Source: Octopus sinensis (Eukaryota). Taken from it: DNA of 64,000 bases. The position numbers and the translations under genes were made by a program. Every line of letters begins with the position of its first letter. Positions within the stretch are counted from its first letter, which is position 1. The notes below the pieces were generated by a model. It did not search any database and was not told the DNA's origin. It was given only the letters and a program-made list of their open reading frames with translations. Below are positions 1 through 64,000 of the stretch, piece by piece. The DNA lies in NCBI RefSeq assembly GCF_006345805.1, contig NC_043019.1:10539360-10603359 (forward strand), in the 5' to 3' direction.

Positions 1-443
1 GAAGGGTCGTTGTTTATGTTACTTGTTTTGCTTTCCGTTTGTTTCTTCCATTGTTCACAAAAAAGTTTGTATTCCATATTTTCATATTTCATATTTCACG
101 TTGTTTACGTTTTATGACATCTTGTACCCATTTATGCGTACGTATATACATATATATCTAACTATGTACATTTGTGCAAGTATCTATGCATATATATATA
201 TATATATATAATATATATATATAATATATATATATAATATATGTACATTTATGTATGTATACATGCATATATATATATATATATATATATATGCATATAT
301 ATATATATATATGAATCTGTGTAACTAGCTCTAATTTCATCACTACCCTCATTAAAAGGAAGAGACGTGGGAGAGTAAAATTCAACACCTCTCATCCACC
401 CCACTTCTCTCTCTCTCCTCTCTCTCTCTCTCCATCTCTCTCT

Positions 444-502
<59 letters not shown>

Positions 503-639
503 CACTGATGTAAGAGCCGGAACGAGCTGTATAATGAACAATTAGAATCAGTACCGAAATCAGGTTACATGTTTTACACTAGAAAATGGGCGTGGGGTGT
601 AAGTGCACATTCGGTGAGGGTGACGGGACCGCCGATAAT

Positions 640-992
640 GATGGTGGTGGTGGTGGTGTGGTGGTGGTGGTGCTGGTGCTGGTGGTGCTGGTGCTGGTGG
701 TGCTGGTGGTGGTGGTGGTGACAGTGCTGGTGGTGGTGCTGGTGCTAGTGCTGGTGAGTGTCAATGACAGGGTAGTGGTGTTTACGGTGACGGTACATTT
801 AGTGATGATAATAGTGGTGGTGGTAGTGGCGGTGGTGACGGCGGTGATAATCATGAGGGTGGTGAGGGTTGTAATGGAGGGGGGGGGGAAGAATGCAACC
901 AGATTGTTTTGTCCCCATCCTCATTTCAAACACATTCCTGCTCTGGGTTTTTGTTACTGTTGTTGTGGTGGATGCTGTTTTTGCTACTGCTG

Positions 993-1051
<59 letters not shown>

Positions 1052-1429
1052 ACTACTACTACTACTACTACTACTACTAATACTACAATAACAACCAACA
1101 TTACTACTACAACCAACACTACTACTACAACTTTCACTACTATACTACTACTACTACTACTACAACCAACACTACTACTACAACCATTACTTCTGCTACT
1201 ACTACTACTACTTCAACTAACACTACTACTACTACAGCCATCACTACTACTACAACTATCTCTACTACTACTACTACAACCACCACTACTACTACTACTG
1301 TTGCTACTACTACACCTATCACTACCACTACTACTACTACTACCACTACTACTACTACTACTGCCGCTGCTACAACCAACACTACTACTACAACCATCAC
1401 TACTAATACTACAACTACTACTACCACTA

Positions 1430-1460
<31 letters not shown>

Positions 1461-1781
1461 AACCACCACTACTACTACTACTACTGCTGCTAGTGGTGCT
1501 TCTACTACCCCTGAGGACACTAACCGTTAACCTCACACCCACCCCCGCCCACAACCCAACAAGAAAAATCTCTCAGGAAATCTTTTTTATTATTTTTTCT
1601 CCTTTTTTTTTTCATTGGAATAAATTAGAAATTAACAATTTGTACAAAAACATTAAAAACAAGATAAAATAATAATAACAATAATAATAATAATAATAAA
1701 ACGTCTTCCCATTTAAATACCATAAATAGTCACATGCTACAACACATGACCAGACTGTACAACAACAGCAACTACTGCTGT

Positions 1782-1820
<39 letters not shown>

Positions 1821-2097
1821 AGTGACCATCACTGATTCTATTACCACCACCACCGCTACTACTATAACCAATACCACCACTACAGGCATCACTGTTACTA
1901 TTACTTCCACCCCCACCACAACCGCTGTTACCACCGCCACCACCACCACAACCACTACCAACACTACTACTCTTACTACCACCACCACCACGACTACTAC
2001 TATTACTACTATCACCACCACCACCACCACTTTCACCTCAACTTCTACCACCAACACCACAACCACTACCAGCACTACTATTCTTACAATTACCACC

Positions 2098-2144
<47 letters not shown>

Positions 2145-2406
2145 CACCACCTTCACTTCAACTACTACCACCAACACCACAACCACTACCAGCACTACTA
2201 CATAACCATCACCACTACCACCACCACCACAACCACCACCACTACCACCACCACCACCACCACCACTACTACTACTACTACCACCACCACCACCACCACA
2301 CTACTACTACTACAACCAACACTACTACTACTACCACTACTACTACTACCACCACCACCACCACTACACCACCACCACAACCACCACCACTACCACCACC
2401 ACCACC

Positions 2407-2438
<32 letters not shown>

Positions 2439-2670
2439 CACAACCACCTTCACTTCAACTACTACCACCAACACCACAACCACTACCAGCACTACTACAT
2501 AACCATCACCACTACCACCACCACCACAACCACCACCTACCACCACCACCACCACCACCACCACCACTACTACTACTACTACTACCACAACCACCTTCAC
2601 TTCAACTACTACCACCAACACCACAACCACTACCAGCACTACTACATAACCATCACCACTACCACTACAA
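640..2670. repeat. Trinucleotide low-complexity block ((GGT)n, (CTA)n, (CCA)n) with higher-order repeats
   Basis: Mixed ACT/ACC/ACA runs; the motif (c/t)ttcac(t/c)tcaact.ctaccaccaacaccacaaccactaccagcactacta recurs at ~2031, 2151, 2448 and 2595. Confidence 0.9.
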
Positions 2671-3954
2671 CTACCACCGTTGTCTCACCGATGAGCTCAC
2701 CCCCCCCCCACTCTTCACGAGACATCACACTGGTCTACATATGAGATTTCTCCTTCATTTGTCTGCTGTCTTTTGTTTTAACAATTGAGCAAATCAAACA
2801 AATGGGAAAAAAAAAACCTTCTACCTAGCCACACCATCTGCGAGAAACAGGTACAGCTGAAAGACACAAAAGATACAGAGATTGTCCTGAAATCACTGAG
2901 ATTAATTCTGCCACTTAGACCCACAAACAATCCTGCCAATGGTCTTCCAGGCTTCCACACAGTTTCCATCTGTTAAATCCTACACACAATATGCGATGGC
3001 TGTATAGTTAAAACGCTTTTTATTTGTTTCAGTCATTGGATTGTGGCCATGCTGGGGCACCACCTTGCATGATTTAATGAAGCAAATCAACCCCAGTACT
3101 TAGTTTTTAAGCTTTGCACCTGTTTTGTCAGATGCTTAGGCTGAACTGCTAGGTTATGGGGATGTAAACAAACCAACACTAATTGTCTAGTAGTGGTGGA
3201 GGACAAACTCAAAGACAAACAGACATGCACACACACACACATATTTCCATGGTAACAAGGCTACCAAGATGGAGATGAACACCAATGTGCCAAGTGATAG
3301 ACTTGATAATTGTGGAGACACATCTCTTTCAACATGAAACCAATGGTAGCCTTGCTAACCAACAAATGAAGAATAATTATCTAACAATGCAGTGCTGAGC
3401 ACTCATTCTCACCGTCTGGTAGTAATGTATACTTACATACATGACTGGTATCCGTGCTAGTGGATCGCTAAGAGTACCATACAAGTGAGATCATTGCCAG
3501 AGCAACAAGCTAGCCTCCGTGCTGATCGCAGACACACACACACACACACACACACATACAATGGGCTTCCTTTCAGTTTCTGTCTACCAAATTTACAAGA
3601 TTTTGGTTGAAGACACTTGACCAAGGTGCAATACAGTGAGACTGAACTATACATACATGCATGCATGCATGTATGTATGTATGTATGTATGTATGTATGT
3701 ACGTACATACTCAGAGTTTGAGAAAGCAATGTCCCTGTAAGGAATTGTTAAAAATAATCCTGATGCCAACTGGGTTTAACCAAATATATTCAGAGGACAA
3801 TCATCAATATATATGTGTATAAACAGTCACATAAAATTAAAAAGTCAATAAAAGAAAATGGAGAAGAAAAATGAAAAAAGATGCTTGGTTTGTTTTTATT
3901 TGTATTACAATTGGAAAAGTAATTCAAATTAAAAGTTGAAAAAAAAAAATGATT

Positions 3955-4351
3955 TGGCTGTGTGGTAAGTAACTTGCTAAACAACCACATGGTTCCGGGT
4001 TCAGTCCCATTGCGTGGCATCTTGGGCAAGTGTCTTGTGCTATAGCCCCGGGCCGACCAATGCCTTGTGAGTGGATTTGGTAGACGGAAACTGAAAGAAG
4101 CCTGTCGTATATATGTATATATATATATGTATGTGTGTGTGTTTGTGTGTCTGTGTTTGTCCCCCTAGCATTGTTTGACAACCGATGCTGGTGTGTTTAC
4201 ATCCCCGTCACTTAGCGGTTCGGCAAAAGAGACTGATAAAATAAGTACTGGGCTTACAAAGAATAAGTCCCGGGGTCGATTTGCTCGACTAAATGCGGTG
4301 CTCCAGCATGGCTGCAGTCAAATGACTGAAACAAGTAAAAGAGTAAAAGAG
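3955..4351 (+). mobile_element. tRNA-derived SINE, family S1
   Basis: A-box-like TGGCTGTGTGG, B-box-like GGTTCAGTCCC, CORE-like cttgggcaagtg, internal (AT)/(GT) tract, (GTAAAAGA)n tail; many near-identical copies in the window. Confidence 0.9.
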
Positions 4352-4362
4352 TATATATATAC

Positions 4363-4551
4363 AGTCGCCATGATAGATCATTAGCCACTACACACATTTT
4401 TTTCTCTCCTTGTTTTTTCTGTGTCCCTTTCTGTAGAAGAGCGTAGGCTCGAAACATAAAAGACTTTTTCTATTCCTGAGCGTTATACTAATACATCTGT
4501 TTGTTTTGTACACTACCTGTCTTCGTCTTTGTTTTTTTCGTAAACTCTCCC

Positions 4552-4552
<1 letters not shown>
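4363..4552 (+). mobile_element. Penelope-like pLTR remnant, family B, with hammerhead-like motif
   Basis: CTTT-CTGTAGA-A-GAGC-GTAG-GCTC-GAAAC-ATA-AAAG at 4427-4462; the element ends in (AT)n; homologous to 17185-17316 and 43880-44072(-). Confidence 0.65.
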
Positions 4553-4608
<56 letters not shown>

Positions 4609-5513
4609 TTTCTTAAGTAACCAGAAGATGGATTTGGTATTAATCTTTATTTTGTACAATGGTCATTTCAACCCATCATGCTACTGTCCCTTATAGGTGG
4701 GACTCCGTTCAACATGTTGTGTTGCATCCATTTTGCAGTCTGGGTCTCACCAGGTATATCCATACATAAAGTTGTATCTCGCTAAAGATCCAGAGTTTTG
4801 GGTGTCATGTTTAAGGTGGAGCTCCAGCATGGCCACAGTCAAATAACTGAAACAAGTAAAAGAATAAAAGAATATATTGTTGATGCCATAAAAATTTTAT
4901 GAATATCTGAGAGAACATGAAATAATTTTTTTTTTTTTTTGGAATAGTGTGTCTGGAAGCATACATAAAGCTATAAATAATATCATGAGGGTATTGAACT
5001 GAAAAAACCTCTTTGGGGTCGAAAAAATGTCCCACAGCCAACTTCTGATATTGTTTTTATTCAAAAGAACTTTGCAACCCAAAGTACACGTGCTGTTATT
5101 TATAGTTTTGTGTGTGCTTCAAAATATAACCGTTGCAAAAAAGAATTGTACGTTTGTGTGTGTGAACAATTTATAATTAGATCTGACATACATAATAGAA
5201 TTGACCTGGTTCCCCCTGTTCCCTTTTATGCTGGATGATCAAGGGACCTCAATGAATGGCCAGATACTGTGAAACCTGTCCAAAGTTGCTGTCACCATGA
5301 GAAAACAGATATGAGATGATGATGATGATCCTAATGATGGATATTGTTATTTTGTGAATGTGTAGCTTGTTTATATACATACATATATAATATATACCCT
5401 CTTGTATGTGTATATGTGCTAATATATATATTTTATATACTTATATATATATACATATTTATGCTAATATTTTACATATATATACATATATATATACACA
5501 TATATATATACAC

Positions 5514-5544
<31 letters not shown>

Positions 5545-5564
5545 TATATTATATATATATATTT

Positions 5565-5735
5565 AAACAATTGCAGCATGGAAGGTGTTTATAAGCCATT
5601 TAAGAAAAACACACGAAAACCGTTAGATTCACTTCAACATTTAAATTTATAAATTAAATTTAAATGTTAAAGTTAATCTAACGGATTTTGTGTTTCTTAA
5701 ATGGCTTATAAACACCTTCCATGCTGCAATTGTTT
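5565..5735. repeat. Fold-back palindrome (~85-bp arms) next to (AT)n
   Basis: aaacaattgcagcatggaaggtgtttataagccatttaagaaa and its exact reverse complement; centred near 5650. Confidence 0.9.
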
Positions 5736-5880
5736 TTGTTCCAGCACATGATCTCAGATCAGGTCACTTGCTATGCAAGTACATGTCCGTAATGTATATA
5801 TATATATATAATATATATATACTTGTATGCGTATATGTGCTAATATATATATATATATTTCGTTTATATATATATATATT

Positions 5881-6995
5881 TTGGCTCATCCCATAAATAA
5901 TGCGTTTTTTTTATACTTCTTTCATTTTTCAAAATTTAGATAAACAAAGTTCTTTTTTAATCTAGAATTTACTCTCCTTCATTTTCTACAATGCTCTTCC
6001 ATCTGTCTGGTAGATATGCAAGGCCCCTCTTCCAATATTCACTTGTCCATAATGAAAAATACCTCATCTACAGAATTCAAATTTTTTGTGTTCAAATGGT
6101 TTTGAAGACTGCAGAGTAAATGATGATTAGTTGGGGCAATGTTTGACGATTATGCTGGGTGGGGCATCGATTCCCATTCAAACTGCTCCAGCATTTGGAA
6201 TGTCATCCTTGCTGTATGTGGCCAAGCATTATCCTGATGGAAGAATACCTTTCATCTTGAAACCAAAGGTGGTCGTTTTTCTCCTAATACTGACTTGAAT
6301 GACTGGTTGAATGACCAAATCCAAGCTTCTCTGATAGTTCCTCAACAGTTACAATGGGATTTTGTTCCACCAGAGTTTGCAGGATGTCCTTGTCGAGTTC
6401 TACAGATCTTCCAGGATGAGCCTTGTCTTCTAGGCTGTAGTTTCCGGCTCAGAATTTCTGGAACCACCATTGACACTGGCTTACATTTATTGTCCTGTCC
6501 TCATATACTGTATGAATATTCCTTGCACTTTCCATTGCATTGTTGCCTTTGTTGAACTCATAAAGCAAAATATGCCAAATATGCTCCTTTGTCGCTTCCA
6601 TTATAGCTTTGAAAAAATAACTGTTAAAATCAAACTGCACTCTTCAAAACTTGCACTAAGAATAAGACCAAGATAAAATTACTACCTGCTTTTATAGCAA
6701 GTTGATGCAGGTGGTTTATCCCATCCCCATCCAACTTTTAGTTCAAAGAGGTAATTTCTACTCTCCTCCTCTGGAAGCCATCTACTCGCAATGCCAGAGG
6801 GCGCACACTCTCCTGCCCTGATGTAATCTCCAGGGATACAGGCATCCAGCAACAGGACCTCCATAATACCATGATGGACCGTGAAGTCTGGCGTAGCATG
6901 GTAAATTCCATTGTCTCGACCACGGTCAAACAATGATGAATGATGTTAGTTCATACAATTGAAAAAAAAAACGCATTATTTATGGGAAGACCCAA
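5881..6995 (-). mobile_element. Decayed mariner transposon with transposase pseudogene
   Basis: TIRs ttggctcatcccataaataatgcg / cgcattatttatgggaagacccaa(TA). The minus strand encodes the mariner N-terminal HTH (MEATKEHIWHILLYEFNKGNNA...WWFQKF) and degenerate HQDNAWPH...NIAPT catalytic motifs, with stops and deletions. Confidence 0.9.
6746..6945 (+). mobile_element. 5'-truncated RTE-type LINE 3' end nested in the mariner
   Basis: Frame reads LLLWKPSTRNARGRTLSCPDVISRDTG...MMDREVWRSMV; (TGA)n tail; 8-bp TSD TTAGTTCA at 6738-6745 and 6946-6953. Confidence 0.8.
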
Positions 6996-7034
6996 TACTT
7001 ACATATATGCCTATGTAGGCTAATGTTTATATAT

Positions 7035-7084
<50 letters not shown>

Positions 7085-7603
7085 ATATACACACATGTAC
7101 GAACTTATGTTTGCAACTGTCCAACCCATGCCAGCATGGAAAACGAATATCAAATGATGATGAGACATATATACATGTACATCCACATTTACTTTGTGTG
7201 TGTGTGTACATTTATTAGCATGTGTATGTGTGCAAATGCAAGTGTGTGTGCGTATATGTCTTTGTACGTATGTATTATGTGTCTGTGTGTACAAATACAT
7301 GCGTGTGTATGTGTGCATATGTTGTGGGTGTATGTGTTTATTTATGCACATGTACACTTGTTCATGTGTATGCAAATAGGTGCGCATGCATGCATGTATG
7401 TATGTATGTATGTATGTATGTGGATCCATGTATGTGGATCCATGTATGTGGATCCATGTGTGTGTCTGTGTGTGTGTGTGAGGAAATACTAAATTGATCT
7501 GGTTGTTTATATAAATAATTGAATGCTAATTAATTAAAAGACAATTAGTTAATTGTTGGCTGTCTGAATGCATGTATAGTTATATACACACACACATACA
7601 CAT

Positions 7604-8004
7604 ACTCTTTACTCTTTTACTCTTTTACTTGTTTCAGTCATTTGACTGCGGCCATGCTGGAGCACCGCCTTTAGTCGAGCAACTCGACCCCCGGGACTTA
7701 TTCTTTTGTAAGCCCAGTACTTATTCTATCGGTCTCTTTTGCCGAACCGCTAAGTAACGGGGACATAAACACACCAGCATCGGTTGTCAAGCAATGCTAG
7801 GGGGACACACACAAATACACGCACGCATATATATGTATACATACATATATACAACGGGCTTCTTTCAGTTTCCATCTACCAAATCCACTCACAAGGCTTT
7901 GGTCGGCCCGAGGCTATAGTAGAAGACACTTGCCCAAGGTGCCACGTAGTGGGACTGAACCCAGAACCATGTGGTTGGTAAACAAGCTACTTACCACACA
8001 GCCA
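7604..8004 (-). mobile_element. SINE S1
   Basis: Near full-length reverse-complement match to S1. Confidence 0.9.
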
Positions 8005-8295
8005 ACATATACATACATGCAAAGACACACAAGTATGCATACATACATTACATACAGACTGATAGACATATATATTTGTATGTACATGTGTTTGCATATA
8101 TATATATACACTCACACACACACATACATATACATACATGCAAAGACACATGTATATATATGTATGTGTGTGTGTGTGTGTGTATATATATATTATATAT
8201 ATATATATATATATCACACTATACATGCGTTCACATGAATGTACATATATTTGTATGAATGTATGCAAGTATATTAGTAAATATGTGTGTGTGTA

Positions 8296-8336
<41 letters not shown>

Positions 8337-9671
8337 GCATTTGTCTATTTTCTGACTTCCTGTCTCTTTTGTTTATCTGCTCTTGACCTGTATTTCAGTG
8401 CATGTGTGCACATACTTACACACACCCGTGTGTGTATGTGTGTGAGCATGTGTGTGTGAGTGTGGAGATGCGTATATATGTATATGTGAGTTTGTATGAG
8501 CGTGAGAGTGCAAGTATATATATGTGTCTAAATTTTCCCTACTGACATCAAAGCCGAAACAGCTTTTTATATTCTCTCTCAACACCATACTTATTCAAGT
8601 ACTTAACATCTACTCAACTGACCTATAAACAAGAGTACCCTACTGACACCATATTGACCCCTAACATGTGCAACCTACTTCTACCCAGTTGACCTCTAAC
8701 AGAAATACCCCCTACCAACTTCTAACCAATCTACATAGACCACGGGTGCAACACATCCCTATTCTATAGTGCCTCATGTCCCTAATGGAAAGTGGGCACA
8801 TGCTTCCTCTAGGGATGTATGTCCCCTTTGCCTGGTTGACATGTAACACAAGTACCCAAGGCCAGATTTAGACCTCGTGGGGCCAGTGCCATCTCTAAGC
8901 ATAGGCACACTGGGAAGTTACCTGGGGACCTCACAGATTAAGGGGGCCCAATTCTGATCTATGTATGCAATAGGTTGCTATTAATAAAGAAATACTATTG
9001 GGCCCACTATATTGATTTGCTTAGGGGCCTATAATGCTGCTAAGATAGCCTTAAGTGGGGTCCCTAGGATAACAGGTATTGGGGTATGTACAGTTTTTGG
9101 TAGGCGGGAAATGAAAGATGCCCATTGTGTGTGTTTGCCTTCCACCACCACTACTTAACAACCACTATTGGCTGCATGAACCATGGTTAACCATGACGCA
9201 GACCACACTAGTAAAATAAATTCAAGGCAATTTTTCTTTGGGTTTGCCATTCAGAAAGTTCTGTGGGCCACAGTTTGGCCATGACTTTTTCAGTCTGTCA
9301 ACCAGTTTGAAAACCAACACTCGGCACCTTCAGTACATTTAGCTGACCCTCATGTAATGCAAACATTCAGGACAAGTCTCTGACCTGGGGATACTTCTTT
9401 CTCTCCCACATGTCTTTTGAAGCCCCTGTCAGGGTTCATTATCCTTGCTTTTTGAACCCCATCACACAACTAAAAGAAAAACTAAAAAAAAAAAAAGCTT
9501 AAGTCTGCAGCTGTGAGATCACCTACAGCAGCCACGGGTCACCTGTGGTCTGTGGATCTGTCCCAGTGACATCATATGACCACATCATGTGATCATGTGA
9601 CTGTTGTTACACATCACTGGTCACAATGCATTTTTTGGTGTTGTTTTAGCCTTCAAATGATGCCAGCCCGC

Positions 9672-9795
9672 TGGTGCATAACCTAGTGGTTAGGTTGTTG
9701 CATTCACAATCACTAGAACGTGGGTTCAATTCTGTGACTGGGTGGCGTGGTGTGTTCTTGAGCAAAACACTTCATTTCACATTGCTCCAGTCCCC
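9672..9795 (+). mobile_element. Degenerate tRNA-derived SINE head, family S4
   Basis: acctagtggttagg...gggttcaattc...ttcttgagcaaaacactt; similar to 45868-46150. Confidence 0.55.
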
Positions 9796-10024
9796 CACCT
9801 TCGATCAAGGGGGTCCCAATGACATACCTAACAAAAAATTACCTTGAATCTTTTTTTGTAGTGTGGCCCTCCTGGTGACGAGCCATGTCTGATGTGGCCC
9901 ACTTCTCAGAAAAGGCTGTCCATGCCTGGTCTGCAGAGTAAGTTGACCTGCAAGAAATAATAACCGAATCTCCCTCAAAATTACACTTTTACCATCTTGG
10001 ATAATGTAGTCCAGTTTTTGGCTC

Positions 10025-10222
10025 CTTGCCACTGCATCCTTCAAAACTTCCATGCTTCCTGAGATTCGCCAACACTACACCTGATTTTCTCCCCTCCATA
10101 CACACGCAAGCATGTATCTGACTCATACACTGTTCACTTCCCAGACATTTATACATTACTGCATATGCTTTATACGCACTTTTGACAAGTTGTGGTGCAT
10201 CTGAGCACTGTATACAATAATT

Positions 10223-10278
<56 letters not shown>
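10025..10278 (+). mobile_element. LINE 3' end (CR1-like) with (ATT)n tail
   Basis: Short ORF end (TASFKTSMLPEIRQHYT*), a 3'UTR-like stretch, then a long (ATT)n tail; clade is inferred. Confidence 0.5.
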
Positions 10279-10627
10279 GCACATGGGAGAAAGACATGAT
10301 GTCCACTACAGCTGGACATCGTGTCTGCTTCATTAGGATTAACCCGGCATGGTCTGGTGGAGGGTTAAACAGCTATAACTACAACAGCCAAAACCAATAT
10401 AGCAGGTATGAGGTATTTCCTGCCCCCCCCCACTTTTGGAGGTGGGGTTAGAGTGTTGATGGGGGTGGGGTCAGGTCAGGTCGGTGCCAGGACACCTGAA
10501 CATTTTCTTTTGGTCACATGTGGAACGGCGTGAGCAAGGTAGTCTTGCGCGAACATTTGGAAACCTGTTGTTGATCTTTGAAAGAATTTACATATCGCAC
10601 TACACATGGCCGACTGTTGTTGTTGTG

Positions 10628-10845
10628 GCCAATGGTGGTGGTGGTGGTGGCAATGATAGTGGTGATGGTGGTGGTGGTGGGGGCAATGATAGTGGTGGTG
10701 GTGGTGGTGGTGGGGTCAATGATAGTGGTGGTGGTGGTGGTGGTGGTGGCAATGATAGTGGTGATGGTGGTGGTGGGGGCAATGATAGTGGTGGTGGTGG
10801 TGGTGGTAGCAATGATAGTGGTGATGGTGGTGGTGGGGGGGCAAG
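10628..10845. repeat. ~30-33-bp minisatellite (ggcaatgatagt(ggt)n), ~6 copies
   Basis: caatgatagtggt repeated six times with variable GGT runs. Confidence 0.85.
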
Positions 10846-11510
10846 GATTCCGTGGTAGACATGGTGGCAGCAGTGGCGGCGGTGGCAGCAGTGCATATAA
10901 TGATGATGCTGATGGTGATTGTTGTTGTGCTATCAACATCATCATCACCATCATAATCACCACCACTACCATCATCATCATCATCATCATCATCATTCTT
11001 CAGAAGTAATTTTTTTTTCTAAATATAGAATCTCTGCATCTCATTAAACCACTTGGAAATGTTATTGTTGTTGTTGTTGTTGTTGTTGTTGTTAAGTTTC
11101 TTTATTTTATTCATTAATCAAGTAACGAGCTGTGAAATAAGAGAATTTTCCTCTCAGCATTATTCAATTGCTTCTTTATTCGTCAAGCAACAAAAAAAAT
11201 ACTTTTGTATTGTTATTGTTGTTGTTATTGTTATTGTTTATTCGTATTCTTGTTTGGTTATTTTTTATGTTTATATTTTGTTATTATTTCCTATAAAGAA
11301 GAAAAAAATGTCAAATATTGCCAGGGAAATGGGAGGGGGTATGCCCTCTCCACCACCCCTCCATCCATGCCCTTCATTCACTTCCCCACCCCTGCTCTCC
11401 CTCACCACCCTACCACACTGTTGCATGAATGGACATTGTGATACCTTTAATAAAAAGCAGCAAGCACAAACACGTGTATGCAAATATATATATATAATAT
11501 ATATATATAT

Positions 11511-12101
11511 AATTTCAACAATTGAGGGTAAAATTAATTAATTATTAATCAATTTCACCAAGTGTTCAGTATGTAAAGGGACCATTTAAGGCGAATTCAA
11601 ATTATTACATTATATAAAAGGGCTTAGTAAAATAAATTACTTGCCACATACTGAACTCATTAGAAATAGTAGCTAAAAAAACTTTTTTAAAACTATTTCT
11701 AATACTTAAAGAAAATCTCTCTCATATAGTGTTTGCTCAATTCAACTCACGAAAGTATGGGGGTAAAGACATTAAAAAATCAAATGCAAAGGTTATTGAG
11801 AACGTACGTTTCAAGATTAGTCAACTCGACATTTCTATCATCAGCTCAGAACTCCTTGGTTTGGATTTGAAAACACTGAAAGTGGGAGCATACCCTTTCG
11901 GCTTCTTATCGCTTCTGAAGATCTGCTCGAAACTAACAGTGCCAGCACACCCAAAATATGCAAGCGAAGAATTTCTGCTCTCCCCTTTCCACCAGCGTGG
12001 GTTAAAATCAGTAAACACTATGCTTTTTCGGTAAAATCCGAAACATTAAATAGAGAGAGATGAATTATAATTTCAACAATTGAGGGTAAAATTAATTAAT
12101 T
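11511..12101 (-). mobile_element. ~560-bp hammerhead-bearing element with ~33-bp terminal direct repeat, flanked by (AT)n (PLE pLTR or retrozyme-like)
   Basis: aatttcaacaattgagggtaaaattaattaatt at 11511 and 12069; hammerhead motif on the minus strand; (AT)n on both sides. Confidence 0.6.
11797..11848 (-). ncRNA. Type I hammerhead ribozyme-like motif
   Basis: Minus strand reads UGAG-CUGAUGA-[stem II with GUC/GAC and AGA/UCU]-GAAAC-GUAC-GUU-CUCA; stem I UGAG/CUCA; palindromic stem III; the 10.1-11.1 pair is non-canonical. Confidence 0.6.
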
Positions 12102-12136
12102 ATATATATATATATATATACACACATATATATATA

Positions 12137-12356
12137 TACTCTTTTACTTGTTTCAGTCATTTGACTGCGGCCATGCTGGAGCACTGCCTTTAGTCGAGCA
12201 AATCGACCCCGGGACTTATTCTTTGTAAGCCTAGTACTTATTCTATCGGTCTCTTTTTGCCGAACCGCTAAGTGACGGGGGACGTAAACACACCAGCATC
12301 GGTTGTCAAGCAATGGTGGGGAGGACAAACACAGACACACAAACACATACACATAC

Positions 12357-12375
<19 letters not shown>
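12137..12375 (-). mobile_element. SINE S1, 3' half
   Basis: Tail and body match S1 up to the internal (AT)n tract. Confidence 0.85.
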
Positions 12376-12387
<12 letters not shown>

Positions 12388-12447
12388 TAACAGTGAGTTT
12401 GGAGGGATATGTTATCCAGGTGGATACCAGTTTAGCTCTCATACATA

Positions 12448-12671
12448 CAAGAGGGTGCTGAAAGTTCCTGGCTTTGAGTAAAAGAAAATACAGGAGGATC
12501 AGTTAATTATGATTTTATTCAACATATTCCCCTCTCAGATTCACACACTTATTGCAGCGGTCCTCCAGTTTTTTTTTTTCTAAACCCTGTAAAAGAACTC
12601 GGAAAGTTGGGCCTCCAACCAGGCCTTTTGCAACACTCTTAAAACCAGGAACTTTTCAGCAACCCCTTGTG
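12448..12671. mobile_element. Tc1/mariner-type MITE
   Basis: Imperfect TIRs caagagggtgctgaaagttcctgg / ccaggaacttttcagcaaccccttg, flanked by TA. Confidence 0.7.
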
Positions 12672-12685
12672 TATATATATATATA

Positions 12686-12884
12686 GTTAATCCAAACAAG
12701 AAAACACAAAAAAACACAGCAACGCGAGGACGTGGAACAAATATAGTATTATTGGACGCTCAGGAAAGAAGGGAAGAAGGAAGGTTTAACGTTTTGAGCG
12801 GAGCTCTTCATCGGAAACATAGGAAAAGGAAAGATCCAGAGAAGGGAAGACAGAGGAAAAAAAATCGCCAACGGTACACACGAG

Positions 12885-12890
<6 letters not shown>
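12686..12890 (-). mobile_element. Penelope-like pLTR remnant, family A, with minimal hammerhead motif
   Basis: Minus 12784-12818 reads GUUU-CCGAUGA-A-GAGC-UCC-GCUC-AAAAC-GUU-AAAC; homologues at 31679 and 50033; (AT)n flanks. Confidence 0.7.
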
Positions 12891-12915
<25 letters not shown>

Positions 12916-12917
<2 letters not shown>

Positions 12918-13269
12918 AAATACAAAATGGGACAAGAATGCAAAACATCCAGATAGACGATACAAAAAACACGGACAGGTCATTCGAAGCCTTTACTCTT
13001 CAGTCAAGAACCGGATCATCCTCGCAATTTCGGCTGATTAATCTTGAGATTGCTCCAATCTGGCCATTTGATCCTTTTTCCAAGAAATCTAATGCTCTTA
13101 GCTTAGTTTTTCCTTGGGGCTGGCCAGATTGGAGCAATCTCAAGATTAATCAGCCGAAATTGTGAGGCTGATCCGGTTCTTGACTGAAGATTGAAGGCTT
13201 CGAATGACCCGTGCGTATTTTTGCATCGTCTATCTGGATGCTTTGCGTTCTTGTCCCATTTTGTATTTA

Positions 13270-13270
<1 letters not shown>
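12916..13270. mobile_element. Inverted (fold-back) Penelope-like remnant, family C
   Basis: ~150-bp arms (12916-13066 / 13121-13270) with a 54-bp spacer and (AT)n flanks; homologous to 43060-43270, 48840-49030 and 55934-56050. Confidence 0.7.
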
Positions 13271-13313
<43 letters not shown>

Positions 13314-13335
13314 CGGCGTACGTACACTTTGTTCT

Positions 13336-13371
<36 letters not shown>

Positions 13372-14519
13372 TTTTGTGATGCAACTATGATAAAACATAT
13401 TAAATGCTTTATAAGTCAATACCATGTCCTTCTGTATTAGCAGTGCCATTAAAACACATGTTATGGTTCTCTCTATAGAGTTTCTATAGAAATTATAGCT
13501 GGCACCGATTTGCTATGACATTTCATATCTGAATACATCTAATGTAAACAACAATGCAATCGTTATCATTAATCGAGTCCTCTCTCTCCTCTCAAAGGAT
13601 CTTTGCCATGTAAAAAGCATCCAGTCTTCACTGCAAAGCAGTTGGTGTTAGGAAGGGTATCCAGCTGTAAAAACCATGCCAAAACAGACCTCACTAGTGC
13701 TGGTGCCCTGTAAAAAAGCACTGTCCATTCTGTGGTGGGGGTTAATGTTAGGAGGGGCATCCAGCCATAAAAACCCTGCCAAAACAGACAGTGAAGTCTG
13801 GTGCTGTCTTCATGCCCTTGAAGGAATTCCAGCTTGAGGCCCTGATAGCTCAAATGGTGGAGTTGTGATGTAGAGTCCTTAAAAATGAGTCTGAAAGTGA
13901 TCCCTCTTTCCACCAGAAACGAGGTGTGGGTAATCACCGATATCTTTTGTCAGTGTGACTGTTCCATGGCAGGGCACTACAAATATTTTCCAGGCTAAGC
14001 CTTATACTTTTAGAGTTATGGGGGGGGGGGTTGAAAATTAGGGAAGCATTATATACATGCACGATGCATCATTAAGATACATATGAAAATTCCAAAATAC
14101 TGTCAAACTGTCCAACCCATGGAAAACATTCATTAAAAGATGATGATGGTGATGATGATGATGATGATGTTGATAATAATATGAACAAACATCATAACAG
14201 TTTGACCTAAACTAATTCACGTTTTGTTCTGCAAGCTGTTTAAATCATTTTCACAATCCTATTTATTTAAAGGCATAATATGTTTATATGCTTAAAATAT
14301 TTAGCCCTTTATTAATGTAATGTTATTTAATTAGAAATTCCCCCGTTTAGTGGTAACTTTGAGTCAATACACATCATTAATTGAGACCAATTCCTTACTT
14401 CAAAACATTAACCAAAATGTATTTAGATGAATAAAACGGTAGAAAAGAAGGGTGGCTTTATTTATATAATTGCCATTTATATATAAGACAGTTTTAAGAG
14501 ATATATGTATGTATGTATG

Positions 14520-14586
<67 letters not shown>

Positions 14587-15010
14587 GGATCTTTTCGGTT
14601 TGAATGGCAGTTTTTTCTAGCGGTGTCATATGAAATTGTCACCCATAATTATGACCCTAGTATCGATCTATTGCATTTCAATCTGTTTTAGGGTTAGGGT
14701 TAGGGTTAGGGGTGGGGGAAGGGTATATTTTTTTCCTTCACAAATGTAAATAAACCTAATCTGTTTCTTAAACGAGGGACATATTCATACGGCACAGAAT
14801 GTTTTCACCTGCAATAGACGTCATTGATTGGTTGAAATTGCAGAAATTGAAGAAAAAAAACAACAAATATCTTACAAACTATAGAATTTTCTCAATAAAG
14901 CCAAGAGAAAATGATGTTTTATAAACACATTCTACCAGTTTACGGAGTTTAAAGTTTTTTAGTTACCTAGAAATTATGTTAAAAAACTGCTCTTCAAACC
15001 AAAAAGATCC
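14587..15010. mobile_element. MITE with GGATCTTTT TIRs in (AT)n, carrying (TTAGGG)4
   Basis: TIRs ggatcttttcggtttgaatggcagtttttt / aaaaaactgctcttcaaaccaaaaagatcc; TTAGGG x4 at 14688-14711. Confidence 0.85.
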
Positions 15011-15924
15011 ATATATATAGTGTGTATTTTTGTGTATGAACATGGTGTGTGTTACTGGAAAATATTTAATTATATTGTAATTCTAAAGAATAATCTTAAA
15101 CAATGATATATAAATATAAACTCAGCGATTTAAAGCGGGCATCCGGTACAGAAATAAATGCCATGATTACCTTATAAAGCCTGGCTTTTTCCATCTTCAT
15201 GTTATATTATTCTTATATAAAACGAAGCAGTTTTGCATTGTGTGGTATTATTTTAAGAGATTTATTGTGTAAGGCCAGAACAAAGAGAGAAGGTATAAAG
15301 TAAACTACAGAAGGAAGCTTTCTTTTGTTTTGTGCTCTTTTGTTTTTCCAGTTTATTTTCTATCTTCTCACATTCTTCCGGCCTTACACAACAAACCTTT
15401 TTTAATATATAAATATATATAGAGAGCAATAAGAAAATGGGGGGGGGGTCAATAAGTGGTTCATCAACTTTTAGACATTATATTATGTCAACTTATTTAT
15501 TTATTTCCTAAAATGGCAATTACAAGAATATACATACATGTATATACATATTATGCTTTACATATAAAATATATTAATATGTAAAGATACCAGTAATTAT
15601 TAAAATATAACTGATAATTACTGGTATCCATTTTCTTATTGCTATATAAATTAATGGTAAAATATCTCTTTACCTTCACCCATTTAGTACACTAGGTAAT
15701 GTAATTGCAAAGCAATAAAAAGCACTTGTGTATTAATAATTGGGTATTCTACCGGCAGTATATTGGATAGATATTATCCCTTAGTTGGTTGGATTCACAA
15801 CCTCTAGCTTTCTTTGTCAGTGTGGCTGTTCCATGGCAGGTCACTACAAATATTTTCCAGGCTAAGCCTTATACTTTTAGAGTTATGGGGAGTTGAAAAT
15901 TAGGGAAATGTTATATACATGCAC

Positions 15925-16244
15925 CAGTGCCGGTGGCACGTAAGAGAACCATCGGAACGTGGCTGTTGCCAGCTTCGTCTGGTCCCCGTGCCGGTGGCAC
16001 ATAAAAAGCACCATCCTATTGTGGTCGTTTGCCAGCCTTGTCTGGCACCTGTGCAGGTGGCACGTAAAAAACACCCACTACACTCACAGAGTGGTTGGCG
16101 TTAGGAAGGGCATCCAGCTGTAGAAACACTGCCAGATCAGACTGGGCCTGGCGCAGCTTTCTGGCTTCCCAGACCCGAGTTGAACCGTCCAACCCATGCT
16201 AGCATGGAAAACGGACATTAAACGATGATGATGATGATGATGAT
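15925..16244 (+). mobile_element. (GAT)n-tailed retroelement (RTE-associated SINE or LINE 3' end)
   Basis: ggttggcgttaggaagggcatccagctgtagaaa...ccaacccatgctagcatggaaaacggacattaaacgatgatgat; related pieces at 13610-13800, 7115-7160 and 63333-63500(-). Confidence 0.75.
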
Positions 16245-16572
16245 GATGCATCATTAAGATAAATATGAAAATTCCAAAATACTCTTTTTTTCTGCTTTTT
16301 GTAGCAACAGTTTTGTCATATGACAGCTTCCTTGCAATATCATTTTCTAGAGACAACATGCAAAAAGAATTTAAGCACTCTTCACAGTCATGGTAGACTG
16401 AAAATTATTCTTTACAAAGGAAAGCTTTGAGGAACTCCTTTCTGCTTCACAGCTTGTGATACGCATTGGCAAGTACAGCTGATGTGCAGTGGTAATATTA
16501 GGGGGGACACTCAATTAATTGTAAGCATTAATAAATCTCTGAACAAGGTATAAACAGTAACTGCACGACAAT

Positions 16573-16769
16573 GTGAGGTATATTTACCATCTCAATATGG
16601 CTAACCACTAAGGGTGGGTGTTACTGTAGCTTGTAGCTATTTGCAAATACCTTAAAGGCACAGAAAGTGTGCCTAAAGCCAGCTGGAGGAGATGTTCTCC
16701 TGGGGCTACAAGCTACAGTAACACCCACCCTTAGTGGTTAGCCATATTGAGATGGCAAATATACCTCAC
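16573..16769. repeat. Inverted repeat with 65-bp arms and 67-bp spacer
   Basis: gtgaggtatatttaccatctcaatatggctaaccactaagggtgggtgttactgtagcttgtagc and its reverse complement with one mismatch. Confidence 0.9.
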
Positions 16770-16940
16770 TTCAATTGATTGTTGCTTATAAATAAGCTGA
16801 AGACCTTCTGTGCATTGCCTTTTAGATGGTGTGTTTTCTTCTGTGTTCTGGGATTTCCTAAGGTGTAAATAATCTTTGAACTGATAACACTCATTTATTA
16901 ATTTGTGGTCAATATCGTCTTTGTAATGCGATATTATAAG

Positions 16941-17153
16941 TTTACTCTTTTACTCTTTTACTTGTTTCAGTCATTTGACTGCGGCCATGCTGGAGCGCCG
17001 CCTTTAATCGAGCAACTCGACCCCGGGACTTATTCTTTTTGTAAGCCCAGTACTTATTCTATCGGTCTCTTTTGCCGAACCGCTTAGTGACGAGGACATA
17101 AACACACCAGCATCGGTTGTCAAGCAATGCTAGGGGGACAAACACAGACACAA

Positions 17154-17185
<32 letters not shown>

Positions 17186-17497
17186 TGTTGAAGAGCGTAG
17201 GCTCGAAACATTAAAGACTTGTTTTATTTATATTTCCTGAGCGCCATACTAATACAATTGTTCGTTTGTTTTCCACCTGCCTTCGTCTTTTGTTTATTTT
17301 CATAAAGCTTCCCGTTATATATATATACATATATATATACGACAGGCCTCTTTCAGTTTCCATCTAACAAATCCACTCATGAGGCTTTGGTCGGCCCGAG
17401 GCTATAGCAGAAGACACTTGCCCAAGGTGCCACGCAGTGGGACTGAACCCGGAACCACGTGGTTGGTAAACAAGCTACTTACCACACAGCCACTCCT
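16941..17497 (-). mobile_element. SINE S1 interrupted by a family-B PLE-like remnant (17185-17316)
   Basis: Both S1 halves are present; the insert GTTGAAGAGCGTAGGCTCGAAAC... lies in the internal (AT)n tract. Confidence 0.85.
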
Positions 17498-17607
17498 AAG
17501 TTTGATTCTGTTCTCATCAAATTCTGAATTGTACATCAGTTCTGAGAGAAACCTGAACCTTTTTGCAATCTGCTCATGTAGTTGGAAAGTATATATATTT
17601 GTTTTAT

Positions 17608-18019
17608 ACTCTTTTACTCTTTTACTTGTTTCAGTCATTTGACTGTGGCCATGCTGGAGCACCACCTTTTAGTTGAGCAAATCGACCCCAGGACTTATTC
17701 GTTGTAAGCCTAGTACTTATTCTATCGGTCTTTTTTGCCGAACCACTAAGTTACGGGGACGTAAACACACCAGCATCGGTTGTCAAGCGATGTTGGGGGG
17801 ACAAACACAGGCACACAAACACGCACACACATATATATACATATATACATATATATGACGGGCTTCTTTCAGTTTCCGTCTACCAAATCCACTCACAAGG
17901 CTTTGGTCAGCCCAAGGCTATAGTAGAAGACACTTACCCAAGGTGTCACACAGTGGGAATGAACCCGGAACCATGTGGTTCGTAAGCAAGCTACTTACCA
18001 CACAGTCACTCCTACGCCT
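17608..18019 (-). mobile_element. SINE S1
   Basis: Full-length match to S1. Confidence 0.9.
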
Positions 18020-18106
18020 GGAAAGTATATTTTATTGTTTTATGTTAATTTTACAACAAAAACAAGCCTTAAGATCTAATAAAGGAGACTATTCAGTCAC
18101 TTTCCC

Positions 18107-18590
18107 TGCTAGAAATAGCAGCCAAATCTCTCCACAATCACACTACTGCTTTCAAATAGGGACGGACACATTAACCATGGTGAGAATTTTTGATTATAGT
18201 TCTACTGGATCAGAGTTGACTCGGGGTTAAATAGCAACAAGAAGTCTGCGGTAGTTTCACATGCTAGAAATAGCAGCCAAATCTCTCCACAATCACACTA
18301 CTGCTTTCAAATAGGGACGGACACATTAACCATGGTGAGAATTTTTGATTATAGTTCTACTGGATCAGAGTTGACTCGGGGTTAAATAGCAACAAGAAGT
18401 CTGCGGTAGTTTCACATGCTAGAAATAGCAGCCAAATCTCTCCACAATCACACTACTGCTTTCAAATAGGGACGGACACATTAACCATGGTGAGAATTTT
18501 TGATTATAGTTCTACTGGATCAGAGTTGACTATGGGTTAAATAGCAACAAGAAGTCTGCGGTAGTTTCACATGCTAGAAATAGCAGCCAA
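18107..18590. repeat. 155-bp tandem repeat, ~3.1 copies
   Basis: tgctagaaatagcagccaa at 18107, 18262, 18417 and 18572; units nearly identical. Confidence 0.95.
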
Positions 18591-18765
18591 GGATGGCAGA
18601 AGGATATATGAGTGTGTTGTATGTAGTTGTCAAACAAGAATAACACAAAAGCTATCATTCCCACATATAGTCTGAAACAAAGACAAGAATATAATGAACA
18701 ATTCTGTAAAATAATGAAAGGTAGGACGAGAAATCCAAGCGGGGTGTATGAATTAGGGGTGGGAG

Positions 18766-18888
18766 TGAAATAGAAAATGATGCTTCTATATATTCTATTA
18801 TTTGAAGGATTGTGAAATAAAATCCTAGGGAGATAGTAATGATTATAGAGTGGGTTGCGAATTTTAAATTGTTATTTATTAGTGAATA
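18766..18888 (-). pseudogene. cox3: NUMT: mitochondrial cytochrome c oxidase subunit III fragment
   Basis: Invertebrate mitochondrial translation gives SLMNNNLKFATHSMIITISLGFYFTILQMMEYMEASFSIS, matching the conserved COX3 motif LGxYFTxLQxxEYxEAxFxIS(D). Confidence 0.9.
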
Positions 18889-19294
18889 ATTACTGGTATC
18901 CATTTTCTTATTGCTCTATAACTTAATGATAAAATATCTCTTTACCTTCACCCGTTTAGTACACTCGGTAATGTAATTGCCATGCAATGAAAAAACACTT
19001 GCTTTGGTTAGGTCTTTTCATGTTTGTGTTTGTACCCCCAACATCGCTTGACAACAAATGGTGGTGTGTTTACATTCCCATAACTTAGCAGTTCGGCAAA
19101 AGAGACCAATAGAATAAGTACTATGCTTACAAAGAATAAGTCCTGGGTTGGTTAGGGTTGGTTAGGGTTGGTTTAAGTCTAACTATGAATCTGAAGAAAG
19201 TTGATGACAGTGTGTATGACAATGGAGAAGGAAGGAGTTAAACATATATAGCAAATGCTTTTGGATATATATGTATGTGTGTATATATGTATGT

Positions 19295-19780
19295 ATATAA
19301 GAAAAAGGGCAACAGGAATGATTGCGGTAATTATAGGGGAATATCATTGCTTTCTGTCGTAGGAAAGGTTTTATGCAGGGTACTTCTGGATCGGCTGCTG
19401 AAACACGTTGCAGATTGTGTTCTTCCAGAAAGTCAATCTGGCTTTCATGTGGCACACGGCACTGCTGATGTGATCTTTTCAGCTAGACAGCTTCAGGAGA
19501 AGTGTGGGGAACGAGGTCTGGATTTGTATCAGGTTTTTGTCGATCTGACAAAAGCCTTTGATACCGTTAATAGAAATGCACTGTGGAAAGTCCTCCAGAA
19601 ACTTGGGTGTCCAGAAAAGTTCCTTGCTTTGGTTAGGTCTTTTCATGAAGACATGAAGGGTAGGGTTAATGTTAGAGGTAAAATGTTGGAGACTATCTCA
19701 ATACAAAACGGAGTGAAACAGGGGGATGGGATATTCTGGCACTGACCCTATTTGCCATATATTTTGCAATGGTTTTCTGA
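19295..19780 (+). pseudogene. RTE-clade LINE reverse transcriptase fragment
   Basis: KKKGNRNDCGNYRGISLLSVVGK...LPESQSGF...FVDLTKAFDTVNR...NGVKQG; frameshifted after QG. Confidence 0.92.
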
Positions 19781-20454
19781 ATTGCATTGTATACAGTTAA
19801 AGTTTAGGATTATTCAGAGGATTATTAAGAATAATATCATAACAAAAGATAGAAATTTATGAATACTTTTGAGTATATTCCAAACTTTTACCACAATAGA
19901 GGGAGGGAAAGAAATTATCCAGAAATAGTTTAATATTTATACATATTGTACACTTAAATACTAACTCATCAGATGGTATCTGTGAATATTGATTAATTGG
20001 TATATACTGGTATTAATAAAGGAGTATTGAGGTAAAGGAACATGCTAATTATATATTAATAAAATTATAATCTAAGCATTTTTTTTTATAAGTAGTGAAT
20101 ATATCAGTATAGTTTTATATAAGCTAAGTATGTATTTATAGAGATACAAAAATTAGATTAATTTTATAAATAAATAAAGGCTAATTATAAAATAATAAAG
20201 AAATAAAATAAAGTAATCAAGTAGGGGAGAAAATCATAGAAAAGGAATAAAATAGCTTAATTACTAATACTATGGTAAAGTATATGTAGCTTATTAACAC
20301 CAATAGAGAAGGTTTTTAGAAAAAGTATAATAATTCAAAATATATTAGACTAAAAATTATATATCTACTTATTTAGCTAATATCAATAAAAGACTGATGT
20401 CTGGTATCAGCTAAAGGAATATTTAAGGTATGGAACAATCATATTTTACACTCA

Positions 20455-20845
20455 CATTTACTCATTTACTTGTTTCAGTCATTTGACTGCGGCCATGCTG
20501 CAGCACCACCTTTAGTCGAGCAAATCGACCCCGGGACTTATTCTTTGTAAGCCCAGTACTTATTCTATCGGTCTCTTTTGCCGAACCGCTAAGTGACGGG
20601 GACGTAAACACACCAGCATCGGTTGTCAAGCGATGCTAGACACACAAACACTCACACACATACATATATATATATATACATATATACGACAGGCTTCTTT
20701 CAGTTTCCATCTACCAAATCTACTCACAAGGCATTGGTTGGCCCGGGGCTATAACAGAAGACACTTGCCCAAGATGCCACGCAGTGGGACTGAACCCGGA
20801 ACCATGTGGTTGGTTAGCAAGCTACTAACCACACAGCCACTCCTG
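20455..20845 (-). mobile_element. SINE S1
   Basis: Match to S1 with a small internal deletion. Confidence 0.9.
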
Positions 20846-20924
20846 AAAAACTAAGGATTATATTATAGGTTTGAGAAGTTATTATTGTTTATTGATATTA
20901 GCTAAATAAGTAGATATATAATTT

Positions 20925-21450
20925 GTGAGTTTCTTGCCAAAAACAACATGGTATCACTTCCACACCTGCCCTATATACCAGATCTAGTACCTTTGGACTT
21001 AGGGCGGCGAGCTGGCAGAAACATTAGCACGCTGGGTGAAATGTGTAGCCGTATTTCGTCTGCCGTTACGTTCTGAGTTCAAATTCCGCCGAGGTCGATT
21101 TTGCTTCTCATCCTTTCGGGGTCGATTAAATAAGTGCCAGTTACGCACTGGGGTCGATATAATCGACTTAATCCGTTTGTCTGTCCTTGTTTGTCCCCTC
21201 TGTGTTTAGCCTCTTTGTGGGTAGTAAAGAAATAGTAGCTATGGACTTCCATCTCTTCCCCAAGATGAAAAGGCAGCTGAAGGGTCACCATTTTAACACT
21301 GCTGTTGAGATCCAGAGCAAATCGCAGAAGGTCCTTGACTCACTTATGGAAAACGACTTCCAGGCCAGATTCCAAAAGTGGCAGGAATGCTGGGACCAGT
21401 GTATTGCTGTGCAAGGTGACTATTTTGATGGAGAGGATGTTAAAACTTAG
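20925..21450 (+). pseudogene. Mariner transposase C-terminal fragment split by a SINE S2 insertion
   Basis: EFLAKNNMVSLPHLPYIPDLVPLD | FHLFPKMKRQLKGHHF...FQKWQECWDQCIAVQGDYFDG (degenerate YSPDLAPxD motif). Confidence 0.85.
21001..21232 (+). mobile_element. SINE S2 monomer with TSD
   Basis: Head ggcggcgagctggcagaaac, B-box-like GAGTTCAAATT; 16-bp TSD tagtacctttggactt / tagtagctatggactt (14/16 identical). Confidence 0.85.
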
Positions 21451-21561
21451 GTTCAGTCCCCCTGTGTGGCCCCTTGGACAAGTGTCTTCTACTATAGCCT
21501 CGGGCTGACCAAAGCCTTGTGAGTGGATTTGGTAGACGGAAACTGAAAGAAGCCCATCGTA

Positions 21562-21598
<37 letters not shown>

Positions 21599-22206
21599 GT
21601 TGTATACTGTCAATCTAACAAGAACGTGACAGTAGGGGGTACACCACCATTGTATAGCCTTAGGAGGCATCGAACGCCTCCTGACAGCTTCGACACATTT
21701 TTTTCCCCGGCCGTCGGAACTGCATCTAGGGACACCGTGTTTCAGGATCATAGATGCAGTTCCGACGGCCGGGGGTGTTTGTCTCCCCTTTGTATATGTA
21801 TATAAGGACACAGGGAAAAAAATGTGTCGAAGCTATCAGGAGGCGTTCAATGCCTCCTAGGGCTATACAATGGTGGTGTACCCCCTACTGTCACGTTCTT
21901 GTTAGATTGACAGTATACAACCATTCTATCGCCCCACCACCGTACATGTCTCTACGAGAGATTTAGAAATTCAATATTTCTTATTATATATATATATGGA
22001 TCTTTTGTTTGTCCCCCCAACATCGCTTGATAACCGATGGTGGTGTGTTTACATTCCCATAACTTAGCGGTTCGGCAATAAAGACCGATAGAATAAGTAC
22101 AAGGCTTACAAAGAATAAGTCCTGGAGTCGATTTGCTCGACTAAAGGCGGTGCTCCAGCATGGCCACAGTCAAATGACTGAAGCAAGTAAAAGAGTAAAA
22201 GAGTAA
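21450..22206 (+). mobile_element. SINE S1 split by a ~400-bp insertion in its (AT)n tract
   Basis: 5' part at 21450-21590; the 3' part resumes at ~22005 and runs to the GTAAAAGA tail. Confidence 0.85.
21591..21929. mobile_element. Nested fold-back element (117-bp outer arms, perfect 24-bp inner stem)
   Basis: Outer arms 21591-21707 / 21813-21929; inner stem ccccggccgtcggaactgcatcta at 21705-21728 / 21751-21774. Confidence 0.8.
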
Positions 22207-22721
22207 ATAAATTATTTTTTATTAACCATAATTCATTCAAAAACTCATATATAAAGATAGATAAATGTCCTTCTTTTATTATTTTTTCTGGACATTGTAG
22301 CTCTTGACCTCCAAATGTTTCACCAATGTTATTTATCATTTTACCATTTAAAAAAAATTTCTTTCACCTTACAGTTTTTACACCTGTGTTTCTTTTAATT
22401 AACACCTCACTCCACTTACCTTTCCTTTGATCTCGGCTTCACGCCTTCCTCTTGCATTACACCTACACACCATCTTCCCACACACCATTATTTCACACCA
22501 CTACAATTCCATACTTACATACCTCCACACACACACACACACACACACACTTATCTCCATACATGTCCTCCTATACATGTATATACTACCTTGCTTTTAT
22601 CTCACTACCTAATCCCTTCCCCATGTATCAGCATTCCCACCTGGCCCCTTAGCCCTTTTTTTCCCCCAACCCCTTTTCTCACTGATATTAGTCTTCCCGC
22701 CACCTTATTCATTCTTTTATT

Positions 22722-22757
22722 TTTTCTGATGAATGCTTAGTATCTGAAACGTCAAAA
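22722..22757 (+). ncRNA. Minimal hammerhead ribozyme-like motif
   Basis: UUUU-CUGAUGA-AUGC-UUA-GUAU-CU-GAAAC-GUC-AAAA: canonical core, GUC triplet, loopless AC/GU stem III; stems are weak. Confidence 0.55.
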
Positions 22758-23229
22758 CCCCTTTTTTTTTAAGCATTAGACTAACAGATTTCTTTTTACT
22801 GGAATTCTGCTTTTGCACCCCATATAAACCCCCTTTTTCCCTTTTTTTTTTGATATTTTGGAATTTTCAGAAAAGTTTGTGGATTTATGTTCTACACACC
22901 GGAATTCATACAATTATATTTTGCAAGGACACCTGATGGACAAACACCCTCATTTGAAGTCATAGTGGTGGTCGTGGTGGGGAAGACCTTACCAAGTAGA
23001 GGTGAGGAGAGAGTAAGAAATAATACCCAAGAATGAAGAACAAAGCCTAGAAATGGAAATGTTGTACATTTCCGGTTCTTTTCCTGTTACTGTGTTGGAG
23101 TGGCCGTTGGTCGGGTACCCAGTATTGTCATTCAGGATGGGTCAATTGTATACCCTGGGAATTTGTACACTCCTTTTATCTTTCATTCAACTATTTGTGC
23201 GTGTGTGTATGTGTGTCTGTTTGTGTGGG

Positions 23230-23275
<46 letters not shown>

Positions 23276-23292
23276 TGTATATATATACATAC

Positions 23293-23348
<56 letters not shown>

Positions 23349-23507
23349 TGTGTGTTTGTCTATGTATATATATATGTCTCTGTGCATGTCTAATGTATAT
23401 ATGGTTTTATATATATATGTGTGTGTGTGTGTGTATGAAAAGAGATGTTAATCTGTGTCTGTCTATTTGTTTATGTGCCTGGGTATGTGAATATAAATCT
23501 TTATACA

Positions 23508-23555
<48 letters not shown>

Positions 23556-23719
23556 TATACACGTATTTAAAAATAAAAGCCAATCACTGTTTCTAATTAT
23601 CTACAAAAGACATCCGCATGTAGAACAATAGATGGCGCCTCTGAGTAACTAACTGCTTTGACTTGTTATGTATCAAATATGCTAATTAGTCACACCTTAT
23701 CAATACAATATTGTACGCC

Positions 23720-24615
23720 TACATAATGAGTCTCGAATGCTTGGTAATGAGTGGAAGACTATAATTAAGAATACAAGCAGCTGAAATAGGGTTTTCTCAA
23801 AAGGATCTTTGGAATAATGTTACTCAATGCATGGAATAGCTTGGAGATCCATGTAGTTTCTTATTTCTTTATTGCCCACAAGGGGCTAAACATAGAGGGG
23901 ACAAACTAGGACAGACAAAGGAATTAAGTCGATTACATCGACCCCAGTGCGTAACTGGTACTTAATTTATTGACCCCGAAAGGATGAAAGGCAAAGTCGA
24001 CCTCACTGGAATTTGAACTCAGAACATAACAGCTGACGAAATACCTATTTCTTTACTACCCACAAGGGGCTAAACATAGAGGGGACAAACAAGGACAGAC
24101 AAAGGGATTAAGTCAAATTATATCGTCCTCAGTGCGTAACTGGTACTTAGTATTTAATCAGCCCCAAAAGGATGAAAGGCAAAGTCGACCTCAGTGGAAT
24201 TTGAACTCAGAACGTAACAGCAGACGAAATACCTATTTCTTTACTACCCACAAGGCGCTAAACATAGAGGGGACAAACAAGGACAGACAAACGGATTAAG
24301 TTGATTATATTGATTCCAGTGCGTAACTGGTACTTAATTTATCGACCCGAAAGGATGAAAGGCAAAGTTGACCTCGGCGGAATTTGAACTCAGAACGTAA
24401 CGGCAGATGAAATACCGCTAAGCATTTCGCCCATCGTGCTAATGTTTCTGCCATCTTGCCGCCTTAGTTTCTCCAAGATCCATGTAGTTTCTCCAAGTCA
24501 GTCCATTACTTCTTTGTAGAGGTCACAGTGCTGGTACTGTAGATATGTGATTAGAAAACCACAGCAAAGAATCACAAGTCCGAATTCTTCAAACCAAGTT
24601 AACTGGCAGGTGCTG
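23720..24615 (+). pseudogene. Decayed RTE LINE C-terminal region hosting an S2 trimer
   Basis: RIQAAEIGF...KRIFG-like sequence before the insertion and WY...VIRKPQQRIT-like sequence after it. Confidence 0.55.
23862..24463 (-). mobile_element. SINE S2 head-to-tail trimer
   Basis: Three ~184-bp units with junction gacgaaatacc|tatttctttac and a single head at 24415-24463; flanking duplication agatccatgtagtttct at 23845-23861 and 24476-24492. Confidence 0.9.
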
Positions 24616-26168
24616 AGGGGAAGATCATAAATGAGATAGTGGCAAGAATCCCAGAAAATAAAATGCTGTTGTAAAAAAATGCCATAGGAGAAAATCCAAC
24701 AGTAACAATGCCACAGGTAAAAATGGTGTCTGTGTTTTAATTTTTTCTAAAATTGGAATAGACGTAAGAAATTACAATTCTACATTCACTCTACCACTGT
24801 ATAAGAACAATTGACTGCTCTTATGAGGACCTGCACAGCTGCCATTTCTTTTCTCCCCCAATAGACTCCTTTGACATCTTGTTCAACCATTTTTCCTGTG
24901 GCACTTTTTCCGGTTACTGGTGGCAATAATAATCCATGGTCCCAGATGGTCATGTTCAGGAATCCAACCAGAAAGTGTAATTATGGCTGTTTCTGATAGG
25001 ACATGCTATTGGAGAAGTACCTGACAGGGGGGAAGACGGGAGGAGGGGGAGACGGGGACGAGCCTCCCCTCAAAAAAAGAAGTGCACCTTTCTAAATAAT
25101 GTTATTATGCCCTTTTATCTTGGAATTATATTCCCTTCTGACCTTGTGCCCTTCCTCCAAAAAAATTCCTGGGACCATGCCTGCTTGAGGTTTCGATTCC
25201 CATGATCCTCTTAAGGAATAGTGGGCAGAGATGGTTGGTTGGTTGGTTGGTTGGTTGGATGGATGGATACGCCAACATAGCATATCTCTCGTTACTAGTT
25301 CAACAAATATCTTGAAGTCTCTAAATTGCTGAAGAGATTTTACTAAGGCTGAAATATGTCATAAGTTGTCTCCCTTACAGGAGACAACTTATGGACATAT
25401 TTAAAACATCCGCCATTTATTTTGGTTGCCTTTTTCTCACCATGTTTATTACCATTAATTACATTTGTGAATTTCATTACGTCTGTCAGTGTGTGTGTGC
25501 ATTTGCATATAGGTCCTTCAGAATGTGGGTATGCCTGTATATTTGTGTACATGTGCATGTATAGGCCATCTGGTGTGAACACACACACACACACACACAC
25601 GCACGCACGCGCGCACGCACGCGCGCGGAGGCATTTCCGCGTTATGGCAACCTCGAGTTGCGGGATTTCGAGACAGTCTATAAATTTTGTTCTTACGGGA
25701 ACTTACATTAAAACTACACTTTCTTCTTAGTTCAATGGCCACGTGCGTTTTTAATTAAGATCAAAGTAAATAATTAACGATTTGAAAAACACACACACAC
25801 ACATAATATACGTTTGTGTGTGTGTGTGTGTGTGTGTTTCTATCAACACGAACACAACCACCAACAGTAATACTAATATATAGTACGAAAAAGATAAGCA
25901 AATCCTTTTCAAACAAAAGACATATAATGAGGTACGTTGGTGTATTTTAGATGTTGAATGAAATATCTTTGATCTTAAGTTTGAGAGGATTGACTGAAGA
26001 CAATACTTGCGACAACAATACAACCGCCAACACTAACAACAATACCCACCCACCGTCACGAACATCTAAACCAATGCGACCCACGTCGTTACCACTATCA
26101 AGCCACCAACTTTTTGGAACCGACTGGTTATAACAGCTACCACCATGTACACCAACACATATGTGTGT

Positions 26169-26210
<42 letters not shown>

Positions 26211-26222
26211 GTGAGTATGTGT

Positions 26223-26431
26223 ACTCTTTTACTCTTTTACTTGTTTCAGTCATTTGACTGCGGCCATGCTGGAGCACCGCCCCTTTAGTCGAGCAAATCG
26301 ACCCCGGAACTTATTCTTTGTAAGCCCAGTACTTATTCTATCGGTCTCTTTTGCCGAACCGCTAAGTGACGGGGACGTAAACACACCAGCATCGGTTGTC
26401 AAGCAATGCTAGGGAGACAAACACAGACACA

Positions 26432-26467
<36 letters not shown>

Positions 26468-26650
26468 TATATATAAACATATATACGACAGGCTTCTTTC
26501 AGTTTCCGTCTACCAAATCCACTCACAAGGCATTGGTTGGCCCGGGGCTAAAGCAGAAGACACTTGCCCAAGATGCCACGCAGTGGGACTGAACCCGGAA
26601 CCATGTGGTTGGTTAGCAAGCTACTTACCACACAGCCACTCCTGCGCCTA
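26223..26650 (-). mobile_element. SINE S1
   Basis: Full-length match to S1. Confidence 0.92.
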
Positions 26651-27121
26651 TGTGTGTGTATATTTATGTTTTAAACCAGAAGTGAAAGGGGCGAATTGCC
26701 TATAAAATCTGCTGGCCCTTTAAGCTAGCTGTAATGATACATTCTCTTCTACAGACCTAAACTTTTTCATCTCATTTTTCCTCATTGCATATACAGGAAT
26801 TAGACAATTTTCCTCTCTCACAAATTAGATCTTTCCTGAAACATTTCTGTTATGGCAAAAGTGACCGCAAGAATAACTACTAGGCATTAGAAAATGTCTT
26901 AGGGTCGATTTGTTCAACTAAAATCCTACAAGATATAGACAAATGACTAAAACAAGATAAAAGATATATAGGTAGGTAGGTACGTACGCACGTATGAGAG
27001 ACAAAACAAAATTCACGGGACGCTTTATTCAGAATCACTACGATCGTTTCGACTCATCATGCATCAATGTCTCACAGTGTTTCTGAATAAAAGGTCTCGT
27101 GAATTCCATTTTCTGTTTTTC

Positions 27122-27154
<33 letters not shown>

Positions 27155-27158
27155 TGTA

Positions 27159-27206
<48 letters not shown>

Positions 27207-27343
27207 AACTCAATGAACACAAAGGAATTCCTGAAGTAAATCCAGTGACATATAACTCCATACAGTTTTGACATCAGATAGCCGAATACTGTAGACAGGC
27301 TTTAAACATCATGCAATATGTATACCCAAATATAAAATTATTA

Positions 27344-27424
<81 letters not shown>

Positions 27425-27731
27425 TATATATATAACACGCACATACGAAAGGCTTCTTGCAGTTTCCGTCTGCAAATTCACTTACAAGGCTTTGGTCGGC
27501 TCGAGGCTATAGTAAAAGATACTTGCCCTAAGTGTCTTAATCTCAGTCAGTCCAATTAAGATCCCATCAATATACGTATACTTACTATGAACTACGATTT
27601 ACTATTGCCCCTTCGGACCTACTTCCCTCTTTAGCCATATTGTTTATTTTATCCCTCACTTTATGTTCAACTATTTTTTTATTCATTTATTCATTTCTTT
27701 TATTTCTTACCCTCAACTACTCTTAGCCTTT

Positions 27732-27774
<43 letters not shown>

Positions 27775-28186
27775 TCCTTTCTTTCCTTCTACAAATAATC
27801 GATCCAATAATCCCGATCTTAAAGTTTTCTTCACATCCGTTGACCTTGACTTTAAACTTAAAAATAATACTAAACTAAAATCTGTATAAATATACATGTG
27901 TGTGTTTACATCCATTATGTATACATGTACTTGTATGTGCATATGTACATCGACTGTTTTTGTTTTGTATGTTTGGTGTGTATATATATCCCTTGTTTCT
28001 ATTTTTGTGTGTGTGTGTGTACATTCATTGTGCGTGTTTGTATGTGCCCATGCTTGTTTGTGTGTATCTGTACCCGGTGTGTTTGTGTGCTTCCTTGCTT
28101 TGGTATAAAAGCGTGTTTGTGTCTTTATTCTTGTCCTTGCGTGCACACATGTATGTATAGCACTGTGCGTACGTATATGGACATCC

Positions 28187-28234
<48 letters not shown>

Positions 28235-28796
28235 TCAACCGCCCCCGTTTGTTGATACAAATGTAACACCCTGAGGTTATTGCACTCATCCAAAACCTTC
28301 AACCGCCTTCTCACATTTGACAAATCTCTGACATATTGACAGGTTTACCCTCAGCTCTTCAGTGCAATCTGACCTAACATTGGTTCGTTTTTCTGTTTGT
28401 TTGTTTATTTGTTTTGAAACCCTGGACTGAACAGATTCTTTAGAGCAGTGCTTCTCAAACCCCTTTTTACTTATTGGCCCTTCTGATTCCTATTTTCCTT
28501 AGATGGACCCTCCGAGCCATTTGATATTTAAAAAATCCTATTATATTTTTTATAATTAAATTTTATTAGGAATTGTATAAAAAAAAAAACTTGATAAAAT
28601 ATTTTGTGTATTGTAAAAATATAAGAATTTTATTTCGTTTTTGTATCTGGCTTGCAAGATTCTTTATGTGAATTCGTGTCTTGAAACAAATTTTGTTGTG
28701 TTTAGGGAGAGTCATCATGCCAATATAATTAACACACACACTGGTTCAATTCCACTCGTTTATTAAATATCCGATTATTTTTTAATCTGATATCTA

Positions 28797-29900
28797 ATGG
28801 CGAAATGCTTAGCGGTATTTCGTCTGCCACTACGTTATGAGTTCAAATTCTGCCGAGGTCGATTTTGCCTTTCATCCTTTTGGGGGTCGATAAATTAAGT
28901 ACCAGTTACACACTGGGGTCGATGTAATCAACTTAATCCGTTTGTCTGTCCTTGTTTGTCCCCTCTGTGTGTAGCCCCTTGCGGGTAGTAAAGAAATAGG
29001 TATTTCGTCTGCCATTACGTTATGAGTTCAAACTCTGCCGAGGTCGACTTTGCCTTTCATCCTTTTGGGGCGATAAATTAAGTACCAGTTATGCACTGGG
29101 GTCGATGTAATCAACTTAATCCGTTTGTCTGTCCTTGTTCGTCCCCTCTGTGTGTAGCCCCTTGTGGGTAGTAAAGAAATAGGTATTTCGTCTGCCACTA
29201 CGTTATGAGTTCAAATTCTGCCGAGGTCGACTTTGCCTTTCATCTTCTCGGGGTCGATTAAATAAGTACCAGTTACGCACTGGGGTCGATGTAATCAACT
29301 TAATCCGTTTGTCTGTCCTTGTTTGTCCTCTCTGTGTGTAGCCCCTTGTGGGTAGTAAAGAAATAGGTATTTCGTCTGCCACTACGTTATGAGTTCAAAT
29401 TCTGCCGAGGTCGACTTTGCCTTTCATCTTCTCGGGGTCGATTAAATAAGTACCAGTTACGCACTGGGGTCGATGTAATCAACTTAATCCGTTTGTCTGT
29501 CCTTGTTTGTCCTCTCTGTGTGTAGCCCCTTGTGGGTAGTAAAGAAATAGGTATTTCGTCTGCCACTACGTTATGAGTTCAAATTCTGCCGAGGTCGACT
29601 TTGCCTTTCATCTTCTCGGGGTCGATTAAATAAGTACCAGTTACGCACTGGGGTCGATGTAATCAACTTAATCCGTTTGTCTGTCCTTGTTTGTCCTCTC
29701 TGTGTGTAGTAAAGAAGTAAGAATCGTTAGCACCCCGGGCAAAATGTTTACCTGCATTTCACCCGTCTTTACGTTCTGAGTTCAATTTCCGCTGAGGTCG
29801 ATTTTCATCTTTTCGGGGGTCAAGTACTGGGGTCGATGTAATCAACTATCCCTCTCCCCACAAATTGCAGGCTTTGTGCCTTTAGTAGAAAAGATTATTA
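28797..29900 (+). repeat. SINE S2 tandem array (5 x ~184 bp) plus a diverged related copy
   Basis: ggtatttcgtctgcc starts at 28814, 28999, 29182, 29366 and 29550; an older copy lies at ~29722-29900. Confidence 0.92.
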
Positions 29901-30779
29901 TTGTTGTTGTTGTTCTGAATAGCGGAGTTGAAGGATACTTCTGACGTAGGTAGCTATGATGTAAATTGAAGAATACAAGAACTTGGCACATTATCATCAT
30001 GCAAACGAGGCCAAATAAATAAATCAATCAATAAAACAAGAAAGCAAAACTGTAAGAAAAAATATATATTACAAACAAAAAAGAAAAACAACAGCAAAAA
30101 TTGACGCTAAGCATTTCGCCAGTAGATATAAGATTTTAAAAAAATAATCGGATATTTAATAAACGAGTGGAATTGAACCAGTGTGTGTGTTAATTATATT
30201 GGCACGATGACTCTCCCTAGACACAACAAAATTTGTTTCAAGACACGAATTCACATAAAGAATCTTGCAAGCCAGATACAAAAACGAAATAAAATTCTTA
30301 TATTTTTACAATACACAAAATATTTTATGAATTTTTTTTATACAATTCCTAATAAAATTGACGGAAAATCAGGATGCTTTAGTAGAAGAATGGTTAGTTG
30401 CAGGAATTAGAAATTTGAGATAATTCAGATTTCAATAACTCCGTCTAGAGGTTAGATCGGGTTGGGGTGGAGGGGTGTTGGAGGGAGGAAGGGAATAGAT
30501 CTTGTTATTGGCTTTTTTTAAATTCATTTTTTAATGATTTTTCAAAATTCTTTTATTCTTTTTATCTTTTCCTTGTTTCAATCATGGGACTGCGGCCATT
30601 CTGGGGCACTGCATTAAAGGGTTTTAGTCGAACAAATTTTTTCTCCGGTGTTTATTTTAACTTTATTTATTTATATATTACATTTTTTTTACTTGTTTCA
30701 GTCATTAGACTGCGGCCATGCTGGAGCACCACCTAGAAAAATTTTCGGTCGATTGAACCAACCCCCAGTACTTTTTTTT

Positions 30780-31187
30780 CTTAAGCGGATACTCACAAAT
30801 GCAAAACTATATTCAAAGCAACATTTTTAAATGTGGACGACCGAACTGTGGAGCATGTCCCAACATAATGGAAGGCTCAGAATTCCATTTTAAACAAAAT
30901 TCAAATTAAAACTGACTTCACTTCTGCCTCTGAAAATCTCATCTATGTCATAACATGTTCTGACTGCAGTAGATATATAGGTTCAACAGGAATGTCCCTA
31001 AGATGTAGAACTACACTACACAAATAACAAATCTACCCCCCCATACCGTAAAATACCACTCAGTGGTCACATAAACACAATAGTCCCACTATACCGATGC
31101 ACGGAAAGGACCCCAACTCAACAACGACTAAATAAAGAGACTACATGTATTGAAAAATACAAGCCAGAACTTAACATGACTATATAA
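30780..31187 (+). pseudogene. Penelope-like element (Neptune-type) Cys-rich linker plus GIY-YIG endonuclease remnant
   Basis: Frameshifted pieces: LKRILTNAKLY; KCGRPNCGACPNIMEGSEF; SENLIYVITCSDCSRYIGSTGMSLRCRTTLH; QRLNKETTCIEKYKPELN. A degenerate hammerhead-like taaaccggtcg follows at ~31412. Confidence 0.8.
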
Positions 31188-31636
31188 TGGACTTCACAAA
31201 TAAAAAACAATCAGAAAAAAGGAAAAAATATTTACTTCCCCTTAACTAAGAAATATTATATCCACTGATTATCCCTTTAGCCAATTATGTTCGCTGATTA
31301 TCCTCTTTGAGCAATATTCTGTATAACCACAAAACTGTATCATACCTGTTTCTACGCAAGTTTATATCAAAAGCTTATGATTTCATAACATTGAATCATG
31401 ATTATCTAAGTTAAACCGGTCGACTCTGTACATACTGTAATAGATTAAATAATTTTTATCTATACAAATAAGATTTCTGTGCTTTTTCAGCTTAAATCTT
31501 ATTTTATATTTACCAACACGTGGAATCTCCCTCTGATTTTTCACACACACACACACAAACACACACACACAACACACACACACACAACACACACACCACA
31601 CACACACACACACACCACACACACACACACACACAC

Positions 31637-31678
<42 letters not shown>

Positions 31679-31682
<4 letters not shown>

Positions 31683-31885
31683 ATCCAAACTTGAAAACAC
31701 AAAGAGAAATCACAACAATGCAAGGACGTGGAACAAGTATAGTGTTATTGGACGCTCAGGAAAGAAGGAAAGAAGGAGGGTTTAACGTTTCGAGAGGAGC
31801 TCTTCGTCAGAAACATAGGAAAAGGAAAGATCCAAAGAAGGGAAGACGGAGGGGAAAAAAATCGCCAACAGTACACACGCGGTCA
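31679..31885 (-). mobile_element. PLE-like remnant, family A, with hammerhead motif
   Basis: Minus 31780-31814 reads GUUU-CUGACGA-A-GAG-CUCCU-CUC-GAAAC-GUU-AAAC. Confidence 0.72.
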
Positions 31886-32348
31886 CATACACACACATAC
31901 GACGGGCTCATTTCAGTTTCCGTCTACAAAATCCACTCACAAGGCTTTGGTCGGCCTGATGCTATAGTAGAAGACACTCATCCTTGGTACCACGCAGTGG
32001 GATTGAACCCGGAACTATGTGGTTGGGAAGCAACACAGACAAAATGCCTCCAGTTATTTTGTCCACCATGATAACAATTTTGCCAGCACGGTGCCTTGAA
32101 AAATAAATAAGTATAATATTTAGTTGGTTGTATGAATGTATGACTGCATACGTGTTAATATCTATACGAAAGAATACATATACGATAGGCACAGAGTGAC
32201 TGTGTGGTAAGTAGCTTGTTTACCAACCACATGGGTCCGGGTTCAGTCCCACTGCGTGGCACCTTGGGCAAGTGTCTTCTACTATAGCCTCGGGTTGACC
32301 AAAGCCTTGTGAGTGGATTTGGTAGACGGAAACTGAAAGAAGCCCGTC

Positions 32349-32360
<12 letters not shown>

Positions 32361-32386
<26 letters not shown>

Positions 32387-32887
32387 GTGTATATGTTTGT
32401 GTGTCTGTGTTCGTCCCTTAAACATTGCTTGACAACTAAATATAAATAGCAACACATTTTACTCACTGGCCAAATTAACCTTCAATAACTAAAAGTTTGA
32501 AAACAACTATTGACGTTTAGGAACGAAGGTCAAGGAGAATGCTTTTATGTACTATTTCTTACTTGTGGAGCAACCATACAGAGACTGCCATCCGATTCCA
32601 TACCCACCCACCCCGGCCAGTTGGATCGATGTTTGAAAATCACATGTTGCATATCGGTTTTTGTGTCATCTAATCACGCCATCTCCTTTGGATATCTCTT
32701 TGCTATTTGGATATCTTTTTGCTATTTTTGGGCCAGTGGTGTGGCAGTGGCGGTGCTATCGCTTTTGATGTTGTTGCTGTTGTTGTTGTTGTTGTTGATC
32801 AATAATACTTATGAGGTCAGTGTCAGCTGACTCATTTCTTAACATCTGTTGTCTTTTTACTGGTTCACTCTCACGCGAGCACGCGCG

Positions 32888-32938
<51 letters not shown>

Positions 32939-33210
32939 ACACACACATACATGCGTAGACATGCATATATTCATATATATATACATATTCTTTTATTTGT
33001 TTCAGTCATTTGACTGCAGCCATGCTGGAGCACCGCCTTTTAGTCGAGCAAATCGACCCCAGGACTTATTCTTTGTAAGCCTAGTACTTATTCTATCGGT
33101 CTCTTTTGCCAAACAGCTAGGTCACGGGGACGTAAACACACCAGCATCGGTTGTCAAGCAATGTTGGGGGGACGAACACAGACACACAAACATATACACA
33201 TATGTATATA

Positions 33211-33252
<42 letters not shown>

Positions 33253-33750
33253 GTGTATATGTTTGTGTGTCTGTGTTCGTCCCTTAAACATTGCTTGACA
33301 ACTAATATAAATAGCAACACATTTTACTCACTGGCCAAATTAACCTTCAATAACTAAAAGTTTGAAAACAACTATTGACGTTTAGGAACGAAGGTCAAGG
33401 AGAATGCTTTTATGTACTATTTCTTACTTGTGGAGCAACCATACAGAGACTGCCATCCGATTCCATACCCACCCACCCCGGCCAGTTGGATCGATGTTTG
33501 AAAATCACATGTTGCATATCGGTTTTTGTGTCATCTAATCACGCCATCTCCTTTGGATATCTCTTTGCTATTTGGATATCTTTTTGCTATTTTTGGGCCA
33601 GTGGTGTGGCAGTGGCGGTGCTATCGCTTTTGATGTTGTTGCTGTTGTTGTTGTTGTTGTTGATCAATAATACTTATGAGGTCAGTGTCAGCTGACTCAT
33701 TTCTTAACATCTGTTGTCTTTTTACTGGTTCACTCTCACGCGAGCACGCG

Positions 33751-33797
<47 letters not shown>

Positions 33798-34058
33798 ACA
33801 CACACATACATGCGTAGACATGCATATATTCATATATATATACATATTCTTTTATTTGTTTCAGTCATTTGACTGCAGCCATGCTGGAGCACCGCCTTTT
33901 AGTCGAGCAAATCGACCCCAGGACTTATTCTTTGTAAGCCTAGTACTTATTCTATCGGTCTCTTTTGCCAAACAGCTAGGTCACGGGGACGTAAACACAC
34001 CAGCATCGGTTGTCAAGCAATGTTGGGGGGACGAACACAGACACACAAACATATACAC

Positions 34059-34090
<32 letters not shown>
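32361..34090. repeat. 865-bp near-perfect tandem duplication
   Basis: Identical 106-aa spurious ORFs at 32510 and 33375; unit boundaries fall in (AT)n tracts. Confidence 0.95.
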
Positions 34091-34121
<31 letters not shown>

Positions 34122-34281
34122 ACGGCTTCTTTCAGTTTCCGTCTACCAAATCCACTCACAAGGCTTTGGTCAACCCGAGGCTATAGTAGAAGACACTTGC
34201 CCAAGTTGCCACGCAGTGGGACTGAACCCGGAACCATGTGGTTAGTAAACAAGCTACTTACCACACAGTCACTCTGTGCCT
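33848..34281 (-). mobile_element. SINE S1 (inverted partial copy at 32186-32436)
   Basis: Full-length S1 carrying private variants shared with the inverted copy. Confidence 0.9.
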
Positions 34282-35557
34282 ATCGTATCTGTATTCGTTC
34301 ATATAGATATTAACACATATGCAGTCATACATTCATACAACTACACATATACCTTTGTAGCGTAAACTCGAGTGAAATTCCTCTCTCCTCTAGTATATAC
34401 ACGTGCATTCGGACATAGCAGGTAACGGCTAGCCTTTGGCCGCTATTTGGATCCTATTGTGTCCACTGCTCTGATTGGTTGGTATTGGCACAATTTGTCT
34501 CTTACTCAATTGCGCCAACTGCCGCGTATAACTAAGGACAACCTGTTCAGAACCCCGTTTGAACCTACTGTTACTCATAAAAACTCACCTTCTCCTTTCG
34601 AGGTCTTTCGGTTCCAGGCCTTTTTTAGGTCTAACCACTGACCACGTAGACACAGCCAGTTCCAGCAACGACACCACAGCAGCCACCTTGAGACTTACCA
34701 ACCACGTCCCACAGCATTACGGCAGTCTCCGCCTTCGTCGCCACCATCTTGCTTTCAACGTCATCAACATCATCTCTCTCCATACGCAGCTCAACAAGCA
34801 ACTCGCCCAGGTTCCAACTCTTCACTTCGTGAATTATTTCACCATGACACACATATATTATGGCTGCCCCCTCGTTATCGAGTATGGCCATTGCACGAAG
34901 CTTAACTGTTACTGGTGCTGTGAACGAATGTGACTTTTTAGCCCAGCTAAAGATCTACAATGTCTTGCACAAAATTGATAACTAAAACCTTTACTGGTAA
35001 TAGCTGGCTGTAGATCTGGGGGCCCTTAACTCCGTAGGCCCTCAAGCAACCGTCAAGTGTGTTTAAGCCGTAAGAGAGCACGGTACGCAAATACAACACA
35101 CAGGCAGGCACAATACACTCACACATTCACACATATACCACACACAAACACACACACAGACATAACATGCACACAAGGAATGTGAGTAAATAAACTTCTA
35201 ACATAAAACATATTAATATTAATATTTTGGAATTCTTAATATAATTTTTTTTTTATGTTGATTTCAAATTCACACGCCTCCATCGCCGCCGCCACCACAA
35301 GCGGTAGTAGATTCCATTAGACGTATGAGGGGGGGGGGGGGTTATGTTTCAGTTTTATGGGCTGTTTGGGCTCACGTTGTTTGGGGGTGCTCGAGACGTG
35401 TGGTTCGAGCCAGGAACCCACGTGCGTCGTTACGAAACGCAGGAAAAAGGAAAAAAATTCATGTTGCAGAGATGATGTAAACAACAAGGGAGGGGGAGGG
35501 AAAAGAAGGAGACAGGGGAAGAGTGATGATATTAAGACGAGGAGGAGGAGGAGGGGG

Positions 35558-35745
35558 AGGGAAGTAGCAATTTGAAGAGTAGCACTAGAGTAGGAGAAAC
35601 ACGACAAGAGGGGGAGAACGCAGAATGAAGGCAGGAGGAGGAGGAGCAGGAGGGAAGTAGCAATTTGAAGAGTAGCAATAGAGTAGGAGAAACACGACAA
35701 GAGGGGGAGGAGAACGCAGAATGAAGGCAAGAGGAGGAGGAGGAG
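35558..35745. repeat. ~93-bp purine-rich tandem duplication
   Basis: gggaagtagcaatttgaagagtagca...gcagaatgaaggca occurs twice. Confidence 0.85.
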
Positions 35746-36295
35746 AACAAGAAGAAGAACAACGATATGAGGAGCAGTGGTAGTAGGAAGATAAGCTAGG
35801 GGATGAGGGAAAGAAGTAGAGCAGCGGTGTGAGGAAGGAGGAGGAAGTGTTTGTCGGCAAGTACATACCTACCTCCTACTTCTCCACGTCCTTCACCTCT
35901 TGTTGGGTAATGAAAATAAATATATCTAAGGTCCTTAACCTTTTAATTAGCTCACCTTTCTGTCTACCTATCCATGTCCTCTGCTGACACATATCCCTCT
36001 CATATGACATTCTATACCCTCTTAAGAAAGTAGATATGGTTGAATAATATGGTGGCGTATTCTCTCCATATAGGAAAAAAGATTGGATGGCCATAAATGG
36101 ATCTGCTCGCTCAGTTGACCTTCGTAGGGTTGCTACAGCAGCAAAAAGAATAACAACACTCAACCAACAAAAAGGTACACGATAAGCATTTCTTTTGCTC
36201 AACGCAATAACGATTGTGCCAGCTCGCCACCTTTTGGTTTCAAGATTTGGCACAAGGCCTGCGGTACCTAGTGTTTCGCTGGTGCTTCATTTTAT

Positions 36296-36715
36296 CTATT
36301 TCTTTACTACCCACAAGGGGCTAAAAACAGAGGGGCCAAACAAGGACAGACAAACGGATTAAGTCGATTACATCGACCCCAGTGCGTAACTGGTACTTAA
36401 TTCATCGACCCCGAAAGGATGAAAGCAAAGTCGACCTCGGTGGAATTAGAACTCAGAACGTAACGGCAGACGAAATACCTATTTCTTTACTACCCACAAG
36501 GGGCTAAACACAGAGGGGCCAAACAAGGACAGACAAACGGATTAAGTCGATTACATCGACCCCAGTACGTAACTGGTGCTTCATTTTATCGACTTCGAAA
36601 AGGTGAAAAGCAAACTCGACCTCGGCGGAATTTGAATTCTGAACGTAAAGAATTGAGAAAAATGTCGCCAAGCATTTTGTTCAATGCGCTAACGATTCTG
36701 CTGGCCCGCCACCCT
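36296..36715 (-). mobile_element. SINE S2 dimer merged with an older related SINE
   Basis: Same junction gacgaaatacctatttc at ~36470-36486; ctggtgcttcattttatc is duplicated at ~36278 and ~36573. Confidence 0.8.
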
Positions 36716-36769
36716 CCTGGGCCTCAACAAAAACATCGATAACAACACTAATAACCACCGCAATCTTAC

Positions 36770-37141
36770 CTTTTACTTGTTTCAGTCATTTGACTGCGAC
36801 CATGCTGGAGCACGACCTTGAACAATTTTAGTCGAACGAATCGACTCAAGTACTTATTTTTAAAGCCCAATACTGATTCTGTCGATTACTTTTGCTGAAC
36901 CTCTAAGTTACAGGGACGTGAACACACCAGCACTGGTTGTTAAACGGTCGTGGGGTGGAGGACAAACAGACACAAAGATACACACATATATATATATATA
37001 TGACGGGCTACTTTCAGTTTCTGTCTACCAAATCCATTATCGGCCTGAAACTATAGTAGAAGACACTTATCCAGGGTGGCGCACAGTGGGACTGAACCCG
37101 GGACCAAATGATTGAAAAGCAAACTGCTTACCACACAGCCA
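36770..37141 (-). mobile_element. Diverged SINE S1
   Basis: Older S1-like copy with many substitutions. Confidence 0.75.
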
Positions 37142-37218
37142 TCACCATCATCATCATCATCAAATATATCTCGTCTTTAACAATTATATCTCAACCATCC
37201 CACCATCTTACCTATTCT

Positions 37219-37436
37219 TACCTATTTCTTTATTATCCACAAGGGGCTAAACATAGAGGGGACAAACAAGGACAGACATAGGCATTAAGTCGATTACATC
37301 GACCCCAGTGCGTAACTGGTACTTAATTTATTGACCTCCGAAAGGATGAAAGGCAAAGTCGACCTCGGCGGAATTTGAACTCAGAACGTAACGGCATTTC
37401 GTCCGGCGTGCTAACGATTCTGCCAGCCCGCCGCCT
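37219..37436 (-). mobile_element. SINE S2 monomer
   Basis: Head to tail with a small deletion; the tail ends ...gaaataggta. Confidence 0.85.
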
Positions 37437-37651
37437 TACCTACAACCGCCACAAATTACAGCACGTTCATCGTCTCCCCCCCCCATCCTACCTCAAACAA
37501 TGCGATTATCATCAGCATTATCATCATCATCATCATCAAGAGCAGCAATAGTTACAGCGGTGACGCCAGCAGCCAAATTAGTAGTAGTGGTGGTGGTGGT
37601 GGTGGTGGTGGTGGTGGTAGTGGCGGTGATGGTGGTGGTGGTGGTGTGGTG

Positions 37652-37683
<32 letters not shown>

Positions 37684-37813
37684 GGTGTGGTGGTGGTGGT
37701 TGGTGGTGGTGGTGGGTGGTGGTATAGTAGTAGTAGTTGTGGTGGTGGTGGTGGTGGTGGTGGTAGTAGTAGTAGTGGTGGTGGTGGTGGTGGTGGTGGT
37801 GGTGGTAGTAGTG

Positions 37814-37853
<40 letters not shown>

Positions 37854-38162
37854 CGACAATAGTGCTAGGTGGTGGTGGTGGTGGTGGGGGGGGTCACATG
37901 TACTTTTCTGTCATTTCACAAACATGTAAACATTTGTTGTTTATTTGCGACAGACGGAGCAGAAATAAACAAACGAATGTTTTACAGTGAATAAACTTAT
38001 AAACCGTTGTTGGGCTTGTTTAACACGAGGTGAGTCGTTGAATAAACTGTGTGTGTGTCAGGCATTTGACTGCGGCCATGCTGGGGCACCGCCACGAAGA
38101 GTTGACTCCTGTATTTTAGTTTTTTATTTTTTTCTTCTTTCGAGTCAGTAACTTATTCTATC

Positions 38163-38328
38163 GGCGTAGGAGTGGGCTGTGTGGTAAGTAGCTTGCTTAC
38201 CAACCACATGGTTCCGGGTTCAGTCCCACTGCGTGGCACCTTGGGCAAGTGTCTTCTGCTATAGCCTCGGGCCGACCAAAGCCTTGTGAGTGGATTTGGT
38301 AGACGGAAACTGAAAGAAGCCCGTCGTA

Positions 38329-38419
<91 letters not shown>

Positions 38420-38676
38420 ATATATTATATATATACATATATATGTGTGTGTGTGTATATATATGTTTGTGTGCCTGTGTTTGTCCCCCCAACATCGCTT
38501 GACAACCGATGCTGGTGTGTTTACGTCCCCGTAACTTAGCGGTTCGGCAAAAAAGAACCGATAGAATAAGTACTAGGCTTACAAAGAATAAGTCCTGGGG
38601 TCGATTTGCTCGACCAAAGGCGGTGCTCCAGCATGGCCACAGTCAAATGACTGAAACAAATAAAAGAGTAAAAGAG
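38163..38676 (+). mobile_element. SINE S1 with expanded (AT)n
   Basis: Full-length match to S1. Confidence 0.9.
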
Positions 38677-38799
38677 TATCGCTGTCTTTTGTCGAACCAC
38701 TAAATTGTGGAGACATGGACAAACCAACACCGGTTGTCAAGCGCTGTGGAAGGACTGACAGACACATACACATACCCTCATACACACATACATACACAC

Positions 38800-39496
38800 C
38801 AGTGGCGGCTCGTGTATGGGCACTGCGGAACTGCAGCATCCCTTATTTCCACTCGATATTATCAATAACATTCAATTTAATGAGCCCCTTTTTTTCTTTA
38901 ATTCTTTCTTTATGCTTGTACATATAATCCTTAAACTTAATGTCAGTAGCAATCCCCTAGTTTATGAAAAAAGCACAAAATTCCTTGTATAGAATGTGCG
39001 CTTCATAGTTCCAGCGACGCACTATTTGGCTGTTGTGCGCATGCTCACATGTCCGAGATAGGAAGCTACACGCTAGGCTAAGAGAGCACTGTCGTTCACG
39101 CAGTGCCCACCCTGGTGAAAGGTAGTGTTTCTTTTTGACTCCGCATGTGTTGTGTTTAAAAGCATGTTTATATTCTTGAATGTGATAAAGTGTAGAATTA
39201 GATTTTTATCCTGCTTCCAGCTACAGTGTTGCTGTCAGGATTTGAAAAATAGGGCAGATTCCCTTCCCTCTTATTTTGTGATTTAAAGGGGATTTTTGAA
39301 AAACAAGGGGGAATTCGCGGTCGTGTTCAGTGAACAAATTAAACACACTACCCGGCAGTGGCTAAAACGCAAACCGATCAAGTTTGTGTATAAATTTTCT
39401 TTTTATATGTTTGTTTCCTTTTACACAATATTAAAACAGTGACTATACATTTTCTGAGGCAACAACCCCACTAATTTTATCTACAAGCCGCCACTG
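38800..39496. mobile_element. hAT-type non-autonomous DNA transposon
   Basis: TIRs cagtggcggctcgt / acaagccgccactg; perfect 8-bp TSD ATACACAC at 38792-38799 and 39497-39504. Confidence 0.88.
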
Positions 39497-40246
39497 ATAC
39501 ACACACAAACTTATTATTACGGCCGGGTTCCAACTCGGACCTCAGAAACAGAGTCCATTCGCAACACTTCTCGGTCCATCATCGTTGCCCCGAGGTCCAG
39601 TATCTGCAATCAGGTTGTCCATGTAAGTGTGACGCCCTTTTTTCTCTTTTTACATCACCATGAAGTGGGTTCCGCCAGACTAATTTGGGTGCTTCTAGTT
39701 AAGGGTGGTAAACGCAGTGATCAGATAACGGCAGCCGTTTTTGTCTGATCTGCTCGGCAGGTCTCCATAATGACATTCGTTTGTCATATGTTGCTGCCAT
39801 TTCACATATGGTGCCATTCGTTGATGGCAGATTAATTACTATGGCTGATGGGGAAACATAATCCTAAGAAGCGTTTTGCATATAGAAAAATACAATATAA
39901 AGAAATGACATAGCTCTATATACTATAATAAACCTACTGCCTAACTATGTTGTTGTAATTATATACCTTTTACTAAAAGCGATTATTAAAGTCTGTTATG
40001 TCTAGAAAATTCTTATAAATTCCAATTTTAATATATTTTAAAATCAAAATATGGCTCCCAATTGTTTATCATTGAAGTACGAACTTCAGTCACAAAATAA
40101 TTTATATTTACGGCGTTCAAAGGGTTTTCAATCTAATATTAACTTGCTATTATTTATAGCTTTATATAATGGACTTCGTGAGCCAATGTTAAAAAAAAAA
40201 ATTTCACCTTCTCTCGACAGTTTACAAAAATTATATATATAATTAT

Positions 40247-40640
40247 AGGCGCAGGAGTGGCTGTGTGGTAAGTAGCTTGCCTACCAACCACATGGTTCTG
40301 GGTTCAGTCCCACTGCGTGGCATCTTGGGCAAGTGTCTTCTGCTATAGCCTCGGGCCGACCAAAGCCTTGTGAGTGGATTTGGTAGACGGAAACTGAAAG
40401 AAGCCCGATGTATATATGTATATATATATAAGTGTATGTGTTTGTTCCCCTAGCATTGCTTGACAACCGATGCTGGTGTGTTTACGTCCTGATAACTTAG
40501 CGGTTCGGCAAAAGAGACCGATAGAATAAGTACTGGGCTTACAAAGAATAAGTCCCGGGGTCGATTTGCTCGACTAAAGGCGGTGCTCCAGCATGGCCGC
40601 AGTCATATGACTGAAACAAGTAAAAAGAGAAAAAGAGAAA
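40247..40640 (+). mobile_element. SINE S1
   Basis: Full-length match to S1. Confidence 0.92.
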
Positions 40641-40879
40641 GATAAGGATAAGATCGTTGTTTATATATCGATCTTATCAAGTGGCCAGCATGGAAATAAA
40701 GACCTTCAAAGGTAATAATTATTATTAAAATTATAATTTAGGGTATCTAAGAGATACCACCACGCTGGAAATAGCAACCAAATTTTTATATATATATATA
40801 TATATATTCTTTTATGCGTTTCAGCCCAAGGGCTGTGACCATGTTTGGTCACCGCCAGTATTGGCGCCTTTTCAATGGC

Positions 40880-41110
40880 CATTCTGTTTTGATTTGCTGT
40901 TGGTGAAGGAAGGAGTATGGTATTACTGCCCTCTTTCGAGCTTCTTGTGATGTGGGTTCATCTGGAGCTTTGGACAGCTAGATGTCGTTTGTTGAAAACA
41001 TCTAACCCTACTCCATGTAGATCTCACAGATGTTTTTGAAAGATATTAAATAGCTGTGGACCTTTAAATCCCACGCTTTTGCAGTACTTGTTCCTCACTT
41101 TAGATGGGAT
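40880..41110 (-). pseudogene. CR1/L2-group LINE ORF2 C-terminal fragment
   Basis: Minus strand reads KVRNKYCKSVGFKGPQLFNIFQKHL*DLHGVGLDVF...LSKAPDEPT. Confidence 0.6.
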
Positions 41111-41275
41111 GGGTGAGCAACGTGAAATAAAATGTTTTGCTCATGAACACAACTCACCACTCGGGTCTGGGAATCGAAATCACGGTCTCGCGTTCGCAAT
41201 ACCCTTAAAAATAGGCCATGCGCCCAGTGCTTAGAGTTAGCAATAATGTAAATATAGACTTCTTTCTCTGCTATT

Positions 41276-41659
41276 TAGGAAGCACTCCGTCGGTTACGAC
41301 GACGAGGGTTCCGGTAGATCCGAATCAACGGAACAGCCTGCTCGTGAAATTAACGTGTAAGTGGTTGAGCACTCCACAGACACGTGTACCCTTAACGCAG
41401 TTCTCGGGGATATTCAGCGTGACACAGAGAGTGACAAGGCCGGCCTTTTGAAATACAGGTACAACAGAAACAGGAAGTAAGAGTGAGAGAAAGTTGTGGT
41501 GAAAGAGTACAGCAGGGATCACCACCATCCCCTGTCGGAGCATCGTGGAGCTTTAGGTGTTTTCGCTCAATAAACACTCACAACGCCCGGTCTGGGAATC
41601 GAAACCGCGATCCTATGACCGCGAGTCCGCTGCCCTAACCACTGGGCCATTGCGCCCCC
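41276..41659 (-). mobile_element. tRNA(Arg)-like-headed SINE, family S3
   Basis: Head ggcgcaatggcccagtggttagggcagcggactcgcggtc...ttcgattccc; 11-bp TSD TCTCTGCTATT at 41265-41275 and 41660-41670. Confidence 0.9.
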
Positions 41660-42051
41660 TCTCTGCTATTAATGTGTCGTGAAAAGAGGGGAGGATTCGC
41701 TTGACGGACTCCTTTACAGTTTGTTAACCGCTACCAAAGAGAAGACGTATCCAGCTTCATTCAACGACAGTAATCAGCTACATAAAAAGCCACCGCGGAT
41801 TAATGGGAAACCCGATGGTGGACAGCTTCATTTGCATATTTGTATGTTTGGTGACTTGTCATTAATTGAGCATTAAGAGAAATCATGTCTAACATATTCT
41901 GAGTTTTTGCTTAGGGATGGCGCATTGTCCAACACGTTCTTTCTTTTTTTAAAAAGAAAAATTACGGTTGTTTGTGAGTTGACAAAAATTTGGCTGCTAC
42001 GGACGTAGAACTTTTACACATTGAGAACTTTCGTCTGCTACCAAGTATATA

Positions 42052-42617
42052 TTGGGTTGTCCGGAAAGTTCGTGCCGATTTATAGTAGCTTACCTTTCGA
42101 CTTATTTTAGAACATGGTTGAGTCCTTAAAATAGGATTTGACTACACCTCCATTTAGAGCACAGTTTAAGCTATCTTTTCGTGGAAGAAGGTTTATGTTC
42201 CTATAACCTGTGTTAATTCTGTAACCCTTTAAAATGGAAGATAAGAAAGTTCATTTTCGGCACTTGATGCTTTGGGAACCAGACAAAAATTGCTGCAGCT
42301 CGGCTGGGATGTGTTACCCCACCCTCCATATTCACCAGATATTGCTCCTTCGGATCTCCACTTATTCAGGTCTCTGCAGAATAGTCTTAATGGTAAAAAT
42401 TTCAATTCCTTGGATGACGTAAAAAGATAGCTTGATGAATTCTTTGCCATGAAACCACCTCAATTCTAGGAAGAGGGTATTTTCAAGTTAAAGGAAAGAT
42501 GGAGATGCATTGTGCAACAAAATGGTTCATATTTGGTTGATTAAAAATGTAATGGCAAGTATTTATTGACCTTTTTCTTTCCTTTAAAAATCGGCACGAA
42601 CTTTCCGGACAACCCAA
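42052..42617 (+). mobile_element. Internally deleted mariner element
   Basis: Perfect 30-bp TIRs ttgggttgtccggaaagttcgtgccgattt with TA TSD; MEDKKVHFRHLML fused to LGWDVLPHPPYSPDIAPSDLHLFRSLQN...RWRCIVQQNGSY. Confidence 0.95.
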
Positions 42618-42865
42618 TATAATGCCACACACACACACACACACACACAACACACACACACACACACACCACACACGCATACCACCAACTACAGGCAAAT
42701 AATGAAATGCATTATAATCGAACCAAGCGAAATCAAGTTTATTGAGCGTGGTACCTTTTGAAAAGTCACTTGATGAGAGACATCTGATGGAAGATGGGTC
42801 GAAACGATCGTTCTGATTAATAATCGCTTGAATCCAGTTTTCTCTTCGCTCATTTGTTATACACA

Positions 42866-43036
42866 CGCGATGCTGGTGTGTTTACGTCCCCGTAACTTAG
42901 CGGTTCGGCAAAAGAAAACGATAGAATAAGTACTAGGCTTACAAAGAATAAGTCCTGGGTCGATTTGCTCGACTAAAGGCGGTGCTCCAGCATGGCCGCA
43001 GTCAAATGACTGAAACAAGTAAAAGAGTAAAAGAGA
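42866..43036 (+). mobile_element. SINE S1, 3' half
   Basis: Body and tail match S1. Confidence 0.85.
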
Positions 43037-43059
43037 GTAAGAGTGTATATATATATATA

Positions 43060-43400
43060 AGGATAAATGTTTATATACATAAAGAACGTGAAATACAGGA
43101 AGGGACCAACACGTAACACGACAAATCATTCGAAGGACCCCCGAAGCCTTCAATCTTCAGTCAGACAAGACACATCATCATAGCAAATTTCGGCTGTTCA
43201 ATTCTGATATTTGCTCCAACTCGGCCAGTCCCAAGAAAAAAAACTAAGCTGTAGCATTAGATTTTTGGTAGAAGACAGGAATGTGAACGCACGAGACGGA
43301 TGTAAATACGAGAGACGAAAACGAAATTGAAAACGGTACGGTTAACAAAATATAATATAACGGTGGTTGTCATACGACTTTAGAGACCAAATGAGACAAA
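43060..43400 (-). mobile_element. PLE-like remnant, family C
   Basis: cgaagccttcaatcttcagtcag...aaatttcggctg...ctaagctgtagcattagat, homologous to 12916-13270. Confidence 0.6.
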
Positions 43401-43546
43401 AACAACAACATAGCACCGGCGTAGAAATAATTACCTTTTCGGTAGATATATATATGTATGTATATGTATATATATGTATGTATATGTATGCATATAGATA
43501 TTGTATGTATATATATAATGTATGTATATATATATATATTAATATC

Positions 43547-43577
<31 letters not shown>

Positions 43578-43660
43578 ATTTGTAATATGTATATATATGT
43601 ATGTATATGTATGTATATATAATATATATATTATATATATATATATTATATATATATATA

Positions 43661-43733
43661 TATTGTACACCACCTGTTTTGTACACCACCTGTCTTCGTC
43701 TTTTGTTTTTTTTTCGTAAACTTTCCCTATATA

Positions 43734-43779
<46 letters not shown>

Positions 43780-44072
43780 GAAAGTTTACGAAAAAAAAAA
43801 ACAAAAGACGAAGACAGGTGGTGTACAAACAGGTGTGTACAATATATATATATATATATATATCTATAGATATATATATAGGGAGAGTTTAAGAAAAAAA
43901 CAAAAGACGAAGACAGGTGGTGTACAAAACAACAGATGTATTATATAACGCTCAGGAATAGAAAAAAGTCTTTTACGTTTCGAGCCTACGCTCTCCTACA
44001 GAAAGGGACACAGGAAAAACAAAAAAAAAAGGAGAGAAAAAAAAATGTGTGTAGTGGCTAACGATCTATCAT
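43661..44072 (-). mobile_element. Family-B PLE-like remnant plus inverted partial copies around (AT)n
   Basis: 43661-43727 and 43777-43843 are mutual reverse complements; motif CUUU-CUGUAGGA-GAGC-GUAG-GCUC-GAAAC-GUA-AAAG at 43970-44005(-). Confidence 0.7.
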
Positions 44073-44784
44073 ATATAAGATGCAAATATTAAACATTGTT
44101 TAATATAAAATTATAAATTACAGAAATTGAAGATTCACTATATTTTTTTTCTCCTCAGAAATATGATCCTTTAGGTTCTCGTGTACTCGTAATTTCCGCC
44201 CCTCCCTCCCTGCTGAAACGATGCCCCCCACCCATCCATCCATACATACATACACACAGACAAAAGCTCCGGCTTAGATTTACCTTGTTGTCTAGTAAAA
44301 AGTCTTGTTGTTGTTGTTGTTGGTGGTGGTGCATTTGCTTCTCGTGAACTGACCGAGAAAGCTCACAAAACAGCCAATCAGCGAAAAGACACAAGTCCTG
44401 CTCCACCCCCCACCCCCCACCTCCACCCCCCACCTCCACCCCCGCCTCCATCCCTTAACACCCGACCAAGCACGACAAACACCACTCACACCACCACCAC
44501 CACCACCACCACCACCGCAGTCACAACTGCTATCACATGCTCTACATACACTGCCGTCACCACCACCACCACCATTACTAACCAGTCTCGTCGGTCGCCG
44601 CAAAGGGATTGGCTACCGACAACAAATTACCGACATCGCAATCACCACCACCATCACCACCACCAACAACAACATCAACGGAATTTGTTTGTTCAACAGA
44701 AATTGTTTGGTGTTGATGTTGTTGTGTAAGTAAGTAACTGCTCGTCCGAGCCAGCCCCGACGTAGCAAAACCTTTATGATCAGA

Positions 44785-45115
44785 GCCGAGGTCGACTTTG
44801 CCTTTCATCCTTTCGGGGTCGATAAATTAAGTACCAGTTACACACTGGGGTCGATATAATCGACTTAATACCTATGTCTGTCCCCGTTTGTCCCCTCTGT
44901 GTTTAGCACCTTGTGGGGTAGTAAAGAAATAGGTATTTTGTCTGCCACTACGTTCTGAGTTCAAATTCCGCCGAGGTCGACTTTGTCTTTCATCCTTTCG
45001 GGGTCGATAAATTAAGTACCAGTTACACACTGGGTTCGATATAATCGACTTAATACCTATGTCTGTCCTTGTTTGTCCCCTCTATGTTTAGCCCCTTGTG
45101 GGTAGTAAAGAAATA
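44785..45115 (+). mobile_element. SINE S2 dimer, 5'-truncated
   Basis: Junction gtaaagaaataggtattttgtctgcc at ~44921-44946. Confidence 0.85.
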
Positions 45116-45333
45116 TATGATCAGAGCTGAGCTCAAGGGTTGCTGGCGACCCGGGAAAGTTGAATTTCGGCACCCATAAATTAGTTGTCTAAAGATTTTC
45201 ACAGAAACAATTGAAAATGTAACGAAAGTGTTTTTAATGTCAAAATAAAAATATATATATTTATCAAATATAGGAATATAATCTATATTACTAATGTTAT
45301 TAAATATAAGGATTAAGTGTGTATTATAATTTA

Positions 45334-45725
45334 CTAGCAGTATCGCCCGGCGTTGCTCGGGTTTGTTTCGACCCTTTAGAATTGGACTTTTTGAAAAGTA
45401 AAAATTTTGCATTATGTAGCTTGTTATTCTCATTAAGAGAACACTTTTCTGGTTGAAATACACCGAGAAATGGCGACACAGCAGTCAAAATATCGTAAAA
45501 AGTAGGGATTTTCAAGAAAAAAAAAAAGCACCTTTTTGATGTAAATAATTTTTGGTGTTAACATGGTCCGATTTTAATTTTTTTTCTACGGAAGGAAGAG
45601 CAAGCCTTCTTCTATCATACTCTCAATTTTGGTCAACCTGCGCCGCAGGGTCTCGGAGGAGATAGTGTTAGTTGAAGGCTACCAAACCTGCTTATACACA
45701 GACTTCGGCTTTATATATAGAGAGA
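45334..45725 (-). mobile_element. Non-autonomous Helitron
   Basis: 5' TC, 3' hairpin cccgagcaacgccggg followed by CTAG|T; homologous to the 52450 array. Confidence 0.85.
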
Positions 45726-45867
45726 TTTAGATTTAGAAATAAAATATTTATTGTGTTAAATATAAAAGTAGATTGTATAGTTTATAATGTTTATAATAAT
45801 TTATTAAAGATGAGAAAATATTAATTGCAGTTTATTAAATATAGGAATAAACTGTCATTAAATGTAG

Positions 45868-46150
45868 GAATATGGCTCAGTGGTTAGAACATCGGGCTTA
45901 CAATCATGTAGTTGTGAGTTCGATTCCCGGACCGGACCGTGTGTTGTGTTCTTGAGCAAGACACTTTATTCCATGTTGTTCCAGTTCACTCAGCTGTAGA
46001 AATGAGTTGAGTATCGGCTTTTGCCTTTCCCTTGGATAACATTGGCCTCATGGAGAGGGAAGCTGGTATGCATGGGCGACTGCTAGTCTTCCATAACCTT
46101 GCCTGGACTTGTCCCTCAGAGGGGAAACTTTCCAGGTGCAATCCCATGGT
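45868..46150 (+). mobile_element. tRNA-derived SINE, family S4
   Basis: A box TGGCTCAGTGG, B box GAGTTCGATTCC, CORE/V-like ttcttgagcaagacactt. Confidence 0.75.
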
Positions 46151-46553
46151 CATACGCACACACACAAATGCACATACACGTATCCTGTTAATGTACTCTA
46201 TAGAATTATGGAGCAACGAGGTAAGGTGTACTCTGAATGAGAACAAAAACGTTGTTTATGAATTACAGACTTCTATTGTAGCTCTTATTGTAACTGCTTA
46301 ACACAAGGCCTTGGCCTCGTGTTATTTTTAGCAGATTGAGCGACCCATGATAGCTCCCTGTGAATAAGATATCTCATCCGTAACCAATCTGTCACGTTTT
46401 TAAGCTGTATGCATTTAAGAATACGCCATTTCAAATTGTCTTTCTTTCAAATTTACGGCAATTTAGCAACTATTTCTAGTAGGTTGTGTGACCTATGATA
46501 GCGCCAAACCAATGACATAAGACACCCCGTGCGTGTCCTCATTGGTTCAGTAC

Positions 46554-47772
46554 AACTAGGATCAAAGCCATGCCAGCCGTGACCATCTCCCTTTATGTGG
46601 TGGGTTGAGTAGAACTAGGATCAAACCCATGCCAGCCGTGAACATCTCCCTTTATGTGGTGGGTTGAGTAGAACTAGGATCAAAGCCATGCCAGCCGTGA
46701 CCATCTCCCTTTATGTGGTAGGTAGAGTAGAACTAGGATCAAAGCCATGCCGGCCGTGAACATCTCCCTTTATGTGGTGGGTAGAGTAGAACTAGGATCA
46801 AAGCCATGCCAGCCGTGACCATCTCCCTTTATGTGGTGGGTAGAGTAGAACTAGAATCAAAGCCATGCCAGCCGTGACCATCTCTCTTTATGTGGTGTGT
46901 TGAGTAGAACTAGGATCAAAGCCATGCCAGCCGTGACCATCTCCCTTTATGTGGTGGGTTGAGTAGAACTAGGATCAAAGCTATGCCAGCCGTGACCATC
47001 TCCCTTTATGTGGTGGGTTGATTATAACTAGGATCAAAGCCATGCCAGCCGTGACCATCTCCCTTTATGTGGTGGGTTGAGTAGAACTAGGATCAAAGCC
47101 ATGCCAGCCGTGACCATCTCCCTTTATGTGGTGGGTTGAGTAGAACTAGGATCAAAGCCATGCCAGCCGTGACCATCTCCCTTTATGTGGTGGGTTGAGT
47201 AGAACTAGGATCAAAGCCATGCCAGCCGTGACCATCTCCCTTTATGTGGTGGGTTGAGTAGAACTAGGATCAAAGCTATGCCAGCCGTGACCATCTCCCT
47301 TTATGTGGTGGGTTGAGTAGAACTAGGTTGAAAGCCATGCCAGCCGTGACCATCTCCCTTTATGTGGTGGGTTGAGTAGAACTAGGATCAAACCCATGCC
47401 AGCCGTGACCATCTCCCTTTATGTGGTGGGTTGAGTAGAACTAGGATCAAAGCCATGCCAGCCGTGACCATCTCCCTTTATTGTGGGTGGGTTGAGTAGA
47501 AATAGGATCAAAGCCATGCCAGCCGTGACCCCCCCTTTATGTGGTGGGTTGATTATAACTAGGATCAAAGCCATGCCAGCCGTGACCATCTCCCTTTATG
47601 TGGTGGGTTGAGTAGAACTAGGATCAAAACCATGCCAGCCGTGACCATCTCCCTTTATGTGGTGGGTTGAGTAGAACTAGGATCAAAACCATGCCAGCCG
47701 TGACCATCTCCCTTTATGTGGTGGGTTGAGTAGAACTAGGATCAAAACCATGCCAGCCGTGACCATCTCCCT
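46554..47772. repeat. 59-bp minisatellite, ~20.6 copies
   Basis: Unit agaactaggatcaaagccatgccagccgtgaccatctccctttatgtggtgggttgagt; followed by (TATC)n at 47775-47940. Confidence 0.97.
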
Positions 47773-47795
47773 TCTATTATCTATCTATCTATCTA

Positions 47796-47880
<85 letters not shown>

Positions 47881-47881
47881 G

Positions 47882-47937
<56 letters not shown>

Positions 47938-48278
47938 GCTATTTATCTCCCTGCCTGCCTGCCTGTCTGCCTGTCCTCTATGTTATTTTTCCGCTTATAA
48001 TAAAAAACACAACTCCTAAAACGCAGTAAACATCCTCCCTTCCTTCCTATATAATTAATCTCCAGTAAACAAGTAATCCAAGCTGAGCTTCGCATAAACA
48101 AGCAGCTGCCACAGCAAATTTAGGGCATACCAACCATAGTTTCCCGCCAAAATCACTCTAGCCACGCCTACTCCGACCACATGCTTTATAATATCTTATG
48201 TAATTATCTGTTAAAGACGGTGGCGGGAGATGAATATGTCTTCACTAATAACCTTTATATCACCGTAACCCTATGATG

Positions 48279-48313
<35 letters not shown>

Positions 48314-48619
48314 ACACGAAACTAAACAAGTACTTAATGGTGTTGTTGTCGTTGTTCACGTAAATATGTAGTTGCGGGGTTTTATTTTTCTGGTTTTTAT
48401 TTAAAGTGTCCGTTTAGTTAGCATTTTTTTTTTCGACAAGGTCACGTTTTTTTCCACAATATTGTGTTTACGTGCACATATGTGTATTTACTTACATTTG
48501 CTTATTATATATATATATATAAATATAGATATATATATATTATATATATATATATAGATATATATATATATATAGTGTATGTATATATATATATATAACT
48601 ACAAAATTAGAACCTATAT

Positions 48620-48651
<32 letters not shown>

Positions 48652-48834
48652 ATATAGATATATATATATATAATATATATATATATAAGAATGTATGTAA
48701 TATTTATATATATATATATATTATATATAGGTTCTAATTTTGTAGTTATATATATATTATATATATATATTAGATATAGGTTCTAATTTTGTAGTTATAT
48801 ATATATATATATATAAGTGTAAACAGTAAAAATA

Positions 48835-49200
48835 ATTACAGACATGGACAAGAACATGAAACACCACAGAGACGACACAAGAACCACAGGACGGGACATT
48901 CGAAGCCCTCAGTCATCAGTCAAGAACCAGATCATCTTAGCAATTTCGGCTGATTATCTTGAGATTGCTCCGATATGGCCAGCCCGCCAAGGGAAATCTA
49001 AGCCAAGCGCATTAGATCCCTGAAGAAAGCTTCGAATGTATACAACGCGAGGACGGAAACGAACGAAGTACATAAACAAAATACAGAATACGTGACACCA
49101 AAAGAAATACAAAAACGTAAAAACAATAACGGTAAAAATAAAAATAAAAAAATAAACAACAAAACAAAAACCAGACGTAGGACAAGGGTCTTTCGACAGG
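48835..49200 (-). mobile_element. PLE-like remnant, family C, between (AT)n tracts
   Basis: ggacaagaac...cattcgaagccctcagtcatcagtcaagaaccagatcatc...gcaatttcggctgattatcttgagattgctcc. Confidence 0.65.
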
Positions 49201-49236
49201 ATATATATATATATATATATAATTAATATAATATAT

Positions 49237-49285
<49 letters not shown>

Positions 49286-49331
49286 ATATATATAATATAT
49301 ATATATATATATATAATATATATATATATAT

Positions 49332-49379
<48 letters not shown>

Positions 49380-49383
49380 TATA

Positions 49384-49427
<44 letters not shown>

Positions 49428-49449
49428 ATATATATATATATATTATATA

Positions 49450-49779
49450 TAGGCGTAGAGTGGCTGTGTGGTAAGTAGCTTGCTTACGAACCACATGGTT
49501 CCGGGTTAAGTCCCACTGCGGGGCACCTTGGGTAAGTGTCTTCTACTATAGCCTCGGGCCGACCAAAAGCCTTGTGAGTGGATTTGGTAGACGGAAATGA
49601 GAAGCCCGTCATATATATGACATATTATATATATATATAGCGGTTCGGCAAAAAGAGACCGATAGAATAAGTACTAGGCTTACAAAAGAATAAGTCCCGG
49701 GGTCGAGTTGCTCGACTAAAGGTGGTGCTCCAGCATGGCCGCAGTCAAATGACTGAAACAAGTAAAAGAGTAAAAGAGT
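49450..49779 (+). mobile_element. SINE S1 with a deletion adjoining its (AT)n tract
   Basis: Head and tail are intact; ~70 bp of the body is missing after the tract. Confidence 0.85.
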
Positions 49780-49802
49780 ATATATACATACATATTATAT
49801 AT

Positions 49803-49968
49803 ATTTCGTCTGGCGTTACGGTCTGAGTTCAAATTCCGCCGAGGTCGACATTGCCTTTCATCCTTTCGGGGTCGATAAATAAAGTACCAATTTCGCACTG
49901 GGGTCGATTTAATCGACTTAATCCCTTTGTCTGTCCCTGTTTGTCCCCTCTGTGTTTAGCCCTTGTGC
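49803..49968 (+). mobile_element. Headless SINE S2 unit
   Basis: Begins at tatttcgtctgg, which is the multimer junction position. Confidence 0.8.
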
Positions 49969-49983
49969 GCCGTATATAAATAA

Positions 49984-50029
<46 letters not shown>

Positions 50030-50032
50030 AAC

Positions 50033-50217
50033 TTAATCCAAACAAGAAAACAAAAAGACAACAACGCAAGGACGTGGAACAAATAAAGTATTATTGGACG
50101 CTCAGGAAAGAAGGGAAGAAGGAGGGTTTGACGTTTCGAGCGGAGCTCTTCGTCGGAAACATAGGAGACGGGAGGACAGAGGAAAAAAAAATCGCGGTGG
50201 TATTCACGAGGTCACAT
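50033..50217 (-). mobile_element. PLE-like remnant, family A, with hammerhead motif
   Basis: Minus 50126-50160 reads GUUU-CCGACGA-A-GAGC-UCC-GCUC-GAAAC-GUC-AAAC. Confidence 0.72.
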
Positions 50218-50219
50218 AC

Positions 50220-50253
<34 letters not shown>

Positions 50254-50369
50254 TAATATATATATATAACCATGCATACATACGATAGATAGATATAGAT
50301 AGATAGATAGATATATAAATGATAGATAGATAGATAGATAGATGATAGATAGAATAGATAGATAGATAG

Positions 50370-50423
<54 letters not shown>

Positions 50424-50608
50424 GTTCTTTATTGGCCACACAGGGCTGGACAAGTTACAAGGTAGAGCTTTTCTTTTGGGGGATGGAAAAAACAAAGAAA
50501 CAAAAACAAAAAAAGGGGTGGCGTAGGTTTTCGATCAAGAGGGATCGTAAAAGGGAAGAAAAGAACAAAAAAAAAAGATAAAAATAAAATAAAATAAAAA
50601 TAAAAAAA
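50424..50608 (-). mobile_element. LINE 3' end embedded in (GATA)n
   Basis: Reverse complement of 51985-52099; (GATA)n on both sides. Confidence 0.7.
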
Positions 50609-50742
50609 GATAGATAGATAGATAGATAGATAGATTGATTGATAGATAGATAAACAGTCATAGATATAGTTGGATAGGCTTGTTGACATAATCAGAAAAA
50701 CAACTAGAACGTGAATAGTACACACACACACACACAACACAC

Positions 50743-50777
<35 letters not shown>

Positions 50778-51098
50778 GGTAAAAGTGCATACTGCTGTCT
50801 ATATTAATTTTCTAATACACACACACACACACACGTTTATGAATTTGTTTTGCAAGATTCCTGGTGTGAAATCAAGTGTTGAAACGGATATCGTATAATA
50901 ATTTGGGGATGGTCTTTTTTTTTTTTTAAATAAAGACGCACTGTAGTACGTGTTTACTTGGACAAAAAAAATAATAAGAATAAAATAATAATAATAATAA
51001 TAATAAGAATATAATAATAATAATAATGGATAATAAGAAATGAGAGAATAATAATAATAATAATAATAATATAATAATAATGATAATGATAATAAATA

Positions 51099-51147
<49 letters not shown>

Positions 51148-51345
51148 GATAATAATAATGATAAATGATAATAATAATAATAATAATAATAATATAATAA
51201 TAATAATTACCATCCCGACCTATAACATACATACATATATACATACAGATTATTATTATTATCATTATTATCATCATCATCATCATCATCATCATTATTA
51301 TTATTATTAATCATCATCATCATCATCATCATCATCATTATTATC

Positions 51346-51405
<60 letters not shown>

Positions 51406-51573
51406 TTGTTATTATTTTATTAGGGAGTCATGTCAATATTGACAGCACAAAACGAAATTAATTATTATTGATAATTATAAATAATCTGCAGAAATTACTG
51501 AGTAACTCATGGGGCGAGAGTTTCGTTACACTGGCACCTCTCTCTCCCTCTCTCTCTAGCTATCTGTCTGCCT

Positions 51574-52099
51574 ATCTTCAAGTACCACTTGAAAAGGAAA
51601 GTGAGAGTAGAGAGGCAAGTTTTGTCTAGCGAATGTTTTAAAAAATGATGGCTGAATGTAGCAAGGATGGCACGTATGAATGACGAAGCCACCTTGAGCA
51701 TGATCCTATGAACCCGGAAATTGAAAACAGAGGGTTACTCACTTGCAAACAAATGTGGTAACATGTAACAATATTGACCGAGGTTACCGTGGTCTTTTCC
51801 GTAGGCTTTTCTTCCCACGGATAAACCTTATCTGCTTCCCCCTTTACACCGTACATCATGACACTGTGATACACGATCCCTATTGATCGTTTTTTTTACC
51901 TCTTCCCCTTTTTTCCTTCGTTTTCTTCCTTTTTCTTTTTTGTTTTCTTTTGTTTCTTTTCCTTTTTTTCTTTTTTCTCTTTTACGATCCCTTTTGATCG
52001 AAAACCTACGCCACGTTTTTTTTTTCATCCCCCAAAAGAAAAGCTCTACCTTGTAATTTGTCCCATCTGTGTGCAGCCCTGTGTGGCTAATAAAGAAAC
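51574..52099 (+). mobile_element. 5'-truncated L1/Tx1-like LINE (ORF2 end plus 3'UTR)
   Basis: FKYHLKRKVRVERQVLSSECFKK*WLNVARMARMNDEATLSMIL*, then a 3'UTR ending in AATAAAGAAA; clade is inferred. Confidence 0.55.
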
Positions 52100-52449
52100 T
52101 TATCTTGTGTGCATGTGTTTCTAATTTAGGCACAAGGCCATCACATCGACACCGAAATGCAGACAAGCAAGCTTTACTTCGGCGGGATTTGAACTCACGA
52201 CCTCACGACGTTATGGGCCTGAAGAAATACCACAAGCTCGAACGATTCTGCCCATCTTCCCGCACCCCATATACAGAATCAACTATTCTACCTGTTTTAG
52301 GTTCAAACTGACCAGTCCGGCATGTCACACTTACCCTACAATGTCGTGCTGAAAGTATACAATCACATTATGAAGATCTCATGGCAAAGACGGATTGCAT
52401 TTCAATAATTAGCATACAAAACTACATCAATACACAAAATTTGAAATGA

Positions 52450-53435
52450 TCTATATATATAAAGCTGAAGTTGTCTGTGTGTAGCAGGTTTGGTAGCCTT
52501 CAACTAACACTATCTCCTCCGAGATCCTGCGGCGCAAGTTGACCAAAATTGAGAGTATCATAGAAGAAGGCTTGCTCTTCCTTCCGTAGAAAAAAAAATT
52601 AAAATCGGACCATGTTAACACCAAAAATTATTTACATCAAAAAGGTGCTTTTTTTCTATGAAAATCCCTATTTTTTACGATTTTTTGACTGCTGTGTCGC
52701 CATTTCTCGATGTATTTCAACCAGAAAAATGTTCACTTAAAGAGAATAACAAGCTACATGATGCAAAATTTTTACTTTTCAAAAATTCCAATTCTAAAGG
52801 GTCGAAACAAACCCGAGCAACGCCGGGCGATACTGCTAGTATATATATAAAGCTGAAGTTTTCTGTGTATGGCAGGTTTGGTAACCTTCAACTAATACTA
52901 TCTCCTCCGAGACCCTGCGGCGCAAGTTGACCAAAATTGAGAGTATGATAGAAGAAGGCTTGCTCTTCATTCCGTAGAAGATAAAATTCAAATCGGACCA
53001 TGTTAACACCAAAAATTATTTACATCAAAAAGGTGCTTTTTTTTCTATGAAAATCCCTATTTTTTACGATTTTTTTTACTACTGTGTCGCCATTTCTCGG
53101 TGTATTTCAACCAGAAAAACGTTCACTTAAAGAGAATAACAAGCTACATAATGCAAAATTTTTACTTTTCAAAAATTCCAATTCTAAAGGGTCGAGACAA
53201 ACCCGAGCAATGCCGGGCGATACTGCTAGTATATATATAAAGCTGAAGTTGTCTGTATGGTAGGTTTGGTAGCCTTCAACTAACACAAGTTGACCAAAAT
53301 TGAGAGTATCATAGAAGAAGGCTTGCTCTTCCTTCCGTAGAAGATAATATTCAAATCGGACCATGTTTTACTTTTCAAAAATTCCAATTCTAAAGGGTCG
53401 AAACAAACCCGAGCAACGCCGGGCGATACTGCTAG
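52450..53435 (+). mobile_element. Head-to-tail trimer of a non-autonomous Helitron
   Basis: A|TC start; units 52450-52839, 52840-53229 and 53230-53435 (internally deleted), each ending in hairpin plus CTAG|T. Confidence 0.9.
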
Positions 53436-53610
53436 TTTGGAATAAAATTGAAGAAATTGAAAAGTGAAATTGAAAGCCAAACTGAAAAGATCCGCAATAT
53501 GAGTAAAAGCATTACAATTGACAGAGTAACCTGAATGGTAAGAGGGTTAAGGTGCCAAGCGGTGAGATTGAGCTAGAAACCACGTGGTTTGAAATCGCGT
53601 GCGTGCGCGT

Positions 53611-54004
53611 GTATGGATGGATGGAAGCACTCCGTCGGTTACGACGACGAGGGTTCCGGTTGATCCGATCAGCGGAACAGCCTGCTCGTGAAATTAACGT
53701 GTGAGTGGTTGAGCACTCCACAGACACGTGTACCCTTAACGTAGTTCTCGGGGAGATTCAGCGTGACACAGAGAGTGACAAGGCCGGCCCTTTGAAATAC
53801 AGGTACAACAGAAACAGGAAGTAAGAGTGAGAGAAAGTTGTGGTGAAAGAGTACAGCAGGGATCACCACCATCCCCTGCCGGAGCCTCGTGGAGCTTTAG
53901 GTGTTTTCACTCAATAAACACTCACAACGCCCGGTCTTGGAATCGAAACCGTGATCCTACGACCGCGAGTCCGCTGCCCTAACCACTGGGCCATTGCGCC
54001 TCCA
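53611..54004 (-). mobile_element. SINE S3
   Basis: Near-identical to the 41276 copy; 9-bp TSD CGTGCGCGT at 53602-53610 and 54005-54013. Confidence 0.9.
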
Positions 54005-54416
54005 CGTGCGCGTTAATAAGGATAACAACACTGAGCTATTCTGATTTTGGCGTAAAAATGTATATTGTTAGAGTTGGAGGGAGAGTGTAGAGTAAGGAGG
54101 AGGTGGAGGAGCAGATGTTGCTTTGTGGCTTGAGTGAGGAATTGGATGTAAACATACGTGTAACAGATATTAAAGTATACGTACTCCCGTGCATGCATAT
54201 ATACACACATGTATGCACACACACATTGATGTAGTTGGACGAGGTAAACATGCTGTGTATATATGAGTATGTATGATACACACTTGTATGTATATATATA
54301 TATATATATATATAATTAATCAATATAGGGTGGCAAAAAAAAAATTTGTAGAATTTTTTGCCACCAGCGGCCTAGTGGGAAAAAATTAAATAGTCATAGA
54401 CCATTTTTTAAGTTCA

Positions 54417-54585
54417 ATATCAACAATCAAGGAACGGCCATATTAGCCATTCAACCCCACTAGAAATAACAGCCAAAGCTTCAACCGCAAATAAAAATCA
54501 ATTGATTTTTATTTGCGGTTGAAGCTTTGGCTGTTATTTCTAGTGGGTGAATGGCCTATTATGGCCGTTCCTGATTGTTGATATA
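54417..54585. repeat. Spacerless palindrome (46-bp perfect inner arms, ~84-bp total arms)
   Basis: Centre caa|ttg at 54501/54502; located in an (AT)n-flanked insert at ~54315-54585. Confidence 0.92.
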
Positions 54586-54607
54586 TATATATTATATATA
54601 TATATAC

Positions 54608-54658
<51 letters not shown>

Positions 54659-54680
54659 TTATATATACCACGTGTGTGTA

Positions 54681-55064
54681 TCTCTCTCTATATATAAACG
54701 GCAGTTTGTCTGTGCGTGTTTCTTCGTGTGTCTGTTTGCTTTACCCTCACCCTGACCACGGCTTTCAACCGATTCTGATGAAACTTGAACACCACATAGC
54801 CCAATGTCATAATTCAAACTAACGCAGCGAAAATTTTGAAAAGTCCCCCTTTCTGAAAAAAATCGATAAATTCGACATGGGGTCGAGAATCAGAAAACAA
54901 ACCGCAAACTGTCTAGGGGACGCAGCTCCACCTTTTTTTACTCTCAAAAAAAATTTACCATCATTTTTTTCGCATTTTTTTGCTATTTTTTGGCTATAAC
55001 TCTCTAAAAATGCTTTATAGTTATTTCCCTTACAAACCTGAGCAATGCCGGGCGATACTGCTAG
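54681..55064 (+). mobile_element. Non-autonomous Helitron, second subfamily
   Basis: A|TC start; same 3' hairpin and CTAG|T end; different body. Confidence 0.82.
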
Positions 55065-55164
55065 TATAAATATATATGTGTATACATATCTATATATGTA
55101 TATATATATTTTTATATATATACACATGTGTGTATATATATATAAATATATATTAGTGTATACA

Positions 55165-55227
<63 letters not shown>

Positions 55228-55314
55228 ATATATATATATGGGTGGATGGATGGATGGATGGATGGATGGATGGATAGATCATAGATAGATAGATAGATAG
55301 ATAGATAGATTATA

Positions 55315-55356
<42 letters not shown>

Positions 55357-55420
55357 AGATAGATAGATAGATAGATAGAGAGAGAGATAGATGTAGATAT
55401 ATATAGATGTAGGTAAATAC

Positions 55421-55455
<35 letters not shown>

Positions 55456-55764
55456 CATACACACCGCATACCCCCCCACACACACACATACACACGTGTG
55501 TGTGTGTGTTTTGTAGAACACGTGTGAGTACGTGTGTCTGTACTCATACTCACATCTGCCTTTGAAGTACAAGCATAGCACACTCATATTCTTTCACGCA
55601 TGTTTTGCAACATACTACAGTATGCCGCCAATTGCTTGGAGATATTCCATCGTCTGCATTCTCTCGCAACACGAAAACGCCCAGCCAAACTCTCTCGTTG
55701 GTTGCTATTAATTTCCCGCCAAAATCCTACAATGCCAAAATGGTGTTGCAATAAGACCTGTACA

Positions 55765-56243
55765 TACTCTTTACTCTTTACTCTTTTACTTGTTTCAGTC
55801 ATTTGACTGCGCGGCCATGCTGGAGCACCGCCTTTTAGTCGAGCAAATCGACCCCGGGACTTATTCTTTGTAAGCCCAGTACTTATATTATCGGTCTCTT
55901 TTGCCGAACCGCTAAGTGACGGGGACGTAAACATAGCCGAAATTTGCTATGATGATTCGGTGTCTGACTGAAGATTGAAGGCTTCGAATGATTTGTCTGT
56001 GTTCCGTGTTCGTCCCTTCCTGTATTTCACGTTCATTATATATAAAAACATTCATTCTTATATATATATATACATATATACGACAGGCTTCTTTCAGTTT
56101 CCGGCTACCAAATCCACTCACAAGGCATTGGTCGGCCCGGGGCAATAGTAGAAGACACTTGCCCAAGATGCCACACAGTGGGACTGAACCCGGAACCATT
56201 TGGCTGGTTAGCAAGCTACTTACCACACAGCCACTTCTGCGCC
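55765..56243 (-). mobile_element. SINE S1 with a family-C fragment replacing part of its body
   Basis: 55934-56050 (agccgaaatttgc...gactgaagattgaaggcttcgaatg) sits next to the (AT)n tract; ~50 bp of S1 is missing. Confidence 0.82.
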
Positions 56244-56353
56244 AATATTCTGTTTGTAAATTGGTAGCTTAGAAATCAATTTATTCTTTCTGCCATCGCT
56301 GCTTTTTTATTAATATTCAAATTTTTATCTTTGACAAAAAAAAAGGGTTTTTT

Positions 56354-56764
56354 TTACTCTTTTACTTGTTTCAGTCATTTGACTGCGGCCATGCTGGAGC
56401 ACCGCCTTTTAGTCGAGCAAATCGACCCCGGGACTTATTCTTTTTGTAAGCCCATTACTTATTCTATCGGTCTCTTTTTGCCGAACCGCTAAGTGTCGGG
56501 GACGTAAACACACCAGCATTGGTTGTCAAGCAATGCTAGGGGGACAAACACAGACACACAAACACACACACACACACACACATACACACATATATACATA
56601 TATACGACAGGCTTCTTTTCAGTTTCCGTCTACCAAATCCACTCACAAGGCATTGGTCGGCCCGGGGCTATAGCAGAAGACACTCGCCCAAGATGCCACG
56701 CAGTGGGACTGAATCCTGAACCACGTGGTTGGTTAGCAAGCTACTTACCACACAGCCACTCCTG
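56354..56764 (-). mobile_element. SINE S1
   Basis: Full-length match to S1. Confidence 0.92.
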
Positions 56765-57078
56765 TGTACTTTTTGTAACAAAAGTGTATGTGTGTGTGTT
56801 AATACGATTGTCATTCTGAGTCTGTATTTTTCCCCCCCCCATACAGCTTGACAACCGGTCTCGGCGTGTTGACGTCCCCGTTACTTAACGGTTCGACCTA
56901 AGTAACCGATATAATAAGTACCAGACTTCAAAATTAGTACTGGAGTTGATTAGTTTTACTCAAATTCCTCATGGCCGCGGTCTGATGACCGAAACAAAAG
57001 AATGAAAGAATATATATATATATAAACACACACACACACACACACGCATGCATGCACGCACACACGCACACACACACA

Positions 57079-57115
<37 letters not shown>

Positions 57116-57117
<2 letters not shown>

Positions 57118-57265
57118 GGTGCAGGAGTGGCTGTGTGGTAAGAAGCTTGCTCCCCGACCACATGGTTCCAGGTTCAGTCCCACTGCGTGGCACCTTGGGC
57201 AAGTGTCTGCTACTATAGCCTCGGGCCGACTAAAGCCTTATGAGTGGATTTGGTAGACGGAAAGT
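57116..57265 (+). mobile_element. SINE S1, 5' half
   Basis: Head and CORE-like region only. Confidence 0.85.
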
Positions 57266-58235
57266 GGAAGCACCCTCAGTCACAATTAGTGACTTTTAAA
57301 ATTCACTTTTACCTCTGAAAATATTAGCAATTCTTCCTTTTTTTTTTTTTTCACCGAAAATGCTCCCTTCCCATGGTTTTGCAGTGCAAAAAAAATTAGT
57401 CAAAGTAGGTCCGAAATGGGATGATGAGGGAGGGGTGGTAAAAAAAAAGAGTTTTCAAAACTTTTTTCATACAAAGTTATCCCCTAGCCCCATCATTTCG
57501 AAGACTGAGGCTTAAAAACGTAGGGGAACTTCCCGATAATATTCTCCCCACAAACTTCTTTATAATCGTAATCTATGTCGTTTGAAAGGGATTTGTATAA
57601 ATTTTCATTAAAAGATATCCATTTTCCTGAAAGTTATGAGGGGAAAAAGTCAGATCGTGTGAAGTTTTTGAAACTCCTCTATCCACCCCCCTCGCAAAAG
57701 TTCTTTCCTATAAATCCCTATATAATCTGAAGCCACAACATCTAAGTGGTATATGTAGAAAATTTTGTTAAAAAGTATCCATTTTTCTGGATGTCATGAG
57801 GCAACAAAGTCGGGGGCGTATATATCTGTAGTAATGCCCTTTAATTTATACGATTTTTTTACATTTCATGTTTATTTCATTCATTGTTTGCAATGTTCTC
57901 TCACACACACAGCAAATCTCATAGATGGGCTGTGAACTGAAACCTCTATGTTGCTTTGAGGGGAAGGTAAAACTTGACAAACTGCCTCTCCTTCTGTTGT
58001 TGGACTACCATGATGTTTGTTTAAAAAATTATTATGACTGTGATAAAATAATGAAAGCAATATTTACTAAGCAAGTGAGCACCATTATACAAAGAAATAA
58101 TTAGACGTATAATATTAAAATTATTAGAATTGGGAATCAAATGGGAAATAAATGTTAATTTAAGGTTGTTTTTAAAGCAAGTTGTAGAATAACAACATTT
58201 AATATGTATGCGTGTATACATATATATGTAATGTA

Positions 58236-58737
58236 CCGTAAATCCTCGAGTATAGTCCGTCCTTGAGTATAATACGCAGGGGATTTTTAGGGGGTTGTAC
58301 CTCTGAAAAAACTAAACCTTGTGTATAATACGCACCCCTTCTCTAACTTGAGTCAAGGAGGTTTTTATAACGTCCTTGGTTTGTAAAAATGTATACGGTA
58401 ACGTCCTTTATTATTATTGTATATATAACATAATGCAAACGTGTAGCTTTTTTGTGCATTTTGTTTGCAGAAAATAAAGAAATAACAGTAATAACGTTTA
58501 ATAAATGTTGCTTATTGCAAGTTATGGATGATTCTTTTATGACTTCATTGCTTTCAGGCTTAGCTTAAGGTATTTTCGCGCCTGACATCACAAAATGCGT
58601 CTGAATAAACATTGCCGGACAGCAAATAGAGACTTGGACATTGCTTAGAAAATATTTTTCATTTTTAACTTCGTATATAGAGATTTTGACCTTTAAATTT
58701 TTGGGGAAAAGTGCGGATTATACTCGAGGGTTTGCAG
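58236..58737. mobile_element. Tc1/pogo (Tc2-like) MITE
   Basis: TA|ccgtaaatcctcgagtatagtccg ... cggattatactcgagggtttgcag|TA. Confidence 0.8.
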
Positions 58738-58775
58738 TATTTATATATCTGCGGTCTGTGTGTATGTATAATATA

Positions 58776-58845
<70 letters not shown>

Positions 58846-59519
58846 TGCGCCCTCAAAGTAAGATACATTAAAAGCGAGGGCTATTTACTTTGCTCCCTGT
58901 AGCGTTAAAACTGATAAAAGACGATTTGTCGATTATAATTGTCGTGTTTGTGTACAAACAGAAAGAGCGACAGAAACAACTTTGCTTGACAGACTTTAAA
59001 ACTAACAAAGTTGCTCTTGCGTTTTAATGAACATGACAAATAAACATCAAATAAAATCTTAACACGTTTTCTGTATTTATATATAAACAGGAATCTTGTT
59101 TATTTGTCTACCTGTAGGTTAGCTTTTTCGTAAATATGAAGTTGCTCACGTTCTTTTTCTTTTTATTAACACTGTGGCTGTGTGTGAGTTCACACACACA
59201 CATACACACGCGATATACCTGTCTGTTTTTCTGTGTGTGTGTATGTGTACAAAGATGTTTATTATGTATACTGCTGTGTATCTGATTAGATAAGAGTGTG
59301 CACGTTCTGACGTACAGTGTACTATATATAGGGTCTTGTGTATGTGTGTGTGTGTGTGTGTACAGAAAGCGAGATAAAGCTAATTCAAGTCTGCGTGTTC
59401 GAATATATATATATATATACATATATATGTGTGTGTATATATATATTATATAATATATAAATATATGCATATATACATACATATATTGTACATACATACA
59501 TATATATGTATATATACAC

Positions 59520-59992
59520 GCATATATGGGTACAGGACATAAAAAAAAAACGTTGAACACAATGAGAAACGAAAACATAAAAACAAAAACATGGAAAACG
59601 AACTTTTTTTTCGAATAACGAAAAAAAACAGAGAAACGAGACATGCAACATAAAGAATATTCCCCTTCATCAGTTGTCCCTGTTTCACCTATTCCGCGTT
59701 ACGAAGGTAAGGACAATACGCGACTCCTTTGAAACAATCCTTCCCGCAAAGCAACTTAAATAAAATTAGGAATTTTTTGCGGAAGGTGAAAGTGGTAACA
59801 AGAACAGGACAGTGAGAACAAAACAGTAAAAACAAACGGTGAGGGCTGTTAAGTCGAGACGATAGAAAAATTATTATGAACGCTAGGAGGACGAGCTATG
59901 AGAGGACACAGGTATGAGCACCTCTTGTCTTTAGGAAGGAAATGGACAGATAGATAACTTCCCTTTCGTCACGTGTCAGCGACGAGAGAGCC
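59520..59992 (-). mobile_element. Probable PLE-like remnant between (AT)n tracts
   Basis: End gtcctgtacccatatatgcg (minus) resembles 115-140; same T-rich terminal architecture as families A-C. Confidence 0.4.
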
Positions 59993-60002
59993 TATATATA
60001 TA

Positions 60003-60199
60003 TATTTCTTTACTGCCCACAAGGGGCTAAACATAGAGGGGACAAACAAGGACAGACGAAGGGATTGAGTCGATTATATCGCCCCCAGTGCGATGAAAGG
60101 ATGAAAGGCAAAGTTGACTTCGACGGAATTTGAACTCAGAACGTAACGACAGACGAAATACCGCTAAGCATTTCGCCCGGCGTGCTAACGTGTCTGCCA
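60003..60199 (-). mobile_element. SINE S2 with internal deletion
   Basis: Tail-to-head match to S2. Confidence 0.8.
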
Positions 60200-60487
60200 G
60201 GCGCAATGGCCCAGTGGTTAAGGCAGCGGATTCGCGGTCATAGGATCGCAGTTTCGTTGTGAGTGCTTATTAAACGAAAAAACTGGCTCCGGCAGGGAGT
60301 TGGGTGGCGAACCCTGTTGTACTCACTCTTTCTTTCTATTTCCGTTGTACCTGTATTTCAAAGGGCCAGCCTTGTCACGCTCTGTGGCATGGTGAATCTC
60401 CTCGTTAAGGGTACACGTGTGGAGTACTCAGACTGTTCCGTTGATTGGATCAACTAGAACACTCGTCGTCGTAACCGATGGAGCGCC
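60200..60487 (+). mobile_element. Degenerate SINE S3
   Basis: ggcgcaatggcccagtggtta...tcgtcgtcgtaaccgatggagcg with several deletions. Confidence 0.8.
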
Positions 60488-60499
60488 TTAGTACATATA

Positions 60500-60891
60500 T
60501 ATATATATATCTTAAGTTGTGTGTCTGTCTCCTACGATTTAGATTCCTAACTACTCCCACATTTTGCGGTGCAGTTTAACCAAATTCGGGTATCTTATAG
60601 TCGTGATTCATATCGAGACCTTCTGGGTATTAGCGCGCGTCTACGATGATTCTACGATTTAAAAAAAAATTTACCATCAATTTTTCACATTTTTAATGCA
60701 TTTTCGCTCGGTTTATATAAGGGAAGTAACTCTCTAAAATGTATTATTAAATCTCAGAACGTAAAAAGCTACAGTAACCCCCCCCCTTTGTGGTTAGCCA
60801 TATTGAGATGACTATTATACTTTACATCTCTAAAAATGCTTATATAGTTATTTCCCTTACAAACCCGAGCAACGCCGGGCGATACTGCTAG
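60500..60891 (+). mobile_element. Non-autonomous Helitron, third subfamily
   Basis: Shared 3' end atagttatttcccttacaaacccgagcaacgccgggcgatactgCTAG|T; 5' end obscured by (AT)n. Confidence 0.78.
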
Positions 60892-60947
60892 TATATATAT
60901 GTATATATATATATATATCTGTCAGTCTATCTGTCTGTCCCTTTCTT

Positions 60948-61003
<56 letters not shown>

Positions 61004-61334
61004 ATATATATACATGGATGTTTTTGTGTGTGTAGAAACACGTGAGACACAATCTATAATACAGCCTTGTAATATTTAATACACGCGCGCGCACACGCAC
61101 ACTCATATTTCCTTTCCCGAAGTAAATTGTTTACTCAGACAAACACCCACACACACACATAGTACACCAGAGCAAAGGAGTGGTGATACCTCCTTCCCAC
61201 CCAACCACCACCCTCTCATTCTCTCTCTCGTGCGCGCGTGCGTATAAATTTTACTTATTACTTATTTTAGTCATTGGACTGCGGCCATGCTGGAGCACGC
61301 CCTGAAAAGTTTAGTCCACTACTATTTATTTGAA

Positions 61335-62280
61335 CTCTCTTTACTCTTTTGCTCTTTTACTTGTTTCAGTTATTTGACTGCGGCCATGCTGGAGCACCGC
61401 CTTTAGTCGAGCAAATCGATGCCCGGACTTATTCTTTTGTAAGCCCACGTTACTTTTCTATCGGTCTCTTTTTGCCGAACCGCTAAGTGACGGGGACGTA
61501 ACAACAGCATCGGTTTTGTCAGCAATGCTAGGGGGACAACACAGACACACAAACATTACACCACATATATATATATATAAATATATATATACATATATAC
61601 GACAGGCTTCTTTCAGTTTCAGTCTACCAACATCCCCTCCAAGGCTTTGGTTGGCCCGAGGCTATAGCAGAAGACACTTGCCCAAGATGCCACGCAGTGG
61701 TACTGAACCCGGAACCATGTTGTTGGTAAGCAAGCTACTTACCACACAGCCACTCCTGCACCTATATATATATATATACGACAGGCTTCTTTCAGTTTCA
61801 GTCTACCAAATCCACTCACAAGGCATTGGTCGGTCCCCTAGGCTATAGTAAAAGCACTGTGCCCAAGATGCCACGCAGTGGGACTGAACCCGGAACCATG
61901 TCGTTGGTAAGCAAGCTACTTACCACACAGCCACTCCTGCACCTATATATATATATATATATATATATATACGACAGGCTTCTTTCAGTTTCCGTCTACC
62001 AAATCCACTCACAAGGTTTTGGTTGACCCAAGGCTATAGCAGAAGACACTTGCCCAAGGTGCCACGCAGTGGGACTGAACCCGGAACCATGTGGTTGGTA
62101 AGCAATCTACTTACCACACAGCCACTCCTGCACCTATGCATGTTTTTTGTTTGTTTTGGAAGTCTGGGACTCCCAAACCCACTCCCAAGGTTTTGGTTGG
62201 CCCAAGGCTATAGCAGAAGACACTTGCCCAAGATGCCACGCAGTGGGACTGAACCTGGAATCATGTGGTTGGGAAGACAT
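61335..62280 (-). mobile_element. SINE S1 followed by three tandem copies of its 5' half
   Basis: Head halves at ~61599-61763, 61778-61944, 61971-62135 and 62160-62280; the first three start at (AT)n tracts. Confidence 0.88.
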
Positions 62281-62575
62281 CACCAGCAAATTAATCCCCA
62301 CTGCTGGCAGTTGGAAGAAAGTTCAGATTTCATGTAAAGGAAAGCAATGGGCTGTTGGTAACATGTAAGATGAACAGCTAATTGATTTAAAGTTTGCCAG
62401 ATGTGTTTACATTTATCTTCATTCCAGAGCAAGGCTTTAAGCTGCAGGTTTAACTACATTAAATTTATCTTATAGATTCTAATGTACCATGCCTTGTGCT
62501 TTATCTGTGTGTGTTGGTAAGCAAGCTACTTACCACACAGCCACTCCTGCGCCTGTGTTTGTATATTTTATAATT

Positions 62576-62982
62576 CTTTTACTTGTTTCAGTCATTGGAC
62601 TGCGGCCATGCTGGAGCACCGCCTTTAATCGAGCAACTCGACCCCGGGACTTATTCTTTTGTAAGCCCAGTACTTATTCTATCGGTCTCTTTTGCCGAAC
62701 CGCTAAGTAACGGGGACATAAACACACCAGCATCGGTTGTCAAGCAATGCTAGGGGGACAAACAGACACACAAACAAACAAACACACACACGCATATATA
62801 TATATATATACATAGATACGACGGGCTTCTTTCAGCTTCCGTCTACCAAATCCACTCACAAGGCATTGGTTGGCCCGGGGCTATAGCAGAAGACACTTGC
62901 CCAAGATGCCACTCAGTGGGACTGAACCCAGAACCATATGGTTGGTAAGCAAGCTACTTACCACACAGCCACTCCTGCGCCT
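62576..62982 (-). mobile_element. SINE S1 within a 428-bp-period duplication
   Basis: 62513-62610 repeats at 62941-63038, including the unique linker tgtgtttgtatattttataatt. Confidence 0.85.
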
Positions 62983-63225
62983 GTGTTTGTATATTTTATA
63001 ATTCTTTTACTTGTTTCAGTCATTGGACTGCAGCCATGCGGGGCACCGCCTTGAAGGGTTTTACTCGAAGAAATCAACACCAGGACTTATTCTTTGTAAG
63101 CCTTGTACTTAGTCAATCGCTCTCTTTTGCTGAACCACTAAGTTACGGGGACTTAAACACACCAGCATTGGTTGTCAAGCGATGGTGGGTGAACAAACGC
63201 AGACACACACATACATGCACATACA

Positions 63226-63261
<36 letters not shown>

Positions 63262-63332
63262 TATTTAAACATCTGTTTCTCTCCATATGTATATATATAT
63301 ATTTATATAAGTACTCACATACAAATACGTCT

Positions 63333-63500
63333 ATCATCATCGTTTAACGTCCGCTTTCCATGCTAGCATGGGTTGGACGATTTTGACTGACGGCTGACGA
63401 GCCAGATGGCTGCACCAGGCTCCAATCTTGATCTGGCAGAGTTTCTACAGCTGGATGCCCTCCCTAACGCCAACCACTCCGAGAGTGTAGTGGGTGCTTT
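63333..63500 (-). mobile_element. (GAT)n-tailed retroelement fragment
   Basis: Reverse-complement homologue of 16080-16244. Confidence 0.75.
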
Positions 63501-63600
<100 letters not shown>

Positions 63601-63603
63601 TAT

Positions 63604-63954
63604 ACTCTTTACTCTTTTATTTGTTTTCAGTCATTTGACTGCGGCCATGCTGGAGCACCGCCTTTAGTCGAGCAAATCGATCCCGGGACTTATTCTATCG
63701 GTCTCTTTTTGCCGAAGCATCAGTTGTCAAGCAATGCTAGGGGGACAAACACAGATACACAAACACACACATACATATATATACATATATACGACAGGCT
63801 TCTTTCAGTTTCCGTCTACCAAATCCACTCACAAGGCATTGGTCGGCCCGGGGCTATAGCAGAAGACACTTGCCCAAGATGCCATGTAGTGGGATTGAAC
63901 CCGGAACCATGTGGTTGGTAAGCAAGCTACTTACCACACAGCCACTCCTGTGCC
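63604..63954 (-). mobile_element. SINE S1 with two internal deletions
   Basis: Head and tail match S1. Confidence 0.88.
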
Positions 63955-64000
63955 TTTGAAAAAAGTTGAGAGTATTTGTATATATATATATATATATATA

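What the first reader, a model, noticed from the sequence alone, without database searches (positions are those of the whole stretch)
12686..50217. Dispersed short non-coding family (A) with minimal hammerhead motifs, always at (AT)n
Seen: three ~200-bp copies (12686, 31679, 50033, all minus) that abut (AT)n. Combined, they reconstruct GUUU-CUGACGA-A-GAGC-UCC-GCUC-GAAAC-GUC-AAAC: stem I, catalytic core, stem II, a loopless palindromic AC/GU stem III and a GUC triplet; no single copy has every canonical base. Known: Penelope-like elements carry such minimal hammerheads in their pLTRs, thought to cleave as dimers, and metazoan non-LTR retrozymes are short hammerhead-bearing non-autonomous units. 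Inference: a ribozyme-processed, microsatellite-targeting retroelement family, possibly mobilised by Neptune-type PLEs like the GIY-YIG remnant at 30780.
Basis: partly seen in the sequence, partly recalled or inferred. Interest (0 to 1): 0.75.

Follow-up and report, generated by a model that had tools for sequence, protein, structure and literature searches.

The report
Solo ends of a Penelope-like retrotransposon
The three short repeats are cut-off terminal repeats of an ordinary protein-coding Penelope-like jumping gene that carries a known type of small self-cutting-RNA motif (cutting untested), and they likely land in AT repeats because the element's own RNA holds a short matching UA run at which copying would start.

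Summary
The three copies and the hammerhead-like motif are real, but family A is not a stand-alone non-coding element. It is the terminal repeat (pLTR) of a 6-7 kb Penelope-like retrotransposon with reverse transcriptase, CX4CX2C linker and C-terminal GIY-YIG endonuclease; window copies are 95-98% identical to leader- or ORF-linked pLTRs. At least 5,367 copies exist. (AT)n abuts the 3' end in 81 of 90 copies (background 6-7%). In 5' pLTRs the element itself continues as UUUAUAUAC, so a nicked (TA)n target could prime internally. 59 of 90 copies start 98-114 nt upstream of the predicted cut and 83 of 90 span it, which argues against processing as a retrozyme unit. The GIY-YIG remnant at 30780 is a different, distant family with its own terminus. 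Verdict: new member of a known kind; the internal UA anchor, sharp 5' end and U4C core are testable extras. Other notes of this scan report PLE hammerhead ends elsewhere in this genome; no sequence match to this family was returned.

The parts
12686..12890 (-). Family A copy 1: solo pLTR of the Penelope-like element, main CCGA/GUU subfamily
   Evidence: 96% identical to both pLTRs of the ORF-bearing element in L154
12784..12818 (-). Minimal hammerhead motif of copy 1; U4C (family trait), G12A (CpG-type decay, predicted inactive), GUU triplet
31679..31887 (-). Family A copy 2: solo pLTR, CUGA subfamily
   Evidence: 95% identical to the leader/ORF-linked pLTR in L279
31780..31814 (-). Minimal hammerhead motif of copy 2; all invariant core bases, GUU triplet, stem II shortened to 3 bp by one substitution; predicted cut after 31784
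50033..50221 (-). Family A copy 3: solo pLTR, CCGA/GUC subfamily, 16-nt deletion upstream of the core
   Evidence: 98% identical over 152 aligned nt to the ORF-linked 5' pLTR in L164
50126..50160 (-). Minimal hammerhead motif of copy 3; U4C, intact stems, GUC triplet; predicted cut after 50130
31637..31678 (.). (TA)n target tract at the 3' end of copy 2 (similar tracts at about 12671-12685 and 49973-50029 for copies 1 and 3)
30799..31540 (+). Unrelated PLE 3' remnant (decayed zinc-finger linker and GIY-YIG, 3' UTR, own terminus with a different hammerhead-like motif at about 31393-31426); neighbour only, not part of family A

Best explanation
Family A is the terminal repeat (pLTR) of a 6-7 kb protein-coding Penelope-like retrotransposon of Neptune/Nematis type, and the roughly 210-nt solo copies likely arise when the element's endonuclease nicks a (TA)n tract, the freed DNA end likely pairs with a UAUAUA run just past the pLTR in the element's RNA, and reverse transcription likely runs about 210 nt to the RNA's 5' end. 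Shown: the pLTR-ORF link, domain content, 3' (TA)n junctions, the element-encoded UUUAUAUAC continuation, the clustered 5' ends. Inferred: priming by pairing; that the 5' boundary is a transcription start (an initiator-like YC(A/T)TTY motif lies there; the motif match is recalled, not tested); that the RNA copied was uncut at the hammerhead. The hammerhead is a minimal, dimer-type motif with a U4C core and GUU triplet, predicted to be slow and possibly protein-assisted; it is a passenger in the solo copies, which decay without visible selection.
For: Link to ORF: six places hold the ORF N-terminus and the deep 3' UTR on one strand 2.4-4.8 kb apart; fetched regions show pLTR-leader-ORF-CA-rich UTR-pLTR in L154, partial tandem in L164, and full structure with a 1008-codon open frame in sister-family L157 and L158. 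Family A ORF pieces are mostly 60-97% identical to that protein and keep the linker and endonuclease motifs; the listed homologues carry PF00078, PF26215 and in part PF01541. Target: (TA)3 within 14 nt of the 3' end in 81 of 90 copies against 6.8% (window) and 6.4% (distal flanks). Anchor: 31 exact genomic pLTR-leader junctions read ...AAC-TTTATATAC (pattern fixed on this form; a scan of all held loci found 37 of this form, 12 of the sister form and 1 unrelated hit); solo junctions are TTTATA 30 and TATA 36 of 86. The sister family has a shorter anchor (TTATAC) and matching junctions. 5' ends: 59 of 90 in a 17-nt span, 24 shorter, 3 slightly longer, 4 over 500 nt. Long copies are 4 of 60 core-selected family A against 17 of 30 sister-family copies, as expected if a 6-nt anchor primes internally better than a 4-nt one. 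Structure: stem II invariant while its loop varies, one G-C to C-G swap in stem I across related families. PMC11167929 shows internal initiation and use of uncut RNA in another PLE.
Against: No RNA ends, promoter or cleavage data; no RNA holder with raw reads was listed. PMC11167929 found that Poseidon initiates at sites not homologous to the target, so pairing-based priming is not established for EN+ PLEs. The 5' cluster coincides with the only ATGTG/TGTGT microhomology nearby, which could explain part of it without a start site. Only 7 of 31 leader-bearing copies begin in 117-149, and only about 5 of 30 sister-family copies begin near the equivalent motif, so the boundary is family-specific. 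The solo/long contrast rests on two families of different age. Covariation is a single event; the sister family has a U-U mismatch in stem I; predicted stem I pairing in the whole pLTR is only 0.06. No intact family A ORF was found among the 20 long regions fetched. Samples come from the first listed places on one contig, selected by exact 33-35-nt matches, so they favour young copies.
Confidence: 0.72

Rival explanations
1. Same origin, but most solos were amplified SINE-fashion from other solo copies: a solo pLTR with its own promoter is transcribed into the flanking (UA)n and copied in trans by the PLE protein.
For: Sharp 5' end and very high solo excess (against 38); the TATA junction form (36 of 86) matches a solo or 3' pLTR template perfectly but the internal site with one mismatch; small leader-only dimers exist (L173, L176, L273, L275, L278, L285, L289); pLTR cis-sequences were reported to suffice for mobilisation in rotifers (PMC3846280, passages).
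Against: Each of the three window subfamilies has a 95-98% identical leader- or ORF-linked pLTR; 30 of 86 junctions carry the internal TTTATA register; I did not test for solo-only diagnostic variants. Not exclusive with the best explanation.
Confidence: 0.17
2. Solos are ordinary 5'-truncated 3' ends, or products of recombination between the two pLTRs of full-length copies, with the 5' cluster caused by microhomology to (AT)n/(GT)n or a reverse-transcriptase pause.
For: PLE insertions are typically 5'-truncated (PMC8557442) and solo pLTRs have been attributed to recombination or deletion (PMC3846280); ATGTG at offset 127 overlaps the cluster.
Against: 59 of the 66 copies that reach offset 121 stop within 17 nt, while 4 of the 7 that pass it run over 500 nt; 15 ends lie at offsets 133-134 with little microhomology; 5' ends of leader-bearing copies are scattered, so recombination would not give a peak.
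Confidence: 0.07
3. One reading: a non-autonomous, ribozyme-processed retrozyme-like unit that cycles through circular RNA and borrows another PLE such as the 30780 remnant family.
For: Short unit, hammerhead motif, a few head-to-tail arrangements (L154 has three pLTRs in a row; leader-only dimers); 2 of 90 copies start one base inside the predicted cut.
Against: Own ORF exists; copies are dispersed singles; the motif is central, so cutting would halve a solo; a circle would not give a fixed 5' end 100 nt upstream of the cut; 2 of 24 short copies at the cut is close to the 0.65 expected for a 3-nt window under uniform truncation (my arithmetic); remnant family unrelated.
Confidence: 0.04

Closest known systems
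Minimal type I hammerheads in pLTRs of metazoan PLEs (Cervera and de la Pena 2014, PMC4209133; parts 1-2 of 4 read)
   Same: Loopless palindromic helix III, extra base between positions 9 and 10.1, G10.1-C11.1 pair, 4-bp helix I, location in pLTRs, mostly found as single motifs of truncated PLEs.
   Different: Majority core is U4C with GUU (GUA and GUC subfamilies); helix II is 4 bp with a 3-nt loop rather than the 7-8 bp described for Schistosoma; no octopus example in the parts read.
Neptune/Nematis-type EN+ PLEs (defined in Craig et al. 2021, PMC8557442; passages read)
   Same: RT then CX2-5CxxC linker then GIY-YIG with CCHH; DKG motif; partial tandems, inverted 5' copies; (TA)n insertion bias associated with the linker.
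   Different: Very long (about 3 kb) CA-rich 3' UTR; large excess of fixed-length solo pLTRs; element-encoded UA anchor at the 3' boundary. Neptune against Nematis not resolved.
Poseidon of Anolis, PAc (Frangieh et al. 2024, PMC11167929; main text, parts 1-2 of 4 read)
   Same: Internal initiation of reverse transcription downstream of the hammerhead, AT-rich targets, uncut RNA as template, optional 3' extension.
   Different: PAc initiates at sites not homologous to the target and its hammerhead overlaps the start codon; here the initiation site matches the (TA)n target over 6-7 nt and the ORF starts about 300 nt further on.
Metazoan non-LTR retrozymes (PMC7229834, passages; bioRxiv 10.64898/2026.07.22.740005, part 1 of 5 and passages)
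   Same: Similar unit size, type I hammerhead, sequence kinship with pLTRs.
   Different: Retrozymes are tandem, non-coding and carry canonical hammerheads; family A is dispersed, minimal and has its own ORF.
EN-minus Athena/Coprina PLEs (as summarised in PMC8557442, passage)
   Same: A simple-repeat stretch near the hammerhead helps attach to a matching DNA end.
   Different: They use telomeric overhangs and lack an endonuclease; here the repeat is (TA)n and an endonuclease is present. Analogy only.

Membership tests
EN+ Penelope-like element, Neptune/Nematis type | Single ORF with RT followed by C-terminal GIY-YIG endonuclease | tested here: met
   1008-codon frame in sister copies L157/L158, weak RVT_1 hit below Pfam cut-off, homologues with PF00078/PF01541; family A pieces mostly 60-97% identical
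EN+ Penelope-like element, Neptune/Nematis type | CX2-5CxxC linker before the endonuclease; CCHH with two Cys inside GIY-YIG; DKG motif | tested here: met
   residues 876-884, 915-929, 942, 957, 413 of the L158 frame; linker and endonuclease motifs also in family A loci L152, L153, L156, L162, L164
EN+ Penelope-like element, Neptune/Nematis type | pLTR direct repeats or partial tandems around the ORF, 5' truncation, inverted 5' copies | tested here: met
   L154, L157, L158, L160, L161, L164; inverted copies in L024, L051, L165, L169
EN+ Penelope-like element, Neptune/Nematis type | Optional 30-40 bp 3' tail | tested here: inconclusive
   about 9 of 31 leader-bearing copies end in TA-rich tracts 50-130 nt past the pLTR; longer and more scattered than the described tail
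Neptune clade specifically | RT phylogeny with reference Neptune and Nematis sequences | not tested
   no named reference proteins among the hits shown
Minimal type I hammerhead of PLE pLTRs | Core boxes CUGANGA and GAAA, NUH triplet | tested here: inconclusive
   all invariant positions kept except U4, which is C in 61 of 79; U4C is a known natural, low-activity variant (PMC3088659, passage); G at position 17 in 1 of 200 listed
Minimal type I hammerhead of PLE pLTRs | Extra base before 10.1, G10.1-C11.1, palindromic 15.2-16.2, short helix I | tested here: met
Minimal type I hammerhead of PLE pLTRs | Self-cleavage (weak, as dimer or protein-assisted) | not testable with these tools
   folding only: double-hammerhead form -5.7 kcal/mol against -22.5 for the best alternative dimer of the 35-nt core
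Non-LTR retrozyme | Tandem arrays of hammerhead-bearing units | tested here: not met
   listed places are almost all isolated singles; longest run seen is three copies separated by (TA)n in L154
Non-LTR retrozyme | No protein-coding parent sharing the unit | tested here: not met
   unit is the pLTR of an ORF-bearing element
Non-LTR retrozyme | Abundant linear and circular monomer RNA | not testable with these tools
   no raw RNA reads listed

The most novel reading that the evidence does not exclude
An endonuclease-bearing Penelope-like element carries a built-in UAUAUA anchor in its RNA that base-pairs with the nicked (TA)n target, telomerase/Athena-style, and the length of this anchor decides whether the element makes full copies or sprays thousands of SINE-like solo leaders that start at its own promoter, with a hammerhead tuned down (U4C, GUU) so that the template stays uncut.
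Probability: 0.35. Interest if true: 0.55.

Novelty: new member of a known kind. Interest (0 to 1): 0.3.

Why it matters
As a class this is known: PLE pLTRs with minimal hammerheads, mostly as single truncated motifs, inserting in (TA)n. The value is practical. Why PLEs favour microsatellites and how their 3' ends are set are named as open in PMC8557442, and this family pair gives a direct test: two sister families about 89% identical in the pLTR differ in the length of an internal UA run and in their share of solo copies, and one still has an open 1008-codon frame that could be expressed. It also means thousands of apparent short SINE-like repeats in this genome should be annotated as PLE ends.

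Tried and rejected
Rfam scans: no hammerhead family hit among the rows shown; minimal motifs lack the modelled stems, so this is not evidence against. Expression: no RNA holder listed; laying four contig sets cannot show starts, ends or cleavage, no pile-up of ends or splice-like joint appeared in the guessed-RNA runs, and the roughly thousand-fold higher summed depth over the pLTR than over the leader is not a copy number. A second cut at the GUC just before the 5' boundary by the same core in trans-like pairing: rejected by inspection, stem I cannot pair and the sister family lacks the triplet. A Pol III B-box at the boundary: one simple pattern found none. Selection on the core in genomic copies: substitutions there are no rarer than in the flanks and fall largely on CpG. 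A conserved downstream box as an 'off' switch: pairing probability 0.02-0.50 across the five representatives scored, inconclusive. The 30780 remnant as driver: rejected. PMC12602865 (passages) gave nothing on target choice. The Fisher test compared differently selected samples, so I rely on the like-for-like counts instead; L034/L035 and L084/L085 in that set are local duplicates.
Full report
Observation. The genome is 2.7 Gb and the family is large: a 35-nt pattern downstream of the motif has 5,367 exact hits, the core with C at hammerhead position 4 has 3,904 and with U 1,031, with zero hits for reversed controls. These are lower bounds. The host looks like an octopus from its repeat content (recalled, also said in other notes of this scan; not needed for the argument).

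I took 90 copies selected only by the downstream 35-mer (30 loci and 60 of the remaining 70 listed places; the 10 left out were mostly already held from earlier calls). In the 79 that aligned over the core the motif reads GUUU CCGACGA A GAGC UCC GCUC GAAAC GUU AAAC, with position 4 C in 61 and U in 17, and the cleavage base U in 76. The first 100 listed CUGA cores have GUU 81 and GUA 19, never GUC; the first 100 CCGA cores have GUU 87, GUC 12, GUG 1. U4C is a natural variant said to lower activity considerably in vitro while allowing viroid infectivity (PMC3088659, passage). Across related families in the fetched loci stem II never varies while its loop does, and one stem I pair swaps G-C for C-G; that is one event, so support for structure is real but thin. 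Within family A the core is no better kept than its flanks, as expected for dead copies.

What it is. Several copies share upstream sequence, up to 954 nt, that is CA-rich, and one had the start of a PLE ORF upstream. Searching with a deep UTR motif and with that peptide gave six places with both on one strand 2.4-4.8 kb apart. Among 20 long regions fetched, L154 shows pLTR, leader, broken ORF, CA-rich UTR, pLTR; L164 a partial tandem of the copy-3 subfamily; L157, L158, L160 and L161 a sister family with the same core and, in two, an open frame of 1008 codons. That protein has DKG, the RT motifs, a CX4CX2C linker and a GIY-YIG-type domain with two internal cysteines and two histidines; family A ORF pieces are mostly 60-97% identical to it and keep these motifs. 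Its listed homologues carry PF00078, PF26215 and in part PF01541; the direct Pfam scan gave only a sub-threshold RVT_1 hit. By the definitions in PMC8557442 (passages) this is a C-terminal-endonuclease PLE of Neptune or Nematis type. The window copies are 96%, 95% and 98% identical to leader- or ORF-linked pLTRs. Family A is therefore the pLTR of its own autonomous lineage. No intact family A frame was among the regions fetched.

The remnant at 30780. It is a real decayed linker plus GIY-YIG on the plus strand, but it ends in its own terminus with another motif, matches the family-A-type protein only distantly, and 0 of 19 other loci of its family have family A nearby. It and copy 2 simply share a microsatellite.

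How it likely works. The 3' end is fixed and (TA)3 follows within 14 nt in 81 of 90 copies against 6-7% background. Where the pLTR continues into the leader, the element's own sequence reads TTTATATAC (31 exact hits), so the RNA holds UAUAUA exactly at the boundary; solo junctions are TTTATA in 30 and TATA in 36 of 86. The sister family continues TTATAC and most of its junctions read TTATA then (TA)n. I infer that the nicked target pairs with this run and primes reverse transcription internally, or in the flanking (UA)n of a read-through 3' pLTR. The 5' ends are not random: 59 of 90 fall in a 17-nt span 98-114 nt upstream of the predicted cut, 24 are shorter, 3 slightly longer and 4 run over 500 nt into the UTR. 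The upstream edge coincides with a TCATTC/TCTTTC motif that resembles Pol II initiators (recalled). The simplest reading is run-off at the RNA's 5' end. Like-for-like, long copies are 4 of 60 in family A and 17 of 30 in the sister family with the shorter anchor. Against this: microhomology at the same spot, different family ages, scattered 5' ends in leader-bearing copies (7 of 31 near the boundary), and the report that Poseidon initiates at non-homologous sites (PMC11167929).

Role of the ribozyme. 83 of 90 copies span the cut site, so their template was uncut or rejoined; a circle would not stop at a fixed point upstream. Two copies begin one base inside the cut, not more than chance allows. 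This fits PMC11167929, where uncut RNA is the main substrate and cleavage needs the protein, and PMC4209133, where minimal motifs cut weakly and only as dimers. Folding does not favour the active form. Natural head-to-tail dimers do exist as short pLTR-leader-pLTR copies. Activity is untested.

Novelty. Minimal hammerheads in pLTRs, found mostly as single motifs of truncated PLEs, are published, as are (TA)n bias and kinship of retrozymes with pLTRs (bioRxiv 10.64898/2026.07.22.740005; PMC7229834). Five searches showed no paper describing this family, a U4C pLTR hammerhead or a target-matching UA anchor in an EN+ PLE; I saw listings for most hits, and Repbase, Dfam and the supplements of PMC8557442, PMC4209133 and PMC13282606 (part 1 of 3 read) were not examined and may hold the family. 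Earlier notes of this scan describe other PLE hammerhead ends in this genome in similar terms; sequence look-ups for this family returned nothing. My reading was recorded before I saw them. Verdict: new member of a known kind, interest 0.3.

Noticed in passing
window 4423-4463 (+), 17177-17217 (+), 43969-44009 (-); L075, L166, L299: A related pLTR family with the same stem II but core CUGUAGA/CUGUUGA (A6U), a 4-nt loop and the compensatory C-G pair in stem I; also ends in (TA)n.
   Followed up: partly
window 31393-31426 (+); L323, L327, L329, L332, L335, L338: The remnant family's terminus has a hammerhead-like motif with 5-bp stem I, a 2-bp stem II, palindromic ACCGGU helix III and an A3-U8 pair in place of C3-G8.
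   Followed up: partly
20-30 nt downstream of the cut in all families aligned (A2): A CCUGAGCG box is kept although the spacer before it diverges; it is complementary to the 3' strand of stem II and could be a switch or a protein or promoter site.
   Followed up: partly
window 12921-13265, with single arms near 48846-49017, 43142-43274, 55935-56003: A 343-bp two-armed (head-to-head) element between (TA)n tracts directly upstream of copy 1; looks like an inverted PLE-type insertion of another family.
   Followed up: no
window 22726 (+), 25329 (+), 11844 (-), 11915 (+): Further CUGANGA...GAAA motifs with other stems; 22726 has a GUC triplet and a U/A stem I.
   Followed up: no
L173, L176, L273, L275, L276, L278, L285, L289, L037, L165: Short pLTR-leader-pLTR or pLTR-partial ORF-pLTR composites whose second pLTR often starts near the same 5' boundary, suggesting template jumps; they place two hammerheads 400-600 nt apart.
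   Followed up: partly
L158 4660-7600; L154 4914-7060: The 3' UTR is 2-3 kb of degenerate (CA)n/(CATA)n, so long copies seed CA-rich tracts; L158 also has a GC-rich island in it.
   Followed up: no
window 46544-47773, 28814-29709, 23862-24416, 18107-18590, 52452-53286: Tandem arrays with periods 59, 184, 188, 155 and 388 nt; several are built from abundant SINE-like units.
   Followed up: no
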